Assembly: GCA_964600985.1 (NCBI GenBank)
Contig: CAZRJR010000002.1
Coordinates: forward strand, 104,867 to 168,866
Reading direction: 5' to 3'
DNA length: 64,000 bases
Source of the DNA: an uncultured Candidatus Saccharibacteria bacterium
GTDB taxonomy: Bacteria > Patescibacteriota > Saccharimonadia > CAILAD01 > JADZBC01
The notes under the pieces were generated by a model, which saw only the letters and a program-made list of their open reading frames with translations, was not told the origin of the DNA and did no database searches. This document shows, piece by piece, positions 1-64,000 of the stretch; positions within the stretch are counted from its first letter, which is position 1, and every line of letters begins with the position of its first letter. The translations under genes and the position numbers were made by a program.

Positions 1-1
1 C

Positions 2-637
2 ATTGCCAGTATGATAGCGACCAAGCAACGACACGCCAAAACTTGTGTGGTATATATAGATGCCCACCCGGATTGCTCTAACCCCAAACAGACACTCAGC
101 GGCAACATTCATGGCATGCCTCTGTCGACCGCACTGGGCGACGCGCTTTACAGTAAATTTACCGGAGGAGCATGGGCTTCGCGGCACTATGCTTACGACG
201 AGGTAATGATCATAGGCGCCAAGGATATTGACGCTCATGAGGCTGAGTACATGGCCGAGCACAATATAACGTGCATAACTATGGATACAGTAATCGAACA
301 GGGCATAGCGGCAATTTATGACCGTGTTCATGATTGGCTGGCAGGTCGGCCACTCCACGTGGCGCTCGACATTGATGCCATTGACGGCAGCGAGGCACCT
401 GGTACGGGAATTATTAATCGCGGTGGGCTAACCTACCGAGAGGTTAGTTATTTATGTAGGCACTTGGCTCATGAGTCAGTAGTGGCGCTTGATTTGGTCG
501 AGGTGAATCCAACACGCGACCAAGGGCTTAAAACGGTTCGTCTGGGTACTGAGTTGGTGCTTAGTTTGCTCGGAGGCGAGTGGTCGGCTTACACGGGTTA
601 CTTGCAGGATGGTGGAAGCGGTGAGAGGGAGAAATAA
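2..637 (+). CDS. Arginase/agmatinase-family ureohydrolase, 5'-truncated by the window edge
   Basis: The in-frame ORF runs to the window start. It has ureohydrolase metal-binding motifs DAHPD, DIDAIDG and SEAPGTG plus a C-terminal LDLVEVNP. Confidence 0.7.
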   Translation: MASMIATKQRHAKTCVVYIDAHPDCSNPKQTLSGNIHGMPLSTALGDALYSKFTGGAWASRHYAYDEVMIIGAKDIDAHEAEYMAEHNITCITMDTVIEQGIAAIYDRVHDWLAGRPLHVALDIDAIDGSEAPGTGIINRGGLTYREVSYLCRHLAHESVVALDLVEVNPTRDQGLKTVRLGTELVLSLLGGEWSAYTGYLQDGGSGEREK

Positions 638-681
638 AGTTTTGTGTAGCATAAGGAGTATTGGTATACTAGCTAGTAAGA

Positions 682-1785
682 GTGAACATGAATCCACAAG
701 ACCCTAGTAATCCTAACCTCAATCCCGCTCCAGCTCAGCCGCCACCCGCTGTAGCACCAGTGCAGCCTAGTGCTCCACCAGCCCCGGCAATGCCACCAGT
801 TACGCCTCCGCCTGTTGCACCGGCACCTTCGACAGCTGCACCTGCCGCTCCTGCGCCGGTTCCAACTCCGCCTCCACCAATGGCTACACCAGCTTCAGTC
901 GATGTAGCTACCGCAGAACCTGCCCCTATTCGGCCTGTAGAAATACCACCCACAGCTGAGCCAGCGCAACAACAATTACCGCCCACGCCACCTGGCTCAG
1001 CCCCACCAGCTGCTGAAATGCAAGTTCCACCACACCTTAATGGTGGCGTACCAGATCCAAGCTTAGCACCGATCCCCAACGAAGCACCCGAGAAAAAGCC
1101 GCGTTCTAAAAAGCCCTTTATTGTCATGGCGATAATTATTGCCGTATTGGCTATAGCCGGCGGAGTATGGGCGCTTCTGGGCATGCCCGGGTTGCCTAAG
1201 AATGACACGACTTCTAATGAGAATTCGGCCATGGTGGGGGATGCTGCCAATAGTTCTTCGTCAACAACTGATCCTAATGACCCCACGGCAACCGGCGATG
1301 GCTCCGAGGTATCAGGTGGGCAAACTACGGCTACTGGTCCTACCACGGTAGTGGGTGGAGTAAGTTACGCGACTGTTTTTAAATCGTGCTACAGTTTTCA
1401 ATTGCCCGCGCCAAACAATATTCCCACGGACACCCTATGTAGTATTAATGCGAACTATGGCACAGGATTAACGCGTCGGATTATCATTGCTCCAAATACC
1501 ACAAATTGGTCATCGATCGAAGCGGCTTTGGCCGAGGTAAAGAGTGCGTATAAACTGATTTCTCCTGTGGATCGCAAGATCAAGCTCGCTGGTAGTGACG
1601 CTTACGAAACCACCTACACTACGAGTAGCGGCCAAAAGGCAGTCAAGATAATCGTGAGCGCTGTGGGCAAGGGCTACAAGCTCGCTGGTGCGGCTATAAC
1701 TGGGTTTGAAATAAACCTACCTGCCAATACCGAGGCCGAAAAGGCCGCGGTAGTCCAGCTCGAAAAAAGTTGGGCCTGGAAATAA
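682..1785 (+). CDS. Membrane-anchored protein: Pro/Ala-rich N-terminal region, one TM helix, Ser/Thr linker and a roughly 150-aa C-terminal domain
   Basis: About 145 aa of low-complexity P/A-rich sequence is followed by KKPRSKKP and the TM FIVMAIIIAVLAIAGGVWALL. The C-terminal domain contains CYSF..LP..TDTLCSINA and ends LEKSWAWK. It is a paralog of the next gene. Confidence 0.6.
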   Translation: MNMNPQDPSNPNLNPAPAQPPPAVAPVQPSAPPAPAMPPVTPPPVAPAPSTAAPAAPAPVPTPPPPMATPASVDVATAEPAPIRPVEIPPTAEPAQQQLPPTPPGSAPPAAEMQVPPHLNGGVPDPSLAPIPNEAPEKKPRSKKPFIVMAIIIAVLAIAGGVWALLGMPGLPKNDTTSNENSAMVGDAANSSSSTTDPNDPTATGDGSEVSGGQTTATGPTTVVGGVSYATVFKSCYSFQLPAPNNIPTDTLCSINANYGTGLTRRIIIAPNTTNWSSIEAALAEVKSAYKLISPVDRKIKLAGSDAYETTYTTSSGQKAVKIIVSAVGKGYKLAGAAITGFEINLPANTEAEKAAVVQLEKSWAWK

Positions 1786-1870
1786 CTAGGCCTGAAGCTT
1801 CCAACTGAGCATAAGTCTTTTGTGCTGCATGGGTAAAATTGCTATACTTAGGCGTATATACTAGGTATTT

Positions 1871-3469
1871 ATGCCCCCACAAGACCAGCCCTTAGGACCC
1901 AGTGCAGCACCACCGCCCGCCAATACGTCGGCGGTTGATTTGAGTGCGCAGATTCCGCCTAGTTATGCGCCGCCACTAGCTGGCAGTGCGCCGGTTGCAG
2001 CACCTGGCACCATGTCACCACCACCATCCGCACCGAGCACAAGCACGGTCCTGCAAGACGCCCTAAATGCCCAGTTAACTCCACCAGCTACTCCGATAGC
2101 CCATGCGCCCACTCCAGCCTCACCGTCGGCTGCCACTCCAACTCCCGGGTCGGCTTTGGATGCGCACCTAGAGGCCGATGAACCTGACCCGTTAGCTGGA
2201 TTTACTGATCCTGCTCTGCGAGCAGCAACTACCGAGGCACACGGTGGTGATGAGCCACTTATGCCTCAGCCAACCAGTTTGTTGGCACCCGGAGGCGGTA
2301 GTGGGAGCCTACCGGTTGCGCCTGTTAGCGCGCCTGCCGTTACATCAATTACGCCCCCTCCGCCAGTTGACACGAATCCAGCTTTGACCAATCCAGTGGT
2401 TGCTCCTATGCCAACTGCCGATGTCCAGCCGCTGCCACCAACGCCGGCAGCGGCAGAATCCTACGCCGCTACGCAAGGCGTAGCGGCGGCTCCACTCGCT
2501 AGCTCTCTTCCAAGTGCGCCCGAGCCAATGCCACCCAACCCTCTTGAACAAGACCCAGTTGCTGCTCCACCCGCCCCTGGTCCTACACCGACGCCAGTTG
2601 AGCCCGACTTGCCCCCAGTACCAGTATCTACACCTCCGCCGTCCGACGACCAGCCCTTAGGAATCGATTTGGTAACCGGTGTGCCAGTTGATCGCTTACC
2701 GAAGTTGCAGCCTCAATCTGCGCCTGTCGAAACTGGTGCTCAACCACTCCAAAACATGCTGGAGGATCCGCAGCTTGCTAGTCTTGACTCGCTCGACCCT
2801 TATTCCGATCCGCTCCTTATGGCATCGGAGGGCGCCACGGCGGGTGAAGAGAGTGGAGGCAATAGTATTTTGTTCTCGGTGGCTGTTGGTGCCGCGGTAT
2901 TGGTGTTTGGAATTATCGTACTAGCTTTAGTATTGGGTAAAAAGACCACCACTGTGGTAAATACTGACGATTTATCTGGAGGAGCTACTCAGAGTTCAAT
3001 TAAGCCGACTATTTCCGTGCCCGACGGATACGTAGCGATTGCTAAGGAATGCTATGAATTCGGCATACCAACCGACAACACCGTGTCCACGAGCGACACC
3101 AGTTGTAGTATCGATGCTTCGTTTGGGGCGCAAGAGGTTAGTACGATCGCGGTTGTACCAAGTATTGAGTCTAGCGATAATCTTGATAGTGCGGTGGATG
3201 CGGCCAAGCAAACGGCGGGCATTAGCGCGAGTAGTATAACTGGTACGCGCGATATTAAGCTTGGCGAGGAAGATGCCAAGGAGATCGTGTATAACGGTGG
3301 CACGAAGGAAAAACCAGATACCAAAACCCTCATTGTGGTTCTAGCTAAGGATGATAAGCATAAGCAAGGCGAGGACGTAATTACTGCCTATGCCATAACG
3401 ATGTCGAGTGGAGATACCTTTACCCAAGATGCAGTTAAGACGCTTGAAGCTAGCTGGAAGTGGCGTTAA
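1871..3469 (+). CDS. Paralogous membrane-anchored protein with a longer Pro/Ala-rich region
   Basis: It has the same architecture as the previous gene. The TM is ILFSVAVGAAVLVFGIIVLALVL. The C-terminal domain carries CYEFGIP..TSDTSCSIDA and ends LEASWKWR, matching CYSF..CSINA..LEKSWAWK in the upstream gene. Confidence 0.6.
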   Translation: MPPQDQPLGPSAAPPPANTSAVDLSAQIPPSYAPPLAGSAPVAAPGTMSPPPSAPSTSTVLQDALNAQLTPPATPIAHAPTPASPSAATPTPGSALDAHLEADEPDPLAGFTDPALRAATTEAHGGDEPLMPQPTSLLAPGGGSGSLPVAPVSAPAVTSITPPPPVDTNPALTNPVVAPMPTADVQPLPPTPAAAESYAATQGVAAAPLASSLPSAPEPMPPNPLEQDPVAAPPAPGPTPTPVEPDLPPVPVSTPPPSDDQPLGIDLVTGVPVDRLPKLQPQSAPVETGAQPLQNMLEDPQLASLDSLDPYSDPLLMASEGATAGEESGGNSILFSVAVGAAVLVFGIIVLALVLGKKTTTVVNTDDLSGGATQSSIKPTISVPDGYVAIAKECYEFGIPTDNTVSTSDTSCSIDASFGAQEVSTIAVVPSIESSDNLDSAVDAAKQTAGISASSITGTRDIKLGEEDAKEIVYNGGTKEKPDTKTLIVVLAKDDKHKQGEDVITAYAITMSSGDTFTQDAVKTLEASWKWR

Positions 3470-3498
3470 AGGGCTAAATCGAGTAACATAGGTACTCG

Positions 3499-4059
3499 AT
3501 GCTAGAGCGAGCAAACATACAGCGCGTAATTATAGTACATGGCTGGGCTGATGATCCTACTCAGGGCTGGATGGGTTGGCTTACGCGCGAATTACGTGCC
3601 CAGGGCATAGAAGTAGTTGCTCCTGCTATGCCCGAGCCTAAAAAGCCAAACATAGAGGATTGGTTAGCGGAATTGGAGCGTGTGGCTGGTAGGCTCGATG
3701 CGCAAACAGCGTTGGTAGGCCATAGTTTGGGGGCCTATGTAGTGCTCCGTTACATGAGTAAATATGTGCTGGGTGAAAGCTTGGGCAAACTTATATTGGT
3801 AGCTGGCTTTGCTGGTCACGAGCGGGCCGAGCAGGGCAAGCGTGCTTTGCCAGAGGTAGACTTTGGTGCCATCAAAGCTAAAGTAGGGCGTATATATAGC
3901 GTGTATTCGGACAACGATGAAATTATTCCACCAGCCTGGTCGCGTGAGCTGGGTACGCTCCTTGGGGCGGAGAATGTGGTGGATCCAGGTAAAGGTCACT
4001 TTGCCGGTTTGCATGGCTGTGACACTCTGCCAAGCGTATTTGACCTTATTGTGGCTTGA
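3499..4059 (+). CDS. Alpha/beta serine hydrolase of the YdeN/RBBP9-like family
   Basis: It has an IIVHGW N-terminus, a GHSLG nucleophile elbow and a size of about 186 aa. Confidence 0.6.
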   Translation: MLERANIQRVIIVHGWADDPTQGWMGWLTRELRAQGIEVVAPAMPEPKKPNIEDWLAELERVAGRLDAQTALVGHSLGAYVVLRYMSKYVLGESLGKLILVAGFAGHERAEQGKRALPEVDFGAIKAKVGRIYSVYSDNDEIIPPAWSRELGTLLGAENVVDPGKGHFAGLHGCDTLPSVFDLIVA

Positions 4060-4134
4060 TTTGCAGCTCGCATAGGTGTAGAATTTCGGTACCCCACTCC
4101 GAATGGCGGAGTGACTGGATAGTTAGGGGCAGCC

Positions 4135-4476
4135 TTGCGCGCTTGTGCCAAGGTACCAGACAAGGCGATAACCAAGGTTCTGAGGAGGATGCTCAAAGAG
4201 CAAACGGGGTGCAAGAATCAGGAGGTGATCAGGATTGCAGCCTTCAAGCTCCAGCCGTTGGCTCGGCTGGCACTTGAGCATGACAGTTCGGGCCAGCCGT
4301 TGCCAGCCGTGCTCAGCAAGGCAGTTTCCACGACGGCGTTGAACAACGCGATTACGTTGGCCGGGAGGCAGCGTAACAAGTCGAAGAGTGCTCGACGGCG
4401 CAACAGGATGAACCGTCGAGCGAATCGTCAGCAGAACGCGCTCTTGAGGAATCAGAAGCGTTCGCTCGCCTGTTGA
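4135..4476 (+). CDS. Uncertain: either a small, very basic protein or non-coding sequence in a high-GC patch
   Basis: The 113-aa ORF has an Arg-rich tail (SARRRNRMNRRANRQQN). ORFs in other frames on both strands overlap it. A strong terminator follows on the + strand. I found no homology signal. Confidence 0.2.
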   Translation: MRACAKVPDKAITKVLRRMLKEQTGCKNQEVIRIAAFKLQPLARLALEHDSSGQPLPAVLSKAVSTTALNNAITLAGRQRNKSKSARRRNRMNRRANRQQNALLRNQKRSLAC

Positions 4477-4508
4477 GGCTGGCACAACCCCGTACCCAGT
4501 GAGGTTGG

Positions 4509-4556
4509 GCCCGGACGAAGCAGTGTTGCTTCGTCCGGGCCCTTGGTCGTTTATTC
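4509..4556 (+). terminator. Strong hairpin (16-bp perfect stem, GTGT loop) followed by T-rich sequence
   Basis: The stem is GGGCCCGGACGAAGCA GTGT TGCTTCGTCCGGGCCC and it is followed by TTGGTCGTTTATTCAT. Confidence 0.55.
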
Positions 4557-4585
4557 ATACTTTGTTCTTGTTCTAAGGAGTGGCG

Positions 4586-4591
4586 TATAAT
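4586..4591 (+). promoter_or_regulatory. -10 hexamer TATAAT 6 nt upstream of the dnaG ATG (leaderless arrangement)
   Basis: The sequence is TATAAT-acttgt-ATG(4598). The AAGGAG at 4575 is 17 nt from that ATG, too far to act as an SD. Confidence 0.45.
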
Positions 4592-4597
4592 ACTTGT

Positions 4598-6352
4598 ATG
4601 GACGAAGTGGCAGAGATCAAGCAGAAGTTGGATATTGTAGACGTGATTGGCGGTTACATACAGCTCAAACCAGCCGGCCGCAACCTAAAGGCGCTTTCGC
4701 CATTCCACGCCGAAAAAACCCCGAGCTTCATGGTGAGCCCCGACAAGGGAATATGGCATGACTTCTCGACCGATGAAGGTGGCGATATATTTACCTTCGT
4801 GATGCGTATAGAGGGTGTGAGCTTTCCCGAAGCACTCGAGATACTAGCTAAGCGCGCCGGAGTAACACTTAAACCGCGCGGCAAGGCCAGCCACGGCCCA
4901 GCTAAAGGTAAGCTATTCGAGATTATGGAGTTGGCGGTAAAGTACTATCATGTATCTCTATCGCGCAACCCCGAGGCGCTGAATTATTTGCGTGAAGCTC
5001 GGGGCTTAAGCGCACAGACAATCAAAGACTTTAGCCTCGGCTATGCGCCACAAAGCTGGGATGCGCTCACGGGGTTCTTGCGTAAAAAGAACTTTAGTTA
5101 TGAGCAGATGGTGCAAGCAGGCGTGGCTGCACAAAAGCAAGCTAGTAGGAGCGCTTACGACCTTTTTCGGGCGCGTGTGTTGTTTCCAATATATGACAAT
5201 CAAGCCCGCCCAGTCGGCTTTAGTGGCCGGGTACTACCGGGCGACGAGTCGGGTGCTAAATACATAAACACTCCTCAGACAGCCATTTACAATAAGAGCA
5301 CAGCGATTTATGGTCTCACGCAGGCGAAAGAGGCTATTCGCGAGCACGACGAAGTGGTGATTGTGGAAGGGAATATGGATGTGGTGGCGCTGCACAACGC
5401 TGGGTTTGCGCAAGTAGTGGCTTGTAGTGGCACAGCGCTTACTAGTGAACAGCTAAAAGTGTTGTCTCGCCTAACTAAGAATATTAAAATCTGCTTTGAT
5501 CAGGACGCCGCGGGAGTAAAAGCCGCTCAGCGTGCAATCGAGTTGGCCCAGGGAATCGATATTAAGCTTGAGGTGGTTACGTTCGAGGGTGCTAAAGACC
5601 CTGATGAGCTTATTAGTAAAGACAAGGCTGCGTGGCTGAGTGCCGTGTCGGGCGCGTGCTACGCAGTAGACTACTTGTTTGACTATGCCAAAGCGAGCTT
5701 TGGTACAGCGTCGGCTAGCGCCAAGAAAGACATGAGTAGCTTTTTAATGCCAACCCTGCGTAAGCTCGAAGATACAGTGGAGCAAGACCACTATATAAAG
5801 CGTTTAAGCGAAGAGCTAGGTGTGAGCGAAGATTCGGTGCGACGTAAGGTGAATAGTGAGGATGCGCCCGCACCGGAACCTAGGCCAACTCAGTCAGAGC
5901 AAGCAGAGGCGTCAAATCAGCACCCCGCTCGACAGCTAACCAAAATTGAACAGGCCGAGCAGAACCTACTTAAGCTCATGTTGGCTTACCCGCAGGCTCG
6001 CGTGGCTTTGGGTGATGTAGTATTGGAATCAGTTAGTACAGAACACCGGCCATACTTTGCAGCCTTGAAGACTCACCCTAATTCAAAGCTAGAAACTATT
6101 GCAAAACACTTGCATGCTCATGAAAATGATGTTAAAATTCTTGCGTTAAAGGGTGAAGAAGAATACTCCGGACTGACGGAGCACGACATTGGGCTCGAAG
6201 CCTACACCCAAGTGCATAGATTGCAAAAACTAAATCGAGAATTGAATAAGCGACGGTTAGCAAAGCAGATTGCCGAGGCTGAAGCCGCTGGAGACCGAGA
6301 GGGCGTTAAAAGCCTTTTGGCAGATTATCAGGCACTACTAAACGAGGAGTAA
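4598..6352 (+). CDS. dnaG: DNA primase
   Basis: It has the CHC2 zinc finger (CPFHAEKTPSF), the Toprim motif EGNMDVVAL and a C-terminal helicase-interaction domain. An alternative GTG start lies at 4580. Confidence 0.92.
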   Translation: MDEVAEIKQKLDIVDVIGGYIQLKPAGRNLKALSPFHAEKTPSFMVSPDKGIWHDFSTDEGGDIFTFVMRIEGVSFPEALEILAKRAGVTLKPRGKASHGPAKGKLFEIMELAVKYYHVSLSRNPEALNYLREARGLSAQTIKDFSLGYAPQSWDALTGFLRKKNFSYEQMVQAGVAAQKQASRSAYDLFRARVLFPIYDNQARPVGFSGRVLPGDESGAKYINTPQTAIYNKSTAIYGLTQAKEAIREHDEVVIVEGNMDVVALHNAGFAQVVACSGTALTSEQLKVLSRLTKNIKICFDQDAAGVKAAQRAIELAQGIDIKLEVVTFEGAKDPDELISKDKAAWLSAVSGACYAVDYLFDYAKASFGTASASAKKDMSSFLMPTLRKLEDTVEQDHYIKRLSEELGVSEDSVRRKVNSEDAPAPEPRPTQSEQAEASNQHPARQLTKIEQAEQNLLKLMLAYPQARVALGDVVLESVSTEHRPYFAALKTHPNSKLETIAKHLHAHENDVKILALKGEEEYSGLTEHDIGLEAYTQVHRLQKLNRELNKRRLAKQIAEAEAAGDREGVKSLLADYQALLNEE

Positions 6353-6358
6353 TACTTT

Positions 6359-7480
6359 ATGGCAAAAAAGGCTTTGCCTGTGGCTGCGGCTGGTCCAAAG
6401 GACGATAAGCAAGAGCAGACACCCGAGATAGAACGATTATTGGCCAAGGGCCGTGAACAAGGATTTGTAACCCAACAGGAAGTGCTAGCAGCAGTTCCTG
6501 AAGCAGAAGAAAACGTAGAGGCGCTTGACGATTTATACTCTACGCTCATGGAACAGGGAATCGATGTAACCGACCAGAAGGATAAATTGATCTGGGAAAC
6601 TGAGCCGGAAGAAGACATAGAAAATGCTGTAAACGATGCAACACTCAAAGACATTGCCGACGACTCAGTTCGCTTGTATTTGCGCGAAATTGGTAAGATT
6701 CCACTTATAACCGGCGCCGACGAAGTGGCTCTGGCCAAGCGAATAGAGAAGGGCGACAAGGCTGCTAAAGACGCATTGGCGGAAGCCAATATGCGTTTGG
6801 TGGTGAGTATTGCCAAAAAGTACATTGGCCGTGGACTCGACTTGCTTGACTTGATTCAAGAAGGTAACACTGGGCTTTTGCGCGCGGTTGAGAAGTTTGA
6901 TTACACTAAGGGCTTTAAGTTCAGTACCTATGCCACATGGTGGATCCGCCAGGCAATTACCCGTGCTATAGCCGATCAGGCTCGCGTAATTCGAATTCCG
7001 GTACACATGGTGGAAACTATTAACAAGCTTGTGCGCACGCAGCGTCGACTTACTATGGAGCTTGGCCGCGAACCACTCCCCGAGGAGCTGGCTAAAGAGC
7101 TCGAGATTGATGTAGACAAGGTAAATCACATTATTAAAATCTCGCAGGATACTACCAGTCTAGACGCTACTGTGGGCGAGGACGAAGACTCAAGCCTAGG
7201 TGACTTCATAGAAGACGAGAACAATGTGAGCCCAGAAGAGGCCGCAACTTACGAGTTGCTTAAGGAGCACATAGACGAAACCCTTTCACTCCTAACGCCC
7301 CGTGAGCAAAAGATTTTGCGTATGCGCTTTGGGCTTGAGACCGGCCGAGGTCACACGCTCGAAGAAGTCGGACAGGAGTTTGGTGTAACTCGTGAACGTA
7401 TTCGCCAGATCGAAGCTAAGGCTTTGGCAAAACTGCGTAAGCATAAAGACGCCAAGAAGCTCCGCGACTATTTAGGGTAG
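6359..7480 (+). CDS. rpoD: RNA polymerase primary sigma factor (sigma-70 family)
   Basis: Region 2 reads [56 protein letters not shown]. Regions 3 and 4 are present. It follows dnaG in the classic operon order. Confidence 0.93.
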
Positions 7481-7498
7481 AGTTGTAGTCGTTTCAAG

Positions 7499-7535
7499 CA
7501 CTAAAAGAGCCTAATTATTGGGCTCTTTTAGATTT
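7499..7535. terminator. Bidirectional intrinsic terminator between the convergent rpoD and the minus-strand hypothetical gene
   Basis: AAAAGAGCC taattattg GGCTCTTTT carries A/T tracts on both sides. Confidence 0.6.
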
Positions 7536-7871
7536 CCAGTCAGGATTGAGCTCCCCAAGCTCATCAAAGTCGCCCTCATTTGGTATTGGCTGAGACTGGC
7601 GGCTCTGTATCATAGTACTGCTGTCTGGCCGATCTATGGATGATAGTTTTGCTCTTGCTGCTTCAAGCCCCTCTTTGCCCATTGCAGCTGCTCTTTCGGC
7701 GTCTGTTACTCTCCATTCCGGCTGGCTAGTCGGACCTGGAACGACGTTAAGGTGCCTGCGCCTTTTACCTTTTTCTATAGCCTCAACATAGGCTTCTTCG
7801 TCTAAGTGGGGATCGCGTGGTCGCGGAACTTCGCCTGTTGGCTCGGATGGAAAAAGCTCAGGGTTACTCAT
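7515..7871 (-). CDS. Hypothetical protein
   Basis: The ORF extends to 7979, where it would overlap the polA start. An internal ATG at 7871 (MSNPELF...) is preceded by TTTAAT-N6 on the minus strand and is the probable start. No known motifs were recognised. Confidence 0.4.
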   Translation of the reverse strand: MSNPELFPSEPTGEVPRPRDPHLDEEAYVEAIEKGKRRRHLNVVPGPTSQPEWRVTDAERAAAMGKEGLEAARAKLSSIDRPDSSTMIQSRQSQPIPNEGDFDELGELNPDWKSKRAQ

Positions 7872-7904
7872 ACCCACATTAAAGCACATTGCGCGCGGAT
7901 AAGC

Positions 7905-7910
7905 TATAAT
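7905..7910 (+). promoter_or_regulatory. -10 hexamer TATAAT 6 nt upstream of the polA ATG (leaderless arrangement)
   Basis: The sequence is TATAAT-atcctt-ATG(7917). A divergent TTTAAT-N6-ATG for the minus gene sits at 7883..7871. Confidence 0.45.
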
Positions 7911-7916
7911 ATCCTT

Positions 7917-10688
7917 ATGAGTCAACGCAAAAAACTCGTACTCTTCGACGGCCATGCGCTTCTGCACCGGGGTTACCACGCCATCCCATACCTCTCGACC
8001 AAGGATGGTACACCCACGAACGCTGTATATGGATTTGTGACCATTATGCTTAAAGCCCTGAGCGACATTAAGCCTGATTATGTCGCAGTGGCTTGGGATT
8101 TACCCGGTAAGACCTTTCGCCATGACATGTACGCAGACTATAAAGGCACGCGCAAAAAGACCGACGACGAGTTGGTTGCGCAAATGCCCCTCACGCGCGA
8201 GGTAGTACAGGCGTTTAATATGCCGCTGATGGAGTGCGAAGGCTACGAGGCCGACGATGTAATTGGTACGCTTGCACATCGCTATTGCCGAGAGTGCGAG
8301 GTGGTGATTGTAACGGGGGACATGGATGAGCTTCAGCTAGTAGACGATCACGTGAGTGTGTATACCATGCGACGCGGCTTTAGCGACACGGTACTGTATG
8401 ACCGCGCGGCAGTACAAGAAAAGTACGGGGTAACGCCCGAAGAGTTTGTGGTTTATAAAGCGCTCAAGGGAGACACTAGTGACAACATACCGGGCGTGCC
8501 GGGTGTAGGAGATAAAACGGCAACCGAGCTGGTGGCCAAGTACAAAACGCTTACGGGAATTTATGAGCACTTGGGTGAGCTCAAGCCGGCTGTACGCAAG
8601 AAGCTCGAGGAAAATAAAGATCTTGCTGAGCTTAGCTTGGAACTCTCACGTATCAGCCGAGACGTGAAGCTCGACTTTAACTTGCGGGACGCTCACATCC
8701 ACGACTATGACAAAGAGCGCGTGTTCGAGCTATTTAATCGCTTGGAATTCCGTAGTTTGCTTTCCAAGTTGCCGGGCCACAATATGGTGAGCACAATACT
8801 TGATCAGAATGCCGACCAGGCAACCTTATTTGCTGACGAAGATAAGGCTGCGCCAGTGCCTGCACCAAGCAGAGACCATCTTAAAAAGGCTACCTACATA
8901 TGCGTAGATACGACCGAGAAACTCAAGGACTTAGCCACACAACTTAGCCGGCAAAAGGCCTTTGCATTTGATACCGAAACGGATAGTGTGGATGTAATAA
9001 ACGCCAACTTAGTCGGCATGAGTTTTAGTTGGAAGCCCGGCTACGCTTACTATGTTCCGGTGGGGCACGCCGAAGGTAAACAGCTACCGCTCAAAGAAGT
9101 TATAGATACGCTCGGCCCGATTTTAGCGGACGCTAAGATTGGTAAGGTAGGGCATAACATTAAGTTTGACTACCAAGTGACGAAGCGGCAGGGCGTAGAC
9201 CTAGGGCCCATTAGCTTTGACACTATGGTGGCGGCGTTCTTGCTTAGTCCAATTGGTCGAGCTCAGTCGCTCAGTACGCTGGCATTTGCCGAACTGGGTA
9301 TACAAATGGTCGAAATTACTGAGCTGATTGGGCCCAAAGGTAAGAACCAAAAGACGTTTGCGCAGGCGCCAGTAGAAGAAGCGGCGGTGTATGCGGCCGA
9401 AGACGCCGATATAACTTGGCGACTGTACGAGAAACTGTCTAAACAGTTGGCTGGCGAAGGTAAACTTGAGGATGTAGCAAAGACTATGGAGTGGCCGCTC
9501 ATACCTGTGCTAGGGGACATGGAATGTGCTGGCATAGAGCTAGACGTGGACTTCCTAACCAAGTTTGCCAAAGACATTAATGGCCGCCTGACCAAAATAG
9601 AGGGACAAATTTGGGACTTGGCTGGCGAGAAGTTCAACATCGCCTCTACTCAACAACTCAAAGTTATACTGTTCGACAAGCTCAAGATCCAATCAACTGA
9701 GCTAAAAAAGATCAAAACTGGCGTGTCGACTGCGGCCAAAGAACTTGAGAAGCTTCGTGGCGTGCACCCGATCATTGACTTGTTGTTCGAATACCGTGAG
9801 TCGGCCAAGCTCAAGTCTACTTATGTGGACGCCCTGCCGTTACTCGTGAATCCAACTACCAGCCGTGTTCATACCAGTTACAACCAAACCATTGCACAAA
9901 CAGGCCGGCTGAGCTCCACTAATCCAAACTTGCAGAACATCCCGGTCCGTACCGAATTGGGGCGCGAAATCCGCAAGGCGTTTGTGGCCGCCAAAGACAA
10001 AGTACTTGTAGCGGCAGACTACAGCCAGATCGAACTGCGGCTGGCGGCCGAACTGGCCGACGACAAGCCGATGATCAAGGCCTTTAAGAGCGGGGCCGAC
10101 ATCCACACACTAACTGCCGCAGAGATGTTTGGGGTGGAACCAGGCGAAGTTACTAAACAACAGCGCTATGGCGCTAAAACCATTAATTTTGGGGTACTGT
10201 ATGGCATGAATCCGCATGGCTTAAGTCAGGCTACGGGCATGGACTACGCGGAGTCCAAAGCATTTATAGACCGTTACTTTGAGCTCAGAAAAGATGTAGC
10301 GGCCTATATTGAAAAGATCAAAAAGCAAGCTCATACTTTAGGATATACCGAGACACTATTTGGTCGACGCAGACCGTGCCCAGACGTGCATGCAAGTAAC
10401 TTTGTGGTGCGTTCGGCGGCCGAGCGAGCTGCGGTAAATATGCCACTGCAGGGTACCGCGGCCGATATGATGAAGCTTGCTATGATCAAAATTCATGGGG
10501 ACTTGCCTGAGGGTGCGCAAATGCTTTTGCAGATTCATGACGAACTTATTGTGGAGTGCGGTCAAGATCAGGTACAGGCTGTAGCCGAAGTGCTGCGGCG
10601 AGATATGTTGGGTGTACACAGCTTTGGCGTACCGATCGAGGTGAATATATCAACGGGTCCGAGCTGGGGAGAGTTGGTCGAGCTATGA
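7917..10688 (+). CDS. polA: DNA polymerase I (5'-3' exonuclease, 3'-5' exonuclease and polymerase domains)
   Basis: The N-terminus is MSQRKKLVLFDGHALLHRGYHA, the exo motif is FAFDTETDS and the polymerase motifs are RRxAKxxNFGxxYG and QIHDELIVE. The 7806 extension in the ORF track is rejected. Confidence 0.93.
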   Translation: MSQRKKLVLFDGHALLHRGYHAIPYLSTKDGTPTNAVYGFVTIMLKALSDIKPDYVAVAWDLPGKTFRHDMYADYKGTRKKTDDELVAQMPLTREVVQAFNMPLMECEGYEADDVIGTLAHRYCRECEVVIVTGDMDELQLVDDHVSVYTMRRGFSDTVLYDRAAVQEKYGVTPEEFVVYKALKGDTSDNIPGVPGVGDKTATELVAKYKTLTGIYEHLGELKPAVRKKLEENKDLAELSLELSRISRDVKLDFNLRDAHIHDYDKERVFELFNRLEFRSLLSKLPGHNMVSTILDQNADQATLFADEDKAAPVPAPSRDHLKKATYICVDTTEKLKDLATQLSRQKAFAFDTETDSVDVINANLVGMSFSWKPGYAYYVPVGHAEGKQLPLKEVIDTLGPILADAKIGKVGHNIKFDYQVTKRQGVDLGPISFDTMVAAFLLSPIGRAQSLSTLAFAELGIQMVEITELIGPKGKNQKTFAQAPVEEAAVYAAEDADITWRLYEKLSKQLAGEGKLEDVAKTMEWPLIPVLGDMECAGIELDVDFLTKFAKDINGRLTKIEGQIWDLAGEKFNIASTQQLKVILFDKLKIQSTELKKIKTGVSTAAKELEKLRGVHPIIDLLFEYRESAKLKSTYVDALPLLVNPTTSRVHTSYNQTIAQTGRLSSTNPNLQNIPVRTELGREIRKAFVAAKDKVLVAADYSQIELRLAAELADDKPMIKAFKSGADIHTLTAAEMFGVEPGEVTKQQRYGAKTINFGVLYGMNPHGLSQATGMDYAESKAFIDRYFELRKDVAAYIEKIKKQAHTLGYTETLFGRRRPCPDVHASNFVVRSAAERAAVNMPLQGTAADMMKLAMIKIHGDLPEGAQMLLQIHDELIVECGQDQVQAVAEVLRRDMLGVHSFGVPIEVNISTGPSWGELVEL

Positions 10689-11251
10689 TCAGAGGACTTA
10701 TTCTGGATTTCTTTGGTGTGTTCACGGCGGACTTTGGGCATAACTGGGTCGAACGGTCGAGCTTAAGCGAAGATGTACAGCGTCAATTAGCCCAGCTCGC
10801 TACAGACAAAGACCTCGGGAATATCAGTGTCCAAGAATACTATCGTGGCTTTGCGTCTTTAACGGGGCTGAGCTATGAATCGGCAGAACGAATTGAGTAT
10901 GCTCGAGACAAGGCAGATTTAGCACTTGTTCACTACGTCGTTACCAGCTTAAAGCCACGTTACAAACTTTATTTAGCTAGCAACGCATCGCACGAATATA
11001 TATATGAGATTTTAGATTCCATTAAAATCACGGATGCTTTTGAGAGAATATTTGTATCTTCCGATATGCACTTAATCAAGCCTCAGTCGGCTTTTTACGA
11101 AAAGGTATTAAGCGAAGTTGGTTTACCTGCCCCCGAACTATTATTTGTAGATGACCGGGTGGCGAATATAGAGGGCGCTGAGCGCGCTGGCATGCGTGGC
11201 TACCACTATCAGGGCTTTGCTGAGTTCAAAGATTTTATCGAAAGCGTCTAA
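10685..11251 (+). CDS. HAD-superfamily hydrolase
   Basis: Its ATG overlaps the polA stop as ATGA. It has the LILDFFGV motif-I region and FVDDRVANIEGAERAGMRGYHY. Confidence 0.6.
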   Translation: MIRGLILDFFGVFTADFGHNWVERSSLSEDVQRQLAQLATDKDLGNISVQEYYRGFASLTGLSYESAERIEYARDKADLALVHYVVTSLKPRYKLYLASNASHEYIYEILDSIKITDAFERIFVSSDMHLIKPQSAFYEKVLSEVGLPAPELLFVDDRVANIEGAERAGMRGYHYQGFAEFKDFIESV

Positions 11252-11253
11252 GA

Positions 11254-11910
11254 TTATTCTTCTGGCTCGAGTCGGAATGGTCGATTATGTATGTAATATT
11301 CACTGATTTCATTTTCTGACTCTAGCCTCTGCAAAATTGGTATAACATCCGCAAACTCCTGGTTGGCTGTTCCGACTGGCGGAAGCTGGCTTAGGTGCAC
11401 TTCGTTTTTACGTTGCTCTTCTGATCGAGCAGTTCGGGCTACTTGTGCGCGTTGCTTGTCAAAGAAGCTTAGCTCGTCCCATGTTGGGTCAGGTAGCCCT
11501 TTTATATTCGATGGGTCGTAGGTCTCTCGGTGAGTTGACTGCGAATACGAATGAAGCTCGGTTTTGGCTTCGGCCGCCGCTGGCCTACTGGTGTCGAGGA
11601 AATACGAACGACTAATTTGCGCTAGGTCGTCGGCACCCTGAGGTTCAGGCACTTCGTGTACGGTGACAGTATACATGTTGAGCTCTCGAATGCCATGGGG
11701 TGACCACTGCCTAGTTACGAGTATAAGCGCGTTGGTAACTACATCTCGGTACCAACGCGCACCTAGGTAGTCGCTTTGCGTACCGCCTTCCCAATCGGGC
11801 TTTGCCAGCCGCTCGACTTCTTGGGTGAACTGTTCAACTACAGCGGGTTCTAGCTCTGCACCCTTTGGCAACGGTTCGTTATCGGGGTAGTGTCTGAATT
11901 CACCTGTCAT
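11254..11910 (-). CDS. Hypothetical protein
   Basis: The ORF extends to 11934. The ATG at 11910 (MTGEFRHYPD...) has TATACT-N6 upstream. No family was recognised. Confidence 0.45.
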   Translation of the reverse strand: MTGEFRHYPDNEPLPKGAELEPAVVEQFTQEVERLAKPDWEGGTQSDYLGARWYRDVVTNALILVTRQWSPHGIRELNMYTVTVHEVPEPQGADDLAQISRSYFLDTSRPAAAEAKTELHSYSQSTHRETYDPSNIKGLPDPTWDELSFFDKQRAQVARTARSEEQRKNEVHLSQLPPVGTANQEFADVIPILQRLESENEISEYYIHNRPFRLEPEE

Positions 11911-12015
11911 AAGCTTAGTATAGCAGGTGAGCAACTCACTTCTTTGGCTAATATACTATTTAAATTAACTAATCAGGTAGATGACGGAGAGAAGGTTGGG
12001 GCTTTTTCGCCCAAA

Positions 12016-12645
12016 CTAGCGAGTACCGTCGGTTTTTTGCTTGCTGGTGCTTGGGGTGGCGCCAGTCGATTTGGACTTAGGAGACGCACTGGATTTAGTC
12101 GTTGCTGTGGTGCCTTTTGTTGAAGGTGTGGCGGTGTCTTGGGTTTGGCTAGTGGCTGGCGTAGAGGTGCTCGATGGTGAACTTGTCTCGGCTTCCGGAG
12201 TAGTTGAGTTTGTAGAGTCACAATTTGTAGGGGGGTTGGTATCTGGTTGCCACCTGCACCATTCAGCTGGGTGTTGCTTGTCCCATTCGGCAAGAGCTGC
12301 TTTACGGGCCAATACCTCGCTCGAAGGAGCTTTGCCAGAAAGCCCATACTTTAGATTGCGCTCCCAGCACCATGTACCGCCGTCAGTAGGTAGTTCGCTA
12401 GCCTTAAGGCCACCCGATGGAGTGGATGGTATGTTGTTGAAGTACTTACAGTGAGTGTAATTTGAGGCGTCGTATTTAGAGGTAGGCTCAGCTGCAAAAG
12501 ACTGCCAAACTAAGTAAATTCCTAGGACCGAAAGTAGACCGACCACAACTATAGCCACATTGGCATTAAACTTATTAGCTGATTTTAGGTTGGTTTTCTT
12601 GCTAGAAGTACGAGCCTTGGTGGGCTTACTAGTTTTGGTTGCCAT
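12016..12645 (-). CDS. Signal-anchored secreted protein with a Ser/Thr-rich C-terminal tail
   Basis: The N-terminus is basic and followed by the TM VAIVVVGLLSVLGIYLVW. A globular region with 6 Cys follows, then an S/T/P-rich tail. A TATAAT and an AAGGAA SD lie upstream. Confidence 0.5.
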   Translation of the reverse strand: MATKTSKPTKARTSSKKTNLKSANKFNANVAIVVVGLLSVLGIYLVWQSFAAEPTSKYDASNYTHCKYFNNIPSTPSGGLKASELPTDGGTWCWERNLKYGLSGKAPSSEVLARKAALAEWDKQHPAEWCRWQPDTNPPTNCDSTNSTTPEAETSSPSSTSTPATSQTQDTATPSTKGTTATTKSSASPKSKSTGATPSTSKQKTDGTR

Positions 12646-12918
12646 CTTGAAAAAATTCCTTAATTATACTTACAGTTATAGCATAACTGGTATATTAGAG
12701 GCAATATTTGTGTGCAGATAGCACGTGCAGTTTACTAGTCCGTATTTCGCCGTTTTTGGCTCGTCAGATCAAATACACATTTGATTATACGGATTGAGAA
12801 GAAAGGGGCAGGTTGATTTGACCATGAAGGTCACGCCAAGGGCTGCACGATCTCTCGCACAACCCGCTGAAGCACCTCCTAGTGCTTCTTTCTACCTCCT
12901 TGGTAAAGTGTAGCGAAG

Positions 12919-13149
12919 CTACGGGTGGGTACGGCGGTACTCGGCGTGCTCTCTGCGCTCACTGTTGCGCTCACGGTAGAACCGCACAGCCAGGTAGATC
13001 GCGCCGACCAGGAAAAGCCCCAACAGGATGAACCCGATGAACTTGACCAAGAGAGTCAACGCCACGCAGCCTGCAATGACCAGGATCACACCTGTCACGA
13101 AGGCGTCGATCAGCCGAGTGATCGGATCCTTCTTCTTGCTCTCTGACAC
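12919..13149 (-). CDS. Small 2-TM membrane protein encoded in a high-GC patch
   Basis: A GTG start is preceded by AAGAGG. Two hydrophobic helices are followed by a basic tail, YRERNSERREHAEYRR. Local GC is about 60% against a backbone of about 49%. Confidence 0.35.
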   Translation of the reverse strand: MSESKKKDPITRLIDAFVTGVILVIAGCVALTLLVKFIGFILLGLFLVGAIYLAVRFYRERNSERREHAEYRRTHP

Positions 13150-13320
13150 TTTGCCTCTTTCTCTTCTCAAACTTCTTCCCTTGGAACCTCCAAAGGACAC
13201 CCATAATTTACCATAAATAGCGCATAATGTCAATGATCTCGGACAGAGAATACCGCGGCCGAAGCCGGCTTTACTATCCTTACCCCCGAGAGTCTCATAT
13301 AATGAGCTAAAGGAGTGATT

Positions 13321-14214
13321 ATGCCAGAATTACCAGAGGTAGAAACAGTCCGAATTGGACTCAGCAAGTACTTGCCGGGCAAGGTGATAGGGGCTGTGGA
13401 CTTTGATTGGCCTAAGAGCTTTCCGAACGATCCTATGCAGGTCAAAAAGTACCTTGTTGGTGCGCACATTACTAGCGTTCGTAGGCGGGCAAAGGTGTTG
13501 CTTATAGATTTAGATACTAATTACAGCTTAGTAATCCACCTTAAAATGACCGGTCAGCTGGTATACAGAGCCGAGGATGGCGAGCGCTGGGGTGCCGGGC
13601 ACCCCAATGATAGCTTGATCGGTGACTTGCCAGATAGGTCTACACGCGTAACGTTCAGGCTCGCCGACAGCAGCGAGAGCAAAAGGACAGTAGCAACGCT
13701 GTTCTTTAACGACCAGCGCAAGTTTGGTTGGGTTAAGCTTATTCCGACCGACGAAGTTATGGAAATCGACTTTTTTAAGCGTGTAGGGCCGGAGCCATTG
13801 GGGTCGGAGTTTACTCTGGCTGAGTTTAAAAGTCGCTTAGCTAAGCGAGCCCGAACGAGTATAAAGGCTGCGATCTTAGACCAGTCAGTGGTGGCAGGTG
13901 TGGGCAACATCTATGCCGACGAATCGCTCCACATGGCCAAGATTCATCCTGCTACCAAGGTCGGGGACGTACCAGCTGCGAAAGTTAAGAGGCTGCACGA
14001 GGCAATTAAGTACTTCTTGCAGCTTTCAATTGACCACGGCGGGTCGAGTGATAAGAACTATGTGGATGCAGACGGTAACAAGGGCAGTTACCTTAAGTTC
14101 GCGCAGGTGTTCCGGCGCGAGGGCAAGCAGTGCCCGGTGTGTGGAAGTGTGATCGAGAAGATTCGCGTGGCTGGTCGCGGCACACATATTTGCCCCAAGT
14201 GTCAGAAGGCATAG
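13321..14214 (+). CDS. mutM: Formamidopyrimidine-DNA glycosylase
   Basis: The N-terminus is MPELPEVETVR and the C-terminal zinc finger is CPVCG...CPKCQ. An AAGGAG SD and an upstream TATAAT are present. Confidence 0.9.
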   Translation: MPELPEVETVRIGLSKYLPGKVIGAVDFDWPKSFPNDPMQVKKYLVGAHITSVRRRAKVLLIDLDTNYSLVIHLKMTGQLVYRAEDGERWGAGHPNDSLIGDLPDRSTRVTFRLADSSESKRTVATLFFNDQRKFGWVKLIPTDEVMEIDFFKRVGPEPLGSEFTLAEFKSRLAKRARTSIKAAILDQSVVAGVGNIYADESLHMAKIHPATKVGDVPAAKVKRLHEAIKYFLQLSIDHGGSSDKNYVDADGNKGSYLKFAQVFRREGKQCPVCGSVIEKIRVAGRGTHICPKCQKA

Positions 14215-14229
14215 GTTACAATATAAGGT

Positions 14230-15159
14230 ATGATACTTTTCTTTTACGGTGAAAACAGCTACGCTATGCGGCGCGAGGTGGAGCGACTTCGTGAGCATTA
14301 CACTAAAAAATCCGGCGACGATATGAACCTCGAGGTTATCGACATGAGCGAATCATCAGTTGGTACATTGCTCGATAGTTTGGCCGTAATGCCGCTATTG
14401 GCTAGTAGTAGATTCATAATTTTGCGCGGGCTAGGCGGCAACAAGCAGGCGGTAGAGAAACTCCAAGATATTCTCGACGCAGTGCCGGACTCCACCATCC
14501 TACTAATTGAGGAGCCGACAGTCGATAAGAGAAGTACGTACTTTAAGACTTTATCTAAGCTCAGGCAGGCTAAGGAGTTTAAAAGCCTCAGTGATGCTCA
14601 GCTGCGCGATTGGATAGTAAAGGAGACAAAGCGATTAGGCGGCAATATTGCGCCAGGGCTTGCTATGAGCTTGCTGCGGCGAGTGGGCAATGACCAGTGG
14701 CAGTTGGCCCAGGAGGTGCAAAAGCTCGTGGCCTACGACCCTACAATTACTCAGGACTCGATTGACCTACTGGTGACTGCCAACACTGAGCAGACATTAT
14801 TTGAACTAACTGACGCAGTAGTGCTTGGTAATCTCGCCCGCGCTATGGATGTGTACGCGGCGCTTGCACGGCAAGGTGTGGCCGATCAGCAAATTCTAGC
14901 TATGCTCGTTACTCAGTATCGCAACATCACTCTGGCCTTTGACAATGCAGGGCAGGGCAGCTCGTGGATGGACCAATTCGGTATAAAGCCGTACCCGGCC
15001 GAGAAAGCAGCACAAGTAGCTAGTAAGCTAGCCCTGAGCGACCTTAAACGAGCGTACCGGCTGATAGTAGAGGCGGATTATAGTGTTAAAACCGGCGCAG
15101 CAGAGAGTAGCGCTGCTATGCAAGACCTCATAATTGCACTGTGCCGTCAGGAGGGGTAG
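14230..15159 (+). CDS. holA: DNA polymerase III delta subunit
   Basis: The size, the N-terminal YGENSY-type clamp-loader start and the overall delta-subunit pattern all fit. Confidence 0.6.
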   Translation: MILFFYGENSYAMRREVERLREHYTKKSGDDMNLEVIDMSESSVGTLLDSLAVMPLLASSRFIILRGLGGNKQAVEKLQDILDAVPDSTILLIEEPTVDKRSTYFKTLSKLRQAKEFKSLSDAQLRDWIVKETKRLGGNIAPGLAMSLLRRVGNDQWQLAQEVQKLVAYDPTITQDSIDLLVTANTEQTLFELTDAVVLGNLARAMDVYAALARQGVADQQILAMLVTQYRNITLAFDNAGQGSSWMDQFGIKPYPAEKAAQVASKLALSDLKRAYRLIVEADYSVKTGAAESSAAMQDLIIALCRQEG

Positions 15160-15168
15160 AGTAGTGGT

Positions 15169-15747
15169 ATGCATGAGCCTATTCCTAGAATAGAAAAGAC
15201 CAAAGACCGACGCCCCAGAGAAAAACAAGTAGATATACTTATCTCTCGCCTCGATCCTGAGCGCGCCGCGGAGATGGGTGTGGTTACTGGCCGAGAGGCA
15301 TTGGAGTGGCTGAGTAGCGGCGAGCGGACAGGTAAATACGTCTTTCATGGGACTCCGTTTAAAATAGAGGGCCCACTTGAACCAAGGCAAGCTCATAGTG
15401 AAGGGCAGCCAGACGGCACACCGGCAGTTGCGGCGACCGCCCATATAGATATCCCGATCTTCATGGCAATTATCAGCTCTACAAGGGATCGTGTAGCCGG
15501 TCGCCAGCACCGTAGTAGTTGGGGCGGTGAAGGCAAAGACATTACATTTAAAAGCTGGCCAGATCAGCTAGACAGGGCTCGCAAGGAGCACCAAACTGGC
15601 TATGTGTATGTATTTGATGCTAACGATTTTAGTCGCTATCAGGGGGTTGAAGTCCGTTCAGAGAGTGCAGTTGAGCCAATATATTGTATTCCTGTGGCGG
15701 TAGATGACTTGCCGGAAGGAATTGAAGAAATAGAACAAGGTAAATAA
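15169..15747 (+). CDS. Hypothetical protein
   Basis: It is a 192-aa ORF with no recognisable motif, followed by a terminator. Confidence 0.4.
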   Translation: MHEPIPRIEKTKDRRPREKQVDILISRLDPERAAEMGVVTGREALEWLSSGERTGKYVFHGTPFKIEGPLEPRQAHSEGQPDGTPAVAATAHIDIPIFMAIISSTRDRVAGRQHRSSWGGEGKDITFKSWPDQLDRARKEHQTGYVYVFDANDFSRYQGVEVRSESAVEPIYCIPVAVDDLPEGIEEIEQGK

Positions 15748-15754
15748 TAATAAC

Positions 15755-15784
15755 CAAAAAACCTCCCGTTCGGGAGGTTTTTTA
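15755..15784. terminator. Bidirectional intrinsic terminator (between the + hypothetical gene and minus-strand rpsT)
   Basis: AAAAAA CCTCCC gttc GGGAGG TTTTTT. Confidence 0.75.
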
Positions 15785-15799
15785 GAGCCATGGAGTAAT

Positions 15800-16219
15800 T
15801 TACTTACTGGCAGGTTTTTTAGTGGTTGGCTTTTTAGCCGCGGTAGCTTTGGCAGGAGCCTTTTTGGCAGTAGTTTTGACTACTGGCTTAGCGGTAGTCT
15901 TCTTGGTGGCGGCTTTAGCGCCTGGTTTACCAGGGTTCTCGGTGCCGTAGGCTTGCTTAGCTACTGCGTTGTACTCGCGGGTGAGTTGGCTTTTTTTGCG
16001 AGCAGCGGTGTTTTTGTGTAACACACCCTTTTTAACAGCCCGATCGAGCTTTGAAACTGCAGCTATTAAGTCAGTCTGAGCTTTTTTAAGGTCGACAGCA
16101 GTTATGTCAGCACGAAAGGCTTTAATCTGCTTACGGACTTCGGTTTTGGTTTCTACGTTGCGCGCGCGGCGAACCTTTTGCTGGCGAACACGCTTCATAG
16201 CTGATTTAATGATTGGCAT
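15800..16219 (-). CDS. rpsT: 30S ribosomal protein S20 with a Lys/Ala-rich C-terminal extension
   Basis: The S20 core is MPIIKSAMKRVRQQKVRRARN. It is followed by about 50 aa of AKKPT/KATAAKK repeats. Confidence 0.85.
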   Translation of the reverse strand: MPIIKSAMKRVRQQKVRRARNVETKTEVRKQIKAFRADITAVDLKKAQTDLIAAVSKLDRAVKKGVLHKNTAARKKSQLTREYNAVAKQAYGTENPGKPGAKAATKKTTAKPVVKTTAKKAPAKATAAKKPTTKKPASK

Positions 16220-16298
16220 AGATCTTCTTTCTTAGAATTAAAACAGCGCTTATTATAGCGCAATCTATAGCTTCTGTAAAGGCAAAGATAATTTCTGG

Positions 16299-16329
16299 AC
16301 GAGGTAGCCAGGGCTGGGAGGCCCTGGCT
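16299..16329. repeat. 11-bp perfect-stem hairpin at the edge of a high-GC fragment
   Basis: GTAGCCAGGGC tgggag GCCCTGGCTAC. No U-tract follows on either strand. Confidence 0.4.
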
Positions 16330-16710
16330 ACCGATGTCCGCTTACAGCACCTACTTCACGCTACGCGTGGCAGAGCTTGGGCAGCGTCTGGATGGCAGCG
16401 CCACCAATCACCACGGTGGCGCCAAGCGCAAAATCGCCGATCATGTCGGCGAGGTGCTTGAGCCACTCGGTGAGTATCTCGGCCGCGTGCCGAGAGATGG
16501 AGCAGGGGTTGTGGGTGCAGTGCACGTAACTTCCTTACTTCTGTATAGCGGACAGGGCTATTAAGACTACACGATCTGAGGCTAAAAGTCAATCATAGTT
16601 ATGCTCGAAGTGTTGTTGGTTGACTAAAAAGAGGGTAAAATTGCGCCCAAGTTCGAAGAGGGGACATTGACAATCATACCTACTAAAGCAGTCAGCTTAG
16701 GGGAGACTAG

Positions 16711-17046
16711 ATGTACGAACAGGGAAGTTGGGATGACGAGGCGCGGGAACAGAATTCGCCCGCAAATGTGCCTGAGGTGGCTTACGCAAATGCTGTCATG
16801 GGGGCCGTAATTGTGGTGCTCGTGATGCTTATACCTACTATGGGTCTGCTTTTTCGCTTTGCACACTGGGCGACATGGTATCTGTTGGCTCCTGCGCAGG
16901 GGGGAGACATGCTTGCTATCCAGGTGTGGTGGCTTATACCATGCGAGTGGCTTTTGTTTGTAGGCGAAGTCGCCTTAATCGTAAGGCTGAGTCGGCCTCT
17001 ATATCGGCGAATTGCCCGCTATTTCTCGAGCAACCATGCGTCGTGA
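16711..17046 (+). CDS. Hypothetical membrane protein
   Basis: Two or three hydrophobic helices are present and a GGGGAG SD lies upstream. Confidence 0.4.
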   Translation: MYEQGSWDDEAREQNSPANVPEVAYANAVMGAVIVVLVMLIPTMGLLFRFAHWATWYLLAPAQGGDMLAIQVWWLIPCEWLLFVGEVALIVRLSRPLYRRIARYFSSNHAS

Positions 17047-17176
17047 GCGCAGCGCGTAACCCGGGGAGAATAGCCTCCCCGGGTTACGGAAAACACTTAA
17101 GTAACTCCATACCTCTTACGCTAGTATTGACAAATGGCATAAAAATTGCTATTATAGTGGATCTCATAGGATTGAC

Positions 17177-18238
17177 ATGGATTTAACACCCAAACAGCAA
17201 ACAACTGAACTTATTCGTCAGGCACAAAACATACTGATTGTGACTGGACGTGAGCCAAACAACGACCAGCTGGCTAGCGCCGTTGGCTTGCAGGCCGTAC
17301 TTACTAAACTGGGCAAGGTAGCTAATGTGGTAATCACCGACTCCTTACCTAAGATTGCTAGCGTGCTAGACACCTCTATGGTGGCTCGAGATATGCAGGG
17401 CGTGCGTGACTTTATAATCAGCATCGATATGCGCAACACCGAGGTGGATAAGGTGAAATACGACGTAGTGGACAGCCGTCTAGACGTAACCGTAACGCCT
17501 CATGGTGGCAACTACACGGCCAGTGATGTGAGCTTTGGCTACGGCGCTTACCAATTTGATTTGGTAATTGCCCTTGGTGTGCCGAGTATATTCAAACTCG
17601 ACCGCTTGCACGAAGCGAACCCAACTATATTTGACGGCTTGCACCTAATTAACATCGACTACCACCGCATTAATGAAAACTACGGTAGTGTAAACCTGGT
17701 GGATCCATCGGCTACTTGTGTGGCTGAAATACTAATTTCAACCATCGAATCACTTGGCCAGGGTATGATCGACGCGCCAATTGCCACGGCATTCCTCGCC
17801 AGCTTTATGTCGGCTACGGCAAACTTTACTGCGCCAGCGACTACCGCCAAGGCTCTTACGATTGCTGCACAAATGATGTCCGCCGGCGCTAAACAGCAAG
17901 AAATTGTAAAAGCCCTAGGATCGTCCAACAAATCGAGTGACAAACCATCGGGCGCTAAAGGTGAACCAAGCAAGATTTACTCACAGGCCAAACAACCGCA
18001 AAAACCGGCCAAGCCACAAAGCGATGATGCAGAATCTAAATCCAGCAAGTCTGAGCAAGAATCTGCTGAAGTTGTCGAAGCTAAAGCTGCTCATGACGAA
18101 GCGGCAACTACAGAAGTATCAGAACAGCCAGGTAAGCAAGTTGGGCCGTGGTCGGGCCGCATAGAGGGCTCAAATGGTGCCAAGTTCTCGGTGCGTAGCG
18201 AGGCCGCAGAGGCGCCCAAAAGCCCACTCGAAGGCTAA
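17177..18238 (+). CDS. DHH/DHHA1-like phosphoesterase homolog (NrnA-like) with degenerate catalytic motifs and a K/S/E-rich tail
   Basis: The architecture resembles NrnA. Motif I reads GREPNND instead of HxxPDxD, motif III reads DYH instead of DHH, and no GGGH was seen. Confidence 0.4.
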   Translation: MDLTPKQQTTELIRQAQNILIVTGREPNNDQLASAVGLQAVLTKLGKVANVVITDSLPKIASVLDTSMVARDMQGVRDFIISIDMRNTEVDKVKYDVVDSRLDVTVTPHGGNYTASDVSFGYGAYQFDLVIALGVPSIFKLDRLHEANPTIFDGLHLINIDYHRINENYGSVNLVDPSATCVAEILISTIESLGQGMIDAPIATAFLASFMSATANFTAPATTAKALTIAAQMMSAGAKQQEIVKALGSSNKSSDKPSGAKGEPSKIYSQAKQPQKPAKPQSDDAESKSSKSEQESAEVVEAKAAHDEAATTEVSEQPGKQVGPWSGRIEGSNGAKFSVRSEAAEAPKSPLEG

Positions 18239-18244
18239 GTTAGC

Positions 18245-18250
18245 TATACT
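18245..18250 (+). promoter_or_regulatory. -10 hexamer TATACT 6 nt upstream of the truB ATG (leaderless arrangement)
   Basis: TATACT-gtagct-ATG(18257). Confidence 0.4.
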
Positions 18251-18256
18251 GTAGCT

Positions 18257-18904
18257 ATGAACGGCAAAACTGTTACTGGCGAGGGCGTATGGTTGGTGCA
18301 CAAGCCACGAGGTATGAGCTCGTTTGGTGTGGTGGCACGGGTACGTCGGCTAACTGGCATACGCAAGGTAGGCCATGCCGGTACACTCGACCCACAGGCT
18401 GAAGGGCTAATGATCATATTGGTCGGCAAAGACTATACGCGTCAGGCGGATAGCTTTTTGAAGCTAGGCAAAGAGTACGTGGCTGAGGCTACGCTGGGTT
18501 TAACAAGCTCCACAGGGGATAGTGAGGGCGAATTGACCAAAACCTCGCCCAAACAACCGACTCGAAGTGAAGTAGCTGCTGTACTCAAGAGCTTCGAGGG
18601 CGACAGCTTGCAAACGCCGCCTGCCTACTCGGCCATTAAGGTAGCGGGCCAACGAGCTTACAAACTCGCTCGAGCTGGTAAAGAGGTGACTCTAGAGCCG
18701 CGCAAGGTGCACATTGGCGCCATGGAGCTCATCGACTACACATACCCCAAGCTAACCTTTCGAGCGCAGGTATCGAGCGGCACGTACGTACGGAGTTTGG
18801 TCGAGGATATTGGTTCGCAGCTCGGTACTGGCGCCTATATGAGCGCACTCACCAGGACGCAAATTGGCGAGTATAAACTAGCGGACGCTAGCTGTATTGA
18901 TTAG
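18257..18904 (+). CDS. truB: tRNA pseudouridine(55) synthase
   Basis: It has the GMSSFGVVARVRRLTGIRKVGHAGTLDP catalytic Asp motif. Confidence 0.9.
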   Translation: MNGKTVTGEGVWLVHKPRGMSSFGVVARVRRLTGIRKVGHAGTLDPQAEGLMIILVGKDYTRQADSFLKLGKEYVAEATLGLTSSTGDSEGELTKTSPKQPTRSEVAAVLKSFEGDSLQTPPAYSAIKVAGQRAYKLARAGKEVTLEPRKVHIGAMELIDYTYPKLTFRAQVSSGTYVRSLVEDIGSQLGTGAYMSALTRTQIGEYKLADASCID

Positions 18905-18934
18905 TAGGGCAGAATCTGCTATATTGTGTAGGCA

Positions 18935-19201
18935 ATGTTACAAACTACAGAGAAGAAATCACTCATAAAGACACACGCTGTGCACGGCAAAGACACTGGT
19001 TCGGCCGAGGTTCAGATTGCTTTATTTACCGAAAAGATTAAGCAGCTTACGGAACACCTTAAGGTTCATAAGGGGGACAATCACTCCCGTCGTGGCTTGC
19101 TAGCTATGGTAAGTAAGCGCCGTCGTTTGCTTGATTACTTGCAGAAGAAAGACGCCAAACGCTACGAAGCTATCGTGGCCAAGCTTAAGTTACGTCGCTA
19201 G
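18935..19201 (+). CDS. rpsO: 30S ribosomal protein S15
   Basis: It has the [25 protein letters not shown] motif, encodes 88 aa and lies upstream of pnp. Confidence 0.92.
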
Positions 19202-19370
19202 ATCCTGATGCACTTCGGTGTATAGAGTTTGCAACTACCGTTATTTGAGAACGAATACATAATTTGCTCGGAAATGTAGGTGATAGAGTTAAGTGATCAA
19301 AAGTTGATCAATTGTCTCTGGCACTTATAGCCGAGTACTCTTTGCAATGACAAGAGAGAATAGGAGAAGC

Positions 19371-21524
19371 ATGGAGATTATCCATCCATTTGGTGGTAAA
19401 ACTCAAGTTTTTACAACACAATTTGCGGGCCGAGAGCTCACTATAGAAACAGGCAAGATCGCCTTTATGGCCGATGGTGCAGTCACTGTGCGTTACGGTG
19501 ACACGGTAGTAATGGCAACTGCCACTACCTCAGCTGAACCAAGAGAGGGAGTCGATTTCTTCCCGCTTATGGTGGACTACGAGGAACGCATGTATGCAGC
19601 TGGCAAAATATCTGGTAGTAGATTCGTAAAGCGCGAAGGTCGCCCTAGTGAGCAGGCTATATTAACAAGTCGCTTGATTGACCGACCGATTCGGCCACTG
19701 TTTCCTAAGGGTTATCGTAATGACGTGCAGGTAGTTGTGGTAGTGTTGAGTGCTGATTTGGAGCACAGCCCCGACATCGTTAGCATTATAGCGGCTTCGA
19801 GCGCGCTGATGCTTTCGGGTGCGCCATTCGATGGTCCGGTGGCGGCTTGCCGTATCGCTATGTCTACGGATGGTGATTTGATTGCATACCCAACCACTGA
19901 ACAGTTGGTGGCTAGTAAGTTAAACTTAACTGTCGCCGGTACACGCGACGCTATTATGATGGTCGAAGCGGAAGCCAACGAGGTGGATGAGGGCACCATC
20001 ACCGAGGCTTTGGAGCTCGCCAAGCAAACTTGGCAGCCGGTTGTAGACTTGCAGGAGGAAATGGCTAAAGCAGTTGGTGTGAGCAAACAAGAGTTTGAAC
20101 TGCACATGCCCGAATCAGAAGTTGTAGCTCAAGTAGCGAAACTTTTGCAGGATAAATTGGGCGATGGGGTACGCCACAAGGATGCGCGCAAGCGTGATGA
20201 GACACTTGCTGAGTTGCGCCAACACGTCCTCGACGAGCTGGCTTTCCTAGAAGACAACCCGACCGACGAAGCTAACCAGGGGCGGTTTGCTCGAGCGGAG
20301 GTAAAAGCAGCCTTTACCAAGGTGATAGATATGGAAATCCGCCGCGCGATACTCGAAGACGGCGCCCGGCCAGACGGACGAGCAACTACCGAAATCCGTC
20401 CTATAAGCGGCCAAACAGGCTTGCTGCCACGCACGCATGGTTCAGCACTGTTTACCCGTGGTAGTACGCAAGCCCTTAGTGTAGTTACACTGGGTCCCGC
20501 AAGTGATGCTCAGCTGATTGACACTATGGAAGAAGACGCTAAAAAGCGCTATATGCACCACTACAACTTTCCGCCTTACTCAACTGGCGAGGCCAAGCCA
20601 ATGCGTTCGGCCGGGCGGCGCGAAATTGGCCACGGCTACTTAGCCGAAAAGGCTTTGAGCGCCGTTATTCCTGCCCAAGAGGAATTTCCGTACACCATCC
20701 GTGTTGTATCTGAAATCCTCAGTTCGAACGGTTCTACTTCTATGGCTAGTGTGTGTGGTTCTACCCTAAGCCTCATGGATGCTGGTGTGCCAATCAGCAA
20801 GCCAGTAGCTGGCATTGCTATGGGGCTAGTACTGGATCATGGCAAGCCGGGCAAGTACGTAATTCTTTCGGACATTCAGGGTACGGAAGACTTTGCGGGT
20901 GATATGGACTTCAAGGTGGCGGGTACTGATGCTGGAATTACCGCTCTGCAAATGGATATAAAGGTTAAAGGCATTACCATAGAGATTATGCAGGCGGCTT
21001 TGGCCCAGGCGCTTGAAGGCCGTAAGCACATAATGGGCAAACTCCTAGCAATTCTCGACGCGCCACGTGCCGAGCTCAGCCCATATGCTCCGCGTATTAC
21101 TAAGCTTATGATTAACCCCGATAAGATTCGCGAAGTAATTGGTAAGGGTGGCGAAATGATCAATCGAATCATCGACGAAACTGGTGTGGAGATCGATATC
21201 GACGACACTGGACTCGTCATGATCGCTGCGGTCGACGAAGCGCAAGCCAAGGCGGCCAAGGAATGGATCGAAATGCTGGTAGCCGAACCAGAAGTTGGCA
21301 GGGTGTATAAGGGTAAAGTAGTTCGCCTGATGGACTTCGGTGCCTTTATGGAAATTATGCCTGGCCGAGACGGCTTGCTACACATTAGCCAGATATCCGA
21401 CGAGCGCGTAGACAACATTCATGATGTGCTCAAGGAAGGTGATGAATTCGAAGTTAAACTTGTCGAGATTGATTCGCAGGGTCGGTTAAATTTAAGCAAA
21501 AAGGCGATCCAGAAAGGTTCCTAG
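19371..21524 (+). CDS. pnp: Polynucleotide phosphorylase
   Basis: It has two RNase PH domains, a KH domain and an S1 domain. AGGAG lies upstream of the 19371 ATG. An alternative ATG is at 19347. Confidence 0.92.
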   Translation: MEIIHPFGGKTQVFTTQFAGRELTIETGKIAFMADGAVTVRYGDTVVMATATTSAEPREGVDFFPLMVDYEERMYAAGKISGSRFVKREGRPSEQAILTSRLIDRPIRPLFPKGYRNDVQVVVVVLSADLEHSPDIVSIIAASSALMLSGAPFDGPVAACRIAMSTDGDLIAYPTTEQLVASKLNLTVAGTRDAIMMVEAEANEVDEGTITEALELAKQTWQPVVDLQEEMAKAVGVSKQEFELHMPESEVVAQVAKLLQDKLGDGVRHKDARKRDETLAELRQHVLDELAFLEDNPTDEANQGRFARAEVKAAFTKVIDMEIRRAILEDGARPDGRATTEIRPISGQTGLLPRTHGSALFTRGSTQALSVVTLGPASDAQLIDTMEEDAKKRYMHHYNFPPYSTGEAKPMRSAGRREIGHGYLAEKALSAVIPAQEEFPYTIRVVSEILSSNGSTSMASVCGSTLSLMDAGVPISKPVAGIAMGLVLDHGKPGKYVILSDIQGTEDFAGDMDFKVAGTDAGITALQMDIKVKGITIEIMQAALAQALEGRKHIMGKLLAILDAPRAELSPYAPRITKLMINPDKIREVIGKGGEMINRIIDETGVEIDIDDTGLVMIAAVDEAQAKAAKEWIEMLVAEPEVGRVYKGKVVRLMDFGAFMEIMPGRDGLLHISQISDERVDNIHDVLKEGDEFEVKLVEIDSQGRLNLSKKAIQKGS

Positions 21525-21534
21525 TACCTACCGT

Positions 21535-22131
21535 ATGGCACTCAAGCAAGATCAGCTCGAAGCAATTGCCCAGCGCATTACTAGCCGAGAACTTGATATT
21601 GCCATAGCTCAAGAATGTCTTAATCCTGTGCCCGGCGAGGGTAGCCCAGAAGCAGATGTAATGTTTGTGGGTGAAGCCCCCGGGGCACAGGAAGACCGCG
21701 AGGGTAGACCGTTCGTGGGTGCTAGTGGAAAGTTCTTGGGCGAAATGCTCGAATCAATCAGTCTTAGCCGCGAGCAGGTGTTTATAACCAACATTGTGAA
21801 GTTTCGCCCACCCGACAACCGTGACCCGAACCAAGAAGAAATTAAGGCCTGTCTACCGTACCTAATAGAGCAAATTCGTGTTATTCAGCCAAAGTTGGTA
21901 GTGTTTTTAGGTCGGCATTCCATGAATGTGTTCTTCCCGGAGCTTAAAATCAGTGCGGCTCATGGGCATGCACTTAAACGTACGGTACATGTTGGTGGTC
22001 TCGAGCTCAAAGACCAAGTCTTTTTGCCACTGTACCACCCAGCAGCTGCGCTCTATAACGGCGGCATGCGCGCCACGCTGCAAGAGGACTTTGCCAAGAT
22101 TCCCACGATTCTTACTAAATTGTCATTGTGA
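21535..22131 (+). CDS. Uracil-DNA glycosylase, family 4
   Basis: Family-4 UDG motifs [25 protein letters not shown] and HPAAAL are present. Confidence 0.8.
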
Positions 22132-22232
22132 ATGAAATTCAGGGTCTCTCGCTACTAGCGTAGTAGAGATCAGGGATTCTGAACTAAATTCGGAATGAAC
22201 TCATCAATAACGAAAGGAAATAACAATATATT

Positions 22233-24302
22233 ATGAGTAACGAACTGACATCAAGACCGCTTAGAGCCGAAGACATCGGTATGCCTGAGCGTTCACAATC
22301 TAAAACAGCTTCGGCGCGCGAGTCCCTTACTCGTCGGCCCGGGGTATCTTCGAATGCTTCCGCCACTGCAGCGGCTAAGCCGGCTGGCAATAGCCAGAGT
22401 AGTAATCGCGGAAGTAGCGGTAATGGCAATGGCAATCGTCAACGTGGTGGCCGACCAGGCCAGGGCGGTGGCAATCGTGGCAATGGCGGCCGAATGGGTG
22501 GAGGTCGCCCAGGTGGTCCACGCCGTGGGCGAGACAGCAAAGCCAACTACGTAACTGGTAGCTTCAACCAAAACAGCAATGGGCCCAAGGTAAGCCGGGC
22601 TCAAACGTCCAAGGCCGATATGGGTAAGCTCAAGATTATCCCACTTGGTGGCTTGGGCGAAATTGGCAAAAACGTAATGGCGCTCGAGTATGAAGACGAC
22701 ATTATTGTGCTAGACCTTGGTTTTGCCTTCCCAGGCGACGATCAGCCGGGCATTGACCTGATTGTGCCAGACGTAACGTACCTCGAGGAGCGCAAGCACA
22801 AAATCCGTGGGCACTTTATAACCCACGCCCACGAGGACCACGTGGGTGGCGTGCCGTTCTTGCTACCCAAACTACCAGCCCCAATTTATGGCGCTAAGTT
22901 TAGCATTAAGTTTATAGAGCGCAAGCTCGAGGAATACAAACTGCCGTTCAAGCCAGACTTGCGTATTGTTGATCAAGACACCGGCGAGCGCATTCAGGCG
23001 GGTGTGTTTAGTGTAGAATTTATTCGCATTACTCACTCTATACCCGATGCTTGTGCACTAGCTATTCGTACACCACTTGGTACGATCATAGATACCGGTG
23101 ACTGGCGCTTCGAGGAAAACCCAATTGATGGCAAGCCGTCGAACAAAGAACGACTCAAGCAGCTGGGGGACGAGGGCGTGCTTATGCTCATGAGTGATAG
23201 TACCAACTGTGAGGTAGTGGGTAAATCACCGACCGAGCAGGGAATTGTAGAGACTCTGGATGAGATTATGGTGCGTAATTACAACAAGCGAACTATCATC
23301 GCTTCGTTTGGCTCGCAGGTAACGCGTATGCAGATTGTGGTCGACGCTACAGTAAAGGCTAAACGTAAGTTAGTAGTACTCGGTCGTAGCATGGTCAATA
23401 ACCTAGAGCTTGCTATGAAGCTAGGCTATATTAAGGTTCCGCCTGGCACCTTGGTAAAAGGCCAAGAGATGAACAAGTATCAGGATGGTGAGATTGCTAT
23501 TCTTACCACTGGCTCCCAGGGTGAAGAATTCTCAGCTCTGCAGCGCATGGGCCGAGGTGAACACCGCGATGTAAAGCTTAAGGAAAACGATGTAGTAATT
23601 CTAAGCTCATCGATCATCCCTGGCAACGAAGAGTCGGTTTGGGGCATGGTAGACAATCTATTCCGCTGGGGTGCATATGTGTATCAGTCCAGCACTCGCG
23701 ACTTCGATAACTTAGGGATTATGCATACCACGGGGCATGCCTGGACCGAAGAGATCGAAGAAATGATTGATCTTGTACGACCCAAGTACTACCTGCCAAT
23801 CCACGGTGAACTCCACCACTTAGTACACAACGCTGAAATTGGTAAGCGCAAAGGCTACGACGACGACCATGTGTTTGTAATCGAAAACGGCCAAACCCTA
23901 GTCGCCGACAAAGAGGGGATCAAAAAGGGACCAATTGTACAAAATGGTATTGTGTTAATCGACGGAAATGGCATTGGCGACGTACAGGCAGTAGTACTTA
24001 ACGACCGTAAGGCCATGGGCTCTGATGGTATTTTTACTGCCATTGCTACCGTTGACCGCAAGACTGGCCGCCTCACTACTAGCCCGGACATCATAAGCCG
24101 TGGCTTCGTGTACATGAAGGACAATGAGGAGCTGATCAATAAGTCGCGCCAAATCGTGAAGAACATTTTTGACGGCCGCGACCGATCGACTCCACCAAGC
24201 TCGCTCATAGTCAAGACTCGCATGCGCGACGAGTTGTCGAACTACCTCTACAAGGTGACTAAGCGCAACCCGATTGTGGTGCCAGTAGTGATCGAGGTTT
24301 AG
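22233..24302 (+). CDS. rnj: Ribonuclease J (beta-CASP metallo-beta-lactamase) with an N-terminal Gly/Arg-rich extension
   Basis: It has the HAHEDHVGG motif, a beta-CASP region and about 100 aa of N-terminal RGG/GNG low complexity. Confidence 0.88.
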   Translation: MSNELTSRPLRAEDIGMPERSQSKTASARESLTRRPGVSSNASATAAAKPAGNSQSSNRGSSGNGNGNRQRGGRPGQGGGNRGNGGRMGGGRPGGPRRGRDSKANYVTGSFNQNSNGPKVSRAQTSKADMGKLKIIPLGGLGEIGKNVMALEYEDDIIVLDLGFAFPGDDQPGIDLIVPDVTYLEERKHKIRGHFITHAHEDHVGGVPFLLPKLPAPIYGAKFSIKFIERKLEEYKLPFKPDLRIVDQDTGERIQAGVFSVEFIRITHSIPDACALAIRTPLGTIIDTGDWRFEENPIDGKPSNKERLKQLGDEGVLMLMSDSTNCEVVGKSPTEQGIVETLDEIMVRNYNKRTIIASFGSQVTRMQIVVDATVKAKRKLVVLGRSMVNNLELAMKLGYIKVPPGTLVKGQEMNKYQDGEIAILTTGSQGEEFSALQRMGRGEHRDVKLKENDVVILSSSIIPGNEESVWGMVDNLFRWGAYVYQSSTRDFDNLGIMHTTGHAWTEEIEEMIDLVRPKYYLPIHGELHHLVHNAEIGKRKGYDDDHVFVIENGQTLVADKEGIKKGPIVQNGIVLIDGNGIGDVQAVVLNDRKAMGSDGIFTAIATVDRKTGRLTTSPDIISRGFVYMKDNEELINKSRQIVKNIFDGRDRSTPPSSLIVKTRMRDELSNYLYKVTKRNPIVVPVVIEV

Positions 24303-24303
24303 T

Positions 24304-24558
24304 GTGAATCTGGAGGGTGCACTCGGTCTTGTAGCGACCATGATTGTTATAGTGGGTAACGCGCCACAGGCGATTAAGGTGTGGCGTACACGCCAAACTC
24401 GAGATGTATCATTGGGTGGCTATCTATTGATCTCGCTTGCATGTATCGCGTGGGGAGCATATGCAATTCTTCGCGGCGATGCGTTCCTGCTTATGGCAAA
24501 CATGATTATTCTTTGTCTGGCTGGATCCGTAGTGATAGCTAAGTTGAAGTACAAGTAG
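24304..24558 (+). CDS. SemiSWEET / PQ-loop small sugar transporter
   Basis: It encodes 84 aa with 3 TM helices and a PQ motif (GNAPQAIKVW). A GTG start lies immediately after the rnj stop. Confidence 0.6.
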   Translation: MNLEGALGLVATMIVIVGNAPQAIKVWRTRQTRDVSLGGYLLISLACIAWGAYAILRGDAFLLMANMIILCLAGSVVIAKLKYK

Positions 24559-24561
24559 ATA

Positions 24562-24590
24562 TTGACAAATATGCATAATTACTATATAAT
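24562..24590 (+). promoter_or_regulatory. Near-consensus sigma-70 promoter driving a 140-nt structured leader
   Basis: TTGACA-17 nt-TATAAT. Confidence 0.55.
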
Positions 24591-24645
24591 GGTACGACTT
24601 TAGCTGAGCTAAGGTACCTTGCAAGGATAAAATAGTCAAGGTTTA

Positions 24646-24693
24646 GTAATGTGCTCTCCAGCTGTAAGAGCGTGCATTACTGGACCTTGTTTT
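24646..24693 (+). terminator. Leader hairpin plus U-tract, a candidate attenuator upstream of the small high-GC gene
   Basis: AGTAATGTGCTCT ccagctgtaa GAGCGTGCATTACT followed by GGACCTTGTTTTAA. Confidence 0.35.
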
Positions 24694-24747
24694 AACTCAA
24701 GGGATCAGTGAGTTCGCCCCAAAACCCAAAGACCCAGGAGGTCAAAA

Positions 24748-25029
24748 GTGGCGAAAGATAAGCTGCCGGTTCGTGTGCGCATTCCCGGCACGGACTACTT
24801 CGTCTGGCGTGAGGCCGAGGGCGAGAAGCAGTGTACGCACTGCCGAGTAACTCGGAGTTGCCTCTTTTCCTACGACGACAGCTGCAAGCCGTTCTGCAAC
24901 ATCCGCCACTGGATGATGCATGTGGTTTGCCAGTACGGAGTCGGCGGGAGTCGCATGGAGGACGAGACGGGCAAGCGGCCGCGTCGCCCCAAGCGTCGCC
25001 ACCTGACCGTGGCTGCCCACGCAAGCTGA
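24748..25029 (+). CDS. Small Cys-rich protein in a high-GC patch
   Basis: AGGAGG-N6-GTG. The 93-aa product has 6 Cys (CTHC...C...C...C...C). The gene is followed by a UUCG-tetraloop hairpin. Confidence 0.4.
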   Translation: MAKDKLPVRVRIPGTDYFVWREAEGEKQCTHCRVTRSCLFSYDDSCKPFCNIRHWMMHVVCQYGVGGSRMEDETGKRPRRPKRRHLTVAAHAS

Positions 25030-25032
25030 TCG

Positions 25033-25054
25033 GTGGGGGCCTTCGGGCCCCCAC
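25033..25054 (+). terminator. 9-bp GC hairpin with a TTCG loop and no U-tract
   Basis: GTGGGGGCC ttcg GGCCCCCAC. Confidence 0.4.
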
Positions 25055-25129
25055 ACAGCTCACTCAACCTTACATTCTATCCTTGCTTCTTCCCAAGTTC
25101 TCGAACCATCCGAGGCCTTAGGAGGAATG

Positions 25130-26878
25130 TTACAACTTTACTTTGCCGCTGGCGGACTGTAAGTCAAACAGCTTTTTGTATAGTCCAGTTTGGTTAATAA
25201 GCTCAGCGTGATTACCGCGCTCGGCTACCTTGCCTCCTTTGAGTACTAAGATCTCATCTGCATGCATAATTGTGCTCAGGCGGTGAGCAATTACGAGAGC
25301 ACTACGGCCAGCCATAAGCTTCTTGAGGCCATCTTGCACGAGGCGCTCAGACTCACTATCGAGAGCGCTGGTAGCTTCGTCTAGGATGATAAGCTGCGGA
25401 TCTTTGAGTATGGCGCGCGCAATTGCTATACGCTGCTTTTGCCCGCCAGAGAGCTTTACGCCACGCTCGCCCACGAGCGTTCTGTACTTTTTGGGTAGCT
25501 CGCTAATAAACTCGTCGGCGTGCGCTTGCTTGGCAGCGTGGATTATATTTTCCTTGCTGGCGCGCGCATTGGCCATGGCAAGGTTTTCTTGCACCGTAGC
25601 GTTAAACAGTGCCACGTCTTGCATGACCATGCCGATGTGTTGGCGAATGCTATCGGCCGTAAAGTCGCTTATGTCTTGACCATTAATGAGTATTTCGCCC
25701 TCAGTTGGCTCATAGAATCGTAACAACAGCTTGGTAATGGTAGATTTGCCAGTTCCGCTGGGGCCGACTAGTGCAACTGTCTTGTCGCCTTCGATCTTAA
25801 AGCTAATGTTATGTATTGCGCCCTTCTTACTGTCGGGGTAGGCGAAGCTCACGTTTTTAAACTCAATACTTTCGAGCGAGACAAGCGGCAAGGCATCGGC
25901 GCGGTCTACGATGGTTGGCTTAGTCTCTAAAATCTCAATCAACAGTCCTGCCGACACATCTGCTTCAGTTGTACTTTGCAGTATCCGCGCTATTGGATTG
26001 ATTGAGTTGGTAAGGTTTGACGCAAAATATGCAAATACAAAGATATCGGCAGGGGACAACTTACCATATATAGCCGAGAAGGTAGCGATTGCAATGGCAA
26101 CTACTCGATAGAAGTCCCCAAGCGCATCACGTGCTGTGTTGTAACGGCGCTGAATCTGGTTTGTGGTGTTGGAAAGGGTTAATACCTCTTCGTGATATTT
26201 CTGGTATCTGGTCTTAATGCGTGTTTCAGCTGAGAGAGATTTGACCATGGCTAGGTTAGAGATCGTCTCTGCCAATAGTCCTGAAGACTTGCTGCCAGCT
26301 TCTTGCCAATCCTTTATAAGTGGCTTCGTTAGCCTTGCCTTTCTTACTACCAAGAAAACCATGAGTGGGCCGAATAATAGAAGAAAGGTAAGTCCGGCCA
26401 CGACACTGCTCTTAAATATAACAATAAGTGCTATAACCATGAACGCGATGTTCGAAATAGTGTAAATAGCATTAAACAGCCAGTTGCGGAACTGAGAAAC
26501 TCCTTCGTTGATTTTCTGCATAATTTTGCCAGCACCTTGGTGCTCTGTGTGCGACGGCGAAAGTTCTAAGACTAAGTCCATTACTCGCGTCCTGACTTTA
26601 TATGCAACATCAATTCCAAGCCGATCTTGATATTTCTCCTGGAAGAATGTTGCGATATTACCTATTAATCCTGCAACGACCAGTACGAGTAGCCATACTA
26701 TTACGTCTGGGGTAACTTGTCCTTTGCTAGCTACTTTACTAATAATTGTGATGATTTGCTTAACCACGAGCGGCGTTAGCGCCTGCATAGCAGCAACAAG
26801 TGTACTTACAATCACAACAACCACGAGCTTCCAGAGGTAGTTATCTAGGTATTTATAGAGTTTAAATAAGTTCTTCAC
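25130..26878 (-). CDS. ABC transporter, fused permease/ATPase (MsbA-like exporter)
   Basis: It has 6 TM helices, Walker A GPSGTGKST, the signature LSGGQKQRIAIARAIL and Walker B LILDEATSALD. It has a GTG start. Confidence 0.9.
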   Translation of the reverse strand: MKNLFKLYKYLDNYLWKLVVVVIVSTLVAAMQALTPLVVKQIITIISKVASKGQVTPDVIVWLLVLVVAGLIGNIATFFQEKYQDRLGIDVAYKVRTRVMDLVLELSPSHTEHQGAGKIMQKINEGVSQFRNWLFNAIYTISNIAFMVIALIVIFKSSVVAGLTFLLLFGPLMVFLVVRKARLTKPLIKDWQEAGSKSSGLLAETISNLAMVKSLSAETRIKTRYQKYHEEVLTLSNTTNQIQRRYNTARDALGDFYRVVAIAIATFSAIYGKLSPADIFVFAYFASNLTNSINPIARILQSTTEADVSAGLLIEILETKPTIVDRADALPLVSLESIEFKNVSFAYPDSKKGAIHNISFKIEGDKTVALVGPSGTGKSTITKLLLRFYEPTEGEILINGQDISDFTADSIRQHIGMVMQDVALFNATVQENLAMANARASKENIIHAAKQAHADEFISELPKKYRTLVGERGVKLSGGQKQRIAIARAILKDPQLIILDEATSALDSESERLVQDGLKKLMAGRSALVIAHRLSTIMHADEILVLKGGKVAERGNHAELINQTGLYKKLFDLQSASGKVKL

Positions 26879-26919
26879 GTTTCTTAACTTTAGGCTAAGC
26901 GCTTATATTTGACAAGTCT

Positions 26920-26947
26920 TGTAATCATTGCATGACTGTGCTATAAT
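26920..26947 (+). promoter_or_regulatory. Sigma-70-like promoter in the ABC/ftsK divergent region
   Basis: TTGTAA-16 nt-TATAAT. It overlaps an opposite-strand TTGTCA...TAAAGT. Confidence 0.4.
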
Positions 26948-27006
26948 GGATTCAACATGAGGGTGAATCATGACCAAACTATCTAGTACCATGCGGCCGG
27001 AGCGCT

Positions 27007-27012
27007 TATAAT
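27007..27012 (+). promoter_or_regulatory. -10 hexamer TATAAT 6 nt upstream of the ftsK ATG (leaderless arrangement)
   Basis: TATAAT-aagcta-ATG(27019). Confidence 0.45.
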
Positions 27013-27018
27013 AAGCTA

Positions 27019-29136
27019 ATGGCTAAACGCAATATAAAAAAGCAAAAGGCAAAGCCGCTTAAGGAGCCCGCTCAGCTTGTCTCGCACGAGGCTAAGCGTG
27101 AGATCGTAGCAATTCTGCTGATTACTCTAGCAATATTCTTAATCATAGCCATGGTTGGGTTTGCTGGTAGCTTGGGTAACTGGGTGCTTATGGCTATGCG
27201 CTTTGTGCTAGGACTATCGGTATTTGTGCTGCCGTTTGCCTTGCTACTCATTGCATGGGTGCTGTTCCAACCCGATAAGTATGAGTTTAAGGCCAATAAC
27301 TTGTTTGGCGCTATCTTTACTTTCGTATGCTTGGCAGGCCTAGCGCACCTTATATTTGCTCCCGACTCGGTAAACTTTAGCAACGTCGGCTCGGGTGGTG
27401 GGCTAGTGGGTATGGGCCTAAGCGCCGCTATGCTACCGATTCTCAATAAGCCAGTGTCTATCTTTATTCTCATAGCACTCTTACTAATCAGCTTGGTAGT
27501 AGCTGCGAATACGCGGGTCAAGGATTTATTTAAGAGCTTCTTATTATTGTTTCACCGCGAGCGCAACAGCGAAGGCGAGCTGGTAGAAGAGCCCAAGTTT
27601 CAGATCAATAACAAGCTGCCCATAAAGGGTAGTGTGGGCGAAGATGACGCACCTGAACCGAAGAAGAAAGAGGCGAGTGTAATGCTATCGTCTGCCGACA
27701 AAGACTGGGTGTACCCACCACTTGATTTGGTCAAAGCTACCTCTACCCAGGCCGATCCAGGTGACGCTAAGGCCACTGCAAAAGTAATTAAAGACACCTT
27801 TGCCGACTTTGGCTACGAGGTGGCTATGGATGCGGTAGATGTAGGTCCAACTGTGTCGCAGTATAGCCTTAAGCCGCCTACTGGAGTGAATCTGAATAAA
27901 ATCACGGCGCTTGATCGCAACTTAGCCCTAGCACTCGAGGCTGAGCAAATTCGCATAGAAGCGCCGATTCCAGGCAAAAGCCTGGTAGGAATTCAGGTGC
28001 CAAACAAAAAGTCGGCCCAAGTACGCCTAGGTGACATCCTGGCCTCCAAAGAAATCGCTGGCAAGGGCACCAAGCTTACTTTTGTACTGGGCCGCGATGT
28101 CAGTGGTGAGATTATTGTGGCGGACTTAGGCAAAGCTCCGCACTTGCTGGTGGCTGGTGCTACGGGTGCTGGTAAGTCGGTTATGATTAACACACTCATA
28201 ACGAGCCTGTTGTATCGTAATTCACCTTCCGAAATGAAGCTGATTTTGGTCGATCCCAAGCGTGTTGAGCTTGGCTTGTACCACGACATCCCACATCTGC
28301 TTACTCCAGTGATCGTAGAACCAACTCAGGCGATCTCGGCGCTCAAGTGGGCAGTGGCAGAAATGGATCGACGCTATAGACTCCTGCAAGATCACGGCAA
28401 GCGTGGCATTGATGAGTTCAACGCCCAAAAGGATGTAGATAGTATGCCGTACATTGTGATTGTAGTGGACGAGTTCGCTGATCTTATGATGGTAGCAGGC
28501 AAGGATGTAGAGGCACTAATTCAGCGACTTACGCAGATGGCTCGTGCGGTCGGCATTCACCTGGTACTCGCTACCCAGCGCCCAAGCGTGAACGTAATTA
28601 CCGGTATCATTAAGGCAAACGTTCCAACGCGCATTGCGCTTACTACGGCGAGTCAGGTGGATTCGCGCACTATTATAGAAATGGCTGGCGCCGAGAAGCT
28701 GCTGGGTAAGGGTGATATGTTATTTGCCAGTCCGAGCTTCATTAAGCCCAAGCGCGTACAGGGTGTGTGGCTGAGCGAAGAAGAAGTAACCGGCGTGGCG
28801 GAGTTCTTGCGCAAGGCACGCGAACCGGAGTACAACGAAGAAGTGTTGGCCCAATCAGTCCGTATAAAGGGTATGGCAGGTGGCGGCGGTGACTTTGATG
28901 CTGGTGAAGACGCATTGTTTAACGAAGCTGCCGAAGTCACCATTCAGGCTGGCAAGGCCTCGGCTTCGCTCTTGCAACGCCGATTGAAGGTTGGCTATGC
29001 TCGCGCAGCTCGACTTATGGACATGCTCGAGGAACAAGGTGTGGTTGGCCCGGCCGATGGCGCCAAGCCACGGGAAGTATTGATTAGTAGTGTGGATGAA
29101 CTAAGTGGTGGAGGTGGTGGTGACGCCGAGGAATAA
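27019..29136 (+). CDS. ftsK: DNA translocase FtsK/SpoIIIE
   Basis: It has N-terminal TM helices, Walker A GATGAGKSV and a gamma winged-helix domain. Confidence 0.92.
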   Translation: MAKRNIKKQKAKPLKEPAQLVSHEAKREIVAILLITLAIFLIIAMVGFAGSLGNWVLMAMRFVLGLSVFVLPFALLLIAWVLFQPDKYEFKANNLFGAIFTFVCLAGLAHLIFAPDSVNFSNVGSGGGLVGMGLSAAMLPILNKPVSIFILIALLLISLVVAANTRVKDLFKSFLLLFHRERNSEGELVEEPKFQINNKLPIKGSVGEDDAPEPKKKEASVMLSSADKDWVYPPLDLVKATSTQADPGDAKATAKVIKDTFADFGYEVAMDAVDVGPTVSQYSLKPPTGVNLNKITALDRNLALALEAEQIRIEAPIPGKSLVGIQVPNKKSAQVRLGDILASKEIAGKGTKLTFVLGRDVSGEIIVADLGKAPHLLVAGATGAGKSVMINTLITSLLYRNSPSEMKLILVDPKRVELGLYHDIPHLLTPVIVEPTQAISALKWAVAEMDRRYRLLQDHGKRGIDEFNAQKDVDSMPYIVIVVDEFADLMMVAGKDVEALIQRLTQMARAVGIHLVLATQRPSVNVITGIIKANVPTRIALTTASQVDSRTIIEMAGAEKLLGKGDMLFASPSFIKPKRVQGVWLSEEEVTGVAEFLRKAREPEYNEEVLAQSVRIKGMAGGGGDFDAGEDALFNEAAEVTIQAGKASASLLQRRLKVGYARAARLMDMLEEQGVVGPADGAKPREVLISSVDELSGGGGGDAEE

Positions 29137-30160
29137 ACCGGCCACCGAAGCTCCCGAGCGTCAGTCGACTACACCTAGCAAGCGAGTCGCTGATTTTTCA
29201 TTAGGTGAGCTCTTAGAGCGACGCCGCGAAGAGCTTGGCATAACTATCAAGCAAGCCGAAAAGGAAACCAAGATCCGCAGTGAGTACCTGCAAAACATCG
29301 AAGCAGGTGCATTCGACAAACTGCCCGACGACATTTATACCCGTGGCTATGTAAAGAATTACGCAGATTTTTTAGGGTTTGAGACTACGCCCCTACTTAA
29401 TTTATATAAAAAAGAACGCCAAGCATTTGTACAGCGCCGTGGACCCAGCAAGGCCAAGGTGAATAATCAGAGCCTAGGCCTTAAGCCGCTCGACACGCCA
29501 CGATTTGTAGTTACCCCACGCAGTTTGTTGGTACTCCTTGGTATTGCCCTAGTAGGGTTAATCATTGGCTATATTGCTTGGCAGCTGAGTGTGCTTTCGG
29601 CGCCCCCAAAGTTAACGGTGGACAACAAAGAAGGCAGTACAGTCACAACCAATATAGTTTATATAACCGGTAAGACCGACGAATCAGCCGACTTGTTTAT
29701 TAACGACGCTCAAGTAGCCACCGCTGCTGATGGTGCGTTTCGTGAAAAGGTAACATTAGTAGATGGCCCCAACCAGGTAAAGGTTACGGCCCGCAGCAGG
29801 CTGAACAAGAGCACGACCGTAGTGCGTACTATAAACGCCAGGCTACCTAAGGAGGATGCCGTGATTGGTGCTACGTCGGCTGTTGCTGGGGGCGTGGAGT
29901 TGGTGGTACGAGTTGGGCCCGATGCCGCAAACATTAGCGTGAATGCCGACGGCAAAGACATATTCAGCGGCACGATGACGGCCGGAAGCGAGCAGACCTT
30001 TCGTGCGAGCGATACTATTAAGCTCTCTACGAGTAATGCATCCTCGACTCAACTCATCTTAAGTAATACGGTGGTTACTAAAAAGGATCTTGGCAAAGTT
30101 GGAACCTCGGCTGAACCCAAGAATGATCTAATCTTTAGTAAAGATACCAAGGTTGAGTAG
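29105..30160 (+). CDS. RodZ-like protein (HTH_25 domain, TM helix and C-terminal DUF4115-like domain)
   Basis: The HTH is LGELLERRREELGITIKQAEKETKIRSEYLQNIE and the TM is LLVLLGIALVGLIIGYIAW. It overlaps the ftsK 3' end by 32 nt. Confidence 0.6.
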   Translation: MVEVVVTPRNKPATEAPERQSTTPSKRVADFSLGELLERRREELGITIKQAEKETKIRSEYLQNIEAGAFDKLPDDIYTRGYVKNYADFLGFETTPLLNLYKKERQAFVQRRGPSKAKVNNQSLGLKPLDTPRFVVTPRSLLVLLGIALVGLIIGYIAWQLSVLSAPPKLTVDNKEGSTVTTNIVYITGKTDESADLFINDAQVATAADGAFREKVTLVDGPNQVKVTARSRLNKSTTVVRTINARLPKEDAVIGATSAVAGGVELVVRVGPDAANISVNADGKDIFSGTMTAGSEQTFRASDTIKLSTSNASSTQLILSNTVVTKKDLGKVGTSAEPKNDLIFSKDTKVE

Positions 30161-30792
30161 TGGGAGAGCCAACGGAACCTGCGAAACCGGCCAAGTCAGG
30201 GCCTCAGCCGCTCAGCGAATACTACGAGCTTACTCGGCCCACAGGTGGGTCGCAAACGCTTGAGAGCGCTCTGAGGCATGTCGAGCATCGTAACAACGCC
30301 CTTGATCTTGGTTCTGGCTCGGGCAGAGATAGCTTGTATTTGCTCGATCAGGGATTCGCGCACGTGGTGGCAGTAGATGCCAATATTGGGGCTGGAGATG
30401 TACTTAAGTTTGTGCCAGAAGACGCGCAGGATAAGCTGGAATTTGTACAAGCAAGGTTTGATGAATTTGACTTCGGTGTTGATCGGTTTGATCTAATAAA
30501 TGCACAGTTTGCTTTGCCGTTTAACCCTCGTGATACGTTTAATAAAATGTTTGAACGATTAAAGAGTTCCTTACGTTCAGGCGGTCTATTTGTAGGCGTG
30601 TTCTTTGGTCCTAACGACGAATGGAATACACCGGGTAGTAAGCTTACATTTCATTCTAGAGAAGATATACAAAGAATACTAATTAACATGGAGATAATAG
30701 AGTTATTAGAGGAAGATGAGCCAGATGGTCGGCTGGCTAATGGCACGCCAAAGCATTGGCATAATTTTAGAGTAACGGCGCGTAAACTATAA
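30160..30792 (+). CDS. Class I SAM-dependent methyltransferase (TehB-like)
   Basis: It has the LDLGSGSGRDSLYLL motif-I glycine-rich loop. Confidence 0.6.
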   Translation: MGEPTEPAKPAKSGPQPLSEYYELTRPTGGSQTLESALRHVEHRNNALDLGSGSGRDSLYLLDQGFAHVVAVDANIGAGDVLKFVPEDAQDKLEFVQARFDEFDFGVDRFDLINAQFALPFNPRDTFNKMFERLKSSLRSGGLFVGVFFGPNDEWNTPGSKLTFHSREDIQRILINMEIIELLEEDEPDGRLANGTPKHWHNFRVTARKL

Positions 30793-30794
30793 GG

Positions 30795-31316
30795 ATGTAC
30801 CTTTACCATTTTGTACCTCGAAATATGCAGGGAACCACCTTGTATCCACTTAACACATTAAAGGATATTTGGCCAACGGTGTTTAGGGAACACAGCAAGA
30901 AGTACGAGGGTAGGCAGCAGATTCAGTATAAGGAGGTGCCTGGTTTGGGCAAGTGGAATGATGTTATTCATCTCTCACCAATTGATCCGGGCGAAACTCG
31001 GCAGGCGCTTAGGGACGCAGGCGTGGTGATCGACTCAAGCTGGAAAGTATTTTGCATAGATGCCGGCACGCTCGATGCCTCTCGGTTGGTTCTTCATATT
31101 GATACGGGGGTGGGAATTGGCGAGCAAGATTTGAATCTCCCATTGAGTGAGAAAAACTATGCAAACTACCGTCATCTGCCTGGCCGGACTAAAGAGTACT
31201 ACAGACAGTGTGTTAAAGAGGGCAGGCAAGCCTTAATATATGCGTTTACTCCTCACGTGCTTTATGGTGAGCCTATAGATGTCTCTGCGGTGGAGGTGAG
31301 GGAATATGCGAATTAG
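30795..31316 (+). CDS. Hypothetical protein
   Basis: A 173-aa ORF with no recognised motif. Confidence 0.4.
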   Translation: MYLYHFVPRNMQGTTLYPLNTLKDIWPTVFREHSKKYEGRQQIQYKEVPGLGKWNDVIHLSPIDPGETRQALRDAGVVIDSSWKVFCIDAGTLDASRLVLHIDTGVGIGEQDLNLPLSEKNYANYRHLPGRTKEYYRQCVKEGRQALIYAFTPHVLYGEPIDVSAVEVREYAN

Positions 31317-31364
31317 TCGTTCTTGATGAATCTGCTATAATTCGTATAACCAGGAACTTACCAC

Positions 31365-31721
31365 ATGGGCGGCCCGACAAATAAGAAGCAATTACATAGC
31401 CAGAACTCATCTGATTATTCCAGCTCAATGGTTGGCCTAATGACCCAAGTGGCTATGGTGATAGTGCTATTACCAGCTTACCTGGTTTCAAAGGCTAATA
31501 ATGACGGCTCTTATCCTGTTTTGATCTTGAGTATCTTTGGAATGTTGGTGCCAATTAATATTGTTATAACAAATGTAGCTTTATGGCGTACTCGTAATTC
31601 TTCCCTTAGCCCGAAAGCAAAGCTAGTTCTTGCTGGTCTGGCGATCAATGTTTTATTGCTGATGGGCTATATTCTATGGGCTACAGTCGGCTCACAAGTA
31701 TTTTCAGGAGGGCAACTATGA
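31365..31721 (+). CDS. Hypothetical membrane protein
   Basis: A 118-aa ORF with 3 hydrophobic helices. Confidence 0.4.
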   Translation: MGGPTNKKQLHSQNSSDYSSSMVGLMTQVAMVIVLLPAYLVSKANNDGSYPVLILSIFGMLVPINIVITNVALWRTRNSSLSPKAKLVLAGLAINVLLLMGYILWATVGSQVFSGGQL

Positions 31722-32131
31722 GTAAGAATGCGGGAGTTCCGAGCCGAGGCAAGGCGACACAGTCACCTAATCTAAGCAGGTGGCCGAACTACGCACTCAC
31801 TTTGTTGGCCATTCAGTGTGCTATGGTGTGCTATGCCGCTCAAATTTTTTGGTCTACGAAAGACGCAGTAGATTTTAGTGGACTAACCGTTATCTATCCT
31901 ATATTTGGCTTGCTTGTTTTGAGTCTTCCCACAATCATCGTATCAGTCATTGCACTGAAGAAATCCTGGAATGTGATTGGATGGTTTAAAAAGCTCCTTA
32001 TCACTCTTGGGATTGTTATTAATGTGCTTGTGTTATGTTCCTTTGGCGTCGGCTGGGTAAAGGAGGCTTTGTATCCACCCCAGGTGCAGCTGGAGCCGAT
32101 CTCCCTACTAAGTAGTACATATCTGGTATAA
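31718..32131 (+). CDS. Hypothetical membrane protein
   Basis: It has 4 hydrophobic helices. Its ATG overlaps the previous stop. Confidence 0.4.
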   Translation: MSKNAGVPSRGKATQSPNLSRWPNYALTLLAIQCAMVCYAAQIFWSTKDAVDFSGLTVIYPIFGLLVLSLPTIIVSVIALKKSWNVIGWFKKLLITLGIVINVLVLCSFGVGWVKEALYPPQVQLEPISLLSSTYLV

Positions 32132-32165
32132 TCTAACCTGAACACAGTAAACGGAGGCCGCAAAT

Positions 32166-32663
32166 ATGGCAAAGGATTTTTCATTCGACGTAGTAAGTGA
32201 CTATGATTTGTCGGAAATGATCAATGCAATCGACCAGGTAGGGCGAGAACTGCAAACACGCTACGACTTTCAAGGTACCGGTGCAAAGTGCGAGTTTGTG
32301 CGTGACAAAGGCGTGCTCGAGCTCGAGGCGAACTCCGACCTCAAGGTTCAAACGATTTTAGACGTAGTAGAAAGCAAACTACTTAAACGCGGTATTAGCC
32401 TAAAAGTGCTCGATAAGTCGGGCGAGATTGTACAAAGTGGCATGGTAAGTAAATTGACAGTGCCCTTGCTTAAGGGCTTGGACCAAGAAAAGGCCAAGAA
32501 GATCACTAAGCTAATTCGCGACGAATTCCCCAAGGCAAAAACCCAGATTCAAGGCCAAGAAGTGCGCGTGAGCAGTACAAGTAAGGATGATTTGCAGGGA
32601 GTCATGAATGCGCTAAAAACTGCGGATTTTGACTTCCCGCTGAGCTTTACAAACTTTAGATGA
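32166..32663 (+). CDS. yajQ: YajQ-family nucleotide-binding protein (UPF0234)
   Basis: The N-terminus is MAKDFSFDVVSDYDLSEMINAIDQ, it encodes 165 aa and a GGAGG SD lies upstream. Confidence 0.75.
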   Translation: MAKDFSFDVVSDYDLSEMINAIDQVGRELQTRYDFQGTGAKCEFVRDKGVLELEANSDLKVQTILDVVESKLLKRGISLKVLDKSGEIVQSGMVSKLTVPLLKGLDQEKAKKITKLIRDEFPKAKTQIQGQEVRVSSTSKDDLQGVMNALKTADFDFPLSFTNFR

Positions 32664-33376
32664 ACACACGGAAGTTGCAGTTTTACTCTGCGGGTAAACG
32701 CCTAGAAGGAACCTTTGTCGCTCCAAGCGGTGATATAAAAGGGGCACTCCTACGTATTAGTGGAGGGGCTAATATCGGCCATAGCCCAAATGAGTGGCAG
32801 GAGATTCTCGCAAAGAGCGGAATAGCTAGCTTTGCTTTTGACTTTCGCGGAGTAGACAAGAGCGAAGGCGAACTTCACGATACTAATTTGAATACTCGGC
32901 TTGCAGATTCTAAGAAGGCGTATTCAGAATTCGTTAAGCTCTTAGGTCATGATGTAGATATTAGTATCTTAGGGGTAAGTATGGGTGCTCCGATAGCAAT
33001 TTGGCTTGCTCATGAAGTACAGATAACACATCTTTTGCTGGCGGTGGCAGCAGCATATCCTGCCGACTCTCACAATAAGAACTTCGGTAAGGCATTTTCT
33101 CAGTCTATTCGCAGAGAGGGCGCGTGGCGCACTTCTGTGGAGTTCAGTAAGCTTCAAGAGCTTAAATTGCCAGTGTTGTTTGCGAGCGCATTAAAGGATG
33201 ATATTATTCCCCGTGACATTACTGCGCAATATAGGGATGTCATTAGGGATATAGGAGGAGTAAGTATTGATTTCGATGTGCCACATGCATTCTTACGCTC
33301 TTCGAGTGACTATCCGAAAGAGCGTCATGCATTCTGGGCTGCTGTATGTAATTTTATTACCTCCACTGCGACATAA
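32660..33376 (+). CDS. Alpha/beta hydrolase (dienelactone-hydrolase-like)
   Basis: It has a GVSMG nucleophile elbow and a C-terminal His. Confidence 0.5.
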   Translation: MNTRKLQFYSAGKRLEGTFVAPSGDIKGALLRISGGANIGHSPNEWQEILAKSGIASFAFDFRGVDKSEGELHDTNLNTRLADSKKAYSEFVKLLGHDVDISILGVSMGAPIAIWLAHEVQITHLLLAVAAAYPADSHNKNFGKAFSQSIRREGAWRTSVEFSKLQELKLPVLFASALKDDIIPRDITAQYRDVIRDIGGVSIDFDVPHAFLRSSSDYPKERHAFWAAVCNFITSTAT

Positions 33377-33456
33377 AATAAACTGGTTGACACGTACGTA
33401 TATTGTTCGGTATTATCCTTATAGAAAATGATTTAAGATGTAAGGAGAGTATAGGC

Positions 33457-34548
33457 ATGAGTACCGCAGTCGCCCAAAAGCCAGCAGCGAAAACCGTAAA
33501 AGTGGAGAACCCAAAGAGTATGAAGGACAACGACAGAACCAAAACAGCAGCAAGTGATTCGGCGGGCGAAAAGTCCGCGCGCCTACGCGCGGTAGATCTA
33601 GCCGTAGAGCAGATCGAACGCCAGTTTGGCAAGGGCTCAATCATGAAGTTGGGCGAGGGAGCCAAAGTGCATGTTAAGACCTTCTCCACCGGGAGCTTGT
33701 CGCTCGATATTGCCCTGGGTGGCGGAATCCCAGAGGGCAGGATTGTAGAGGTATACGGCCCGGAATCGAGTGGTAAAACTACCTTGGCTCTACATGCAGT
33801 CGCCGAGATTCAAAAGCGAGGTGGCCAAGCTGCCTTTATAGATGCGGAGCACGCGCTCGACCCTGAGTACGCTGCTAAGATCGGCGTAAACTTAGACAAT
33901 TTACTCATCGCCCAGCCCGACAATGGTGAGCAAGCGCTCGAGATTTGTGAAACCCTGGTGCGCTCAAGTGCGGTAGACCTCGTAATCGTTGACTCAGTAG
34001 CGGCTCTGGTGCCCCGTGCCGAGATCGAGGGTGATATGGGGGATGCTCAAATGGGCTTGCAGGCTCGACTTATGAGTCAGGCTATGCGTAAGCTCACAGG
34101 CGTAATTAGTAAGTCCAATACAACCGTGATATTTATAAACCAATTACGTATGAAGATCGGGGTAATGTTTGGTAATCCAGAGGTTACCGCTGGCGGAAAC
34201 GCACTCAAATACTACGCCTCGGTTCGTCTTGACATTCGTCGTAGTGAGCAGCTCAAGGATGGTGATACGCCGATTGGTAACCACGTAAAGGTTAAGGTGG
34301 TAAAGAACAAGATTGCCGCGCCGTTTAAGGTAGCTGAGTTCGACATCATGTATAACGAAGGCATTTCTAAGGCTGGCGATATGATTGACCTGGCAGTAAA
34401 GCACAACTTAGTGGTCAAATCCGGCGCCTGGTACTCCTACAAGGATGAAAAGATTGGTCAGGGCCGCGAAGCTGCTAAAAGCTTCCTCAAGGAACATCCA
34501 AAAGTAATGGACGAAATCGAAAAGGCGATTCGCGCCGAGGTTCTGTAG
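33457..34548 (+). CDS. recA: Recombinase RecA
   Basis: It has Walker [10 protein letters not shown] and L1/L2 loops. An AAGGAG SD is present. The 33403 extension in the ORF track is rejected. Confidence 0.93.
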
Positions 34549-34569
34549 TAATTTGCCTGGGTAGTGGCC

Positions 34570-35187
34570 ATGCCGCGAATTACCGACATAACAACCCAGA
34601 AGCGCAGAAGCGATGTGTACAACCTATTTGTAGATGGAAAGTTCTTGTGTGGTGTGGGAGCTCTAGAGCTTAGTAGCTCTGGGCTCAAGGTAGGCCAAGA
34701 GCTGAGCGAGCAGGAGGTTGTGAGCATTGTGCAGCAATCGCAGGGTAGCAAAGCGCACAACGCCGCTCTACGCTACCTTAGCTACCGACCGCGGAGTGAA
34801 TTCGAGGTGCGGGACTATGTGTACCGAAAGGATTATTCAGAGGCTATTTGCAACGAAGTTATAGAGCGGCTTAAGAGGGAAGGCTTTGTGGATGACCAAG
34901 CCTTTGCCGAGTCTTGGATCCGTAGCCGTTCTGCAACCAAGCCCAGATCGCAGCGCGTACTGAGACTAGAGCTTAGTAACAAGCGGGTGCCAAAAGATGT
35001 GATTGATGCCGTATTGGCAGATCAGTCTGAAGATGAAGAGCTTACTGCTCTTAAGCAAATAGCACAAAAGAAGCTCCAGCTCAGTCGCTACCAAAACGAC
35101 GTACAAAAGCTTATGCAGTACTTAATGTCGCAAGGATTTCGTTATAGCGATGTAAAGAAGGTCTTGGCGGAGCTAGCGGTGGAGTAG
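34570..35187 (+). CDS. recX: Regulatory protein RecX
   Basis: It follows recA, encodes about 205 aa and has RecX repeats. Confidence 0.65.
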   Translation: MPRITDITTQKRRSDVYNLFVDGKFLCGVGALELSSSGLKVGQELSEQEVVSIVQQSQGSKAHNAALRYLSYRPRSEFEVRDYVYRKDYSEAICNEVIERLKREGFVDDQAFAESWIRSRSATKPRSQRVLRLELSNKRVPKDVIDAVLADQSEDEELTALKQIAQKKLQLSRYQNDVQKLMQYLMSQGFRYSDVKKVLAELAVE

Positions 35188-35275
35188 TACAAACCGAATT
35201 ACCATAGCGATAAGTGCGAACCAGACAACTAAGACTGCCAAACATCCCTCCAAACTTATTACGCTTAAGTATAGC

Positions 35276-35800
35276 TTAGGCGGTATGCTTGGGCAAGGGT
35301 ATGGTTAGTGGTTTGTGCGCTCGATTCTCAAGGTCACGTACGGTGATAGTAGATCCCTCAATGTTTACCACGTCACCATGGTCAATCATTTGCTCTTGTT
35401 GTAAGGGGTTACCAAATAGGCCAGCAGCTACGTAAAGCTTACCGATTACCCAGTTTGAGTCTTCAATAGCAAAGTTGGTAACTTTGCCAAGCCGCTTGCG
35501 ACTTTCGGTAATTACTTTGCAGCCCAAAGGATTAAAGTTGCGATTAATGACATCTTGGTGGCGCAGTAGATCTTCTGCCTCGGACAACTTTTCTTCGGCA
35601 TCGATTATGAGTCGATCGTTGGTAATGAACCGAATATCGCCAGGCAGCAAGTACGCCAATCCCTTTGGGTCCTGTATGGTGAGCAGCTCGGTTGCTAAAT
35701 TATCTGGGTTGATTACCAACCCAACAACCTTGCCGCAGGGGAAGCCAGACTGAACGCTCGCTACCGTAAGGCCTATAAAGTGATCACGTAAATGAAGCAT
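35276..35800 (-). CDS. Tandem PRC-barrel domain protein
   Basis: It has two PRC-barrel-like repeats. The start ATG at 35800 (MLHLRDHF) is preceded by TATAAT-N6 at 35807-35812 on the minus strand. Confidence 0.5.
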   Translation of the reverse strand: MLHLRDHFIGLTVASVQSGFPCGKVVGLVINPDNLATELLTIQDPKGLAYLLPGDIRFITNDRLIIDAEEKLSEAEDLLRHQDVINRNFNPLGCKVITESRKRLGKVTNFAIEDSNWVIGKLYVAAGLFGNPLQQEQMIDHGDVVNIEGSTITVRDLENRAHKPLTIPLPKHTA

Positions 35801-35964
35801 AAGTGTATTATAGCGCGTGTAGTGGTTGACCAAAACCCCTAAATAAGGTAGAATAAGTCGATATTAACTAACCTTTTTGCTGTAGCACTTAAAGCTAATA
35901 GTAAATGACTACAGCAAAGGCTGAGTACAGCACACTCGGCTGACCCAAAGAAAGGATCACATAC

Positions 35965-36336
35965 GTGCGAAATTACGAAATTGCAATTGTATTGCACCCT
36001 GACCTCGAAATCGATATAGAGAGCGCCACCAGCAAGGTCGAGAAGATTATCGATACCGCTAAAGGCAAAATTACCAAAAAAGACAACTGGGGCAAGCGCA
36101 AGTTGGCTTACCCAATCAAGAAGCAAGATTGGGGAATTTATGTATTCTACCAGGTACAGCTCGATCCACAGTCTGTAGCGCAAATTGAATCTACTCTACG
36201 AATTACCGAAGAAGTTATGCGCTATTTGATTGTGTCGCTTGAAAACACTAGACTGGTAAGCAAGACAAACCAACAAAACTCAGAGCCAGAGCAAAAAGAC
36301 GACGAGAAAGACGTAACGACCAAGGAGGACAAGTAA
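35965..36336 (+). CDS. rpsF: 30S ribosomal protein S6
   Basis: The N-terminus is MRNYEIAIVLHPDL. It has a GTG start and an acidic C-terminus. Confidence 0.9.
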   Translation: MRNYEIAIVLHPDLEIDIESATSKVEKIIDTAKGKITKKDNWGKRKLAYPIKKQDWGIYVFYQVQLDPQSVAQIESTLRITEEVMRYLIVSLENTRLVSKTNQQNSEPEQKDDEKDVTTKEDK

Positions 36337-36803
36337 TGGCGCAGGGATTTAATCAGGCAATTGTAATGGGTAACCTAACTCGCGACCCAGAACTTCGAAC
36401 TACACCAAGTGGCCAGTCGGTAGCGAGCTTTGCAGTTGCTACTAATCGCAATTGGACGGACCCGTCGGGCGAGAAGAAAGAAGCCGTGGAGTACCACGAG
36501 ATTGTAGCCTGGGGTAAGCTTGGCGAATTGGCCAGTAACTACCTTAGCAAGGGCCGCAAAGTATTGGTAACCGGGCGATTGCAAACTCGCAGCTGGGAAA
36601 CTGATGGTGTAAAGCGCCAAAAGACTGAAATAGTTGCTACCGATATTAACTTCTTGGACCGAGCTGGTGAGGGCGGTGGAGACTACACGCCACCTGCTTC
36701 TGCAAGTACGGGGGAGAATAAAAAACCAGCCAAGAAGAGCGACGATGTAATCATCGAAGACATGGGCGAGGGCGAAATTAATTTAGACGACATACCATTC
36801 TAG
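36336..36803 (+). CDS. ssb: Single-stranded DNA-binding protein
   Basis: It has an OB-fold with the AIVMGNLTRDPELR start and the C-terminal tail DDIPF. Confidence 0.92.
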   Translation: MAQGFNQAIVMGNLTRDPELRTTPSGQSVASFAVATNRNWTDPSGEKKEAVEYHEIVAWGKLGELASNYLSKGRKVLVTGRLQTRSWETDGVKRQKTEIVATDINFLDRAGEGGGDYTPPASASTGENKKPAKKSDDVIIEDMGEGEINLDDIPF

Positions 36804-36812
36804 GAGATATTA

Positions 36813-37025
36813 ATGGCAGAATACCGCAAACAGAACCGATTCTATTCAGAAAAAATCAGCTTTATTGATTATAAGGATGTAAAGCTCCTGCAGCGTTACT
36901 TGGGGCCAACCGGCAAGATTGAATCTCGCAAACGCACAGGAGCCAGCATGAAGCACCAGCGTATGCTGGCTACGGCGCTTAAGCGCGCCCGTCACATCGG
37001 CCTGCTTCCATTCGTGGTTAAGTAG
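36813..37025 (+). CDS. rpsR: 30S ribosomal protein S18
   Basis: It has the [17 protein letters not shown] motif and continues the rpsF-ssb-rpsR order. Confidence 0.9.
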
Positions 37026-37042
37026 ATTGGCACAGGAAGCTC

Positions 37043-37603
37043 GTGTACGGAATTACCGACTTACGCAAAGAAACGCTGATTGATATTGATGGCACGCCCT
37101 ATAGGGTGACAGAGTACTCGCATACCCAAATGGGTCGCGGCGGCGCTACGGTAAAGGTTAAAATCAAAAACCTTATCAATGGCAGTGTGCTAGAAAAGAC
37201 ATTTAAGAACGATGAAAAAGTTGCGCCAGCAAGCATAGATCGTGCTCAACTCCAGTACCTGTATGCAAATGGTAGCAACTTAGCCTTGATGGACATGGCA
37301 AGCTTTGAGCAGTACGAGGTGCCGGCAGACCTCGACGAGGCGGTACTCAAGTACTTTCCGGAGGGCGCTGAAATTACTGGCCTAATATACAATAGCCAAG
37401 TAATTGGCTTTGATTTGCCTAAAAACACCGTAGTAAAGGTGACTGAAACTCCGGGCGGAGCTAAGGGTAATACGTCGAGTGGTGGCACGAAGCCCGCTAC
37501 GCTCGAGACGGGCATAGAGGTACAAGTACCCATGTTTATTAAGGTCGGTGATGGCATAAAGGTAGATACCCGCACCGGTCAGTACCTCGAGCGCGCCAAG
37601 TAG
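37043..37603 (+). CDS. efp: Elongation factor P
   Basis: It has a GTG start and the KPGKGGA-equivalent loop TQMGRGGATVKVK, and encodes 186 aa. Confidence 0.88.
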   Translation: MYGITDLRKETLIDIDGTPYRVTEYSHTQMGRGGATVKVKIKNLINGSVLEKTFKNDEKVAPASIDRAQLQYLYANGSNLALMDMASFEQYEVPADLDEAVLKYFPEGAEITGLIYNSQVIGFDLPKNTVVKVTETPGGAKGNTSSGGTKPATLETGIEVQVPMFIKVGDGIKVDTRTGQYLERAK

Positions 37604-37615
37604 TTTAGTGATAAT

Positions 37616-38098
37616 ATGGACGTTATGACAGTACGGCCTGCAACACTTGAGGATCTTACTATAATTCAACAGCTCAATCATAAGCTGTTTTTGCATGACT
37701 TCGCGTATGATAATGCTCTCAATAAAGAGTGGTCGCTCGGTAAATCAGGCGAAGAGTACTTCAAGGATTACCTAGTATCGCAGAATAAAGTTTGTTTGAT
37801 AATTGTCCACACAGAAGTATGCGGTTATCTAGCAGGTAGCATGGTGGAAGATGCAACTCGCAAGGTAAAGGTTGCTGTGCTTGATAATATGTTTGTCGAT
37901 AAAGACAAAAGGATGCAGGGCCTGGGGAGGCAGTTGTTCTCTAGGTTCACTGGGTGGGCTAAGCAGAAAGGAGCGGACAGGATTGATGTGAGCGCTTATG
38001 TAGGTAATGCCAAAGCCCTTGGCTTTTATTCGGCCCTAGGGTTTACCCCACTAGCTCAAACATTGGAATTCAAAATTACAATAAGTTCTAACGAGTAA
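37616..38098 (+). CDS. GNAT-family N-acetyltransferase
   Basis: It has acetyl-CoA-binding motif A, KRMQGLGRQLF. Confidence 0.65.
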   Translation: MDVMTVRPATLEDLTIIQQLNHKLFLHDFAYDNALNKEWSLGKSGEEYFKDYLVSQNKVCLIIVHTEVCGYLAGSMVEDATRKVKVAVLDNMFVDKDKRMQGLGRQLFSRFTGWAKQKGADRIDVSAYVGNAKALGFYSALGFTPLAQTLEFKITISSNE

Positions 38099-38381
38099 TG
38101 GCCGACCAGTAGCCTTTTTTATAGCCCTTACCGCAAACTTCATCGATAGTCTTGCCCTCGGGTATGTAGTCGCACATAACCTGTTCGCAATCCTTGCCAC
38201 TGGTTGCTTCGCACTCAGCTTGGGTGGGGTAGAATGATACGCTTTGCACAGTGGCCACATCGGTATCAATTGATCCCGTGGGAGTTAAGTCGTTTTGGCG
38301 CTTAAGATATATGTTTGTGGCAAATGCTGTGATTACTAATAGGCCCCCAGCTACCATAACGATGAGAAGATTACGCTTCAT
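38088..38381 (-). CDS. Small secreted or membrane-anchored Cys-rich protein
   Basis: Signal/TM MKRNLLIVMVAGGLLVITAFA is followed by ECEATSGKDCEQVMCD...VCGKGY (5 Cys). Confidence 0.4.
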   Translation of the reverse strand: MKRNLLIVMVAGGLLVITAFATNIYLKRQNDLTPTGSIDTDVATVQSVSFYPTQAECEATSGKDCEQVMCDYIPEGKTIDEVCGKGYKKGYWSAITR

Positions 38382-38391
38382 ACTAGCTAGC

Positions 38392-39468
38392 TTAGCTGCT
38401 AAACCGAAACACCACAACGTCACCATCGTGCATTACGTAGTCTTTGCCTTCTAGGCGAGTCTTACCGGCGGCCTTGGCTTCGGAAAATCCGCCTGCGGCT
38501 ACTAAATCATCATAACCAGTTATTTCGGCTTTTATAAATCCTTTTTCAAAATCCGTGTGGATCACTCCGGCCGCCTGTGGGGCTGTGGCGCCAATTGGGA
38601 TGGTCCAGGCACGTGATTCTTTGGGTCCGCTGGTAAAATACGTTTGCAAACCAAGTATGCTAAAACCAATTTGAATAAGGCTATCAAGTCCACTTTGCTT
38701 TTGGCCTAGGCTCTCGAGTAACTCACGTGCTTCTTGGTCAGGCAAGTCTTGCAGTTCCGCTTCGATTTTGGCGCACAGAAACACGCTAGGGGAACCGCCT
38801 GCCAGCTTTTTTAGTTCAGACTGCTTGGTGATATCGCTGAGTCCTGCTTCATCTACATTAAACACATATATGAATGGCTTGGCGGTCAGAAGCTGGAGGT
38901 CTTGAATGGATTCAGGCAACTCTTTGTAGGCGTGACTAATGAGCTCGCCTTGATCTAGCTTGCTACAAATGTTTTCTAGTTCATTAATAGTGGCATTAGC
39001 TTTGGGGTTGGTCTTGGCTTCGCGCCGCGTTGTGTCAATTCGCTTCTGTAGGGTGGCAATATCGGCCAGGCATAGTTCGGTCTTGATGGCGTCTATATCA
39101 TCTTTTGGGTCGACCCTGCCTTCTACATGGACCACATCGTCGTCTACGAAGGCTCGCACTACTTGTACAATGGCGTTAGTCTCGCGGATGTTAGCCAGGA
39201 ACTTATTACCCAGCCCGGCGCCCTCGGAAGCGCCGCGGACTATGCCGGCAATATCCACGAACGTAACAGCGGCAGGAATTATGTTGATTGACGCCGATAG
39301 CTCAGCGAGCTTATTTAACCGTGCGTCGGGTACACCAACCACGCCTACGTTTGGTTCAATGGTGGCAAAGGGGTAGTTGGCGGCTAAGGTGTTATTTTTA
39401 GTAAGGGCATTAAATAGCGTTGACTTGCCCACGTTGGGTAGCCCGACTATGCCAAGGGAAAGACTCAT
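38392..39468 (-). CDS. ychF: Ribosome-binding ATPase YchF (Obg-like)
   Basis: It has the G1 motif [15 protein letters not shown] and a TGS domain. On the minus strand TATAAT(39475-39480)-N6-ATG places it in the leaderless set. Confidence 0.9.
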
Positions 39469-39545
39469 GCATACATTATAGCAAGATGTGCTTGATAATA
39501 TTAAGCGTTACAACTATAGTGTTACCATAAGCCTTTTATATCTAC

Positions 39546-42500
39546 ATGAGCGACATAAATACTCCCAACAATTCTACAGTAAACCCTCCCAAGCAAGAAC
39601 AAGGAGCTACTACTAATGTTGCGCCGCTTGAGCCCAAGGGTGCTAAGACAAATGTAGGGAAGCCAGTTCGCCACTGGGGCAAAAGAATCGCACTAATTCT
39701 ACTAATTCTACCTATTGTGGCGGCTGGCGTTTATGGTGTTCAGCACTGGCTCAAAGTCAGTAAAACCTATAAGGTAGGTAGTCACTCATTTACTTATGGC
39801 GACGTGGAGGCTAGGGCGGCTAAGATGAAGAAGGGATTCTCTGGCAAGGTAACTTCTCAGGCACAGGACCAGATGCTCTCGGATGCCAAAGACAAGCTAG
39901 CCTTACTGGCTGGGCTAAAGTCAGAGGCAGACAAGCGAAACATTCCCTACGATAATGCCTCCGTCGACAATTATATGAAAACCCGATATGACGAAAAGGG
40001 AGGCAAGAGCGCTTACTTTGCTTATACGAAGTCAGACTTTGGCTGGAACGAGCAAGATACTTACAACTTTGGCACAACACTGTATTTGCAATATAAGCTA
40101 GAGCCAGAGCTAATAGCCCATAAACGATTTACCGTTATATATGTGCGCTGGGATGGTATAAAACTTTTTGATCCTAAGAACTACGACACAGTCTACAAGC
40201 AGCGAGAAGCAGAGCTGACCAATAAATACCTGCCAATGTTGAAGCAAAACGTTCCACTCGAAGGTTTGCGCCAGAGAGTAGAGGTGTCCGATACAGCCGA
40301 TCAAGAGACTATAAGGCGTGTATATGCGGCTACTAAAAACGCGCCGATTCAAATCCAGGACTTCGACCCTACAGGCGTGACGTTCACCAACTACAATGAG
40401 GGTGAAGATGTTATGACGCGTCTTAATGCAATGAAGCAACCCCTAGGCGTAGTCGGTCCATTCAAGGGGGCAGACGGCAGGCTTTTGATCGCTCGGCTTG
40501 AAAGTGCACGAGGCGGCAAGTACTATGGTTGGGATGAATTTACCAAGCAGGCTAAACAGTCCGCAGGGTTATCTCAGAATTCCGTAAACGTAGATATTGG
40601 TATGTTGAGCAAACGATTTGCCAGGCAGCTTGATGGAATATTTTCGCCTGCACAAAAAGCTGAGGCAGCTCAATCTGCTATTAACTGCCTGGATCACCCG
40701 GTTACTTATAATTTTAGCGTATTTAGTACTGCAAGTGGTGACCGCATTTGGTCGCCTACCTTTACTATGGGTGGAGGCAGCCAGAGGCAAATTGCCCCCA
40801 ATAATTCAGGGGAATTATACTACTGTGATCCAGCGCCCTACAGGGCGGCAGGCTTTTCTGTAGGCCAGCCAGATGCAAATGGATTTACCGGGGTAGGGAT
40901 CTTTAAGACGAGTAGCCTGGGCACACTCACGTTTAATGTCGACTGCTACGGGGGTGACTGGGGTATTGGGCCCAAGCCGCCAAGCCTAGGTTCTGGCTGG
41001 ACATTCAAGTATCAAAATACGTCTGGTTCATATGGCAACAATATGACTATTAATACCAACTTTTACTATGCTCCAGTAACGCAAAACAATCCACCACCGC
41101 CGCCCCCCCCACCTCCACCATCAGGGAATAACCCCTACTGTACGTTTACAAACGCCTACAGGGTAGATGCAACTAGATGGGCTGTGTCGTGGAGGAGCTA
41201 TAACTACTATGGAGCTGCCTTGAGTGGAAGCTTGTACAACTCAGTAACGGGTAATACGGACTCGGGGGTTGGTTTAAGCGAGAACGACCATCGGGTGCGA
41301 GTTGCTGACGGTCAGACTGGAACCATAAGCTTTACCATGTACAATAATGGCCAGCCAGTACCTGGTGTTACATGTTCAATACCTGTTGGGCAAACTGGTT
41401 CAAATCCGCCACCTACTAATCCACCCCCTCCAACACCCACTGCATATTGGAGTTGTGCAGTTACAGCTGATGGTACGAGCCCAATTGCTTCCCCTGCAAC
41501 GCCGGCCAATATATCTAAAACTATCAACAGGGGGGATACCCTTACGTTGAAAGTGGCTCCTGTACTTCGTTTGCTAAGCGATGATACGATCGTGCCTGGC
41601 GGTATGCCTCTTCTGCAATGGGATTACTTTGTAGGGAGCTTCGGTACACCCGTGTACACTAGCCCAGACCCCACTAGAGTGGGCGGGAATCCAGATCCAT
41701 TCGCCACGTATACGAGCACCCCACAAGTTAGTGCTAACTACTTTATATTCCCTCATAATCCACAAGAAATAAGTGTTTATGGTGGGTGTAGTGTAGTTCT
41801 TCAGGTAAACACTCCCGCAGCCCCTACCTATGGACCACTGCTTAAAACTACCAAAGGAGATGTGACGGCGGCAGGGTTCCTGGATAGTGCCAACGCCATG
41901 ATTCGTACTCAGAAGAACAACCCTCCACGAACTGCTGTTGCTACAGCGGCCGACTACTTGGTGATTGGTAGGTTTGTGGATTACTTTTGCAGTGCAGGCG
42001 GTTTTAACCTCGGTATGCCAGGTACATGTGTGCCCGGGGACTCCTTGTATAGCTCGGGTTACGCAGTTAGTAGAGAGGGATTCGCTAATATTGGCGACAA
42101 CGGTCCGTTTGCCACATCTAACGACCCGGTCATAAAGAATGTGCGTACCATAATGAATAGTGCCTCTACAGATATTAATGCTTGTTCGGCTGCAAAACCC
42201 TACTTTAAATATGCAGACCTAGGCCCTCAGCTGGCAGGTGGTAACTTCGGCTCAACCCAAAGCTGCGCGGTAATTGGTACCCAGCCAAGCGGTAACTTCG
42301 GTGCTCATACGTTCACGCAGGGTAGAGCCACCATATTCATTGACGGTGACGTTACTATCACCGGGGATAACAAAGTGGTGTATTCTGGTGGACCGTATGA
42401 CTCTGTAAATAAGATACCGAATGTTGGCCTCATAGTCAGGGGTAACGTCACGATCGACAAGAGTGTAGTCCAGCTAGATATGTCTATTTATGCCACTGGT

Positions 42501-42776
42501 AAGATTAAGACCTGCTCAGTTTACCCGGATGCTACCGGTACTCAGTGTAATCAACAGCTCAAAGTCCGAGGTATCTTAGCGGCAGCGCATGGCTTTGAGT
42601 TTGGTCGCATCATCCCAGGTAATCCTGCTAACGCCGCCGATCAGGCTAAGCCAGCCGAACTCATAGTGGGCTCTGGTTTAGTAGATGCCTTCCCGCCACC
42701 GGGGTTCATAGATATGTCTACTAGCTCGGCCACAGGAGTAAAAGTACTAAGTAACGAAGCGGGGCCAAGGTTCTAG
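39546..42776 (+). CDS. Large (1076-aa) signal-anchored surface protein with poly-Pro linkers, located directly upstream of the T4P locus
   Basis: The N-terminal TM is IALILLILPIVAAGVYGV. It has P10 and PPTNPPPPTP tracts and many Cys, Gly and Tyr residues. No catalytic motifs were recognised. Confidence 0.6.
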   Translation: MSDINTPNNSTVNPPKQEQGATTNVAPLEPKGAKTNVGKPVRHWGKRIALILLILPIVAAGVYGVQHWLKVSKTYKVGSHSFTYGDVEARAAKMKKGFSGKVTSQAQDQMLSDAKDKLALLAGLKSEADKRNIPYDNASVDNYMKTRYDEKGGKSAYFAYTKSDFGWNEQDTYNFGTTLYLQYKLEPELIAHKRFTVIYVRWDGIKLFDPKNYDTVYKQREAELTNKYLPMLKQNVPLEGLRQRVEVSDTADQETIRRVYAATKNAPIQIQDFDPTGVTFTNYNEGEDVMTRLNAMKQPLGVVGPFKGADGRLLIARLESARGGKYYGWDEFTKQAKQSAGLSQNSVNVDIGMLSKRFARQLDGIFSPAQKAEAAQSAINCLDHPVTYNFSVFSTASGDRIWSPTFTMGGGSQRQIAPNNSGELYYCDPAPYRAAGFSVGQPDANGFTGVGIFKTSSLGTLTFNVDCYGGDWGIGPKPPSLGSGWTFKYQNTSGSYGNNMTINTNFYYAPVTQNNPPPPPPPPPPSGNNPYCTFTNAYRVDATRWAVSWRSYNYYGAALSGSLYNSVTGNTDSGVGLSENDHRVRVADGQTGTISFTMYNNGQPVPGVTCSIPVGQTGSNPPPTNPPPPTPTAYWSCAVTADGTSPIASPATPANISKTINRGDTLTLKVAPVLRLLSDDTIVPGGMPLLQWDYFVGSFGTPVYTSPDPTRVGGNPDPFATYTSTPQVSANYFIFPHNPQEISVYGGCSVVLQVNTPAAPTYGPLLKTTKGDVTAAGFLDSANAMIRTQKNNPPRTAVATAADYLVIGRFVDYFCSAGGFNLGMPGTCVPGDSLYSSGYAVSREGFANIGDNGPFATSNDPVIKNVRTIMNSASTDINACSAAKPYFKYADLGPQLAGGNFGSTQSCAVIGTQPSGNFGAHTFTQGRATIFIDGDVTITGDNKVVYSGGPYDSVNKIPNVGLIVRGNVTIDKSVVQLDMSIYATGKIKTCSVYPDATGTQCNQQLKVRGILAAAHGFEFGRIIPGNPANAADQAKPAELIVGSGLVDAFPPPGFIDMSTSSATGVKVLSNEAGPRF

Positions 42777-42860
42777 AACGAATAGTTAAGGCGGCATGAA
42801 TTGTGATAATCAACAAAATCAGCTTCCTAACTTCATAATACTTATGCTAATATACGGTAT

Positions 42861-43901
42861 ATGAGTTTATTTACTGAAGAAGAAAACTTTTTTGGACTCG
42901 ATCTGGGCGCTAGCAGTGTAAAGCTGGTGCAGCTCAAGCAAATGCATGGCAAGCCCAGTTTACTTACCTATGGCGACATGGAGTTGCCTCCCAACTTGTT
43001 GGCTAGTGATTCGCCACTAGATCAAGACAAATTGGCCGAAATGGTCAAGCAACTTGTAGAGGATGCTCGGGTATCTACCAAGAACGTAGTGGCTGCTTTG
43101 CCATCGAACTTCTCGTACGCAGCGGTGATTACTATGCCTAAACTCAGTCACGAGGAGTTAGTTAACGCCGTACGATTCCAGGCAGACAAATACATTCCGA
43201 TGGCGATTGATCAGGTAAAGCTAGATTGGGTGGTGATTGGCCCAAAAGCCGACAGCGCCGACGAAATCGAGGTACTGCTGGTAGCGGCACCCATATCGCT
43301 TGCTAATAAATACCTTAATATTATGCAAAAGGCCGGCCTAGAACTCACTGCGCTCGAGGTGAATCCTATAGCACAGACTCGCTCGCTCATAACCGCAAAT
43401 CACGAGCCACTTATGCTGCTTGACTTTGGTTCGGTAGCGACCGATATGGCTATCGTAGCTAACCAGGTACCACGGTTAATTCGCTCCGTGAATGCCGGGG
43501 CACGCACCATGGTTCGTGTGTTGGGCCAAAACTTAGGCTTAGACGAGGAGCAGGCACAGCAGTTTATGCACAAATTCGGTATGGCTCAAGAAAAGCTCGA
43601 GGGCCAAGTGTATGGCGCACTTAAGCCGGCCATAGATAGCGTAGTAGAAGAAATCACGAAATCGATTAATTACTTCCACGAGTCTAACCCTGAGCTTAAA
43701 GTAGGCAAGCTTGTTATGACTGGTGGCACGTCGGCACTCCCTGGCTTGCCGGCGTACTTGGCTAATGCTACGGGTATTACGGTCGAGATCGGTAACCCGT
43801 GGGCCAATGTAAGCTATCCAGCAAGCCTAGAGGATAAGCTCGGTCCATTGGCGCTTACGTATGCAAGTGCACTAGGCTTGGCTATGCGGGGGATGGTGTA
43901 G
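42861..43901 (+). CDS. pilM: Type IV pilus assembly protein PilM (actin-like ATPase fold)
   Basis: The N-terminus is FFGLDLGASSVKLVQL and the length matches PilM/FtsA-like proteins. Confidence 0.85.
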   Translation: MSLFTEEENFFGLDLGASSVKLVQLKQMHGKPSLLTYGDMELPPNLLASDSPLDQDKLAEMVKQLVEDARVSTKNVVAALPSNFSYAAVITMPKLSHEELVNAVRFQADKYIPMAIDQVKLDWVVIGPKADSADEIEVLLVAAPISLANKYLNIMQKAGLELTALEVNPIAQTRSLITANHEPLMLLDFGSVATDMAIVANQVPRLIRSVNAGARTMVRVLGQNLGLDEEQAQQFMHKFGMAQEKLEGQVYGALKPAIDSVVEEITKSINYFHESNPELKVGKLVMTGGTSALPGLPAYLANATGITVEIGNPWANVSYPASLEDKLGPLALTYASALGLAMRGMV

Positions 43902-43902
43902 C

Positions 43903-44511
43903 ATGATACTCATTAACTTGCTACCAGAAGCTCGCCTTAGTAAGCTGCGTGATCAGCAGCGTAAGAAGCTTGCTACCACGGTAATGATCGCGGTATGCAT
44001 AGTAGTCGCTACCATAATCGGCACTCTGCTGCTTCTCATGGCCTACAACGCCACAGTAAAGGCGGCTAACGACGGATCGATCAATAAGCTCAAGGCTGAC
44101 GTAGCGAAGTCTAAAGACATGGAGCAAGAAACGGCGACTATTCAGGAGCACCTCGACAGCTTTATGACCCTCCATAAGAACCGACTTTACGCTAGTGAGA
44201 TATTTAGCAACTTCGGCAATACTATTCCGGCCGATGTATCGGTAACCAGCTTTGCCTTAGCAGATGACTATACCGCAACTATTAGCGGTACCACCACCTC
44301 GATTAAGCAGGTGAGTGTGTTTTCTAAAGCACTCGAGGAATACAATGTGAACTTTAAGCCGCAGCCAGACTTAGCACGCAAGCCGCTCTTTAGCTCGGTT
44401 AAGATTAGCTCGGTAAGCAACGACGCTACGTCGTCTAAGGTAACCTTTAGTATGACATTCAAGGTGGATCCAAGCTTGTTCAAGACTAAACAGGGAGGCA
44501 CACGATCATGA
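43903..44511 (+). CDS. pilN: Type IV pilus assembly protein PilN
   Basis: It has the INLLPE N-terminus and a single TM, and lies directly after pilM. Confidence 0.75.
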   Translation: MILINLLPEARLSKLRDQQRKKLATTVMIAVCIVVATIIGTLLLLMAYNATVKAANDGSINKLKADVAKSKDMEQETATIQEHLDSFMTLHKNRLYASEIFSNFGNTIPADVSVTSFALADDYTATISGTTTSIKQVSVFSKALEEYNVNFKPQPDLARKPLFSSVKISSVSNDATSSKVTFSMTFKVDPSLFKTKQGGTRS

Positions 44512-45215
44512 CGCCACAGCAGCAATCTGCCCCAACGCCTAAGAAGGTAGAACGACCGAAAACACCGATTTCTATGAACGAAAAGCTGGAGACCAAAAAC
44601 TTCCTCACAGTCATGATTTTGGTTACATCGGTAGTAGTTTTAGTCGGTGGCTACTTTGTATATCGACTTACTCAAGCCTACATACGCCAGGCCAACGAAG
44701 TAAAAGCTCAAGACAAACTGATTAACTCACTCAAAGACAAGCAGGAAGCTCTCGAGAAACTCAAGCCAAACTACGCGGCCATTACTACTAAGGGTGCTAA
44801 CAATATTAGTGATGCCGACTTGGTGTTGCGGGCGTTACCAACTACTGAGGACTACAAGAGTTTAATAGCCTCGCTCGAGCAGATTGGCAAGGAAAGTGGT
44901 GTAAAGGTTACGACGGTAACGCAGTCTGGCGGTGCTGTAGCAGCTTCGCCAACTCCCACTTCGACTACCCCAGGCACTCCAGCTGCAAGCTCAACTGCCG
45001 CCCAGCCACAAGCCTTGGCCTTTAGCGTGAACATAGAAGGACCATACGAGAGGATCTTTGTGTTCTTGCAGAATACCGAGCGCTCGGCACGAGTCATGAA
45101 CTTTACCAGTATGACGTTGTCGGGTAATTCTGGTACGGTATCGGCTAGCTTGAGCATGAAGACCTACTGGCAGGCGCCGGCCAATATAGCAAGTACTATG
45201 GAGCCACTGAAATGA
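44508..45215 (+). CDS. pilO: PilO-like pilus assembly protein
   Basis: It is a single-TM bitopic protein with a coiled-coil, in the pilM-N-O position. Confidence 0.55.
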   Translation: MTPQQQSAPTPKKVERPKTPISMNEKLETKNFLTVMILVTSVVVLVGGYFVYRLTQAYIRQANEVKAQDKLINSLKDKQEALEKLKPNYAAITTKGANNISDADLVLRALPTTEDYKSLIASLEQIGKESGVKVTTVTQSGGAVAASPTPTSTTPGTPAASSTAAQPQALAFSVNIEGPYERIFVFLQNTERSARVMNFTSMTLSGNSGTVSASLSMKTYWQAPANIASTMEPLK

Positions 45216-45451
45216 AAAAACGTGATGTAATTACTCTTATAGTTTCTGTTACGATTCTTCTCATCGCTGGGGCGCTGATTTATCGCTACTTTGTACCGCC
45301 GAGTAAGGACAACGGCGTGCAGGTAGAAGTGCCGCGACCAGTAGAAAGTACGTTTAATCAAAACCAACTCAGTACACTCAAGAACGATGTAAAGGACTAC
45401 ACGCCAGACATCACGCCTACCGACTCGGGCGCAAAACCAATTATTCAATAA
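45212..45451 (+). CDS. Small single-TM protein in the pilus locus
   Basis: MKKRDVITLIVSVTILLIAGALIY. It encodes 79 aa. Confidence 0.4.
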   Translation: MKKRDVITLIVSVTILLIAGALIYRYFVPPSKDNGVQVEVPRPVESTFNQNQLSTLKNDVKDYTPDITPTDSGAKPIIQ

Positions 45452-45458
45452 CAAAGGG

Positions 45459-47270
45459 GTGCTCGGCGTGATACCAAGCGATACAGCTCAAAAGATTGAG
45501 AAGCTGATCATCGATAACCATTTGGTGAACGATGAGGCCTTGGCTGATGCCAAAAACGAAGTTGCCAATACTACCAAAACACTGCTGCAGGTGTTGGTTG
45601 AGCGTAAGCTCATGAGCGAGGACGACAGCGTTAAGCTCGTGGCGGTTACTACCAATACATCTTTTGCTGACCTTAAGGCGCTCAATGTCGACCAGAAGGT
45701 GCTTAAGCTCTTGCCACGCGATGTAGCGGCTACATACATGGCAGTGCCGTTTGAGCTCAAAGACAACGTGCTCTCGGTTGCTATGGTGGATCCATCTAAC
45801 CTACAGGCAGTGGACTTTATTGCTCGCAAGACTGGCTATGAGCTCAAGACTTATATAACCAGCAAGTCGCAAATCGATGCCGTGCTCGAAAACTATACCG
45901 AAGGCTTAGGCGCCGAGGTAGCTCAAGTGCTACACCAGGCTACCGCTGCTGGGCAAGCAACAGCTGAAGGGCAAAAGGGCGAGGACCAAAAGTCGTTTAA
46001 AGAAACCGCCAAAGATGTCGAGAACTTGGTTCAAGACGCGCCGATTACGCGAGCGCTCAATGCAATCTTGGAATACGCGATTAACTCTAAGGCCTCAGAC
46101 ATCCACATAGAGCCGCGCGAAACTGAGCTCAAGATTCGCTTCCGCATCGATGGTATATTACAGGACGCCATGACCTTGCCCAAGACAACTGAGCCACCAC
46201 TGATTTCGCGCATTAAGATTCTTTCCAACCTTAAGATCGACGAGCACCGTATACCGCAAGATGGAGAGGCGCAGTACAAAGTGGGAGATAGGGAAGTCGA
46301 CCTTCGTATTGCCATCGCGCCAATTACCCATGGTGAGCAGGTGGTGATGCGTATTCTCGACAAGTCCGAGTCGCTCATGTCGCTTGACAGCTTGGGCTTC
46401 CGGGGCCGTTCGCTGCGGCTTATTCAGGAAGGCATGCACAAGCCACACGGTATGATCCTCTCGACTGGTCCAACTGGGTCGGGTAAGTCGACTACACTTT
46501 ATGCAGTTATTCAGGAGATTAAGAACGTCGCGATTAACATTATTACCCTCGAAGACCCGGTAGAATACAAGATCGATGGTATTAACCAGATTCAGGTTAA
46601 CTCCGGGGTGGGACTCACCTTTGCCTCGGGTTTGCGCTCGATTCTGCGTCAAGATCCTAACGTAATTATGGTAGGTGAAATTCGTGACCACGAAACGGCA
46701 GACCTAGCGGTGCAGGCTGCGCTTACCGGTCACGTAGTGCTTTCTACGCTGCACACTAACTCATCCTCGGGCGTTTTGCCTCGTATGCTAGATATGGGTA
46801 TCGAACCTTTTTTAATTGCTTCCACCATTAATACCGTGATTGGCCAACGCCTCGTGCGCAAGGTGTGCGACAATTGCCGTAAGCCATTTGAATCGTCGGA
46901 AGCAGCTACGCAGATGGTTAATCGAGCTCTCGCGTCGGTGCTACCGAAGAACGAGGCCGAAGCAACTGCCAAGGCCCAAGAGCTTGGCTATGAGAATTTG
47001 CCAATCTACAACGAAAAAGCTTATACTTTGTACAAGGGGGAGGGTTGTGCGCAGTGCACCGATGGCTACAAGGGCCGCACCGGTATTTACGAGGTGTTTG
47101 AGCTCAATGAAGCCATGGAGAAGCTGTTGGTGGCTCACGCTACTACCAGTGATATACAGAAGCAAGCGCAGGCTGATGGCATGCTTACCATGCAGCAGGA
47201 CGGCATGCTCAAAGTGCTGCTCGGCATAACCACACTCGAGGAAGTTTCGAGAGTAGCTAGCGATTATTAA
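45459..47270 (+). CDS. pilB: Type IV pilus assembly ATPase PilB (GspE family)
   Basis: It has Walker A GPTGSGKSTTLYA, a tetracysteine zinc motif CDNCR...CAQC and an N-terminal GSPII-like domain. Confidence 0.9.
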   Translation: MLGVIPSDTAQKIEKLIIDNHLVNDEALADAKNEVANTTKTLLQVLVERKLMSEDDSVKLVAVTTNTSFADLKALNVDQKVLKLLPRDVAATYMAVPFELKDNVLSVAMVDPSNLQAVDFIARKTGYELKTYITSKSQIDAVLENYTEGLGAEVAQVLHQATAAGQATAEGQKGEDQKSFKETAKDVENLVQDAPITRALNAILEYAINSKASDIHIEPRETELKIRFRIDGILQDAMTLPKTTEPPLISRIKILSNLKIDEHRIPQDGEAQYKVGDREVDLRIAIAPITHGEQVVMRILDKSESLMSLDSLGFRGRSLRLIQEGMHKPHGMILSTGPTGSGKSTTLYAVIQEIKNVAINIITLEDPVEYKIDGINQIQVNSGVGLTFASGLRSILRQDPNVIMVGEIRDHETADLAVQAALTGHVVLSTLHTNSSSGVLPRMLDMGIEPFLIASTINTVIGQRLVRKVCDNCRKPFESSEAATQMVNRALASVLPKNEAEATAKAQELGYENLPIYNEKAYTLYKGEGCAQCTDGYKGRTGIYEVFELNEAMEKLLVAHATTSDIQKQAQADGMLTMQQDGMLKVLLGITTLEEVSRVASDY

Positions 47271-47279
47271 GGAGGGCGG

Positions 47280-48356
47280 ATGGATTCGACTACAACACAA
47301 CTCAGGATCGAACCATTTCTAGAAGAAGTAATTAAGCGCGACGCTTCAGACTTGCATTTGCAAGTTGGGCTGCCGCCTATGCTGCGTGTGGATGGTGCCT
47401 TACGCCCCATAGCTGACGCTGCCCCACTTAAACCAGTCGACGTAGAGGGCTTGGTCTATACGCTCCTCAATGAAGACCAGAAGAAGCTGCTCATAAAGGA
47501 CCGTGAGCTCGACTTTTCATTTGCCTTTGGCAACAAAGGTCGCTTTAGGGTAAATGCCTTTCATGAAAAGGGCAACATTGCAGTAGCACTACGCCTCATT
47601 CCCACCAAGATTCGCACGCTCGAGGAGCTGGGCATGCCAGAGGTGGTGAGCTCGTTTACAAACTACCCACGTGGCTTGGTGTTGGTAACCGGTCCGACTG
47701 GATCGGGTAAATCCACTACGCTGGCGGCAATGGTAGATATGATTAATAACGATAAGTCGCTCCACATCGTGACCATTGAGGACCCCATAGAGTACGAGCA
47801 TCATCACAAAAAGTCGATTGTAGTACAGCGCGAAGTTCACTTTGATACTAACGGCTTTGCGCCAGCGTTGCGCTCGGCACTCCGCGAAGACCCCGATGTA
47901 GTACTGATTGGTGAAATGCGCGATCTCGAAACTATCTCGGCGGCTATTACCATTGCCGAAACTGGCCACCTAGTTCTGGCAACCCTACACACCAACAGCG
48001 CTGCCCAAACTATCGACCGTATTATAGATGTATTCCCGCCATACCAGCAGCAGCAGATTCGCGTACAGTTAGCTGGTATAGTGCAGGCGATTGTGGCGCA
48101 GCGACTTATACCGATGGTGGGTGGTGGCCGCATTGCCGCTGCCGAGATTATGGTTGCCACCTCGGCCATTCGCAATATCATTCGAGATTCCAAGACTCAC
48201 CAGCTCGATGCTGCTATACAAACTGGTGCGGAGTATGGCATGCAGACCATGGACCGCACGCTTGTATCACTCGTGCAGTCGGGCAAAATTACGTTCGAAG
48301 AAGCCAAGAACTACGCAGTCGATCTTGTGGAGCTAGAACGGCTTATGAGGGGCTAG
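47280..48356 (+). CDS. pilT: Twitching-motility retraction ATPase PilT
   Basis: It has Walker A GPTGSGKSTTLAAM and the AIRNIIRD motif, and encodes 358 aa. Confidence 0.88.
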   Translation: MDSTTTQLRIEPFLEEVIKRDASDLHLQVGLPPMLRVDGALRPIADAAPLKPVDVEGLVYTLLNEDQKKLLIKDRELDFSFAFGNKGRFRVNAFHEKGNIAVALRLIPTKIRTLEELGMPEVVSSFTNYPRGLVLVTGPTGSGKSTTLAAMVDMINNDKSLHIVTIEDPIEYEHHHKKSIVVQREVHFDTNGFAPALRSALREDPDVVLIGEMRDLETISAAITIAETGHLVLATLHTNSAAQTIDRIIDVFPPYQQQQIRVQLAGIVQAIVAQRLIPMVGGGRIAAAEIMVATSAIRNIIRDSKTHQLDAAIQTGAEYGMQTMDRTLVSLVQSGKITFEEAKNYAVDLVELERLMRG

Positions 48357-48357
48357 G

Positions 48358-49611
48358 ATGCTAGACTACGTATACACGGCACGCGAGCAAGGCACAGGCT
48401 CGATTGTAAAAGGAAATATTCAGGCAGACAACGATATTGCCGCCGCCGACCTGCTCATGCAAAAGGACCTAGTACCAGTCAAGATCACCTTGGCTAAAAA
48501 GGCCGGCTTCTTAGGGATAGATCTTTCTTCCCTCGAGAAGGTGCGCCCGCATGATCGAGTGATCTTTACTCGCCAGTTAGCCACTCTCATTAAGGCTGGC
48601 CTACCTATTACTCAGGCCCTCGTTACCGCAGTTGACCAAATTAATAGCGAGAAGTTCAAATCAATCCTGCAAAAGATCGTTGCCTCGGTAGAAGGTGGTA
48701 CCAGCTTGGCCGACTCGTTTGGTCAGTTCCCCGAGGTGTTTAACCATACCTACGTGAGCCTAGTAAAAGCTGGTGAAACTTCTGGGACGCTGGATGTAGT
48801 GTTAGAACGCCTGGCCAACCAGCAGGAAAAGGACCAAGCAATTGCCTCTAAAGTACGTGGCGCACTTATATATCCACTCCTGGTACTCGCTGTGATTATA
48901 GTAGTAATTGGCTTTATGCTGGTTTATGTATTGCCGCAAATTACCACTCTCTATGATAGTCTTAATAAGGAGTTACCGATTTATACCAAGGTACTGCTGG
49001 CTGGCTCGCAGTTTACCATTAAGTTCTGGTGGCTTACACTGCTTATTATTATCGCAATTGTATTTGGTATTCGGGCTTGGATACAGTCAGCAAGCGGTCG
49101 TAAGACTATAGATCGGTTTAAGCTCAATGCGCCCATATTTGGCAAGCTGTTCCGCAAGGTGTACATGGCGCGCTTTACCCGCACTATGGGGTCGCTGGTA
49201 GCCAGTGGTGTGCCTATGTTAGAGGCACTCGACATTACCGGCCAGGCAGTAAACAACGTGATTATTAAGGACATAATCGATGGTGCTGCGCAGCAAGTTA
49301 AAGGGGGTAAAGCACTCTCTACCACACTGAGTAATCACAAGTATGTGCTGCCGCTGGTGCCGCAAATGATTCGCATAGGTGAGGATTCCGGTACGCTGGG
49401 TGACATGCTCGACAAGGTAGCCAGCTTCTTTGAAGACGAGGTAGACCAGACGGTTAAGAACCTATCTACCATCATCGAGCCGGCCATGATGATCGTGCTC
49501 GGTGGTTTGGTGTTCTTTATGATCGCGGCGATTCTGCTGCCAGTATACAGTTTGGTTGGCGGCGGTGTAGACACCAACCCGGCAGGCAGTGTGCAAACGC
49601 AGACAAAATAA
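48358..49611 (+). CDS. pilC: Type IV pilus platform protein PilC (GspF family)
   Basis: It has two GspF repeats and 3 TM helices. Confidence 0.88.
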   Translation: MLDYVYTAREQGTGSIVKGNIQADNDIAAADLLMQKDLVPVKITLAKKAGFLGIDLSSLEKVRPHDRVIFTRQLATLIKAGLPITQALVTAVDQINSEKFKSILQKIVASVEGGTSLADSFGQFPEVFNHTYVSLVKAGETSGTLDVVLERLANQQEKDQAIASKVRGALIYPLLVLAVIIVVIGFMLVYVLPQITTLYDSLNKELPIYTKVLLAGSQFTIKFWWLTLLIIIAIVFGIRAWIQSASGRKTIDRFKLNAPIFGKLFRKVYMARFTRTMGSLVASGVPMLEALDITGQAVNNVIIKDIIDGAAQQVKGGKALSTTLSNHKYVLPLVPQMIRIGEDSGTLGDMLDKVASFFEDEVDQTVKNLSTIIEPAMMIVLGGLVFFMIAAILLPVYSLVGGGVDTNPAGSVQTQTK

Positions 49612-49682
49612 AGCTTGACGAGCTAGCGCAAATCCACTAATCTTAGCATAAGAACTTTAGAATATATTACAAAGGAGATAGC

Positions 49683-50183
49683 ATGAACTTATTAACAAAC
49701 CTAAAGAAACAAAAGAAAGGCTTTACGCTGATCGAAGTTGTGATCGTGCTCGCCATTGCAGCTTTGATACTTGTTATTGTGTTCTTAGCCGTACAAGGTG
49801 CCCAAAAAAGCCAGCGAGATAACGCCTCAAAGCAGGGAGCTAGCAGGGCGATTGCTGCCGCACAAAATTACCTTTCTGATAATGGCGGGACAATAACGGC
49901 TGCAGTGCTTGCGACTCCCGGGGAGTTTCAAACAGGATGCGACTTAGATGGCGGAACTTCTTGTGGTAACTTCGGCAAGTATTTTAAAAATGTCACAGGT
50001 CATGCAGGTAAAGCATTTTGGCTTGGTGATACTGCAGTGACTACCGTCAATGATCATCCAATGGTTACTTTTGGTCGTGTTTGTAGCGGGGGAGCAATGA
50101 CGGCTTCTGGGGCTGGAGCTAGTAGTATTGCGGCTGTATACTGGTCTGAATCTGCTAATAAAGCGGTCTGTATCAGTAACTAG
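49683..50183 (+). CDS. Type IV pilin (candidate major pilin)
   Basis: It has a class III signal, KKG|FTLIEVVIVLAIAA, and C-terminal Cys residues. An AAGGAG SD is present. Confidence 0.85.
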   Translation: MNLLTNLKKQKKGFTLIEVVIVLAIAALILVIVFLAVQGAQKSQRDNASKQGASRAIAAAQNYLSDNGGTITAAVLATPGEFQTGCDLDGGTSCGNFGKYFKNVTGHAGKAFWLGDTAVTTVNDHPMVTFGRVCSGGAMTASGAGASSIAAVYWSESANKAVCISN

Positions 50184-50265
50184 TTACCTTGATTACAAAA
50201 ACGTCCGATTTATTGTCGGGCGTTTTTAAGTTGCGTAAACATAAGCATTATATTAAAGTAAGAAC

Positions 50266-50700
50266 ATGCAAAAACTTCGTAAAGGGTTTACTCTTGTTGA
50301 ACTCATAATCGTTCTAGCAATTGCTGGGCTCATAATCTCCTTGGTGTTTGTGGCGGCTAGTGCAGCACAGCGCAACAGTCGCGATACTACTCGCCGAGCG
50401 GATACAAATAAGCTTGCAACTGCAATAGATCAGTGGGCGAGTAATCATAATGGCGCCCTTCCCATCGCTCCAGATGTTGCACCTGGAGGTCAGCTTTTTA
50501 CAGATGGTTATCTAGATATAAACAAGTTCAAAGACCCTTCGGCTGATGCTAATTACGTAATACTTTATCAGGATACTCCCCTTAATCCGGCAGCTTGTTT
50601 TACAAAATATATCGGCTACATTGTCGACAGCACTACCGCTCCAACTACATATCATTTAGAAACTTGCCTAGAAGCAGGAGTTTATAAGCTCAATCCATAA
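50266..50700 (+). CDS. Type IV pilin
   Basis: It has the signal RKG|FTLVELIIVLAIAG and 2 Cys. Confidence 0.8.
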   Translation: MQKLRKGFTLVELIIVLAIAGLIISLVFVAASAAQRNSRDTTRRADTNKLATAIDQWASNHNGALPIAPDVAPGGQLFTDGYLDINKFKDPSADANYVILYQDTPLNPAACFTKYIGYIVDSTTAPTTYHLETCLEAGVYKLNP

Positions 50701-51467
50701 TGATTATCCTTTTTGGCCTCCTTGGCTTATTTATAGGTAGCTTCCTGAATGTAGTCGTGTTGCGTACGCATAGCGGCAAAAGCTTTGTTACTGGCCGCTC
50801 AGAGTGCTCTAGGTGCCATAAGCAGCTAGTGTGGTACGAATTGATTCCTGTGCTCAGCTATGCTTTGCAGCGCGGTAAATGTAGGCATTGCGGCAAGCAT
50901 ATATCGGCTCAGTACCCACTGGTAGAGCTGGCTACAGGCGCGTTGTTTGCTGGCCTGTTTGCACTCATTGGGGTAGGGAATAGTTTGGCAGTATTTACCC
51001 TCGCCGTATGGCTAGTGGTGGGTAGCTTACTCATAGCTAGCTTGGTGTACGATTGGCGTTGGATGCTCCTGCCCGACGCATTTATGCTGCCGGCTATAGC
51101 TGTGGCTGTGAGCTACGTAGTGATGCTTAGCACATACTTTGGCCACAACGTATTGCTGGCTCGTGGACTAGCCGCAGTGGTGTTTGCTGGGTTCTTTGCG
51201 GCGTTGTGGGCTGTGTCGCGCGGTACATGGCTAGGGGATGGCGATATCCGCCTGGCAATAGTTATGGGGCTAATGCTGAGTTGGGCGCAGCTACTGGTGG
51301 CACTGTTCTTTAGCTTTAACATCGCAGCGGTGGTGTCACTGTGGCTACTTGGTACCCACCGGCGCAGCCGCAAAGACGCTATTCCGCTAGGGCCCTTCCT
51401 GATCGCAGGGACGTTTATAGGGCTATTTGTGGGTAATTGGCTGGTGCGTATGTATTTAGCGCTCTAA
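50700..51467 (+). CDS. pilD: Prepilin peptidase (A24 family)
   Basis: It has the N-terminal CxxC...CxxC zinc motif (CSRCHK...CRHCGK), catalytic Asp residues and 6-8 TM helices. Confidence 0.88.
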   Translation: MIILFGLLGLFIGSFLNVVVLRTHSGKSFVTGRSECSRCHKQLVWYELIPVLSYALQRGKCRHCGKHISAQYPLVELATGALFAGLFALIGVGNSLAVFTLAVWLVVGSLLIASLVYDWRWMLLPDAFMLPAIAVAVSYVVMLSTYFGHNVLLARGLAAVVFAGFFAALWAVSRGTWLGDGDIRLAIVMGLMLSWAQLLVALFFSFNIAAVVSLWLLGTHRRSRKDAIPLGPFLIAGTFIGLFVGNWLVRMYLAL

Positions 51468-51541
51468 GGGGCCTGTAAACAAGTTAGATTAGCGTTGGGC
51501 GGTGCTTAGCATAAGTGTTATAATATCAATCAAAGTAATAA

Positions 51542-52381
51542 TTGGACTTAGAATCACTACCAATGGTCAGACTACCTACCTCACACAGAATTACACAGGC
51601 AATTACTAAGCAGCGAGGCGTGACGCTCGTAGAGCTGATTCTGGTACTGGCAATTTCGAGCTTCATGATTGTGTTGGCTCTAGGTGGCATAAATAATCGC
51701 GGCCGTGGAGAATTCGACAATAGTATGAAGCAGGTACTAAATAATTTACGCCAGGTGCAAAACGAAGCTGCCAGTGGGCAGTTGGTCGGGTCTAATTGCG
51801 ATGCTACAGTTACCAACCCTAATCAACGTGATTTAGCCGGCTGCCCAAGGGATGGAGAGGAAATCGTAGGCAAAGGTGTTAGCTTTGGGCTTAGTGCTAG
51901 CGCTAACTTTGGGGGAGATAGTTGTTCGAAGGCAACAAGCTATGGAGCCAGTGGTAGCCCAGCAACTTCTACTGCTTACTATGAATACGTCATTAAGAGG
52001 GGTGCTGGTACGCCCTGGAATAACGTAGTCTGTGCCCTTCGACAGAAACAAGTATCGTTACCGTCTGCAGTCGTTTTAGCAGGAATAGTACCGCCATCTG
52101 GGCCCAACGCCGACAGGGCGATGATTAATTTTGTACGTCATAATAACGATGACGCAAACCCTAACGCAACTACGCCGCCATTTTTCTTTAAGCAGGCTTA
52201 CTTTAGTGATGCTAGTGGGGGTTACTTTTTTGGGACTTTTACTCCCGCCATGGCGTATGCTAGTTACGCTAGCTCGCAATCAGGAACTCTTACTCTGAAA
52301 TTTCAAGGTAAGGACAACGCAGCGTATAAAGCTAGTATTGTAATTGATCTAGCGGGCGGCAGCATGGAGCTGAAGCAGTGA
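51542..52381 (+). CDS. Minor pilin or pseudopilin
   Basis: It has a prepilin signal, QRG|VTLVELILVLAIS. Confidence 0.65.
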   Translation: MDLESLPMVRLPTSHRITQAITKQRGVTLVELILVLAISSFMIVLALGGINNRGRGEFDNSMKQVLNNLRQVQNEAASGQLVGSNCDATVTNPNQRDLAGCPRDGEEIVGKGVSFGLSASANFGGDSCSKATSYGASGSPATSTAYYEYVIKRGAGTPWNNVVCALRQKQVSLPSAVVLAGIVPPSGPNADRAMINFVRHNNDDANPNATTPPFFFKQAYFSDASGGYFFGTFTPAMAYASYASSQSGTLTLKFQGKDNAAYKASIVIDLAGGSMELKQ

Positions 52382-52890
52382 TAAGGAGCATAAGGCGCCA
52401 CACATGGGCTCGTAGGGGCGATACCCTCATAGAGGTAATATTTGCTTTGGCAATACTGGCAAGCATACTCATGGTAATTACCACGGGGGCTATTACCGCA
52501 TGGCGAACGTCTCGGTTGGCGGGTGAGCGTACGCAAGCAGCAGGGCTCGTGGCCCAACAGGCGGAAGCACTTAAGGCATATAGCTTTCCCAAGACATTTG
52601 ATTCGTCGTTTAACGATGAGATTAACGAGGCCGTAACGCAGGGTAAATGCATGGTCATATCTGGTAGTGATGCTTGGAATATAGATACAGCTGGCTGTAA
52701 TAACGTGGGCGCAGATATGGGGGTAAATAAGTATAGTGCTAAATTTGAATCTGTGAGTTCGCCTAATTGTGGTATTCTCGCGTCCCCACCTATAAAAACT
52801 TGTACAGTTAAGATTACCGTGAGTTGGTTGCCGTTGGGTTCAAATACTCCCGAAACGAGTAGCCAGGTAGTTACCATTAGGGAGCAATGA
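52378..52890 (+). CDS. Minor pilin (PilV-like)
   Basis: It has the prepilin-like N-terminus RRG|DTLIEVIFALAILA. Confidence 0.6.
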   Translation: MIRSIRRHTWARRGDTLIEVIFALAILASILMVITTGAITAWRTSRLAGERTQAAGLVAQQAEALKAYSFPKTFDSSFNDEINEAVTQGKCMVISGSDAWNIDTAGCNNVGADMGVNKYSAKFESVSSPNCGILASPPIKTCTVKITVSWLPLGSNTPETSSQVVTIREQ

Positions 52891-52893
52891 GCA

Positions 52894-53505
52894 ATGCAGA
52901 AGCGATGTAAGAACACTACGAAGCACCCCAAGGGGTTCACACTTATAGAGCTCATGTTTGCTATGGCGGCGTTTTCCGTAATGTTAGTGATTGCAGTGTC
53001 GGGCTTACTAAACGCTATGACAATATACAATCAAGCCAATGTGAGTCGTGATAATCAACAGCAGGTGCGGGCAATCGTGGAGGGCCTAACCAGGAATATC
53101 CGTGCCGCATCGGTTGCAAGAGTACTAAGCGACGGATCACTTTGCCTAGAGGGCACGCCGGATGGTGATGTACGCTACTATCAGGCCTTGGTAGCTGGTG
53201 GCCCAGCGAAACACCTTATGCGTACCAATATAACGAATGCGACGAGGTGTAGTGTCCTGACACCTGCAGACCTAAGCTATGATACCACTACCACAAAGGA
53301 CCTTATGAGCGGCGGTAAATCAACCGATGTAAGTGTATTTTGGCCAAGGCAATTACAGCAAGTAGACGGTGCTGGCAATCCTGCTGCGCCATCGGTACGT
53401 ATTACACTGGGCATAGAACGCGGGGCTGGTGCTGCATCGGTACGACAACGACAGTTTAGCAATCAATTTAAACTTACTTCCACCGCTATGGTAGGGGTAC
53501 AGTAG
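52894..53505 (+). CDS. Minor pilin (PilW-like)
   Basis: It has the prepilin-like N-terminus PKG|FTLIELMFAMAAFS. Confidence 0.6.
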   Translation: MQKRCKNTTKHPKGFTLIELMFAMAAFSVMLVIAVSGLLNAMTIYNQANVSRDNQQQVRAIVEGLTRNIRAASVARVLSDGSLCLEGTPDGDVRYYQALVAGGPAKHLMRTNITNATRCSVLTPADLSYDTTTTKDLMSGGKSTDVSVFWPRQLQQVDGAGNPAAPSVRITLGIERGAGAASVRQRQFSNQFKLTSTAMVGVQ

Positions 53506-53559
53506 TGCTGGAGCAGCAATATGTTTGATTTTAAAGCTAATGGTGGTAGCATAAGGAGT

Positions 53560-54648
53560 ATGAAACGGTCTCGACTAACTATGGGTAAACAGCGAGGCGG
53601 GGCCTCCCTCCTTACCACGGTTATCTTGGCCATAGTGCTTCTTGGTATAGTAGGTGGGCTAACTACTCTCTCCGTGCGTGAGCTGCGGCAGGCAAGTAAC
53701 GTAGAGCAGTCCAATAGGGCGCTTAAGGCCGCTGAGGGCTACGTGAACACGCTTGCCAGTGAAATTGCCCCAGGGGGCGCTGTGCAGGCACGTGGGGCTT
53801 GTAATGCCGACCCTGGCTCGAATACCCCAAAGCCCGAAATTATTATTGATACCAATTTGGCAATTACGTGTGCTACTGTGTCGGCAGGACTCGATGACAA
53901 GATTGTGGGTAATTTGGGGCGAGACCAGTCAGATCGTATAAATTTAAGTGGGGCAAAATACGATGATGGGAGTCCTGCTAAAGTTGCTAAAATGTCCATA
54001 GAGTGGGGATCGTCATCTCAAGGCAATCCACTTCCAGGAGTTCCTCCTTGGCCAGGATTATCGAGTGGGGAGTGGTCTGCTCCAGCAGCAGTAGAGGTGA
54101 GTTACGCGTGGTGGTCGAGCGGCACAATCAATCCCTTAAACTCAGGTGATGACTATGGCCTGCCTCTGGCTCGCTATTTAGTTAACCCTGGTGGCAGTGT
54201 CGCAGGCATAAGCACTATTTGCAATGGGGCATCGCCCTCTGGCGGTGGCTATAAGTGCTGGACTGGTAGTACCTCGGCGGTAGGAAAGGTAGATCTACAA
54301 ACTGCTGCAGCGGGCAGTAACCCGGCGAGTGACAGTTACTCAGTAAAGCTAACAGCTCGATACAATAATTTGCCCTACCAACTACGATTTTATGATGCAG
54401 CTGATAAGCTGCTGAAGCTCGAAGCTCCCTACGCTACCATCGATGTAACTGCACGTAGCAACAATTTGTATCGTCGTGTAATTGCTAAGAAGGAATTAAC
54501 CCATAATAACTCCATTAGCTACCTTGATAACGTTCTGTTCTCCGGCACTAATATTTGTAAGGATCTCCAGGTGGGCGCCGATAATAAACCAGTGAACGGT
54601 GGGGATGGGAAGAATAACCAGCAGTGCGAGAATCCATCTGCCCCATAG
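53560..54648 (+). CDS. PilX-like pilus-associated protein
   Basis: The N-terminus is MKRSRLTMGKQRG|GASLLTTVILAIVLLGIV. The ORF extends upstream to 53521. Confidence 0.5.
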   Translation: MKRSRLTMGKQRGGASLLTTVILAIVLLGIVGGLTTLSVRELRQASNVEQSNRALKAAEGYVNTLASEIAPGGAVQARGACNADPGSNTPKPEIIIDTNLAITCATVSAGLDDKIVGNLGRDQSDRINLSGAKYDDGSPAKVAKMSIEWGSSSQGNPLPGVPPWPGLSSGEWSAPAAVEVSYAWWSSGTINPLNSGDDYGLPLARYLVNPGGSVAGISTICNGASPSGGGYKCWTGSTSAVGKVDLQTAAAGSNPASDSYSVKLTARYNNLPYQLRFYDAADKLLKLEAPYATIDVTARSNNLYRRVIAKKELTHNNSISYLDNVLFSGTNICKDLQVGADNKPVNGGDGKNNQQCENPSAP

Positions 54649-54661
54649 ATAGCTGAGCGCG

Positions 54662-55573
54662 CTAACTGTTATCGGAGTGGAACTTTTTGTGCACGTCCTT
54701 TAGGTGTGGATCGGTTAGGTGGGTATATACCTGGGTAGTGGCGATGTTGGAATGACCAAGCAGCCCTTGTACGCTACGTAGATCCGCACCGTTCATGAGT
54801 AAGTCGGTGGCGAAGCTGTGGCGCAATGTATGGGGAGTAACGTGCTTGGTTATGCCGGCTTGCTTGGCGTACTTTTCTACAATCCGTTGTACACTACGTG
54901 TGGTTAGGCGGGTATACTCTCCACCTTCAAGCTCACTTTTGCTGCCACTGTAGTGTATAAAGAGCGGGTCAAAGTCATCTTTGCGTGCCTTTAGGTATTC
55001 CGAGAGCATGTAGTTCGCCGAGTCGCTAATATATACCGGCCGATCCTTCTGGCCCTTACCACGAATGCTGAATTCGCCTCGTTCAAGGTTGATGCTATTG
55101 CGATTGAGCGCTACCAGCTCGGATACTCGCAAGCCACTTGAAAACAATAGGGCTAGTATGGCTCGGTCGCGCAAGCCGGTGTTGGTATCGGTTTTTACCG
55201 CTTCCATGAGCCGGTGTACCTCGTCTTTGTCCAGGAAGCTTACTTGAGGCCGCTTGGCTTGGGCTAGTTCAATTCTATCTGGGCTGAGGCTCTTAATATC
55301 GCGTTTGGCCAGGTAGCGCAAAAAGCTACGCATAGCTATAAGGTGGTAATTTTGGGTGGTGCGACTTATGGTGCGGCCGTCCTCGCCTACGTAGCGATTC
55401 AACCACTGCCGCCACTTACTCATGAGCTCAGAGGTAATGTTGCTTACCTTTATCTCGCCAGCAAACTCATCGAAGCGGTTCAGGTAGTGGGAATAGTTCT
55501 CGATGGTTTTAAGACTTCGTCCACGTTCAACCTCGAGGTATTCCAGAAAGTCACTCATATAATCACTAAACAT
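54662..55573 (-). CDS. xerC: Tyrosine site-specific recombinase XerC/XerD
   Basis: It has an N-terminal SAM-like domain, the RHSFAT box and the catalytic motif LLGHSNIATTQVYTH with Tyr. Confidence 0.88.
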   Translation of the reverse strand: MFSDYMSDFLEYLEVERGRSLKTIENYSHYLNRFDEFAGEIKVSNITSELMSKWRQWLNRYVGEDGRTISRTTQNYHLIAMRSFLRYLAKRDIKSLSPDRIELAQAKRPQVSFLDKDEVHRLMEAVKTDTNTGLRDRAILALLFSSGLRVSELVALNRNSINLERGEFSIRGKGQKDRPVYISDSANYMLSEYLKARKDDFDPLFIHYSGSKSELEGGEYTRLTTRSVQRIVEKYAKQAGITKHVTPHTLRHSFATDLLMNGADLRSVQGLLGHSNIATTQVYTHLTDPHLKDVHKKFHSDNS

Positions 55574-56120
55574 ACCCTTAGCTTAAGCTGTTTCAGGTTG
55601 AGAGGCAAGAGTCGGGGTATTTTACCACTCCTGCTTGTCATTCCGAGCTTGTCGAGGAATATGTTTGCCTGTCGCTAACCCCGACCTTGGAGCAACAGGA
55701 TCAGTGAATCTGAGACTTCAGCATTGGCGAGGACTTAGCGATAGCGATCCCGCAGCCAAATGATAGCAAGTCGAAGTATGAGATGAATCCTTGTTTGCGA
55801 ACCCGTGGTCGGAAAGACTTTGGGTTCTTTTGGTCTTTTCAAAAGAACGAATGTGTTAAAGAAGCTATTGTCCTAACTATTACTACTTTTGAAGATACCA
55901 AAAGTAGTCAAAAGTATCTGCGACATGGGGCTCAGGTCTAGGAACGTCTGAGCTGCTCATTATGCAGATATTCGCTCCCACTGCGAGTCCCAACGACTCT
56001 CGTGGTTAGCTCATTCTGATGCTTCACAATCAGTCTTCCTGATCTTCGAATGTCGCGGGGAGCTGCAAGGGTGCCGCTGGCTAAAAGGCTCTTTTTCAGC
56101 TATAATTAGCCTCAATTTGT

Positions 56121-58016
56121 ATGGCTAATAAGACTCAAAACACAACTGAATACGACGTAGTGATAGTCGGTGCTGGGCACGCAGGCTGTGAGGCAGCTGT
56201 AGCGGCGGCTAAACTAGGTGCTCGTACGGCACTAATTACTACCACGCTAACTAAGGTGGCAACTCTGCCATGCAACCCATCGGTTGGTGGCCCAGGCAAA
56301 GGGCACTTAGTGCGCGAGATTGGCGCTCTAGGCGGCATTATGGCCGACGTAGTGGACCAGAGCGCCATTCAGCTCAAGGAGCTCAATACATCCAAAGGGC
56401 CGGCTGTACGGGCCTATAGAGCCCAAATAGACAAGCCAGCCTATAATGCCAATATGCTCAAGGTGCTCAAGGCCACCAAAGGACTAGATTTACTCGAAGA
56501 CGAAGTGCACGGCGTCGAGGCTTCGAATGGTGCAATAACAGGTGTAGAAACCTCTAAGCGGGGCATAATAACTACCAAAAGTGTAATCATTTGCGCCGGT
56601 ACGTTTCTGAACGGTGAAATCGTGGTAGGTGATAGGGTGGTGCGTAAGGGCGGACGAATAGATGAGGATTCAGTCGGCGGCCTCACTGAATCGCTCGCAC
56701 GACTCGGCCTCAAGCATGGTCGGCTCAAGACAGGTACGCCACCGCGTATAGCTCGCGACAGTATTGATTACACCAAGATGGAGTTAGCACCTGGCAGCGC
56801 CGGGCCAGTAAGCTTTAGCTATCCAGATAGGGAAGTACTGCCTCTTAGTAGCCAAGAGCCCTGTTATTTAACCTATACTACGCCAAAAACTCACCAAATA
56901 ATCCTTAGTAACATTAAAAAGTCGCCAGTATTCTCGGGCATGATCACCGAGCGCGCGCCTCGAAGTTGTCCGTCACTCGATCTCAAGGTAGCGAACTTCC
57001 CCGATAAGTCACGCCATCCGCTGTTTATAGAGCCCGAGGGCCGGCCAGACGGTCCTGATGGGGAGAGAATGTATATTCAAGGCGGATCATTGGCCTTCCC
57101 CGAGGAAGTGCAAGAGGAAATCATTCATTCTGTTCCGGGGTTAGAAAAAGCACGCTTTTTGGCGCATGGATACGCGGTGGTGTATGACTACTTCTTGCCA
57201 TATCAACTGAAGCTCACATTGGAAACAAAAGTTGTTCAATCATTATACTTTGCAGGTCAAATGAACGGTACAACGGGTTACGAAGAAGCCGCCGCACAGG
57301 GCTTAATTGCCGGCATAAATTCAGCTCGCAAGGCACTTGGCAAGAGTGAGTTTACCCTTGATCGCACTCAAGCTTACATCGGCGTGCTGATCGAGGATTT
57401 AACGACTAAAACTCACGTGGAACCATATAGAATGTTTACCTCGCGGGCAGAGTACAGGTTACTCTTGCGCAACGATAACGCCGATATGCGCCTTACCAAG
57501 CTCGGTTACGACATTGGCTTAGCTAGCAAACAGGCTTACGATTTAGTGCTTGCTAAGCAGGCTGCCACGAGCGAAGGTATAGCCATACTCAAGCGCCATA
57601 AGATCTCGCAACCAAATGGGAAGATATCGCTTTATACATATCTGGCAAGACCGGAGGTAAAGCTTGTAGATTTAGTGAAGGAGCAAAATCTAAGTATTGC
57701 GCCCGAGGCGATACAGACAATCGAACTCGAGGCTAAATATAGCGGTTACTTTGACCGCCAGCAGCGTGACGCCGAGCGGTTGCACGAAAAGGCGGGCCAT
57801 CCAATTCCAGGGGACTTTGATTACGCATTGGTGCGCGGCTTGCGTAACGAGGCTCGTAAGCGGCTCGAGGAAATGCAGCCAACTACGTTGGCTCAAGCCG
57901 GCAAGATGCAGGGGATTACCCCGGCAGATTTAAGTATCCTTATGATCGCGCTCTATGCTCATAGCCACAAAGCCCATGGCAGCCACCCGGCTAAAGCTGC
58001 TACAATAGTAAGCTAA
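56121..58016 (+). CDS. mnmG: tRNA uridine-5-carboxymethylaminomethyl synthesis enzyme MnmG (GidA)
   Basis: It has the FAD-binding motif YDVVIVGAGHAGCEAA and encodes 631 aa. Confidence 0.9.
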   Translation: MANKTQNTTEYDVVIVGAGHAGCEAAVAAAKLGARTALITTTLTKVATLPCNPSVGGPGKGHLVREIGALGGIMADVVDQSAIQLKELNTSKGPAVRAYRAQIDKPAYNANMLKVLKATKGLDLLEDEVHGVEASNGAITGVETSKRGIITTKSVIICAGTFLNGEIVVGDRVVRKGGRIDEDSVGGLTESLARLGLKHGRLKTGTPPRIARDSIDYTKMELAPGSAGPVSFSYPDREVLPLSSQEPCYLTYTTPKTHQIILSNIKKSPVFSGMITERAPRSCPSLDLKVANFPDKSRHPLFIEPEGRPDGPDGERMYIQGGSLAFPEEVQEEIIHSVPGLEKARFLAHGYAVVYDYFLPYQLKLTLETKVVQSLYFAGQMNGTTGYEEAAAQGLIAGINSARKALGKSEFTLDRTQAYIGVLIEDLTTKTHVEPYRMFTSRAEYRLLLRNDNADMRLTKLGYDIGLASKQAYDLVLAKQAATSEGIAILKRHKISQPNGKISLYTYLARPEVKLVDLVKEQNLSIAPEAIQTIELEAKYSGYFDRQQRDAERLHEKAGHPIPGDFDYALVRGLRNEARKRLEEMQPTTLAQAGKMQGITPADLSILMIALYAHSHKAHGSHPAKAATIVS

Positions 58017-58033
58017 AATACCAAAGGAGAAAT

Positions 58034-58675
58034 ATGGAACCAGATCTAAAGAAGTTTGAACAGATTCGTAGAGAAAAGTCACTGGTGCTTATTAAGCCTG
58101 ATGCGGTTATGCGTAAGTTAGTCGGTGAGATTATGACCCGTTTTGAGCGTAAAGGACTTAAGATTGTGGCGCTCAAGATGGTCCAACCAACCAAGAGTCA
58201 TGTAGAGCAACACTATACCGACAGTGAGGAATGGTTGGTAGGGAGCGGCACTAATACCTACAATAGCTATGTAGAAAAGGGTATTAAGCCGCCCCTAGAT
58301 TCTCCGCGAGAGTTTGGCCTCAATACTCGCCGTAAGCTTATGGAATCATTGGGTGCCGGTCCTGTTGTAGCCATGATACTAGAAGGCCCGCATGTGATCG
58401 AGATTGTGCGTAAAATGCGTGGTGCTACCAGCCCGTTGCAGGCAGATGTGGGCACAATTGGTTTTGATTACTCGCTCGAGTCCTATGAGCTTTCGGACGC
58501 GGGCGATTGGGCGATTAAGAACATTATCCATGCCAGTGATTCGCCCGAGAACGCTCAGCGTGAGATCAACATTTGGTTCGACGAAGCTGACATTGTAGAC
58601 TATCACGCGGCTGAAGACGAAGTGTTGTTCACCAAAGATTGGTATGGCAAGAAGTCCAAGCCAGCCTCCGAATAA
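58034..58675 (+). CDS. ndk: Nucleoside diphosphate kinase with insertions and a C-terminal extension
   Basis: It has the motifs LVLIKPDAV, RKLVGEIMTRFERKGLKIVALK and NIIHASDS (catalytic His). It encodes 213 aa against about 140 for typical Ndk. Confidence 0.8.
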   Translation: MEPDLKKFEQIRREKSLVLIKPDAVMRKLVGEIMTRFERKGLKIVALKMVQPTKSHVEQHYTDSEEWLVGSGTNTYNSYVEKGIKPPLDSPREFGLNTRRKLMESLGAGPVVAMILEGPHVIEIVRKMRGATSPLQADVGTIGFDYSLESYELSDAGDWAIKNIIHASDSPENAQREINIWFDEADIVDYHAAEDEVLFTKDWYGKKSKPASE

Positions 58676-58683
58676 CTAAAAGA

Positions 58684-58715
58684 CGCAACCCCGAGTGACC
58701 TCGGGGTTTTCGATT
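58684..58715 (+). terminator. Intrinsic terminator after ndk
   Basis: AACCCCGAG tgacc TCGGGGTT TTCGATTATT. Confidence 0.7.
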
Positions 58716-58956
58716 ATTCTGCGGGACCGGTCCAATGCCGTAATCCCGCTACTTGCTGATGGTTCGGATTAGTATCCGTACGAGCCGACCTATAGCAAAG
58801 CCGACTCGCCACGACCAACTTGTCATGTATGGCCCGGCTGCAAGCCGGTCAGTCGCTCGCCACTCATGGAGAAGATGCGTCGGAGGATGCACGAGGCAAA
58901 CTCTGTCACGATTACTCCCAGCAGAGCTTTGACCAGCGTTTCGATCAGCGCGTGGA

Positions 58957-59190
58957 TCATCGTGCTGCCCGCTTCAAGAAGAGCCCGTGGGCAATCCTAC
59001 GACTAACACCCACAGTGCCTACGGCAGCCAGAGCGCTGTAGAGAGCAGTCCTTTCAGCATCCGATCGGCTGATCTTGTTCTTGTGCCCAAAGGGATCGTA
59101 GCCCCTTGCTTCATAAGAGAACTCGATCACCACCAAGGTGGCTAGGGCCGCAACTGCGGCTTTGCCAACCAACTTGAACACCTTCTTCAT
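58957..59190 (-). CDS. Small protein with an N-terminal hydrophobic segment, in a high-GC patch
   Basis: The product is MKKVFKLVGKAAVAALATLVVI... and AAGGGGAAA lies upstream. Confidence 0.3.
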   Translation of the reverse strand: MKKVFKLVGKAAVAALATLVVIEFSYEARGYDPFGHKNKISRSDAERTALYSALAAVGTVGVSRRIAHGLFLKRAAR

Positions 59191-59400
59191 AGTTTCCCCT
59201 TAAGGACAGTGTAATACGGATTTCGCACCCACACATGAGCAGATTATTGAATAGCTGCATGCATTTTGCAAGCGTAAGGGTGTAAAAAGTGCTGGTACGC
59301 CATCTGTCTGAGATTTGGAACTTATCACCTAAACTCACAATAATATAATTATGAACTTGGGTGATGCTGGAATGACGCTCCAGCAGACGGCCCATGCGGG

Positions 59401-59712
59401 CTAGTGGTCTTTGCCACATTCGTAGCGGATGATGGTGATCAGCTTGTATGTGGACATCCCAAGCAGGTTCCGGAGCCACTGGAGCCTGTAGGGCACCTTC
59501 TCGAGCTTTGCCTTGCCCGTAGGGCCTGGGCAACCGCTCGCCTGAGAACGGAATGGTGCTTCGGTTTGTGCCCAAGCACGATCTCTCTCGTGGGGCTCTG
59601 CGAACTCGGTCTCGCGCCAGATCTTGTTGCTTGCTGCACGGATGTGAGGGCAAGACTGGAGGCACTGACCCTCGGTTGACGAGATGCAGACAGGCTGGCT
59701 GGTGTCGGCCAA
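59401..59712 (-). CDS. Small Cys-containing protein in a high-GC patch
   Basis: AAGGAG-N7-ATG. It encodes 103 aa with 5 Cys. Confidence 0.3.
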   Translation of the reverse strand: MADTSQPVCISSTEGQCLQSCPHIRAASNKIWRETEFAEPHERDRAWAQTEAPFRSQASGCPGPTGKAKLEKVPYRLQWLRNLLGMSTYKLITIIRYECGKDH

Positions 59713-59871
59713 TGGATTCTCCTTCTACTCGGTGGTTATGCCACCATTGGCTAGTCTTCGGAACTTACATATAATACCACTAAAACTTTACAAAAGCAAT
59801 AGAAAGTGATAGTATACACCCACCTTGAAGCCACCCATCTATCCTTAGCCTCACGGCGGGAAGGACATGCA

Positions 59872-60654
59872 ATGAAGAAGCACGCGTTTATCAGTTCGCT
59901 GGACTCCTTCATCGCGAGCGGTCAGCTCACGATGAAGGGCCAGCAGCCTCTCGCCGCTCACTACATCAACTACTTCCGCAAGACGGACATCGCCGCCGAC
60001 CGGAAGTACGACTTCTGGGACATGGAGGCCTACCTGCCGCAGCTGATGCTCGACGGGTTCATGGATCTCCTCAGCTCGGAGGACCACGCCACTGCGCACA
60101 TCCGTGAGCTGCTCGAGATGCAGACCGGCCTCGTGCTCGGAGATCCCTCCAGGATCGGGGCCATCCCGTCAACGGACCAGGTCCTCTGGGTCCAGTCCAT
60201 CGACGGGATGCTGCGAGGAGTAGGCGTCCACGAAGCCACCTGCAGCAAGGTGGAGATGCTCTTCATGGCCGAAGTCCGGATGGTCGAGCTGGCCTTCCGT
60301 AGGTTCGTCCAAGACGTCTTCTCCTCCGGCCTCTTCGAGGTCATCAACGGGGGGATCACGTCGGGCATGAGCGGGACCTTTCAGGACCGGGGGGACACGC
60401 CCACAACCCTGCGGACCTTCGTGACGGCGGGCCGGCTCATGTTCACCTTCGCCTGCGGTGTGGGCAGCCACGAGGAGTCGATCACCTTCGTCGGTACCGA
60501 GGACGATCCGCTCCTTCTCGGGGCAGGTCTGCAGTCGGTCCAGACCGATCTCGCGACGGCGCTGAAGATGATCGATACGGTCAGCACCTGCTGGCCGACG
60601 GACCCCGAGGCGCAGGCCGCGTGCTTCACCCCTGGCGGTGTCGCTGTCGGCTGA
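59872..60654 (+). CDS. Hypothetical protein encoded by a high-GC (about 62%) gene
   Basis: The product is MKKHAFISSLDSF... and GGGAAGGA lies upstream. Codon usage has high GC3, unlike the backbone. No family was recognised. Confidence 0.5.
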   Translation: MKKHAFISSLDSFIASGQLTMKGQQPLAAHYINYFRKTDIAADRKYDFWDMEAYLPQLMLDGFMDLLSSEDHATAHIRELLEMQTGLVLGDPSRIGAIPSTDQVLWVQSIDGMLRGVGVHEATCSKVEMLFMAEVRMVELAFRRFVQDVFSSGLFEVINGGITSGMSGTFQDRGDTPTTLRTFVTAGRLMFTFACGVGSHEESITFVGTEDDPLLLGAGLQSVQTDLATALKMIDTVSTCWPTDPEAQAACFTPGGVAVG

Positions 60655-60838
60655 CGGTTCATGGCATGCAAGAGGAGGGGTGTCTCTGGAGCCAAGAGGC
60701 TCACACCCCAAGCGCGGTTTGCACAGAAATGTGCAGGCCGCCTTTTCATTTGTGCCTATAACATCCGATGGTTCTATATAACATGTGGTCCCGGCAATAA
60801 TTCATAAAGCCAACAGATTGGAAACTGTGGATAAGTGC

Positions 60839-60914
60839 TGGTACCCTGGGAGGGAATCGAACCCCCGACGCTCTCCTTAGGACGGAGACGCTCTATCCAC
60901 TGAGCTACCAGGGC
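60839..60914 (-). tRNA. tRNA-Arg (anticodon CCT), with CCA encoded
   Basis: The minus-strand sequence is GCCCTGG TA GCTC AGTGGATA GAGC G TCTCC GTCCTAA GGAGA GCGTC GGGGG TTCGATT CCCTC CCAGGGT A CCA. The cloverleaf is folded by eye, with a G1-U72 wobble. Confidence 0.75.
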
Positions 60915-60976
60915 GTGTAAGATTAACACCGAGCACTTATTATAGCACTTCGTGCAGACCAAAGACCTAGAGGGGC

Positions 60977-61005
60977 TTGACAAAGAAGCGTAAGCGTTGT
61001 ATTCT
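60977..61005 (+). promoter_or_regulatory. Sigma-70-like promoter for the zinc-ribbon gene
   Basis: TTGACA-17 nt-TATTCT. Confidence 0.4.
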
Positions 61006-61055
61006 GAGGGCGTCCGCATGTACATCTATATCGCAAGATCGAAAGGATAGGAGCT

Positions 61056-61610
61056 ATGCAGTGTCCAAGCTGTGATGCTTCGATTCTAGAGGTCGAAGCA
61101 TTGAATCGGTGTCCAGTCTGTGGTTATCAGTTGGGCGATCCAGATGTGGTGTTCCCGCCCTACTTGGGCGATGGGCAGGTCGGCGAGCCGCCCGACGAGG
61201 ATGACATCTACTTGGAGGAGGTTCCATCGCCCGAGGAGCTCGTAGAGGCTTCGGACCGACACCCGGCCAAGGGCAAGAGTACCAAGGCCAAGAAGCCGCT
61301 CAAGCCTCCGAACTTCTTCCAGTTCCGAGTTCATACGGGTGGCAAGGAAGGCTCCTACTGGGTGCGCAGCAGTGCCAAAACGCCGGCTAGGGATGCCCTT
61401 AGGCCTTGGCTGAAGGGCCAGGGGGTGGTTCTAACCGACCAACTGGGGCACCCAATCAGCAGAATTGCTGACAGCTTGGAGCGGGGCAAAGCCTACCGAA
61501 AGGCAATGCCACTGACCGGCGGTCCACTCGAGGTCATTCCTCAGGGCGCCAGGGGGTACTTGGATGCCTATGGTGATCATCGTGACGATCCCGTGTGGGT
61601 ACAGCTGTAG
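61056..61610 (+). CDS. Hypothetical protein with an N-terminal zinc ribbon, encoded by a high-GC gene
   Basis: It has CPSC...CPVCGYQ and a basic middle region. An AGGAG SD is present. Confidence 0.5.
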   Translation: MQCPSCDASILEVEALNRCPVCGYQLGDPDVVFPPYLGDGQVGEPPDEDDIYLEEVPSPEELVEASDRHPAKGKSTKAKKPLKPPNFFQFRVHTGGKEGSYWVRSSAKTPARDALRPWLKGQGVVLTDQLGHPISRIADSLERGKAYRKAMPLTGGPLEVIPQGARGYLDAYGDHRDDPVWVQL

Positions 61611-61750
61611 CGGACACAAGGGCTGCGTAAGCGCCCTGCCCAGTTTTCTCAGCGCTGAGAAGGCTGGGTTGTCTGTATTATATTATAATGCAAGTCGTAG
61701 TTAAGTAATCTGCAATTATCTGGCATAATCCAAGCATAAGCTGCTACAAT

Positions 61751-62320
61751 GTGGCTATCATGGCGAACGCTAACAAACCAGTTAAACGTGACCTCTCGCA
61801 CAATCGACAATTCCCAGGCCAGCACGACAACGAAAAGGTGCTGGCAGTGGTGCGCCAGTTCATAGTCGCTTTGCGTCACCAAATAGTTATAGGGGGAGTG
61901 GTGATAGTGCTGGTTATGCTACCTTGGTCGCTGGCCAATAACTATGCTACTAGCTTGGTGGGGCCCACTACGAACTTCATGCTAATCGGCTTTGTAGCGT
62001 TCGCGCTCTACGCCATTTGGCACTGGGCCAGCTGGTACTATAGTGTGTTCATTCTTACCTCGAGCCGGCTGATTGTAATTAAGCAGCGCGGGTTCTTTAA
62101 CCGCTCTGTATCCGAGCTTGCGCTCAACAACATCCAGAGTGTTAACTACCAAATTAGTGGTTTTAACGCCTCGGTGTTTGGTTATGGCGATGTGCTGGTA
62201 CAGACGCTATCTGGTGCTGGGGATTTAAACCTTAACTTCGTGCATCGACCGGCGGTATTTCAGCAGCAAATCCTGGCAGCCGTACACAAGCATGGTTCGA
62301 CACCGCCCCCGGCTTCGTGA
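61751..62320 (+). CDS. Membrane protein with a bacterial PH (YdbT/DUF304-like) domain
   Basis: It has two TM helices and a C-terminal bPH-like fold with SSRLIVIKQRGFFNRSV. Confidence 0.5.
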   Translation: MAIMANANKPVKRDLSHNRQFPGQHDNEKVLAVVRQFIVALRHQIVIGGVVIVLVMLPWSLANNYATSLVGPTTNFMLIGFVAFALYAIWHWASWYYSVFILTSSRLIVIKQRGFFNRSVSELALNNIQSVNYQISGFNASVFGYGDVLVQTLSGAGDLNLNFVHRPAVFQQQILAAVHKHGSTPPPAS

Positions 62321-62371
62321 TAGTATGGTAGGTAAATAATAGGAACTAATACAAGGGTAGAACACACGATT

Positions 62372-63484
62372 ATGGCACAAGATCCAGACATTAAAGACAC
62401 TAAGAAATCGACTAAGGAGACCAAGCCGTCTAAACTCAAACAGTCGAGCGGCAAGCAAGCCAAGCCTGCCAAAGCCTCTAAAGTAGAAGCCAAGAAGAAT
62501 GATGCCGCAGCTAAGCCAGCTTCGGCTGACTCTAAGCAACCAAGCTTTCAGGAGCGCCTTAATAAACTTGGAGTAAAGAACGGCCCGAGCAAGAAGACCA
62601 CGGGTGCTGTAGTGGCTGGCGTAGTGGCGGTAGTGTTGGCTTCGACTATTTTATTCGGTGTGCTTATATACAAATACAAGCAGACTAATCGTGCGGTTCG
62701 GATTGTAGCCAGCGTAGTGCCATACCCAGTTTCGAGCGTAAACGGCAACATTATATGGAACACGACCAGCTACAAAGACTACTTGTTTGAGCTTGCTAGT
62801 GTACAGAAGTTCTATACCTCACAGGGGCAAGACTTAACGAGCGCTGATGGCAAAAAGAAGCTTGCTCAACTCAAGCAAGACCTTATTAAGCAGCAAGAGG
62901 ACAACCTGCTCGTAGAGCAGTCGGCCAAGAAGTACAAGGTGGTGGTTACCAACAAGGAAGTCGATAGTGAGTTTAACGACTTGGTTAAGAATGCCGGCGG
63001 CATTGACAAGGTTAAATCTACCCTGACTAAGCTGTATGGTTGGACGGTAGCGGACTTCCGCGACAAGGTGCGCCAGAGCTTGCTCCAAAAGAAGCTAGGC
63101 GAGAAGATAGCTGCCGACCCAAGTATTAATGGTGGCGCTCAAAAGCAAGCCGAGGACGTGCTCAAGCAGATTAAAGAAGGTGGTGACTTTGCCGAGCTAG
63201 CCAAAAAGTACTCACAAGATGGTAGTGCGTCTAATGGTGGTGACCTAGGCTTCTTTGGTAAGGGTCAAATGGTCCCAGAGTTCGAAAAAGCTGCTTTTGC
63301 GCTCGAAGTAGGTCAGGTAAGTGGCATTGTAAAAACCCAGTACGGCTATCACATTATTAAAGTGACCGACAAGAAGGATGATCAAGTAAAGGCCTCTCAT
63401 ATACTCCTCAAAGGCACCGACCTAGAGAGCTGGCTGAAGGCCCAGCGTGCTAAAGCCAAGATTAAGCAGTACTTTAGGCCATAA
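62372..63484 (+). CDS. prsA: PpiC-type peptidyl-prolyl isomerase (PrsA/SurA-like foldase), membrane anchored
   Basis: It has a K-rich N-terminus, a TM helix and the parvulin domain FFGKGQMVPEFEKAAF...GYHIIKV. Confidence 0.8.
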   Translation: MAQDPDIKDTKKSTKETKPSKLKQSSGKQAKPAKASKVEAKKNDAAAKPASADSKQPSFQERLNKLGVKNGPSKKTTGAVVAGVVAVVLASTILFGVLIYKYKQTNRAVRIVASVVPYPVSSVNGNIIWNTTSYKDYLFELASVQKFYTSQGQDLTSADGKKKLAQLKQDLIKQQEDNLLVEQSAKKYKVVVTNKEVDSEFNDLVKNAGGIDKVKSTLTKLYGWTVADFRDKVRQSLLQKKLGEKIAADPSINGGAQKQAEDVLKQIKEGGDFAELAKKYSQDGSASNGGDLGFFGKGQMVPEFEKAAFALEVGQVSGIVKTQYGYHIIKVTDKKDDQVKASHILLKGTDLESWLKAQRAKAKIKQYFRP

Positions 63485-63503
63485 ACAGGCTTTACTACAT
63501 TGG

Positions 63504-63535
63504 CAAAATCCCCGTGTAAAGCGGGGATTTTCGTT
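63504..63535 (+). terminator. Intrinsic terminator after the prsA-like gene
   Basis: AAATCCCCG tgtaaag CGGGGATTT TCGTT. Confidence 0.65.
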
Positions 63536-63660
63536 AGTCAATAACGTTTAGTTTTGGTGTGTACATTTAGACTTAAATGGGTGCGCCGCTTCACCCGAGT
63601 GAGAGGAGGTTATCCTTTCTGTATGGGCGAAACGGCGTGGTGGGTGGTGCTGGTGGTTGG

Positions 63661-63924
63661 CTAGGAGTGGGACTGCTGCGTCGAGCGCTCCTTGATGTGC
63701 CTCTTGACGTACGGATACTCGAGAGCGATGGGGAACGACTTGCGTTCCTCCGGCCGCTCCTTGTTGCGCGTGGGCGCCTGCTTCTTTGGCCTGGTAATCC
63801 ACATCCCGAAGATCAGGACGAAGATGGCGGCCCCAACGCACAACCCCGACTTGATGAGTGTTACGACGTTCATCTGGATCGGCTGCACTTGCTGCTGCGC
63901 TAGCACCATGTAAAAAACGCTCAA
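63661..63924 (-). CDS. Small single-TM protein with a basic tail, in a high-GC patch
   Basis: TM LCVGAAIFVLIFGMWI is followed by TRPKKQAPTRNKERPEERK. Its architecture resembles the 12919-13149 protein. Confidence 0.3.
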   Translation of the reverse strand: MSVFYMVLAQQQVQPIQMNVVTLIKSGLCVGAAIFVLIFGMWITRPKKQAPTRNKERPEERKSFPIALEYPYVKRHIKERSTQQSHS

Positions 63925-64000
63925 ACTACCCCCTTAGAACAGTGTTGTGAGCGAAGCCAAATGATAACACTTTTACTTGTAATTATCAATAACATTCATG

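Follow-up and report, generated by a model that had tools for sequence, protein, structure and literature searches.

Candidate leaderless genes with a −10-like hexamer six nucleotides before the ATG in Saccharibacteria

Described leaderless systems and the Saccharibacteria window

Genes expressed without a leader are a familiar feature of Deinococcus and the Actinobacteria. Leaderless mRNAs of E. coli and phage (lambda cI, Tn1721 tetR) carry a 5′-terminal AUG, and their translation depends on that AUG and not on a Shine-Dalgarno (SD) sequence. The leaderless starts of M. tuberculosis have a Pribnow box 6–8 nt away, and among the group C bacteria, to which 5.6% of proteobacterial species belong, 25–50% of operons are leaderless (PMC6028130). 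For Deinococcus deserti, 167 of the 262 genes with mapped transcription start sites (TSSs) are given as leaderless, an arrangement that led to the correction of annotated starts (de Groot 2014, as summarised in PMC6028130). The usual distance between the −10 element and the TSS is 7 bp (PMC12641261). Within the Saccharibacteria, the one TSS set found cited is that for N. lyticus TM7x, which was derived from RNA-seq coverage and whose −10-to-TSS distances are described as variable; the preprint of the TM7x RNA-seq study (PMID 35975994) makes no mention of TSSs, and no report of leaderless expression in the phylum was found in the literature.

The window, by which we mean the whole 64,000-nucleotide stretch analysed, belongs to an uncultured Candidatus Saccharibacteria bacterium (TM7, Patescibacteria/CPR), and its gene identities were confirmed by Pfam domain matches. 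A preliminary description had listed eight genes with a −10-like hexamer exactly 6 nt before the ATG and no SD in between. All eight sites are present, and none of the eight genes (0/8) has an SD core within 3–16 nt upstream of its ATG. Two further members, holA and pilM, have a spacer of 7 nt.

dnaG, 4598–6352, forward strand; TATAAT at 4586–4591, N6, ATG at 4598
Divergent hypothetical gene (7871 gene), 7515–7871, reverse strand; TGTGc followed by TTTAAT at 7883–7878, N6, ATG at 7871
polA, 7917–10688, forward strand; TATAAT at 7905–7910, N6, ATG at 7917
Hypothetical gene (11910 gene), 11254–11910, reverse strand; TGc followed by TATACT at 11922–11917, N6, ATG at 11910
holA (DNA polymerase III delta), 14230–15159, forward strand; TACAAT at 14217–14222, N7, ATG at 14230
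truB, 18257–18904, forward strand; TATACT at 18245–18250, N6, ATG at 18257
ftsK, 27019–29136, forward strand; proximal TATAAT at 27007–27012, N6, ATG at 27019
PRC-barrel gene, 35276–35800, reverse strand; TATAAT at 35812–35807, N6, ATG at 35800
ychF, 38392–39468, reverse strand; TGc followed by TATAAT at 39480–39475, N6, ATG at 39468
pilM, 42861–43901, forward strand; TGc followed by TAATAT at 42848–42853, N7, ATG at 42861

The classical SDs reported for six other genes of the window were likewise all found: recA (AAGGAG-9), mutM (AAGGAG-5), pnp (AGGAG-4), pilA (AAGGAG-5), ndk (AAGGAG-4) and ssb (AAGGAGG-7).

The best explanation of this arrangement, to which we assign a probability of roughly 0.8, is that the genes are expressed as leaderless mRNAs, or as mRNAs with leaders of 1–2 nt, that coexist with those of SD-led genes. 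We infer that the hexamers are sigma-70-type −10 elements, many of which carry an extension (TG, or a G at −14) and most of which lack a good −35, and that RNA polymerase would start from them on the A of the ATG where the spacer is 6 nt and 1–2 nt before the ATG where it is 7–8 nt. The resulting mRNAs would have neither a 5′ UTR nor an SD, so that ribosomes would have to initiate directly on the 5′-terminal AUG, as happens with leaderless mRNAs in Deinococcus and the Actinobacteria. Leaderless genes would make up about one-fifth of the total and would mostly be the first genes of transcription units, with the set in the window consisting mostly of putatively low-abundance housekeeping functions (dnaG, polA, holA, ftsK, truB and ychF), while genes inside operons and those with high expression (recA, ssb, pnp, pilA, ndk and rpsF) would have short leaders with AAGGAG-type SDs.

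Spacing, start codon and sequence context

The exact string TATAAT-N6-ATG occurs six times in the window, against 0.68 ± 0.75 expected from 100 dinucleotide shuffles of the window, none of which reaches six. Of the six matches, five mark true starts of genes, and the sixth falls within mnmG.

mnmG, 56121–58016, forward strand; internal TATAAT-N6-ATG match at 56442..56456, in frame at residue 112

As a gene start the mnmG match was rejected, the GIDA domain beginning at residue 12 of the 56121 ORF, and a single such match fits the chance expectation. The looser pattern TAnnnT-N6-ATG, which had been proposed for an enrichment count, is not enriched in the raw counts for the window (38 matches at N6 versus 15–46 at other spacings) because it is too loose for a single window; the N6 enrichment appears with a stricter hexamer or when only ORF-opening ATGs are counted.

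Beyond the window, the N6 peak is sharp. In a phylum-wide sample of 79 Saccharibacteria species/loci plus the window (1.46 Mb in total), TATAAT-Nk-ATG at the opening of an ORF ≥100 aa long was found 149 times at N6, 64 times at N7 and 34 times at N8, and 1–14 times at each other spacer length. These counts include orthologues and are partly non-independent, as dnaG is the centre of all 79 loci. The codon that follows TATAAT-N6 was ATG in the 149 cases, GTG in two and TTG in two. These sites are spread over 44 distinct protein families, and in 1.0 Mb of control sequence of mixed phylogeny (L080–L159) only 17 N6 sites were counted. When the first ATG of each ORF was taken, N6, N7 and N8 accounted for 221, 71 and 44 of 1322 ORFs, respectively. 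With background subtracted, TAnAnT precedes the first ATG at N6–8 in ~22% of the ORFs ≥100 aa long, and the pattern appears to cover about one gene in five in Saccharibacteria, a class whose size the crude start caller overestimates. Starts led by AAGGAG have a broad spacing of 4–9 nt and also use GTG and TTG. The two modes of initiation put forward in the preliminary description do coexist.

The conserved positions of the hexamer are T1, A2 and T6, together with a TG two bases upstream, which corresponds to the contact pattern of sigma-70. At the population level the −10 is extended (T-15, 67%; G-14, 74–76%), with T-17/A-16 similar to TRTGn. Of the eight window sites, ychF, the 11910 gene and the 7871 gene carry the complete TG; polA, the PRC-barrel gene and truB carry only the G-14, and dnaG and ftsK have neither. 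Near −35 the position frequencies favour T only weakly, and in a two-hexamer −35/−10 scan one of the eight window promoters passes, that of ychF, which has the sole passable −35 (TTAATA, N18), and the other seven fail. A pyrimidine precedes the ATG at ~91–95% of sites (T, 72–73%; C, 19–22%), compared to just 49% in SD-led genes, and with A at +1 fits the Y(-1)R(+1) preference of transcription starts. In the window the string TGnTATAAT also precedes tRNA-Arg and SD-led genes at a greater distance, which argues for a promoter element and not a ribosome-binding site.

The genes with a −10 box at N6–8 have a divergent upstream neighbour more often than the SD-led genes (49% versus 28%; Fisher p = 4e-13) and less often follow a co-directional gene at a gap of ≤25 nt (10% versus 32%). 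The arrangement is enriched at transcription-unit heads, with truB an exception.

Conservation at individual genes and alternative readings

Across the phylum the arrangement is conserved at the orthologues of dnaG, polA, ychF, ftsK, truB and the PRC-barrel gene, while the sequence of the spacer diverges. TAnnnT stands at N6–8 before the ATG in 61 of 74 dnaG orthologues in Saccharibacteria and at N6–7 in 21 of 30 polA orthologues. The ychF orthologues have TATAAT-N6 (L160, L161), TAAAAT-N7 (L163) or TATAAT-N8 (L165), those of the PRC-barrel gene TATACT-N6 (L160, L163, L165) or TATAAT-N11 (L161), and those of truB TATACT-N6 (L168, L169) or CATACT-N6 (L170). For ftsK, an identical TATAATAAGCTAATG is found in L160 amid a diverged spacer region, and L163 has TATAAT-N8-ATG. 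The two additional members follow suit, holA with TACAAT-N7 (L001, L014), TACACT-N7 (L015) or TACACT-N6 (L013), and pilM with TGCTAATAT or TGCTAAAAT 7–9 nt before the ATG (L160, L163, L165) or TATAAT-N7 (L075–L079). The 11910 gene lacks a Pfam match and an orthologue among the compared loci, and its frame is favoured by the codon-usage score.

At dnaG the upstream region contains a strong hairpin.

Hairpin, 4507..4542, forward strand; perfect 16-bp, G+C-rich, followed by a T-rich tract

This hairpin (MFE, −43.2 kcal/mol; z = −3.7), the inverted repeat of which is kept in L003, is probably the intrinsic terminator of a small basic-protein gene (4135–4476), and the dnaG −10 box follows 44 nt downstream, so that initiation of dnaG transcription would be confined to 4543–4598. 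An AAGGAG upstream of the box falls outside the predicted transcript and is absent as a conserved element in L001 and L014. The start codons of polA and the divergent 7871 gene are 45 nt apart, which leaves no room for leaders. The hexamer of the 7871 gene (TTTAAT) is weak, without A at position 2, but TGTGc precedes it, and TGCTTTAAT-N6-ATG recurs unchanged in L001, L002, L003 and L014, where the protein is just 29–34% identical; the codon-usage score of this gene is positive in its own frame only.

A different picture is possible at ftsK and truB, where expression might come mainly from upstream promoters or read-through, in leadered or polycistronic form, with the proximal box silent or minor and the SD-less ATG reached by termination-reinitiation, 70S scanning or an unstructured A/U-rich region.

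ftsK distal promoter, 26919..26947, forward strand; TTGTAA-N17-(TGTGC)TATAAT, also written TTGTAA-N17-TGTGCTATAAT
Upstream ORF of ftsK, 26970–27011, forward strand; 13 codons, after a GAGGGTG SD-like motif

The distal promoter of ftsK is canonical, with 10 of 12 matches and the TG, and lies 60 nt upstream; it is followed by a conserved ATGAGGGTGAA and is nearly invariant across the window, L160 and L163, better conserved than the proximal box, so that an ftsK transcript with a ~65-nt leader may exist too. The 13-codon ORF, whose frame and length are common to the window and L160, terminates at a TAA that falls within the proximal TATAAT and is 7 nt short of the ftsK ATG. The ATG of truB is 18 nt after the stop codon of a DHH-family gene that has a canonical TTGACA-N17-TATTAT promoter and with which truB may be co-transcribed, and in L171 a stop/start overlap (TAAATG) that couples truB to the upstream gene replaces the arrangement. 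Leadered transcripts probably coexist for ftsK and truB. As an account of the whole set, dependence on upstream promoters is nonetheless unlikely, since it is inapplicable to dnaG behind its terminator hairpin and to the closely divergent polA and 7871 genes, and it leaves unexplained the N6 peak, the ATG-only rule, the −1 pyrimidine, the −15/−14 TG and the conservation of the proximal box amid diverging flanks.

It is more doubtful still that the hexamer is a non-SD translation signal in the mRNA, similar to the 'group B' motifs of Bacteroidetes, instead of a promoter. The motif is A/U-rich and at about the distance of a ribosome-binding site, and GeneMarkS at first confused both signals in M. 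tuberculosis; group B motifs, however, precede all genes including operon-internal ones (PMC6028130), whereas in the Saccharibacteria sample the motif does not, being underrepresented where co-directional genes lie close together and overrepresented where the upstream neighbour is divergent. The sigma-70 contact pattern, a spacing fixed to the nucleotide where that of SDs is broad, the exclusion of GTG and TTG starts and the presence of classical AAGGAG SDs in the same genome also speak against a translation signal. Chance coincidence, or mis-called starts with the true ones upstream or downstream, is effectively refuted. Hexamer and N6 together span 12 nt, which in every case keeps the box in frame, to be read as Tyr-Asn or Tyr-Thr, and the four ORF extensions through it noted previously are real (GTG 4580, GTG 7806, TTG 11934 and TTG 35833). 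The match at 56442 is a chance or internal one, and the raw count of the loose pattern gave no enrichment, but the excess of exact matches over the shuffles is not accounted for by chance, and the upstream extensions either overlap the divergent gene (polA) or lack an SD. The ATGs are, judged by domain starts and alignments, the real N-termini: the DnaG zinc ribbon begins at residue 3, the YchF GTPase domain at residue 5 and the PolA 5′-3′ exonuclease domain at residue 6 (Pfam), and orthologues align from residue 1–2. The suggestion that the hexamer be used as a general rule for correcting starts did not hold, as it gives a false positive at mnmG, where it would remove 111 residues including the FAD-binding motif. 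The leaderless reading itself is supported, with all of its predictions that are testable at the sequence level borne out.

Comparison with known leaderless systems

The Saccharibacteria would be an added case of the known GeneMarkS-2 'group C' leaderless pattern, as a −10 box 6–8 nt upstream, no SD, an ATG start and a bias towards transcription-unit heads were all found. Such a pattern is described for Mycobacterium and other Actinobacteria (Cortes 2013 and Shell 2015, as cited in PMC6028130). Shared with the Actinobacteria are the −10 box (TANNNT) 6–8 nt upstream of the start at first genes in operons, the lack of an SD and a weak or absent −35, and SD-led genes coexist in both, with the ~22% of genes predicted to be leaderless here near the 25–50% of operons in group C. 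Unlike the Actinobacteria, the Saccharibacteria belong to the Patescibacteria/CPR, have a G+C of ~50%, a box that approaches the complete TATAAT and is extended by TG or TRTG, and predicted leaderless starts that are almost exclusively ATG, whereas mycobacterial leaderless genes use GTG as well.

With Deinococcus deserti and the Deinococcus-Thermus the Saccharibacteria share a −10 box immediately before the start in a large share of genes; the Deinococcus arrangement has been validated by dRNA-seq and proteogenomics, while that of the Saccharibacteria is based on sequence statistics and conservation. In the archaeal 'group D' transcripts likewise begin on the start codon or beside it, with the promoter at a fixed distance, but its TATA box is ~26 nt upstream (PMC6028130), compared to a −10 box at −12 to −7 in the Saccharibacteria. 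In the putative mRNAs of the Saccharibacteria the AUG would be 5′-terminal, and whereas leaderless mRNAs of the E. coli type are rare exceptions in Proteobacteria, the arrangement here defines a class that is systematic and conserved and to which core replication genes belong.

Leaderless-type starts in the window and across Saccharibacteria

The window (G+C about 50%, positive GC skew) is densely populated by housekeeping genes, mostly on the + strand. Pfam assignments bore out the gene names of the preliminary description (DnaG, PolA, TruB, FtsK, a PRC-barrel protein, YchF, MutM, PNPase, RecA, SSB, NDK and a pilin) and additionally identified RpoD, HolA, PilM and MnmG. The -10-like hexamer reported 6 nt ahead of the ATG (N6, with Nk denoting a spacer of k nt) was found at all eight genes with a spacer of exactly six bases, as TATAAT at five (dnaG, polA, ftsK, the PRC-barrel gene and ychF), TATACT at two (truB and the hypothetical gene with its ATG at 11910) and TTTAAT at one (the hypothetical gene at 7871, divergent from polA). 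The proposed ATGs mark the genuine N-termini, with Pfam domains starting 3–6 residues on and orthologue alignments running from residue 1–2; the frame of the 11910 gene, for which the fetched loci held no orthologue, is supported by codon usage. The Shine-Dalgarno (SD) sequences described for recA, mutM, pnp, pilA, ndk and ssb are likewise present, and the two proposed modes of initiation do coexist, leaderless-type sites standing alongside SD-led genes.

The window contains six exact TATAAT-N6-ATG matches where 0.68 are expected, a count reached by none of 100 shuffles. The looser TAnnnT-N6-ATG, proposed earlier as a test of enrichment, is not enriched in raw window counts taken without an ORF filter (38 at N6, 15–46 at other spacings), so that a stricter hexamer or a filter for ORF-opening ATGs is needed. 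A scan with the DnaG protein, using one genome per GTDB species, yielded 79 loci, nearly all from Candidatus Saccharibacteria/Saccharimonadia/Saccharimonadales (top DnaG identity 79–83%), which assigns the window to a Saccharibacterium (TM7, Patescibacteria/CPR). When TATAAT, a spacer of k nt and an ATG opening at least 100 codons were counted in these loci pooled with the window (1.46 Mb), there were 149 sites at k = 6, 64 at k = 7, 34 at k = 8 and 1–14 at each of the other spacers within k = 2–12, while for GTG and for TTG starts at k = 6 there were two sites each. The 149 N6 sites represent 44 unrelated protein families. Before the first ATG of long ORFs (n = 1322), TAnAnT was found 221 times at N6, 71 at N7 and 44 at N8 over a background of about 15 per offset, from which background subtraction gives about 22% of genes with a -10-N6-8-ATG arrangement; the remaining ORFs have SD cores with a broad peak 4–8 nt upstream of the ATG. 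This value was used instead of the 31% leaderless share from a crude start caller, which mis-called mnmG. A mixed-phylum control of 1.0 Mb of FtsK relatives from metagenomes held only 17 N6 sites. These 80 loci (identity ≤52%), most of them non-syntenic and many apparently from other phyla (strong AGGAGG SDs, 60–70% G+C), were unusable as an orthologue check and served as the mixed control only.

Conservation of the arrangement at dnaG and polA extends from environmental Saccharimonadia to Nanosynbacter-like lineages of the mouth and rumen. At dnaG the spacer and flanks are unconserved, and host-associated clades carry TGnTATAAT-N6-ATG; in the oral and rumen lineages both the dnaG and the polA orthologues have TGgTATAAT-N6-ATG.

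Arrangement ahead of the start codon in orthologues of the window genes (L numbers are fetched loci)
dnaG: TAnnnT at N6-8 before the ATG in 61 of 74 distinct upstream regions; an SD instead in five (e.g. L006, L017)
polA: arrangement in 21 of 30; the rest translationally coupled or SD-led (L041)
ychF: N6, N6, N7 and N8 in four orthologues
PRC-barrel gene: N6 in three, N11 in one
ftsK: N6 and N8
truB: TATACT-N6 in two, CATACT-N6 in one, stop/start overlap in one
7871 gene: TGCTTTAAT-N6-ATG in four relatives, despite protein identity of just 29–34%

Further conserved members are holA (TACAAT-N7) and pilM (TGcTAATAT-N7). The 1871 gene was not counted as an N8 member, since in L003 and L004 it is the distal box, some 23 nt upstream, that is conserved. 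At rpsO (18920-18937, +; also L168-L171) a conserved TGnTAnnnT box lies 9–10 nt before the ATG with no SD, which predicts a 2–3-nt leader for this ribosomal-protein gene. YchF (38392-39468, -) is about 64–66% identical to Actinomycetota YchF (Pseudonocardia, Saccharothrix, Frankiaceae), equal to many Saccharimonadia homologues. YchF has been reported as a regulator of leaderless-mRNA translation (PMC12641178), and its gene is itself of leaderless type here. Long YchF homologues (393–444 aa) were dropped as candidates for starts extended through the box, since most carry internal insertions or duplications rather than N-terminal extensions.

Promoter signature and competing explanations

The N6 sites have T at -15 in 67% and G at -14 in 74–76%; T at -17 and A/G at -16 are over-represented as well, the whole corresponding to the extended -10, or TRTGn, motif. 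Around -35 there is just a weak preference for T, and a scan of the eight sites for classical -35/-10 promoters passed ychF alone. Bacterial transcription start sites (TSSs) favour a pyrimidine at -1 and a purine at +1, and usually lie 7 bp past the end of the -10 box (PMC12641261). Position -1 of the N6 sites is T in 72–73% and C in 19–22%, compared with a pyrimidine in just 49% of SD-led genes, and is a pyrimidine at seven of the eight window sites. Of the N8 sites, 54% have A as the seventh base beyond the box, which suggests that the start is kept seven bases past the box and would leave a 1–2-nt leader. TGnTATAAT also occurs farther upstream of SD-led genes (mutM, the gene at 32166 and a DHH-family gene, whose promoter is TTGACA-N17-TATTAT). 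At tRNA-Arg(CCT) (60839-60944, -), a TGcTATAAT box likewise lies upstream, ending some 24 nt from the mature 5' end, an independent case in which the motif drives a non-coding gene. Its presence before both SD-led genes and this tRNA makes it the general promoter element of the organism.

These features fit leaderless or near-leaderless mRNAs, predicted to arise from -10-dominated promoters beside SD-led genes. Reading the hexamer as a non-SD ribosome-binding motif fails against the TG extension, the restriction to ATG, the single-nucleotide spacing and the position of the sites in operons. According to the crude start caller, the upstream neighbour is divergent for 49% of leaderless-type and 28% of SD-led genes (Fisher p = 4e-13), and is co-directional and ≤25 nt away for 10% and 32%, respectively. 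The other explanation, that upstream promoters dominate expression, is untenable at dnaG, polA and the 7871 gene. At dnaG, 44 nt separate the box from the end of a perfect G+C hairpin of 16 bp that carries a T-rich tail (4507-4542), and the transcription start is thereby confined to within 55 nt of the ATG; polA and the 7871 gene diverge from start codons 45 nt apart, the interval holding two -10 boxes back to back. For ftsK and truB it is a real qualification, given the nearly invariant distal promoter of ftsK and the probable carriage of truB on the transcript of the upstream gene as well.

Local features near dnaG and ftsK
4135-4476 (+): 113-aa very basic ORF with a TTG start, neutral codon-usage score and a hairpin terminator at its 3' side; protein conserved in L003 (43%) and L002 (34%)
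4123-4485 (opposite strand): spurious-looking ORF
24562-25060 (+): perfect consensus promoter TTGACA-N17-TATAAT (12/12), then a leader of about 150 nt without a significant Rfam match (two at E 0.2–0.35, far below gathering scores); AGGAGG-N6-GTG 3' of it opens a 93-aa Cys-rich, G+C-rich ORF (24748-25029), followed by a GGGGGCC/GGCCCCC hairpin
25130-26878 (-): divergent ABC-transporter gene (start region 26878-26915), GTG 8 nt after TAAAGT; in L160, ATG 8 nt after TACTAT
26908-27012 (+): ftsK upstream block, nearly invariant in L160 and L163/L164 too, with, in this order, back-to-back -35 boxes (TTGACAAGTCTTGTAA), TGTGCTATAAT and ATGAGGGTGAA
26919-26947: distal ftsK promoter, TTGTAA-N17-TGTGCTATAAT, followed by conserved ATGAGGGTGAA and short upstream ORFs
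26957-26986: 9-codon ORF beginning 9 nt past the distal -10 box
26970-27011: 13-codon ORF preceded by an SD-like GAGGGTG, its stop codon TAA falling within the proximal TATAAT, 7 nt short of the ftsK ATG; frame and length kept in L160, missing in L163

The ftsK block with its small ORFs may encode a leader peptide or act as a regulatory leader for ftsK. The element at 24562-25060 may represent a novel cis-regulatory leader or else a small gene gained by horizontal transfer, and the ABC-transporter gene is predicted to be near-leaderless in the window genome, from a start codon other than ATG.

Gene starts and their correction

The four ORFs described as extended through the hexamer are all real cases; hexamer and spacer add up to 12 nt, which keeps the box in frame at every site and easily read through (Tyr-Asn or Tyr-Thr). 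The correction rule drawn from them stands in part, as it would truncate MnmG at 56454 in the same window and is therefore usable only where homologue N-termini or domain boundaries back the ATG. The sixth exact TATAAT-N6-ATG (56442-56456, +) is internal to mnmG and in frame with it, at residue 112 of the longer ORF. The FAD-binding GIDA domain of that ORF starts at residue 12, which places the internal match near chance expectation; it is probably a chance match, an internal promoter being the lesser possibility. Public gene callers err in both directions at leaderless-type starts in the fetched relatives: the PRC-barrel orthologue in L163 (13361-14080) is over-extended, at 239 aa versus 174 aa expected, and TruB in L169 (3001-3618) is too short, at 205 aa versus 215 aa, starting 10 codons past TATACT-N6-ATG.

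Proposed leaderless initiation in a wider context

The leaderless mechanism is textbook knowledge in other phyla, and within the CPR it is mainly Saccharibacteria that can be cultivated and are genetically tractable. To our knowledge, almost nothing has been published on their transcription and translation initiation. A full-text search for leaderless genes together with Saccharibacteria, TM7, Patescibacteria, Nanosynbacter or CPR found no description, the matches being mentions in reference lists or papers on YchF, though the species list of GeneMarkS-2 group C, the class with leaderless genes, could name a TM7 genome. A promoter survey that included N. lyticus TSSs inferred from RNA-seq reported variable -10-to-TSS distances and did not discuss leaderless genes (PMC12641261).

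We give a probability of roughly 0.55 to leaderless initiation being a long-conserved, phylum-wide expression mode of Saccharibacteria, serving about one-fifth of genes. It would widen the phylogenetic range of abundant leaderless genes and reveal no new mechanism, its main use being practical, in promoter design and start-codon annotation of CPR genomes. The promoter pattern (TRTGnTATAAT, transcription starting at the seventh base past the box) and the leaderless class would supply design rules for expression constructs, systematic start-codon errors would be implied in CPR MAG annotations, and the class would help to correct gene starts in thousands of MAGs. It also makes a clear prediction for the first dRNA-seq in TM7x or Southlakia. 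If true, it raises the questions of whether the trait is ancestral to the Terrabacteria clade and whether it is tied to the epibionts' reduced translation apparatus or to life on leaderless-rich actinobacterial hosts. Judged from sequence, the pattern of the window and the phylum is that of group C, in which the Pribnow box lies 6–8 nt from the start and 25–50% of operons are leaderless, and which is typical of Actinobacteria (90%) and Deinococcus-Thermus (97%) (PMC6028130); the CPR would then join these leaderless-rich Terrabacteria.

What the first reader, a model, noticed from the sequence alone, without database searches (positions are those of the whole stretch)
24562..25056. Self-contained high-GC cassette: consensus promoter, leader attenuator-like hairpin, small Cys-rich ORF and UUCG hairpin
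Immediately after the SemiSWEET gene there is a near-perfect TTGACA-17-TATAAT promoter. It drives a 140-nt leader with a strong hairpin plus U-tract (a candidate attenuator or riboswitch terminator). An AGGAGG-GTG ORF of 93 aa with 6 Cys follows, then a 9-bp GC hairpin with a UUCG tetraloop and no U-tract. That style of terminator is typical of Actinobacteria. The cassette is at about 62% GC against a backbone of about 49%. It looks like a regulated, horizontally acquired small gene, possibly a metal/zinc-binding protein or the remnant of a toxin/antitoxin module.
Basis: partly seen in the sequence, partly recalled or inferred. Interest (0 to 1): 0.55.

Follow-up and report, generated by a model that had tools for sequence, protein, structure and literature searches.

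The report
Small zinc-finger gene with self-pairing mRNA
This is a real, strongly promoted gene for a small, probably zinc-binding protein found only in some Saccharibacteria; it has been inherited in place rather than imported, and its messenger RNA is unusually folded, with its front and back ends apparently base-paired.

Summary
There is a perfect TTGACA-17-TATAAT promoter, the only one in the 64 kb window. There is a leader of about 151 nt with a 21-bp hairpin plus UUUU, an AGGAGG-GTG ORF of 93 aa with 6 Cys, and a 9-bp GC hairpin with a UUCG loop.

The ORF is a real gene. It is intact in all relatives found, about 20 protein clusters, wherever context is known in Saccharibacteria. dN/dS is 0.09-0.27 within allele types.

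It was not recently acquired. It sits in conserved synteny (rnj, sometimes SemiSWEET, ORF, ABC exporter, ftsK). Its high GC (GC3 0.69-0.88 against about 0.5) is kept in every ortholog, although synonymous sites are saturated.

The protein matches no known family. It keeps a C-x2-C...C-x3-C/H motif, and a moderate-confidence model suggests a treble-clef zinc finger.

The new point is the RNA. It has a 5'-terminal hairpin, a covarying terminator-like hairpin, and a stop codon inside the base of the GC hairpin. A 9-14 bp pairing joins the leader (24621-24629) to the 3' UTR (25078-25086).

Alleles of the ORF are swapped between near-identical flanks. There is no riboswitch, toxin-antitoxin or HGT evidence. 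The function of the protein and the role of the leader hairpin remain inferred.

The parts
24562..24590 (+). Sigma-70-type promoter TTGACA-17-TATAAT. Transcription probably starts near 24597.
   Evidence: 12/12 match. Unique in the window, 0.04 expected by chance. Conserved in position in 11 orthologous loci.
24597..24615 (+). P1: an 8-bp hairpin with a triloop at the very 5' end of the transcript.
   Evidence: -6.7 kcal/mol, z = -2.95. 100% of cells paired in 12 sequences. L005 keeps the hairpin through changes at three pairs, one of them compensatory on both sides.
24621..24629 (+). LR5': GCAAGGAUA, the 5' arm of the long-range leader/3'-UTR helix.
   Evidence: Complementary to 25078-25086. 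The helix is in the MFE structure with probability 0.91-1.00 in 10/10 full-length orthologous transcripts. Three haplotypes have matched changes on both arms.
24637..24693 (+). P2: a 21-bp imperfect hairpin (24637-24689) followed by UUUU (24690-24693). It looks like an intrinsic terminator.
   Evidence: -27.5 kcal/mol, z = -7.0. 94% of cells paired, with 4 pairs changed on both sides. Most of it is deleted in L002.
24699..24708 (+). Box 3 (CAAGGGAUCA): a second copy of the AAGGAU-like core and a possible alternative partner of the 3' arm.
   Evidence: The GG and flanking bases are invariant. 6-7 bp complementarity to the 3' UTR in most orthologs, but not in a fixed register.
24713..24718 (+). 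UUCGCC, predicted to pair with GGCGAA (24750-24755), which would sequester the start-codon region.
   Evidence: In the MFE structure of the window and most orthologs. 84% of cells paired and no compensatory change, so inconclusive.
24731..24743 (+). Small hairpin GACC-CAGGA-GGUC that presents the Shine-Dalgarno AGGAGG (24736-24741) partly in its loop.
   Evidence: Invariant in 12 sequences, so there is no covariation information. Weak on its own: -4.7 kcal/mol, z = -0.6.
24748..25029 (+). Protein-coding gene of 93 aa with a GTG start. The N-terminal ~65 aa form a conserved C-x2-C...FSYDD...FCN-x2-(C/H)-W domain. The C-terminal tail is basic and variable.
   Evidence: Intact in all orthologs. 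dN/dS is 0.09-0.27 within allele types; window vs L081 differ at codon positions 1/2/3 by 5/4/25. GC3 is 0.78.
25024..25060 (+). P3: a 9-bp G+C stem with a UUCG loop (25033-25054), inside an outer 5-bp helix AGCUG/CAGCU that contains the stop codon UGA (25027-25029).
   Evidence: -25.9 kcal/mol, z = -5.0. The inner stem is 100% paired with 2 compensatory pairs; the outer helix is 90% paired. Unique in the window.
25078..25086 (+). LR3': UAUCCUUGC, the 3' arm of the long-range helix.
25099..25115 (+). P4: a short hairpin next to the stop codon of the convergent ABC gene. In relatives it is followed by GUUUUAGG, the likely true terminator. In the window the U-tract has decayed to GCCUUAGG.
   Evidence: 97% of cells paired, with 3 of 5 pairs changed on both sides. 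Sequences. Weak in the window: -4.1 kcal/mol.

Best explanation
The interval is a single-gene transcription unit of a Saccharibacteria (TM7) genome. A consensus promoter drives an mRNA of about 520 nt that encodes a lineage-restricted small protein of 86-125 aa.

The conserved N-terminal ~65 residues carry a C-x2-C...C-x3-C/H site. This most likely binds zinc in a treble-clef-like fold. A variable basic tail follows.

The mRNA itself is the unusual part. It starts with a hairpin at its 5' end. It then carries a long terminator-like hairpin in the leader, and its ribosome-binding site sits in a small hairpin. The coding region is kept GC3-rich and well folded. The stop codon lies in the base of a G+C hairpin. 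Finally, 9-14 nt of the leader pair with the 3' UTR, closing the whole message into a loop.

My reading is that these structures set the lifetime and translation of the message by shielding both ends and the leader from ribonucleases (RNase J is encoded just upstream and PNPase nearby). This is how the 14-bp 5'/3'-UTR pairing of Bacillus subtilis hbs mRNA works. The leader hairpin would act as a constitutive partial terminator or processing site rather than a ligand-controlled switch.

Shown here:
- the gene is coding;
- synteny is conserved;
- the helices are conserved, partly with covariation;
- alleles are exchanged between conserved flanks.

Inferred:
- zinc binding;
- the effect of the structures on RNA stability or translation;
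- the transcription start and end points.

The confidence of 0.6 is for the whole statement. I put the shown parts at about 0.9, a functional long-range helix at about 0.7, and the stability/translation mechanism at about 0.45.
For: Organism and synteny:
- All related loci are Saccharibacteria/Patescibacteria MAGs.
- The order rnj-(SemiSWEET)-ORF-(ABC exporter on the minus strand)-ftsK recurs.

Coding:
- Intact ORFs occur in about 20 clusters.
- dN/dS is 0.09-0.27 within allele types, with third-position changes dominating.

Not foreign:
- GC3 is 0.69-0.88 in every ortholog. Flanking DNA is 46-51% GC and other window genes have GC3 of about 0.32-0.60.
- dS is already 0.3-1.8.
- Window ORFs whose opening residues look like ribosomal proteins and EF-P (my reading, not scanned against families) are not GC3-rich.

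RNA:
- 95.4% of 778 cells are paired, against 36-44% when partners are slid.
- 11 pairs change on both sides, against 3.9 +/- 1.2 in shuffles; 0/500 shuffles reach this.

Long-range helix:
- It is found at homologous positions in 11 of 11 orthologs with a comparable 3' UTR.
- It has probability 0.91-1.00 in independent folds of ten 440-585-nt transcripts that carry four ORF allele types.
- An unrelated sequence pair does the same job in distant orthologs L087 and L089, with probability about 1.

Coding-region structure:
- Native ORFs fold better than synonymous-codon shuffles in 8/8 orthologs, z = -0.2 to -2.7.

Protein:
- V10, E22, C29, C32, Y42, D44, F49 and W55 are invariant across all four allele types of the 16-sequence alignment. 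C50 is replaced by G in the D-type alleles, and position 54 is C or H throughout.
- AF2 on 18 sequences gives pLDDT 74.6, with a beta-hairpin after the C-x2-C and a helix starting at C50.

Precedent:
- A 14-bp 5'/3'-UTR pairing modulates RNase Y cleavage of hbs mRNA (PMC5737220).
- 5'/3'-UTR pairing also occurs in icaR (PMC3868564).
Against: - No expression data exist, so the start, the end and the half-life of the transcript are all inferred.
- Covariation in the long-range helix rests on only three haplotypes and is modest in the tool test. The score is 0.150 against 0.116 +/- 0.018, and 25/500 shuffles reach it. Its AAGGAU/AUCCUU core never varies.
- Three distant orthologs (L102, L103, L105) show no such pairing, and in L107 it is a minority structure with probability 0.2-0.35.
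- The structure tested was derived from the window sequence, and the 12 sequences are related.
- If the leader hairpin terminates efficiently, most transcripts would never contain the 3' arm.
- The protein model is of only moderate confidence, and no fold match is significant.
Confidence: 0.6

Rival explanations
1. The leader is a regulated transcription attenuator, either a riboswitch or a protein-dependent one. The hairpin at 24637-24689 plus UUUU stops most transcripts. A signal sensed by the conserved 5' sequence allows read-through into the ORF.
For: - The hairpin is very stable (-27.5 kcal/mol, z = -7.0), is conserved with 4 compensatory pairs, and is always followed by 3-4 U.
- Several relatives also have an upstream A-run that pairs with the U-run, as in classical terminators.
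- The 40 nt upstream of it are more conserved than the ORF.
- A weak 6-bp alternative pairing, ACUUUG with CAAGGU, appears in nascent-RNA folds of 4 of 9 orthologs.
Against: - No Rfam family matches at E <= 1.
- The putative sensor is only an 8-bp triloop hairpin plus about 21 nt.
- The alternative pairing is weak and is absent in 5 of 9 orthologs.
- The 20-codon uORF inside the hairpin is not conserved in frame or length.
- L002 has lost the hairpin and keeps an intact gene.
- Distant orthologs have leaders of about 45-50 nt without it.
- The U-tract is only 3-4 nt long.
Confidence: 0.25
2. The first ~97 nt (5' hairpin, single-stranded GCAAGGAUA seed, terminator hairpin) form an independent small RNA. 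The ORF is made only by read-through, so the locus has a dual function.
For: - The layout is the classical sRNA shape.
- This part is the best-conserved stretch of the locus, 75-97% identical against 59-88% for the ORF, one outlier pair aside.
- The single-stranded stretch has a perfect partner in the 3' UTR.
Against: - The only conserved complementary target found lies in cis on the same transcript.
- Nothing else in the 64 kb window matches the motifs.
- L002 lacks the terminator hairpin.
- There are no expression data.
Confidence: 0.15
3. The locus is a type I toxin-like module. A stable mRNA, locked by 5'-3' pairing, would encode a harmful small protein, as in hok-type systems (this is the first reader's toxin/antitoxin idea).
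For: - 5'-3' long-distance pairing, a partly sequestered Shine-Dalgarno and start codon, and a strong constitutive promoter.
- Alleles are hypervariable and swapped.
- These traits are typical of type I toxin mRNAs (established knowledge of hok/Sok and AapA1/IsoA1).
Against: - No conserved antisense promoter lies inside or next to the cassette. The only recurrent minus-strand site scores 8/12 and points away from it.
- The protein is hydrophilic, 93 aa long and has no transmembrane stretch.
- No PADLOC, Pfam or NCBIfam hit was found.
- Purifying selection and stable synteny fit a housekeeping or accessory gene equally well.
Confidence: 0.07
4. The cassette is foreign DNA recently acquired from a high-GC donor such as an actinobacterial host or its phage.
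For: - The ORF is 62.8% GC against 49.8% for the window.
- The G+C hairpin lacks a U-tract.
- ORF alleles differ sharply between genomes whose flanks are 92-97% identical.
Against: - The syntenic slot is the same in all loci.
- High GC3 is retained in every ortholog although dS is saturated.
- The family has only about 20 clusters, all of which (where context is known) lie in this Saccharibacteria context.
- No PHROG hit and no mobility genes nearby.
- The promoter and leader are AT-rich to average in composition.
- Exchange appears to occur among Saccharibacteria, not from outside.
Confidence: 0.05
5. The complementary 9-14-mers are DNA inverted repeats of an invertible or mobile segment, not an RNA helix.
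For: Inverted repeats flank the ORF and change together on both sides.
Against: - The segment has the same orientation in all 20 loci that carry this leader.
- No recombinase gene is nearby.
- Within the longest complementary run of each ortholog I count 7 G.U positions, which are A.C mismatches on the other strand. The same plus-strand bias is seen in P1 of L005.
Confidence: 0.03

Closest known systems
Bacillus subtilis hbs mRNA (5'/3'-UTR interaction that controls RNase Y and RNase J1 access; Braun, Durand & Condon 2017, PMC5737220)
   Same: - A monocistronic message for a small basic protein of about 92 aa.
- A strong Shine-Dalgarno sequence and a highly structured 5' UTR.
[quoted passage not shown]
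- Here RNase J is encoded just upstream and PNPase a few genes further upstream.
   Different: - The proteins are unrelated: HU versus an orphan Cys-rich protein.
- No cleavage sites or half-lives are known here.
- This leader also contains a 21-bp terminator-like hairpin.
- This coding region is kept GC3-rich.
Staphylococcus aureus icaR mRNA (3'-UTR/5'-UTR pairing; Ruiz de los Mozos et al. 2013, PMC3868564)
   Same: A 3'-UTR pyrimidine motif that resembles an anti-Shine-Dalgarno sequence (here AUCCUUG) pairs with a purine-rich, Shine-Dalgarno-like motif in the 5' UTR (here CAAGGAU).
   Different: In icaR the 3' UTR pairs with the functional Shine-Dalgarno sequence. Here it pairs with a Shine-Dalgarno-like box about 110 nt upstream of the real one, and the real one sits in its own small hairpin.
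Type I toxin mRNAs with fold-back (5'-3') inhibition, such as hok/Sok and AapA1/IsoA1
   Same: End-to-end pairing of a stable, strongly transcribed small-protein mRNA, with sequestered translation signals.
   Different: No antisense RNA gene was found. The protein is hydrophilic and Cys-rich rather than a membrane peptide.
FCS/TRASH-type treble-clef zinc fingers (YacG, YHS/TRASH domains, ribosomal protein eL24)
   Same: A C-x2-C knuckle, then a beta-hairpin, then an F-C-x-x-x-C/H motif at the start of a helix. YacG appears among the weak Foldseek matches (4tma_J, TM 0.46, E = 5).
   Different: - No Pfam, NCBIfam or PDB sequence match.
- The spacing is 17 residues, not 19-22.
- It has an extra N-terminal V-R-V-R-F-P-G-T strand and the FSYDD motif.
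- One allele type lacks the third Cys.

Membership tests
Riboswitch (any Rfam class) | Match to a curated covariance model | tested here: not met
   cmscan of 24200-25400 at E <= 1 returned only a chance mir-148 hit, 19 bits against a gathering score of 53.
Riboswitch (any Rfam class) | A conserved aptamer upstream of an expression platform, with mutually exclusive terminator and antiterminator | tested here: not met
   Upstream of the hairpin there is only an 8-bp triloop hairpin plus about 21 nt. The alternative 6-bp pairing appears in 4 of 9 orthologs and is far weaker than the -27.5 kcal/mol hairpin.
Intrinsic terminator / attenuator | A stable stem-loop directly followed by a U-tract | tested here: met
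   An 18+3 bp stem followed by UUUU (UUUC or CUUU in two relatives), conserved in 11 of 12 orthologs. The U-tract is short (3-4 nt), and the consensus scan did not flag it; its 9-nt loop exceeds that scan's 3-8-nt limit.
Intrinsic terminator / attenuator | Termination actually occurs and is modulated | not testable with these tools
   This needs Term-seq or in vitro transcription.
mRNA with a functional 5'/3'-UTR interaction (hbs or icaR type) | [quoted passage not shown] | tested here: met
   8-14 bp (9-14 in all but L096) at homologous positions in 11/11 orthologs with a comparable 3' UTR. Probability 0.91-1.00 in full-length folds. An unrelated pair plays the same role in L087 and L089.
mRNA with a functional 5'/3'-UTR interaction (hbs or icaR type) | Compensatory changes that keep the pairing | tested here: inconclusive
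   5 of 16 pairs change on both sides, but from only three haplotypes. The covariation score is 0.150 against 0.116 +/- 0.018 and 25/500 shuffles reach it; slid controls give 0.03-0.10.
mRNA with a functional 5'/3'-UTR interaction (hbs or icaR type) | The pairing alters RNase cleavage, stability or translation | not testable with these tools
   This needs mutagenesis and half-life measurements.
TRASH / zf-FCS / YacG zinc fingers | Profile match to Pfam YHS, zf-FCS, YacG or Ribosomal_L24e | tested here: not met
   None of these families matches any of 12 members at E <= 10. No NCBIfam hit. The PDB profile search gave only a chance hit at E = 0.7.
TRASH / zf-FCS / YacG zinc fingers | C-x2-C-x19-22-C-x3-C ligand spacing (as recalled for TRASH) and a treble-clef fold | tested here: inconclusive
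   The spacing is C-x2-C-x17-C-x3-C/H. The AF2 topology is compatible at pLDDT 74.6. All Foldseek matches have E > 0.4; YacG scores TM 0.46 at E = 5.
Type I toxin-antitoxin | A cis- or divergently encoded antisense RNA with its own promoter | tested here: not met
   No conserved minus-strand promoter overlaps the transcript in 10 orthologs.
Type I toxin-antitoxin | A small toxic, usually hydrophobic, peptide | tested here: not met
   The protein is 93 aa, with 18 K+R and 10 D+E and no hydrophobic span. Toxicity was not tested.
Horizontally acquired island | Atypical composition together with patchy, non-syntenic distribution or mobility genes | tested here: not met
   Composition is atypical only in the ORF. 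Position is syntenic in all loci. GC3 is high in all orthologs. No mobility genes are adjacent.

The most novel reading that the evidence does not exclude
The locus is a swappable cassette. The conserved, structured leader and the conserved stop-codon hairpin act as homology arms. Highly divergent alleles of a small zinc-finger protein are exchanged between these arms among Saccharibacteria. The protein would be a conflict factor (host-symbiont, anti-phage or toxin-like), and its mRNA would be kept locked by 5'-3' pairing, as type I toxin messages are.
Probability: 0.12. Interest if true: 0.7.

Novelty: new variant of a known kind. Interest (0 to 1): 0.42.

Why it matters
Saccharibacteria and other CPR bacteria have tiny genomes. 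Very little is known about how they control gene expression after transcription, and few of them can be grown in culture.

This locus offers a compact, testable case with four features:
- an undescribed small Cys-rich protein family;
- a coding region held at high GC3, apparently for RNA folding rather than because of foreign origin;
- allele replacement between conserved RNA-structured flanks.

It also serves as a caution. A GC-rich gene in a lower-GC genome need not be horizontally acquired.

Tried and rejected
1. Known structured RNA (RNase P, tmRNA, SRP, 6S, riboswitch): Rfam at E <= 1 and ARAGORN found nothing in the interval.
2. ORF as a chance product of GC-rich non-coding RNA. Six overlapping ORFs lie in the region, but codon-position and dN/dS analysis shows the + frame is coding.
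3. Protein family searches: Pfam, NCBIfam, PHROGs, PADLOC and PDB sequences gave no meaningful hit.
4. The one PDB hit, a Sac7d-derived nanofitin with a shared V-K-V-K-F...FSYDD-x-GK pattern, has E = 0.7, and native Sac7d/Sso7d did not appear. I treat it as chance.
6. P0013, P0015 and P0018 from the representative search are translated repeats, not relatives.
7. Two metagenome pattern scans for the leader returned nothing, although a JGI contig (L101) matches the pattern. That collection evidently does not hold these samples.
8. Leader-peptide attenuation: the uORF starting at 24649 is not conserved in frame or length.
9. A second long-range helix (24707-24714 with 25057-25064) exists only in the window and L004.
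10. The palindromes AAGGTACCTT and CCTTGCAAGG are specific to the window.
11. Co-evolution of the ORF with the neighbouring ABC exporter: their alleles do not co-segregate.
12. CsrA-type control through the five (A/C)AGG boxes: three of the five are base-paired, and I could not check whether the genome encodes CsrA, so I did not pursue it.
Full report
**1. The observation**

- The promoter is TTGACA (24562-24567), 17 nt, TATAAT (24585-24590). It matches 12 of 12 positions. It is the only exact match in the 64 kb window, where 0.04 are expected by chance.
- Transcription would start near 24597, giving a leader of about 151 nt.
- The leader hairpin spans 24637-24689 (18+3 bp, -27.5 kcal/mol, z = -7.0). 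UUUU follows at 24690-24693.
- AGGAGG (24736-24741) lies 6 nt before GTG at 24748.
- The ORF 24748-25029 encodes 93 aa with six Cys.
- The 9-bp G+C stem with a UUCG loop is at 25033-25054 and has no U-tract.
- The composition claim needs trimming. The ORF is 62.8% GC against 49.8% for the window. The promoter plus leader is 40.9%, and the whole interval is 55.4%.

**2. Where it sits**

- Upstream are RNase J (22233-24302) and an 84-aa SemiSWEET (24304-24558; Pfam PQ-loop and MtN3_slv).
- Downstream, on the other strand, is an ABC exporter (25130-26878). FtsK follows.
- A scan of species-representative genomes with the RNase J protein returned 80 loci, all from Saccharibacteria/Patescibacteria MAGs. 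The window is therefore a Saccharibacteria genome.

**3. The ORF is a real gene**

- DNA homologous to 24559-25129 lies directly after rnj in the five closest loci. Each holds an intact ORF with the same AGGAGG-N-GTG start and the same ...AGC-TGA end.
- Protein searches of 5.8 and 1.8 billion sequences found only about 20 clusters. Three extra hits were translated repeats.
- Within allele types, differences concentrate at third codon positions. Window vs L081 differ by 5/4/25 at positions 1/2/3. dN/dS is 0.09-0.27.
- The worry that the many overlapping ORFs in this GC-rich stretch signal non-coding RNA is therefore set aside.
- The ORF is not a fragment of a longer gene. The one longer call (P0008, 145 aa) starts at an AUG inside the leader hairpin and runs into the ORF.

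**4. Not horizontally acquired**

- Wherever context is available, the gene occupies the same slot: rnj, sometimes SemiSWEET, the ORF, sometimes the convergent ABC gene, then ftsK.
- GC3 of the ORF is 0.69-0.88 in all 14 orthologs examined, including distant ones. Flanking DNA is 46-51% GC.
- Other genes in the window have GC3 of about 0.32-0.60. That includes ORFs whose opening residues look like ribosomal proteins and EF-P; this is my reading, and I did not scan them against families.
- Synonymous divergence between orthologs is already 0.3-1.8. The high GC3 is therefore actively maintained and is not a fading foreign signature.
- Native ORFs fold more stably than versions with synonymous codons shuffled in 8 of 8 orthologs, z = -0.2 to -2.7. 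My inference is that the composition serves RNA folding or nuclease avoidance.

**5. The protein**

- The family shares an N-terminal domain of about 65 aa...P-V-x-V-R-x-P-G-T...R-E-x-E...C-x2-C...(L/R)-F-S-Y-D-D...F-C-N-x-x-(C/H)-W. A variable, often basic tail follows.
- Only C29, C32, C50 and C/H54 of the window's six Cys are conserved. One allele type has G in place of C50.
- No Pfam, NCBIfam, PHROG or PADLOC model matches, and neither does any PDB sequence.
- AlphaFold2 on 18 sequences gives pLDDT 74.6 for residues 1-67. The model has strands at 8-11, 18-28 and 35-41 and a helix at 52-63.
- The C-x2-C knuckle, the hairpin and the ligand-bearing first turn of the helix make up the treble-clef arrangement as I know it.
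- Foldseek finds nothing significant. Zinc fingers, including YacG, appear only among chance-level hits.
- Zinc binding is therefore a reasonable inference, not a result.

**6. The RNA**

I aligned the leader and 3' UTR of 12 orthologs and tested a structure written from the window sequence.
- 95.4% of cells pair, against 36-44% when partners are slid.
- 11 pairs change on both sides, against 3.9 +/- 1.2 in shuffles; 0/500 shuffles reach this.

Support by helix:
- P1 (24597-24615), a hairpin at the very 5' end: 100% paired, and kept in L005 through three changed pairs.
- P2 (24637-24689): 4 compensatory pairs.
- P3 (25033-25054): 2 compensatory pairs. It also has an outer helix, AGCUG/CAGCU (25024-25060), that encloses the stop codon.
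- P4 (25099-25115): 3 of 5 pairs compensatory. In relatives GUUUUAGG follows it, so it is the likely true terminator. In the window this U-run has decayed.
- The Shine-Dalgarno hairpin (24731-24743) never varies.
- The pairing of 24713-24718 with the start region shows no covariation. Both of these last two are uninformative.

Caveats: the structure was derived from one of the sequences, and the sequences are related.

**7. The long-range helix**

- GCAAGGAUA (24621-24629) is complementary to UAUCCUUGC (25078-25086), which lies beyond the UUCG hairpin.
- The same two positions are complementary in all 11 orthologs with a comparable 3' UTR, over 8-14 bp (9-14 in all but L096).
- There are three sequence versions: GCAAGGAUAGA/UCUAUCCUUGC, ACAAGGAUAUAGGA/UCCUAUGUCCUUGU and AAGGAUGCAUGCAG/UUGCAUGUAUCCUU.
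- In independent folds of ten full-length transcripts (440-585 nt, four ORF allele types), the helix is in the minimum-energy structure with probability 0.91-1.00.
- Distant orthologs with a short, unrelated leader pair their extreme 5' end, CUUCG(A/G)GA, with UC(U/C)CGAAG just after the stop codon. The probability is about 1 in L087 and L089 and 0.2-0.35 in L107.
- Three others (L102, L103, L105) show nothing comparable.
- The formal covariation test is only moderate. The score is 0.150 against 0.116 +/- 0.018, and 25/500 shuffles reach it. The core never varies, and only three haplotypes exist.
- Within the longest complementary run of each ortholog I count 7 G.U positions, from a search that allowed G.U but not A.C. 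One plus-strand A.C mismatch interrupts the window's helix. The orientation is the same in all 20 loci. Both points favour an RNA helix over DNA inverted repeats.

**8. What the leader hairpin does is open**

- It looks like an intrinsic terminator. However, the U-run is only 3-4 nt and no conserved antiterminator exists.
- No Rfam family matches, and the uORF inside it is not conserved.
- L002 has deleted most of it between two TCAGT repeats and keeps the gene.
- I rate a ligand-sensing switch as unlikely. A constitutive partial terminator or a processing or stability element is more likely. A separate sRNA of about 97 nt remains possible.

**9. Allele exchange**

- L094, L001 and L003 are 92-96% identical in the last 600 nt of rnj and 95-97% identical in the promoter plus leader.
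- Their ORFs are only 68-72% identical and belong to three different allele types.
- The conserved leader, and the conserved AGCUGA plus G+C hairpin, bracket the variable part.
- The neighbouring ABC gene is also mosaic, at 55-98% aa identity where RNase J is 95-97%. Its alleles do not track those of the ORF.
- This points to recombination among Saccharibacteria at this spot, not to import from outside.

**10. Comparison with known systems**

- The closest functional parallel is B. subtilis hbs mRNA. There, a 14-bp 5'/3'-UTR pairing modulates RNase Y cleavage of a structured leader (PMC5737220). S. aureus icaR is a second case (PMC3868564).
- Type I toxin mRNAs share the end-to-end lock. Here, however, no antisense promoter is conserved and the protein is hydrophilic.
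- The locus meets the sequence-level criteria of a 5'/3'-UTR interaction. It fails those of riboswitches, TRASH/YacG families, type I toxin-antitoxin systems and acquired islands.

**11. Verdict**

- It is wrong on horizontal origin and is unsupported on the toxin/antitoxin idea.
- The interesting residue is an undescribed small-protein family whose mRNA architecture, GC3 bias and allele swapping are conserved. It is worth an experiment, but it is not a new kind of system.

Noticed in passing
window 24304-24558; L087, L089, L102 versus L001-L005, L081, L094-L101: The SemiSWEET gene between rnj and the small ORF is present in the window and in distant relatives. It is absent in the closest relatives, where the promoter follows rnj directly. 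This is a presence/absence polymorphism.
   Followed up: partly
window 25130-26878 (-): The convergent ABC exporter is mosaic between species. Its aa identity to the window is 98% in L004, 74% in L001 and L002, and 55% in L081 and L005, while RNase J stays at 95-97%. Its alleles do not co-segregate with those of the small ORF.
   Followed up: partly
window 59806-60654 (+), 61056-61610 (+), tRNA-Arg(CCT) 60839-60914 (-): Two further GC3-rich ORFs (GC3 0.84 and 0.67) flank a tRNA-Arg gene. Neither has a Pfam match above cut-off. The second begins with C-x2-C...C-x2-C. This may be a small acquired island, or more genes of the GC3-rich kind.
   Followed up: partly
window 22233-22600: RNase J carries an N-terminal extension of about 100-130 aa that is rich in Gly, Arg, Asn and Ser and of low complexity. 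Most relatives align only from residue 101-147 onward.
   Followed up: no
window 24649-24711; protein P0008: An AUG inside the leader hairpin opens a 20-codon uORF (MCSPAVRACITGPCFNSRDQ). Its frame and length are not conserved. One database entry (P0008, 145 aa) is a gene call that starts at this AUG and runs into the main ORF.
   Followed up: yes
L002 2540-2600: This relative lacks about 64 nt of the leader: the 3' half of the long hairpin, the U-run and box 3. The deletion apparently occurred between two TCAGT repeats. The ORF and the long-range complementarity are kept.
   Followed up: partly
window 24598-24625 (-) and orthologs: A weak minus-strand promoter-like site, TTGCAA-16-TAAAGT (8/12), recurs in 9 of 10 orthologs. 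It is built from the conserved leader sequence and points away from the cassette.
   Followed up: yes
L087 3457-3470 / 3830-3845; L089 4809-4820 / 5225-5235; L107: Distant orthologs have leaders of only about 45-50 nt. The extreme 5' end of each leader is complementary to the 3' UTR 11-14 nt after the stop codon. The same 3' element can instead extend the terminator stem, which suggests alternative structures.
   Followed up: partly
L003 6304-6373: In this relative the sequence after the ORF differs. The hairpin loop is CAAGC instead of UUCG, the downstream DNA is A-rich, and no ABC gene follows before the contig ends.
   Followed up: no

Follow-up and report, generated by a model that had tools for sequence, protein, structure and literature searches.

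Within the 64,000-nucleotide stretch of DNA that was analyzed (hereafter, the window), the segment extending from position 58720 to 61650 is probably, by a modest balance of the evidence, an array of accessory genes that is anchored at the 3' end of a tRNA-Arg(CCT) gene and whose units have been exchanged horizontally within a Patescibacteria-type clade, in a manner resembling a CIME. The observations that carry this reading are the composition of the segment, the synteny of its genes in related genomes, their lowered divergence, a conflict between gene trees, the presence of repeats and apparent insertion scars, and the swapping of one open reading frame (ORF) for another. The segment is a mosaic, rather than the single island surrounding the tRNA that had originally been predicted, and consists of a repeat-bounded unit (59287-60844) and a separate zinc-ribbon unit on the 5' side of the tRNA. 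The original prediction of a horizontally acquired island thus holds for the sequence 3' of the tRNA, which behaves as exchanged material, and fails for the 5' side, which appears to be resident. This GC-rich islet appears to be exchanged among related ultra-small bacteria, and is not visibly derived from an actinobacterial host.

The compositional anomaly was confirmed. The segment averages 57.0% GC, as compared to 49.4 +/- 1.7% (maximum 54.7%) in equal-sized windows elsewhere, corresponding to a z-score of 4.5; the window as a whole stands at 49.8%, with a standard deviation of 2.9% across 1-kb windows. An initial estimate of a jump from about 49% to 60-63% was therefore right about the excess and too sweeping about its extent: values of 60-64% are confined to 59800-60800 and about 61200-61600, the left third (58720-59750) reaches 54.6%, and AT-rich gaps interrupt the segment at 59200-59400 (44% GC) and 60915-61055 (46% GC). 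The shift persisted when quantified by sliding-window GC, third-codon-position GC (GC3) and tetranucleotide usage. The tetranucleotide correlation with the window drops to between -0.02 and 0.21 (versus a mean of 0.635 and a standard deviation of 0.123), making the segment the window's strongest outlier by that measure, and its dinucleotide delta* corresponds to a z-score of about 3. Nearly all of the GC excess resides at third codon positions, in agreement with the high GC3 that had been predicted: the ORF at 59872-60654 displays GC1, GC2 and GC3 values of 0.60, 0.44 and 0.88, against a mean GC3 of 0.52 (standard deviation 0.074) over 69 ORFs of the window, and GC3 is 0.67 in the zinc-ribbon ORF and 0.62-0.72 in the small minus-strand ORFs. 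Two candidate causes were rejected: translational (codon) selection, because the window's ribosomal proteins S6 and S18, EF-P, SSB and RecA are not GC3-rich (0.51-0.59), and an overlapping antisense gene, because antisense ORFs vary in frame and length among relatives.

On its left, the variable GC-rich region is delimited by a bidirectional hairpin terminator after ndk (58687-58708), in a flank that is conserved with three related loci (L001, L021 and L023). That terminator is followed on the minus strand by two overlapping, ATGA-coupled ORFs for small membrane proteins (58823-59190), of 77 amino acids (58957-59190; GC3 0.62) and 45 amino acids (58823-58960; GC3 0.72); a promoter-like site lies at 59271-59243 on the same strand. 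The 77-residue product weakly resembles an 88-residue product of locus L005, and the pair, which lies outside of the repeat-bounded unit, may represent an older part of the array.

The repeat-bounded unit contains a conserved 70-nt non-coding motif, a 103-residue ORF and a self-contained cassette encoding a 260-residue protein. Its left edge is a plus-strand copy of the 12-nt sequence AAGTGCTGGTAC (59287-59298), the proposed distal att site; the 70-nt motif (59293-59367, plus strand), which begins with TGGTAC, is conserved in related loci, and in L019 TGGTAC is preceded by AAGTCC. Next, and directly 3' of the 103-residue ORF, is the hairpin GCTGGAATGACGCTCCAGC with a conserved tail (59366-59402), which is 97% identical to positions 6694-6729 of L005 and 88% identical to L019. 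The Cys-containing orphan product of the 103-residue ORF (59401-59712, minus strand; TTG start, GAAGGAG Shine-Dalgarno site, GC3 0.72) is fast-evolving, judging from homologues of 76% and 71% identity and from a comparison with L023 that gave a dN/dS of 0.40 with the second codon position most conserved. On the plus strand, a promoter and 5'UTR module (59756-59871), comprising a predicted promoter at 59787-59815 (TTTACA and TAGTAT separated by 17 nt, with an upstream TG) and the Shine-Dalgarno sequence GGGAAGGA at 59858-59865, precedes the gene for the orphan protein 'fam260' (59872-60654; GC 0.64), the product of which was initially counted as 261 residues and is actually 260. A conserved spacer (60655-60838, plus strand) then supplies a hairpin (60677-60709), an intrinsic terminator (60714-60751) and the 3' trailer of the tRNA. 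The right copy of the repeat (60833-60844, plus strand) is composed of six nucleotides of that trailer and the last six of tRNA-Arg(CCT) (60839-60914, minus strand), the anchor and proposed integration target. That gene is, as predicted, the only tRNA of the window; it is also the sole match of an Rfam search, shares its entire sequence (100% identity) with its counterparts in L001, L005 and L019, and is bracketed by a 9-nt leader/trailer inverted repeat (60831-60839 and 60932-60940).

The zinc-ribbon unit (60977-61669, plus strand) possesses its own promoter (60977-61005), AGGAG Shine-Dalgarno site, 184-codon ORF (61056-61610) and terminator (61638-61669). In L001, L005 and L019, the syntenic homologues of its product share only about 28-30% identity with it, and a search of 5.8 billion proteins returned only three homologues. 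The gene appears to be an old, syntenic and fast-diverging resident that stands apart from the repeat-bounded unit. Strong AGGAG-type Shine-Dalgarno sites are present in the segment as anticipated (GGAAGGA, AGGAG, GAAGGAG and AAGGGG), and its ORFs are indeed unrecognizable, with no match to Pfam, PHROG, PADLOC or NCBIfam for any of them; cassette ORFs of the relatives are equally devoid of annotation in those four collections. The fam260 family comprises 275 clusters, the longer members of which have no recognizable fused domains, and its predicted structure (pLDDT 85) pairs an N-terminal helical domain with a beta-sheet domain at the C-terminus. PDB sequences searched by profile returned nothing, and a search of GTDB species representatives returned one match, 'Patescibacteria group bacterium UBA910'.

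The gene order ndk, variable genes, fam260, tRNA-Arg, zinc-ribbon, bPH and prsA recurs in L001-L003, L005, L019 and L021, such that the fam260 layout is shared by at least six related genomes. A recent acquisition private to the present genome is contradicted by that recurrence; the compositional side of the prediction persists, since the locus is GC-rich in all of those relatives and not of uniform composition. The content of the locus varies from one relative to the next. The analysis revealed neither a recombinase nor a circular form, and no empty site among loci whose sampling was biased toward carriers; the estimate of occupancy is biased because all of the relatives were found via the cassette genes themselves.

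Within that shared layout, the cassette has diverged less than its surroundings. Its DNA is 84-88% identical in relatives that carry it at the same site, whereas the flanking mnmG, xerC and prsA genes are only 70-77% identical to theirs. The similarity extends to non-coding DNA: the promoter and 5'UTR module is 83-86% identical, and the spacer 82% identical, to L001 and L005, and the non-coding flanks of the cassette are collectively 82-86% identical, versus 52-72% for other intergenic regions. Values of dS among the tRNA-Arg-linked fam260 copies are 0.24-0.52 (a figure that could be lowered in part by strong codon bias), as compared to at least 1.4 or saturation for the flanks, and, where residues are conserved, the proportion of codons that are identical is 0.83-0.87, against the 0.57 expected at saturation. 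The gene trees also conflict: L001 and L019 form the closest pair in prsA (91.6% amino acid identity), and the window and L001 do so in fam260.

Two further loci bear on mobility. In L007, a fam260 gene adjoins the 3' end of a tRNA-Glu(CTC), and its homology to the window is limited to the ORF. Within the DNA compared, that locus and the window have no core gene in common. In L023, unrelated GC3-rich ORFs of 143 and 151 residues sit between the promoter and terminator modules that frame fam260 in the window; that locus lacks a tRNA at the expected place, perhaps owing to an assembly end.

A search for direct repeats matching the 3' end of the tRNA had been proposed as a check, and the exact 12-nt repeat that bounds the unit is a candidate attL/attR pair; it is short, and a comparable match arose in 81 of 20,000 simulated random regions (p about 0.004). 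Its left copy lies inside the conserved 70-nt motif, and the conservation there could simply be regulatory. The motif, which invariably lies at the border of a cassette, occurs once in the window and in one to three copies in related loci, and folds as a short hairpin that is stronger in the minus-strand RNA (z-score -4.8). TGGTAC is a recurrent junction, at which a mini-element is joined to the tRNA in L019 and to the motif in L021. Mini-elements of approximately 150-170 nt, bearing 16-17-nt repeats that match tRNA 3' ends, are found in L001 and L005, and a degenerate copy resides in L019; repeats of that clear length belong to the relatives' mini-elements only, as compared to the 12 nt of the window. 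The relatives bear clear scars of integration at this tRNA.

These features suggest a mechanism in which the array would be assembled from small expression units, drawn from a pool of GC3-rich genes that pass horizontally between related lineages. The 12-bp repeat of the 59287-60844 unit would represent the tRNA terminus and its trailer at either end of an insertion, and the unit, which has no recombinase, looks like a decayed, cis-mobilizable integrated element (CIME-like). Site-specific recombination at the TGGTAC core, catalyzed by a recombinase acting in trans, would add units to the tRNA 3' end, and their contents might later be reshuffled, including by replacement of an ORF within a conserved promoter-terminator frame, with DNA uptake followed by RecA recombination as the likely route. 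What we infer in this account is which enzymes act in the recombination, which way transfer ran and why GC3 is in excess. The window encodes RecA and an ATPase of the type II/IV secretion family (T2SSE). The statement that no integrase remains nearby is accurate for the unit, and must be amended for the vicinity, where a Xer-type tyrosine recombinase is encoded at 54662-55573 on the minus strand, though as a conserved, syntenic core gene in relatives.

An alternative that we regard as rather unlikely is that the genes are vertical residents, in which the cassette has occupied its site since the ancestor of the clade with no integration having occurred, and in which GC3 was raised and synonymous change curbed by processes acting locally (selection on mRNA, for instance, or a recombination hotspot with GC-biased gene conversion). 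Long residence would account for the synteny kept in at least six relatives and is compatible with the zinc-ribbon gene being GC-rich though old and divergent, but it does not explain why the fam260 tree is at odds with its flanks, why non-coding DNA around the cassette is unusually conserved as well, or why a direct repeat lies at the tRNA end. The elevated GC3 of fam260 members relative to their neighbors at every low- or mid-GC locus sampled (the family sample as a whole came to eight to ten loci, several of them from the same lineages) suggests that the gene itself is responsible; the highly expressed genes of the window, however, are not GC3-rich, and the exchange of ORFs inside one promoter-terminator frame in L023 and the placement of the same gene at tRNA-Glu in L007 both argue for movement.

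It is also conceivable, though doubtful, that the clade runs an integron-like system of gene capture that operates without an integron integrase and relies upon promoter-terminator slots, the TGGTAC motif, tRNA-end mini-elements and a Xer-type recombinase acting in trans. GC3-rich orphan ORFs would be swapped within fixed slots, and the tiny elements of about 150-170 nt would aim at tRNA 3' ends; because the att-like 70-nt motif shares its TGGTAC core with the 3' end of tRNA-Arg, units would stack at the tRNA. If that were true, the GC3 excess of fam260 across unrelated hosts would mark a phylum-wide mobile pool with a composition of its own.

That an episymbiont took the GC-rich genes from a high-GC actinobacterial host, an idea raised in the original prediction, is distinctly improbable. 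A GC3 of 0.88 would fit genomes of about 65-70% GC, and one distant fam260 member (P0087) resides in a contig of 73.7% GC whose native composition it matches, but that sole high-GC member is only 30% identical, and the near homologues sampled all occur as GC-rich islets in low- or mid-GC genomes (36-52% GC for the nearest), of Patescibacteria type or unplaced. Mean fam260 G+A+R+P (GARP) is 0.24, a composition unlike that of high-GC organisms; the zinc-ribbon protein has just the three homologues noted above, and cassettes of the clade have promoter, Shine-Dalgarno and terminator modules in common. Plasmids searched with tblastn gave no match, nor did phage collections or IMG/VR.

The 3' ends of tRNA genes are common phage attachment sites, and the unit might be suspected of being a relic of a prophage or phage satellite; a distant fam260 homologue in L006 has a serine recombinase and an HNH gene in its vicinity. 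That origin is very improbable: the one structural match in BFVD (A0A1P8DIX0; E-value 5.7e-4, TM-score 0.41-0.47) is weak, PHROG and a tblastn search of 50,697 phage records yielded no match, IMG/VR was empty for the fam260 protein, the 70-nt motif and the mini-element, and structural and replication genes are absent. An assembly chimera or contamination, suggested by an abrupt change of composition in a probably metagenome-derived genome, is barely credible, given an independent Logan contig that matches 59373-61662 at 100% and the recurrence of the same junctions in independent assemblies from several samples.

Episymbiotic ultra-small bacteria possess tiny, streamlined genomes, and little is known of the way in which they acquire and replace accessory genes. 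Under the preferred reading of an exchanged, tRNA-anchored array, the locus provides a concrete, sequence-defined case: a hotspot with recognizable junctions (the TGGTAC core and the 70-nt motif), reusable promoter and terminator modules, and an orphan family of about 275 clusters. Accessory DNA is not usually richer in GC than the core, and here that pattern is reversed, which raises two questions that are testable with existing data: where this pool of genes is to be found, and whether its high GC is upheld by repeated transfer or by biased gene conversion.

Among known systems, genomic islands and single transferred genes have been reported to be common in groundwater Patescibacteria, with transfers running mostly from one Patescibacteria lineage to another (PMC12455944); that study, unlike the present analysis, describes no tRNA-anchored mini-cassettes, fam260 or GC3-rich accessory pool. 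The locus resembles integron arrays and CALINs (attC clusters without an integrase) in its small orphan ORFs, in a repeated non-coding element at cassette borders, and in cassette content that differs between close relatives at one fixed locus. It differs from them in lacking IntI, as the nearby recombinase is Xer-like (254 and 251 bits as XerC/XerD, versus 143 bits against an integron-integrase model with a cut-off of 265 bits); in cassettes that bring promoter-like sites and terminators of their own and are found on both strands; and in a 70-nt motif that, judged by its fold, is no attC-like long imperfect palindrome. The closest comparison is to CIMEs and their tandem accretion at the 3' ends of tRNA and other genes, as defined for relatives of streptococcal ICEs and IMEs (PMC5704250). 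The unit departs from those elements in its size (only about 1.5 kb), its 12-bp repeat and 6-bp recurrent core, its Patescibacteria-type host, the swapping of ORFs within conserved promoter-terminator modules, and a mobility that is putative, with no parent ICE, IME or integrase known for it. It corresponds to them in being compositionally atypical, in a flanking direct repeat, here a candidate attL/attR pair, that takes in the end of the gene, in the absence of integration and transfer genes, in the tandem units and secondary insertions found at the same site in relatives, and in its overall geometry, in which the unit ends at the 3' end of tRNA-Arg(CCT) (60839), as its counterpart in L007 does at tRNA-Glu.

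The stretch at 58720-61650, which surrounds the sole tRNA gene of the window (tRNA-Arg(CCT), 60839-60914, minus strand), is a real compositional island: its GC content is 57.0%, against 49.4 ± 1.7% (maximum 54.7%) in equal-sized windows elsewhere (z 4.5) and 49.8% for the window as a whole (standard deviation 2.9% in 1-kb windows). Its tetranucleotide correlation with the window is approximately 0, against a mean of 0.635 (standard deviation 0.123), making it the strongest outlier in the window, and its dinucleotide-signature z is about 3. A second outlier by dinucleotide signature and tetranucleotides is found at 40250-42500, inside a 1076-aa ORF (39546-42776). The original prediction of a high-GC shift around the window's only tRNA was thus confirmed quantitatively, but its level of roughly 60-63% applies only to 59800-60800 and about 61200-61600 (60-64%); the left third is at 54.6%, and two AT-rich, promoter-like gaps are at 44-46%. 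The excess is carried by third codon positions, as the high GC3 noted earlier had implied: against a mean GC3 of 0.52 (standard deviation 0.074, 69 window ORFs), the plus-strand ORF at 59872-60654 displays 0.88 (GC1 0.60, GC2 0.44), a zinc-ribbon ORF 0.67, and three small minus-strand ORFs 0.62-0.72.

Rightward from the ndk terminator at the left edge (58687-58708), the locus comprises two coupled small membrane ORFs (77 and 45 aa, minus strand), an AT-rich promoter region, a conserved 70-nt motif starting TGGTAC (59293-59367), a hairpin, a 103-aa orphan ORF on the minus strand, and a cassette. The latter consists of a putative promoter (TTTACA-17-TAGTAT with an upstream TG, 59787-59815), a Shine-Dalgarno site (GGGAAGGA), the 260-aa ORF at 59872-60654, a hairpin (60677-60709) and an intrinsic terminator (60714-60751), after which comes the tRNA. 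Another self-contained unit lies 5' of the tRNA; its 184-aa zinc-ribbon ORF has a predicted promoter (60977-61005) and an AGGAG Shine-Dalgarno site in front and a terminator (61638-61669) behind. AGGAG-type sites had been anticipated, as had the unrecognisable nature of the ORFs, for which Pfam, PHROGs, PADLOC and NCBIfam returned no match except faint zinc-ribbon ones. A perfect 9-nt inverted repeat (ATAAGTGCT at 60831-60839 and AGCACTTAT at 60932-60940) flanks the tRNA and is probably the leader-trailer stem of its precursor, in which case it would account for the conservation of the trailer.

A word-indexed search with the 260-aa protein yielded just nine relatives, and an exhaustive profile search recovered 275 clusters at 50% identity (E 1e-3 or better), most of them 250-270 aa long; this family is termed fam260. 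A confident AlphaFold model (pLDDT 85, pTM 0.77) is helical over an N-terminal part of approximately 160 residues and forms a five-stranded sheet, with helices, in its C-terminal part. In all low- and mid-GC loci for which DNA was obtained, GC3 of the fam260 member exceeds that of its neighbours: 0.61-0.69 against 0.35-0.41 (L006, L009), 0.85 against 0.56 (L007), 0.80 against about 0.5 (L011, L012), 0.66 against 0.50 (L015), 0.43 against 0.33 (L014), and 0.81 against 0.43-0.54 (L018, where adjacent islet ORFs reach 0.60-0.76). The member in L011 (1767-2561) and L012 (8001-8825) is broken into two ORFs, through a frameshift or a sequencing error, and may be a pseudogene. A distant member (30% identical; L016, L017) is native in composition to its 81.6-kb contig of 73.7% GC, which has no counterpart in phage or plasmid collections; the genes among which it is found there all run in one direction, are mostly unannotated and have GC3 above 0.9. 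Long antisense ORFs spanning the 260-aa gene differ in frame and length among relatives, and are by-products of high GC3.

Comparison with relatives demonstrated that the order xerC, mnmG, ndk, variable genes, fam260, tRNA-Arg, zinc-ribbon gene, bPH and prsA is conserved in L001-L003, L005 and L019, and its left half only, ndk to fam260, in L021. The cassette layout is therefore not a private acquisition of the window genome. Identity to relatives is 84-88% across window 59756-60854, against 70-77% for the flanking mnmG, xerC and prsA; dS is 0.24-0.52 among tRNA-Arg-linked fam260 copies and 1.4 or more, or saturated, in the flanks, with dN alike in both (omega about 0.3 versus about 0.05). Identical codons at conserved residues amount to 0.83-0.87 in fam260 (window versus L001 and L005; saturation expectation 0.57 from the family's own codon usage) and 0.46 in mnmG (expectation 0.37). 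Non-coding stretches of the cassette show 82-86% identity, against 52-72% for other intergenic regions, a difference for which codon bias cannot account. The closest pair for prsA and bPH is L001 and L019 (prsA 91.6% identical in amino acids), with the window as the outlier, and for fam260 it is the window and L001, so that the trees conflict. In L007 the fam260 gene adjoins, at the same spacing, the 3' end of tRNA-Glu(CTC) rather than tRNA-Arg, and homology to the window is limited to the ORF. In L023 (minus strand, 326-882 and 1553-2155), two copies of the window-type promoter and double-hairpin terminator surround unrelated orphan ORFs (151 and 143 aa, GC3 0.70 and 0.89), which shows swapping of ORFs inside a constant expression frame; one copy comes after a gene homologous to the 103-aa one of the window (83% identity over 510 nt), and all genes lying between ndk and the contig end have GC3 of 0.66-0.89, against 0.51-0.53 for ndk and mnmG. 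Taken together, the low divergence, tree conflict, tRNA-Glu site and L023 swaps show that cassettes are exchanged horizontally and shuffled among members of the clade.

Several further observations concern the same neighbourhood. The ndk of relatives (L001 3665-4156, L021 256-747) encodes 163 aa and shares just 35% identity with the 213-aa product of the window at the same position (58034-58675), and this housekeeping gene has apparently been replaced beside the hotspot. The variable region of L001 encodes an extra 449-aa sigma-70 family factor (5638-6987), whose best NCBIfam/PADLOC match, MzaA of the MZA anti-phage system, scores far under the cut-off. Beyond prsA, close to tRNA-Asp, L001 (11894-13312) and L005 (11823-13750) have another islet of small, GC-rich ORFs on the minus strand, with GC3 of up to 0.81, and the window end (63548-64000, 53% GC) may be its start.

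Direct repeats of the tRNA 3' end, for which a search had been suggested originally, were found. An exact 12-nt repeat (AAGTGCTGGTAC) occurs at 59287-59298 and 60833-60844, the right copy comprising 6 nt of trailer and the final 6 nt of the tRNA, and such a match arose in 81 of 20,000 random regions in a Markov simulation; it is short, however, and its left copy merges into the start of the 70-nt motif. That motif, present in up to three copies in related loci (window; L019 218-292; L022 1516-1590; L021 2099-2172 and 3893-3967; L023 3566-3643 and within 855-1364), is positioned on the 3' side of small ORFs of the minus strand, at a distance of 70-175 nt upstream from the following one, has a minus-strand RNA hairpin z of -4.8, and may act as an att arm, an operator or a small RNA. 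In L019 it is preceded by AAGTCC, which agrees with the trailer at 5/6 positions. Relatives also harbour a non-coding mini-element of roughly 150-170 nt exactly at tRNA 3' ends, with the tRNA end duplicated: at tRNA-Arg(CCT) in L001 (8975-9125; 16-nt repeat, one mismatch) and, as a degenerate copy, in L019 (about 1680-1837), and at tRNA-Gly(CCC) in L005 (15309-15470; 17-nt exact repeat). Further copies are found in L021 (3743-3890) and L023 (about 130-300). The mini-element holds a T-arm-like segment and has no match in Rfam or IMG/VR. Its right end, TGGTAC, abuts the tRNA in L019 and a 70-nt motif copy in L021, and these differing junctions suggest that TGGTAC is a recurrent crossover point; the L021 junction is followed by a 103-aa gene, which lies on the opposite side of fam260 in L001. 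Units seem to be stacked at the tRNA. In L023 (1-390) the mini-element is followed by unrelated DNA near the contig start, and the absence of the expected tRNA-Arg could reflect deletion, rearrangement or the assembly end. The array holds no integrase, as predicted, but a tyrosine recombinase, the sole one nearby (54662-55573), scores as XerC/XerD rather than integron integrase; its gene belongs to the syntenic core, and its action at the tRNA-Arg locus is conjecture.

The zinc-ribbon gene, which had been placed in one island around the tRNA, proved to be a separate neighbour. It lies on the opposite tRNA side from the integration and should not be counted in the integrated unit; in L001, L005 and L019 its position is taken by homologues of only about 28-30% identity, and a wider search found just three relatives. 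It is a GC-rich, fast-evolving gene long at its present site.

The high GC3 may be maintained by recurrent transfer out of a reservoir richer in GC, or by GC-biased gene conversion where the locus recombines. Nothing supports the proposed derivation from an actinobacterial host: the near relatives sampled are in genomes of 36-52% GC, the only record to carry a name is that of 'Patescibacteria group bacterium UBA910', fam260 proteins have a mean amino-acid composition unlike that of high-GC organisms, and searches in phage, plasmid and IMG/VR collections found no matches. Translational selection does not explain a GC3 of 0.88, because ribosomal proteins S6 and S18, EF-P, SSB and RecA, which are usually highly expressed, display only 0.51-0.59. 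An assembly artefact is ruled out by an independent contig matching 59373-61662 at 100% and by junctions found again in assemblies from several samples.

We therefore lean, by a little, towards a tRNA-anchored, integrase-less, CIME-like (cis-mobilisable) cassette array with ongoing exchange among relatives, beside a separate fast-evolving gene; the earlier notion of a decayed tRNA-associated island would hold as to the anchoring and the missing integrase, but not as to the inclusion of the zinc-ribbon gene. Patescibacteria are reported to have many islands, with most transfers within the phylum (PMC12455944), a pattern that the tRNA-Arg locus fits. No description of modular slots of promoter and terminator, of the TGGTAC/70-nt motif or of the GC3-rich orphan family was found in the databases and literature searched, and these features are apparently new; the kind of array itself, CIME-like and tRNA-anchored, is already known, and the locus is a variant of it.
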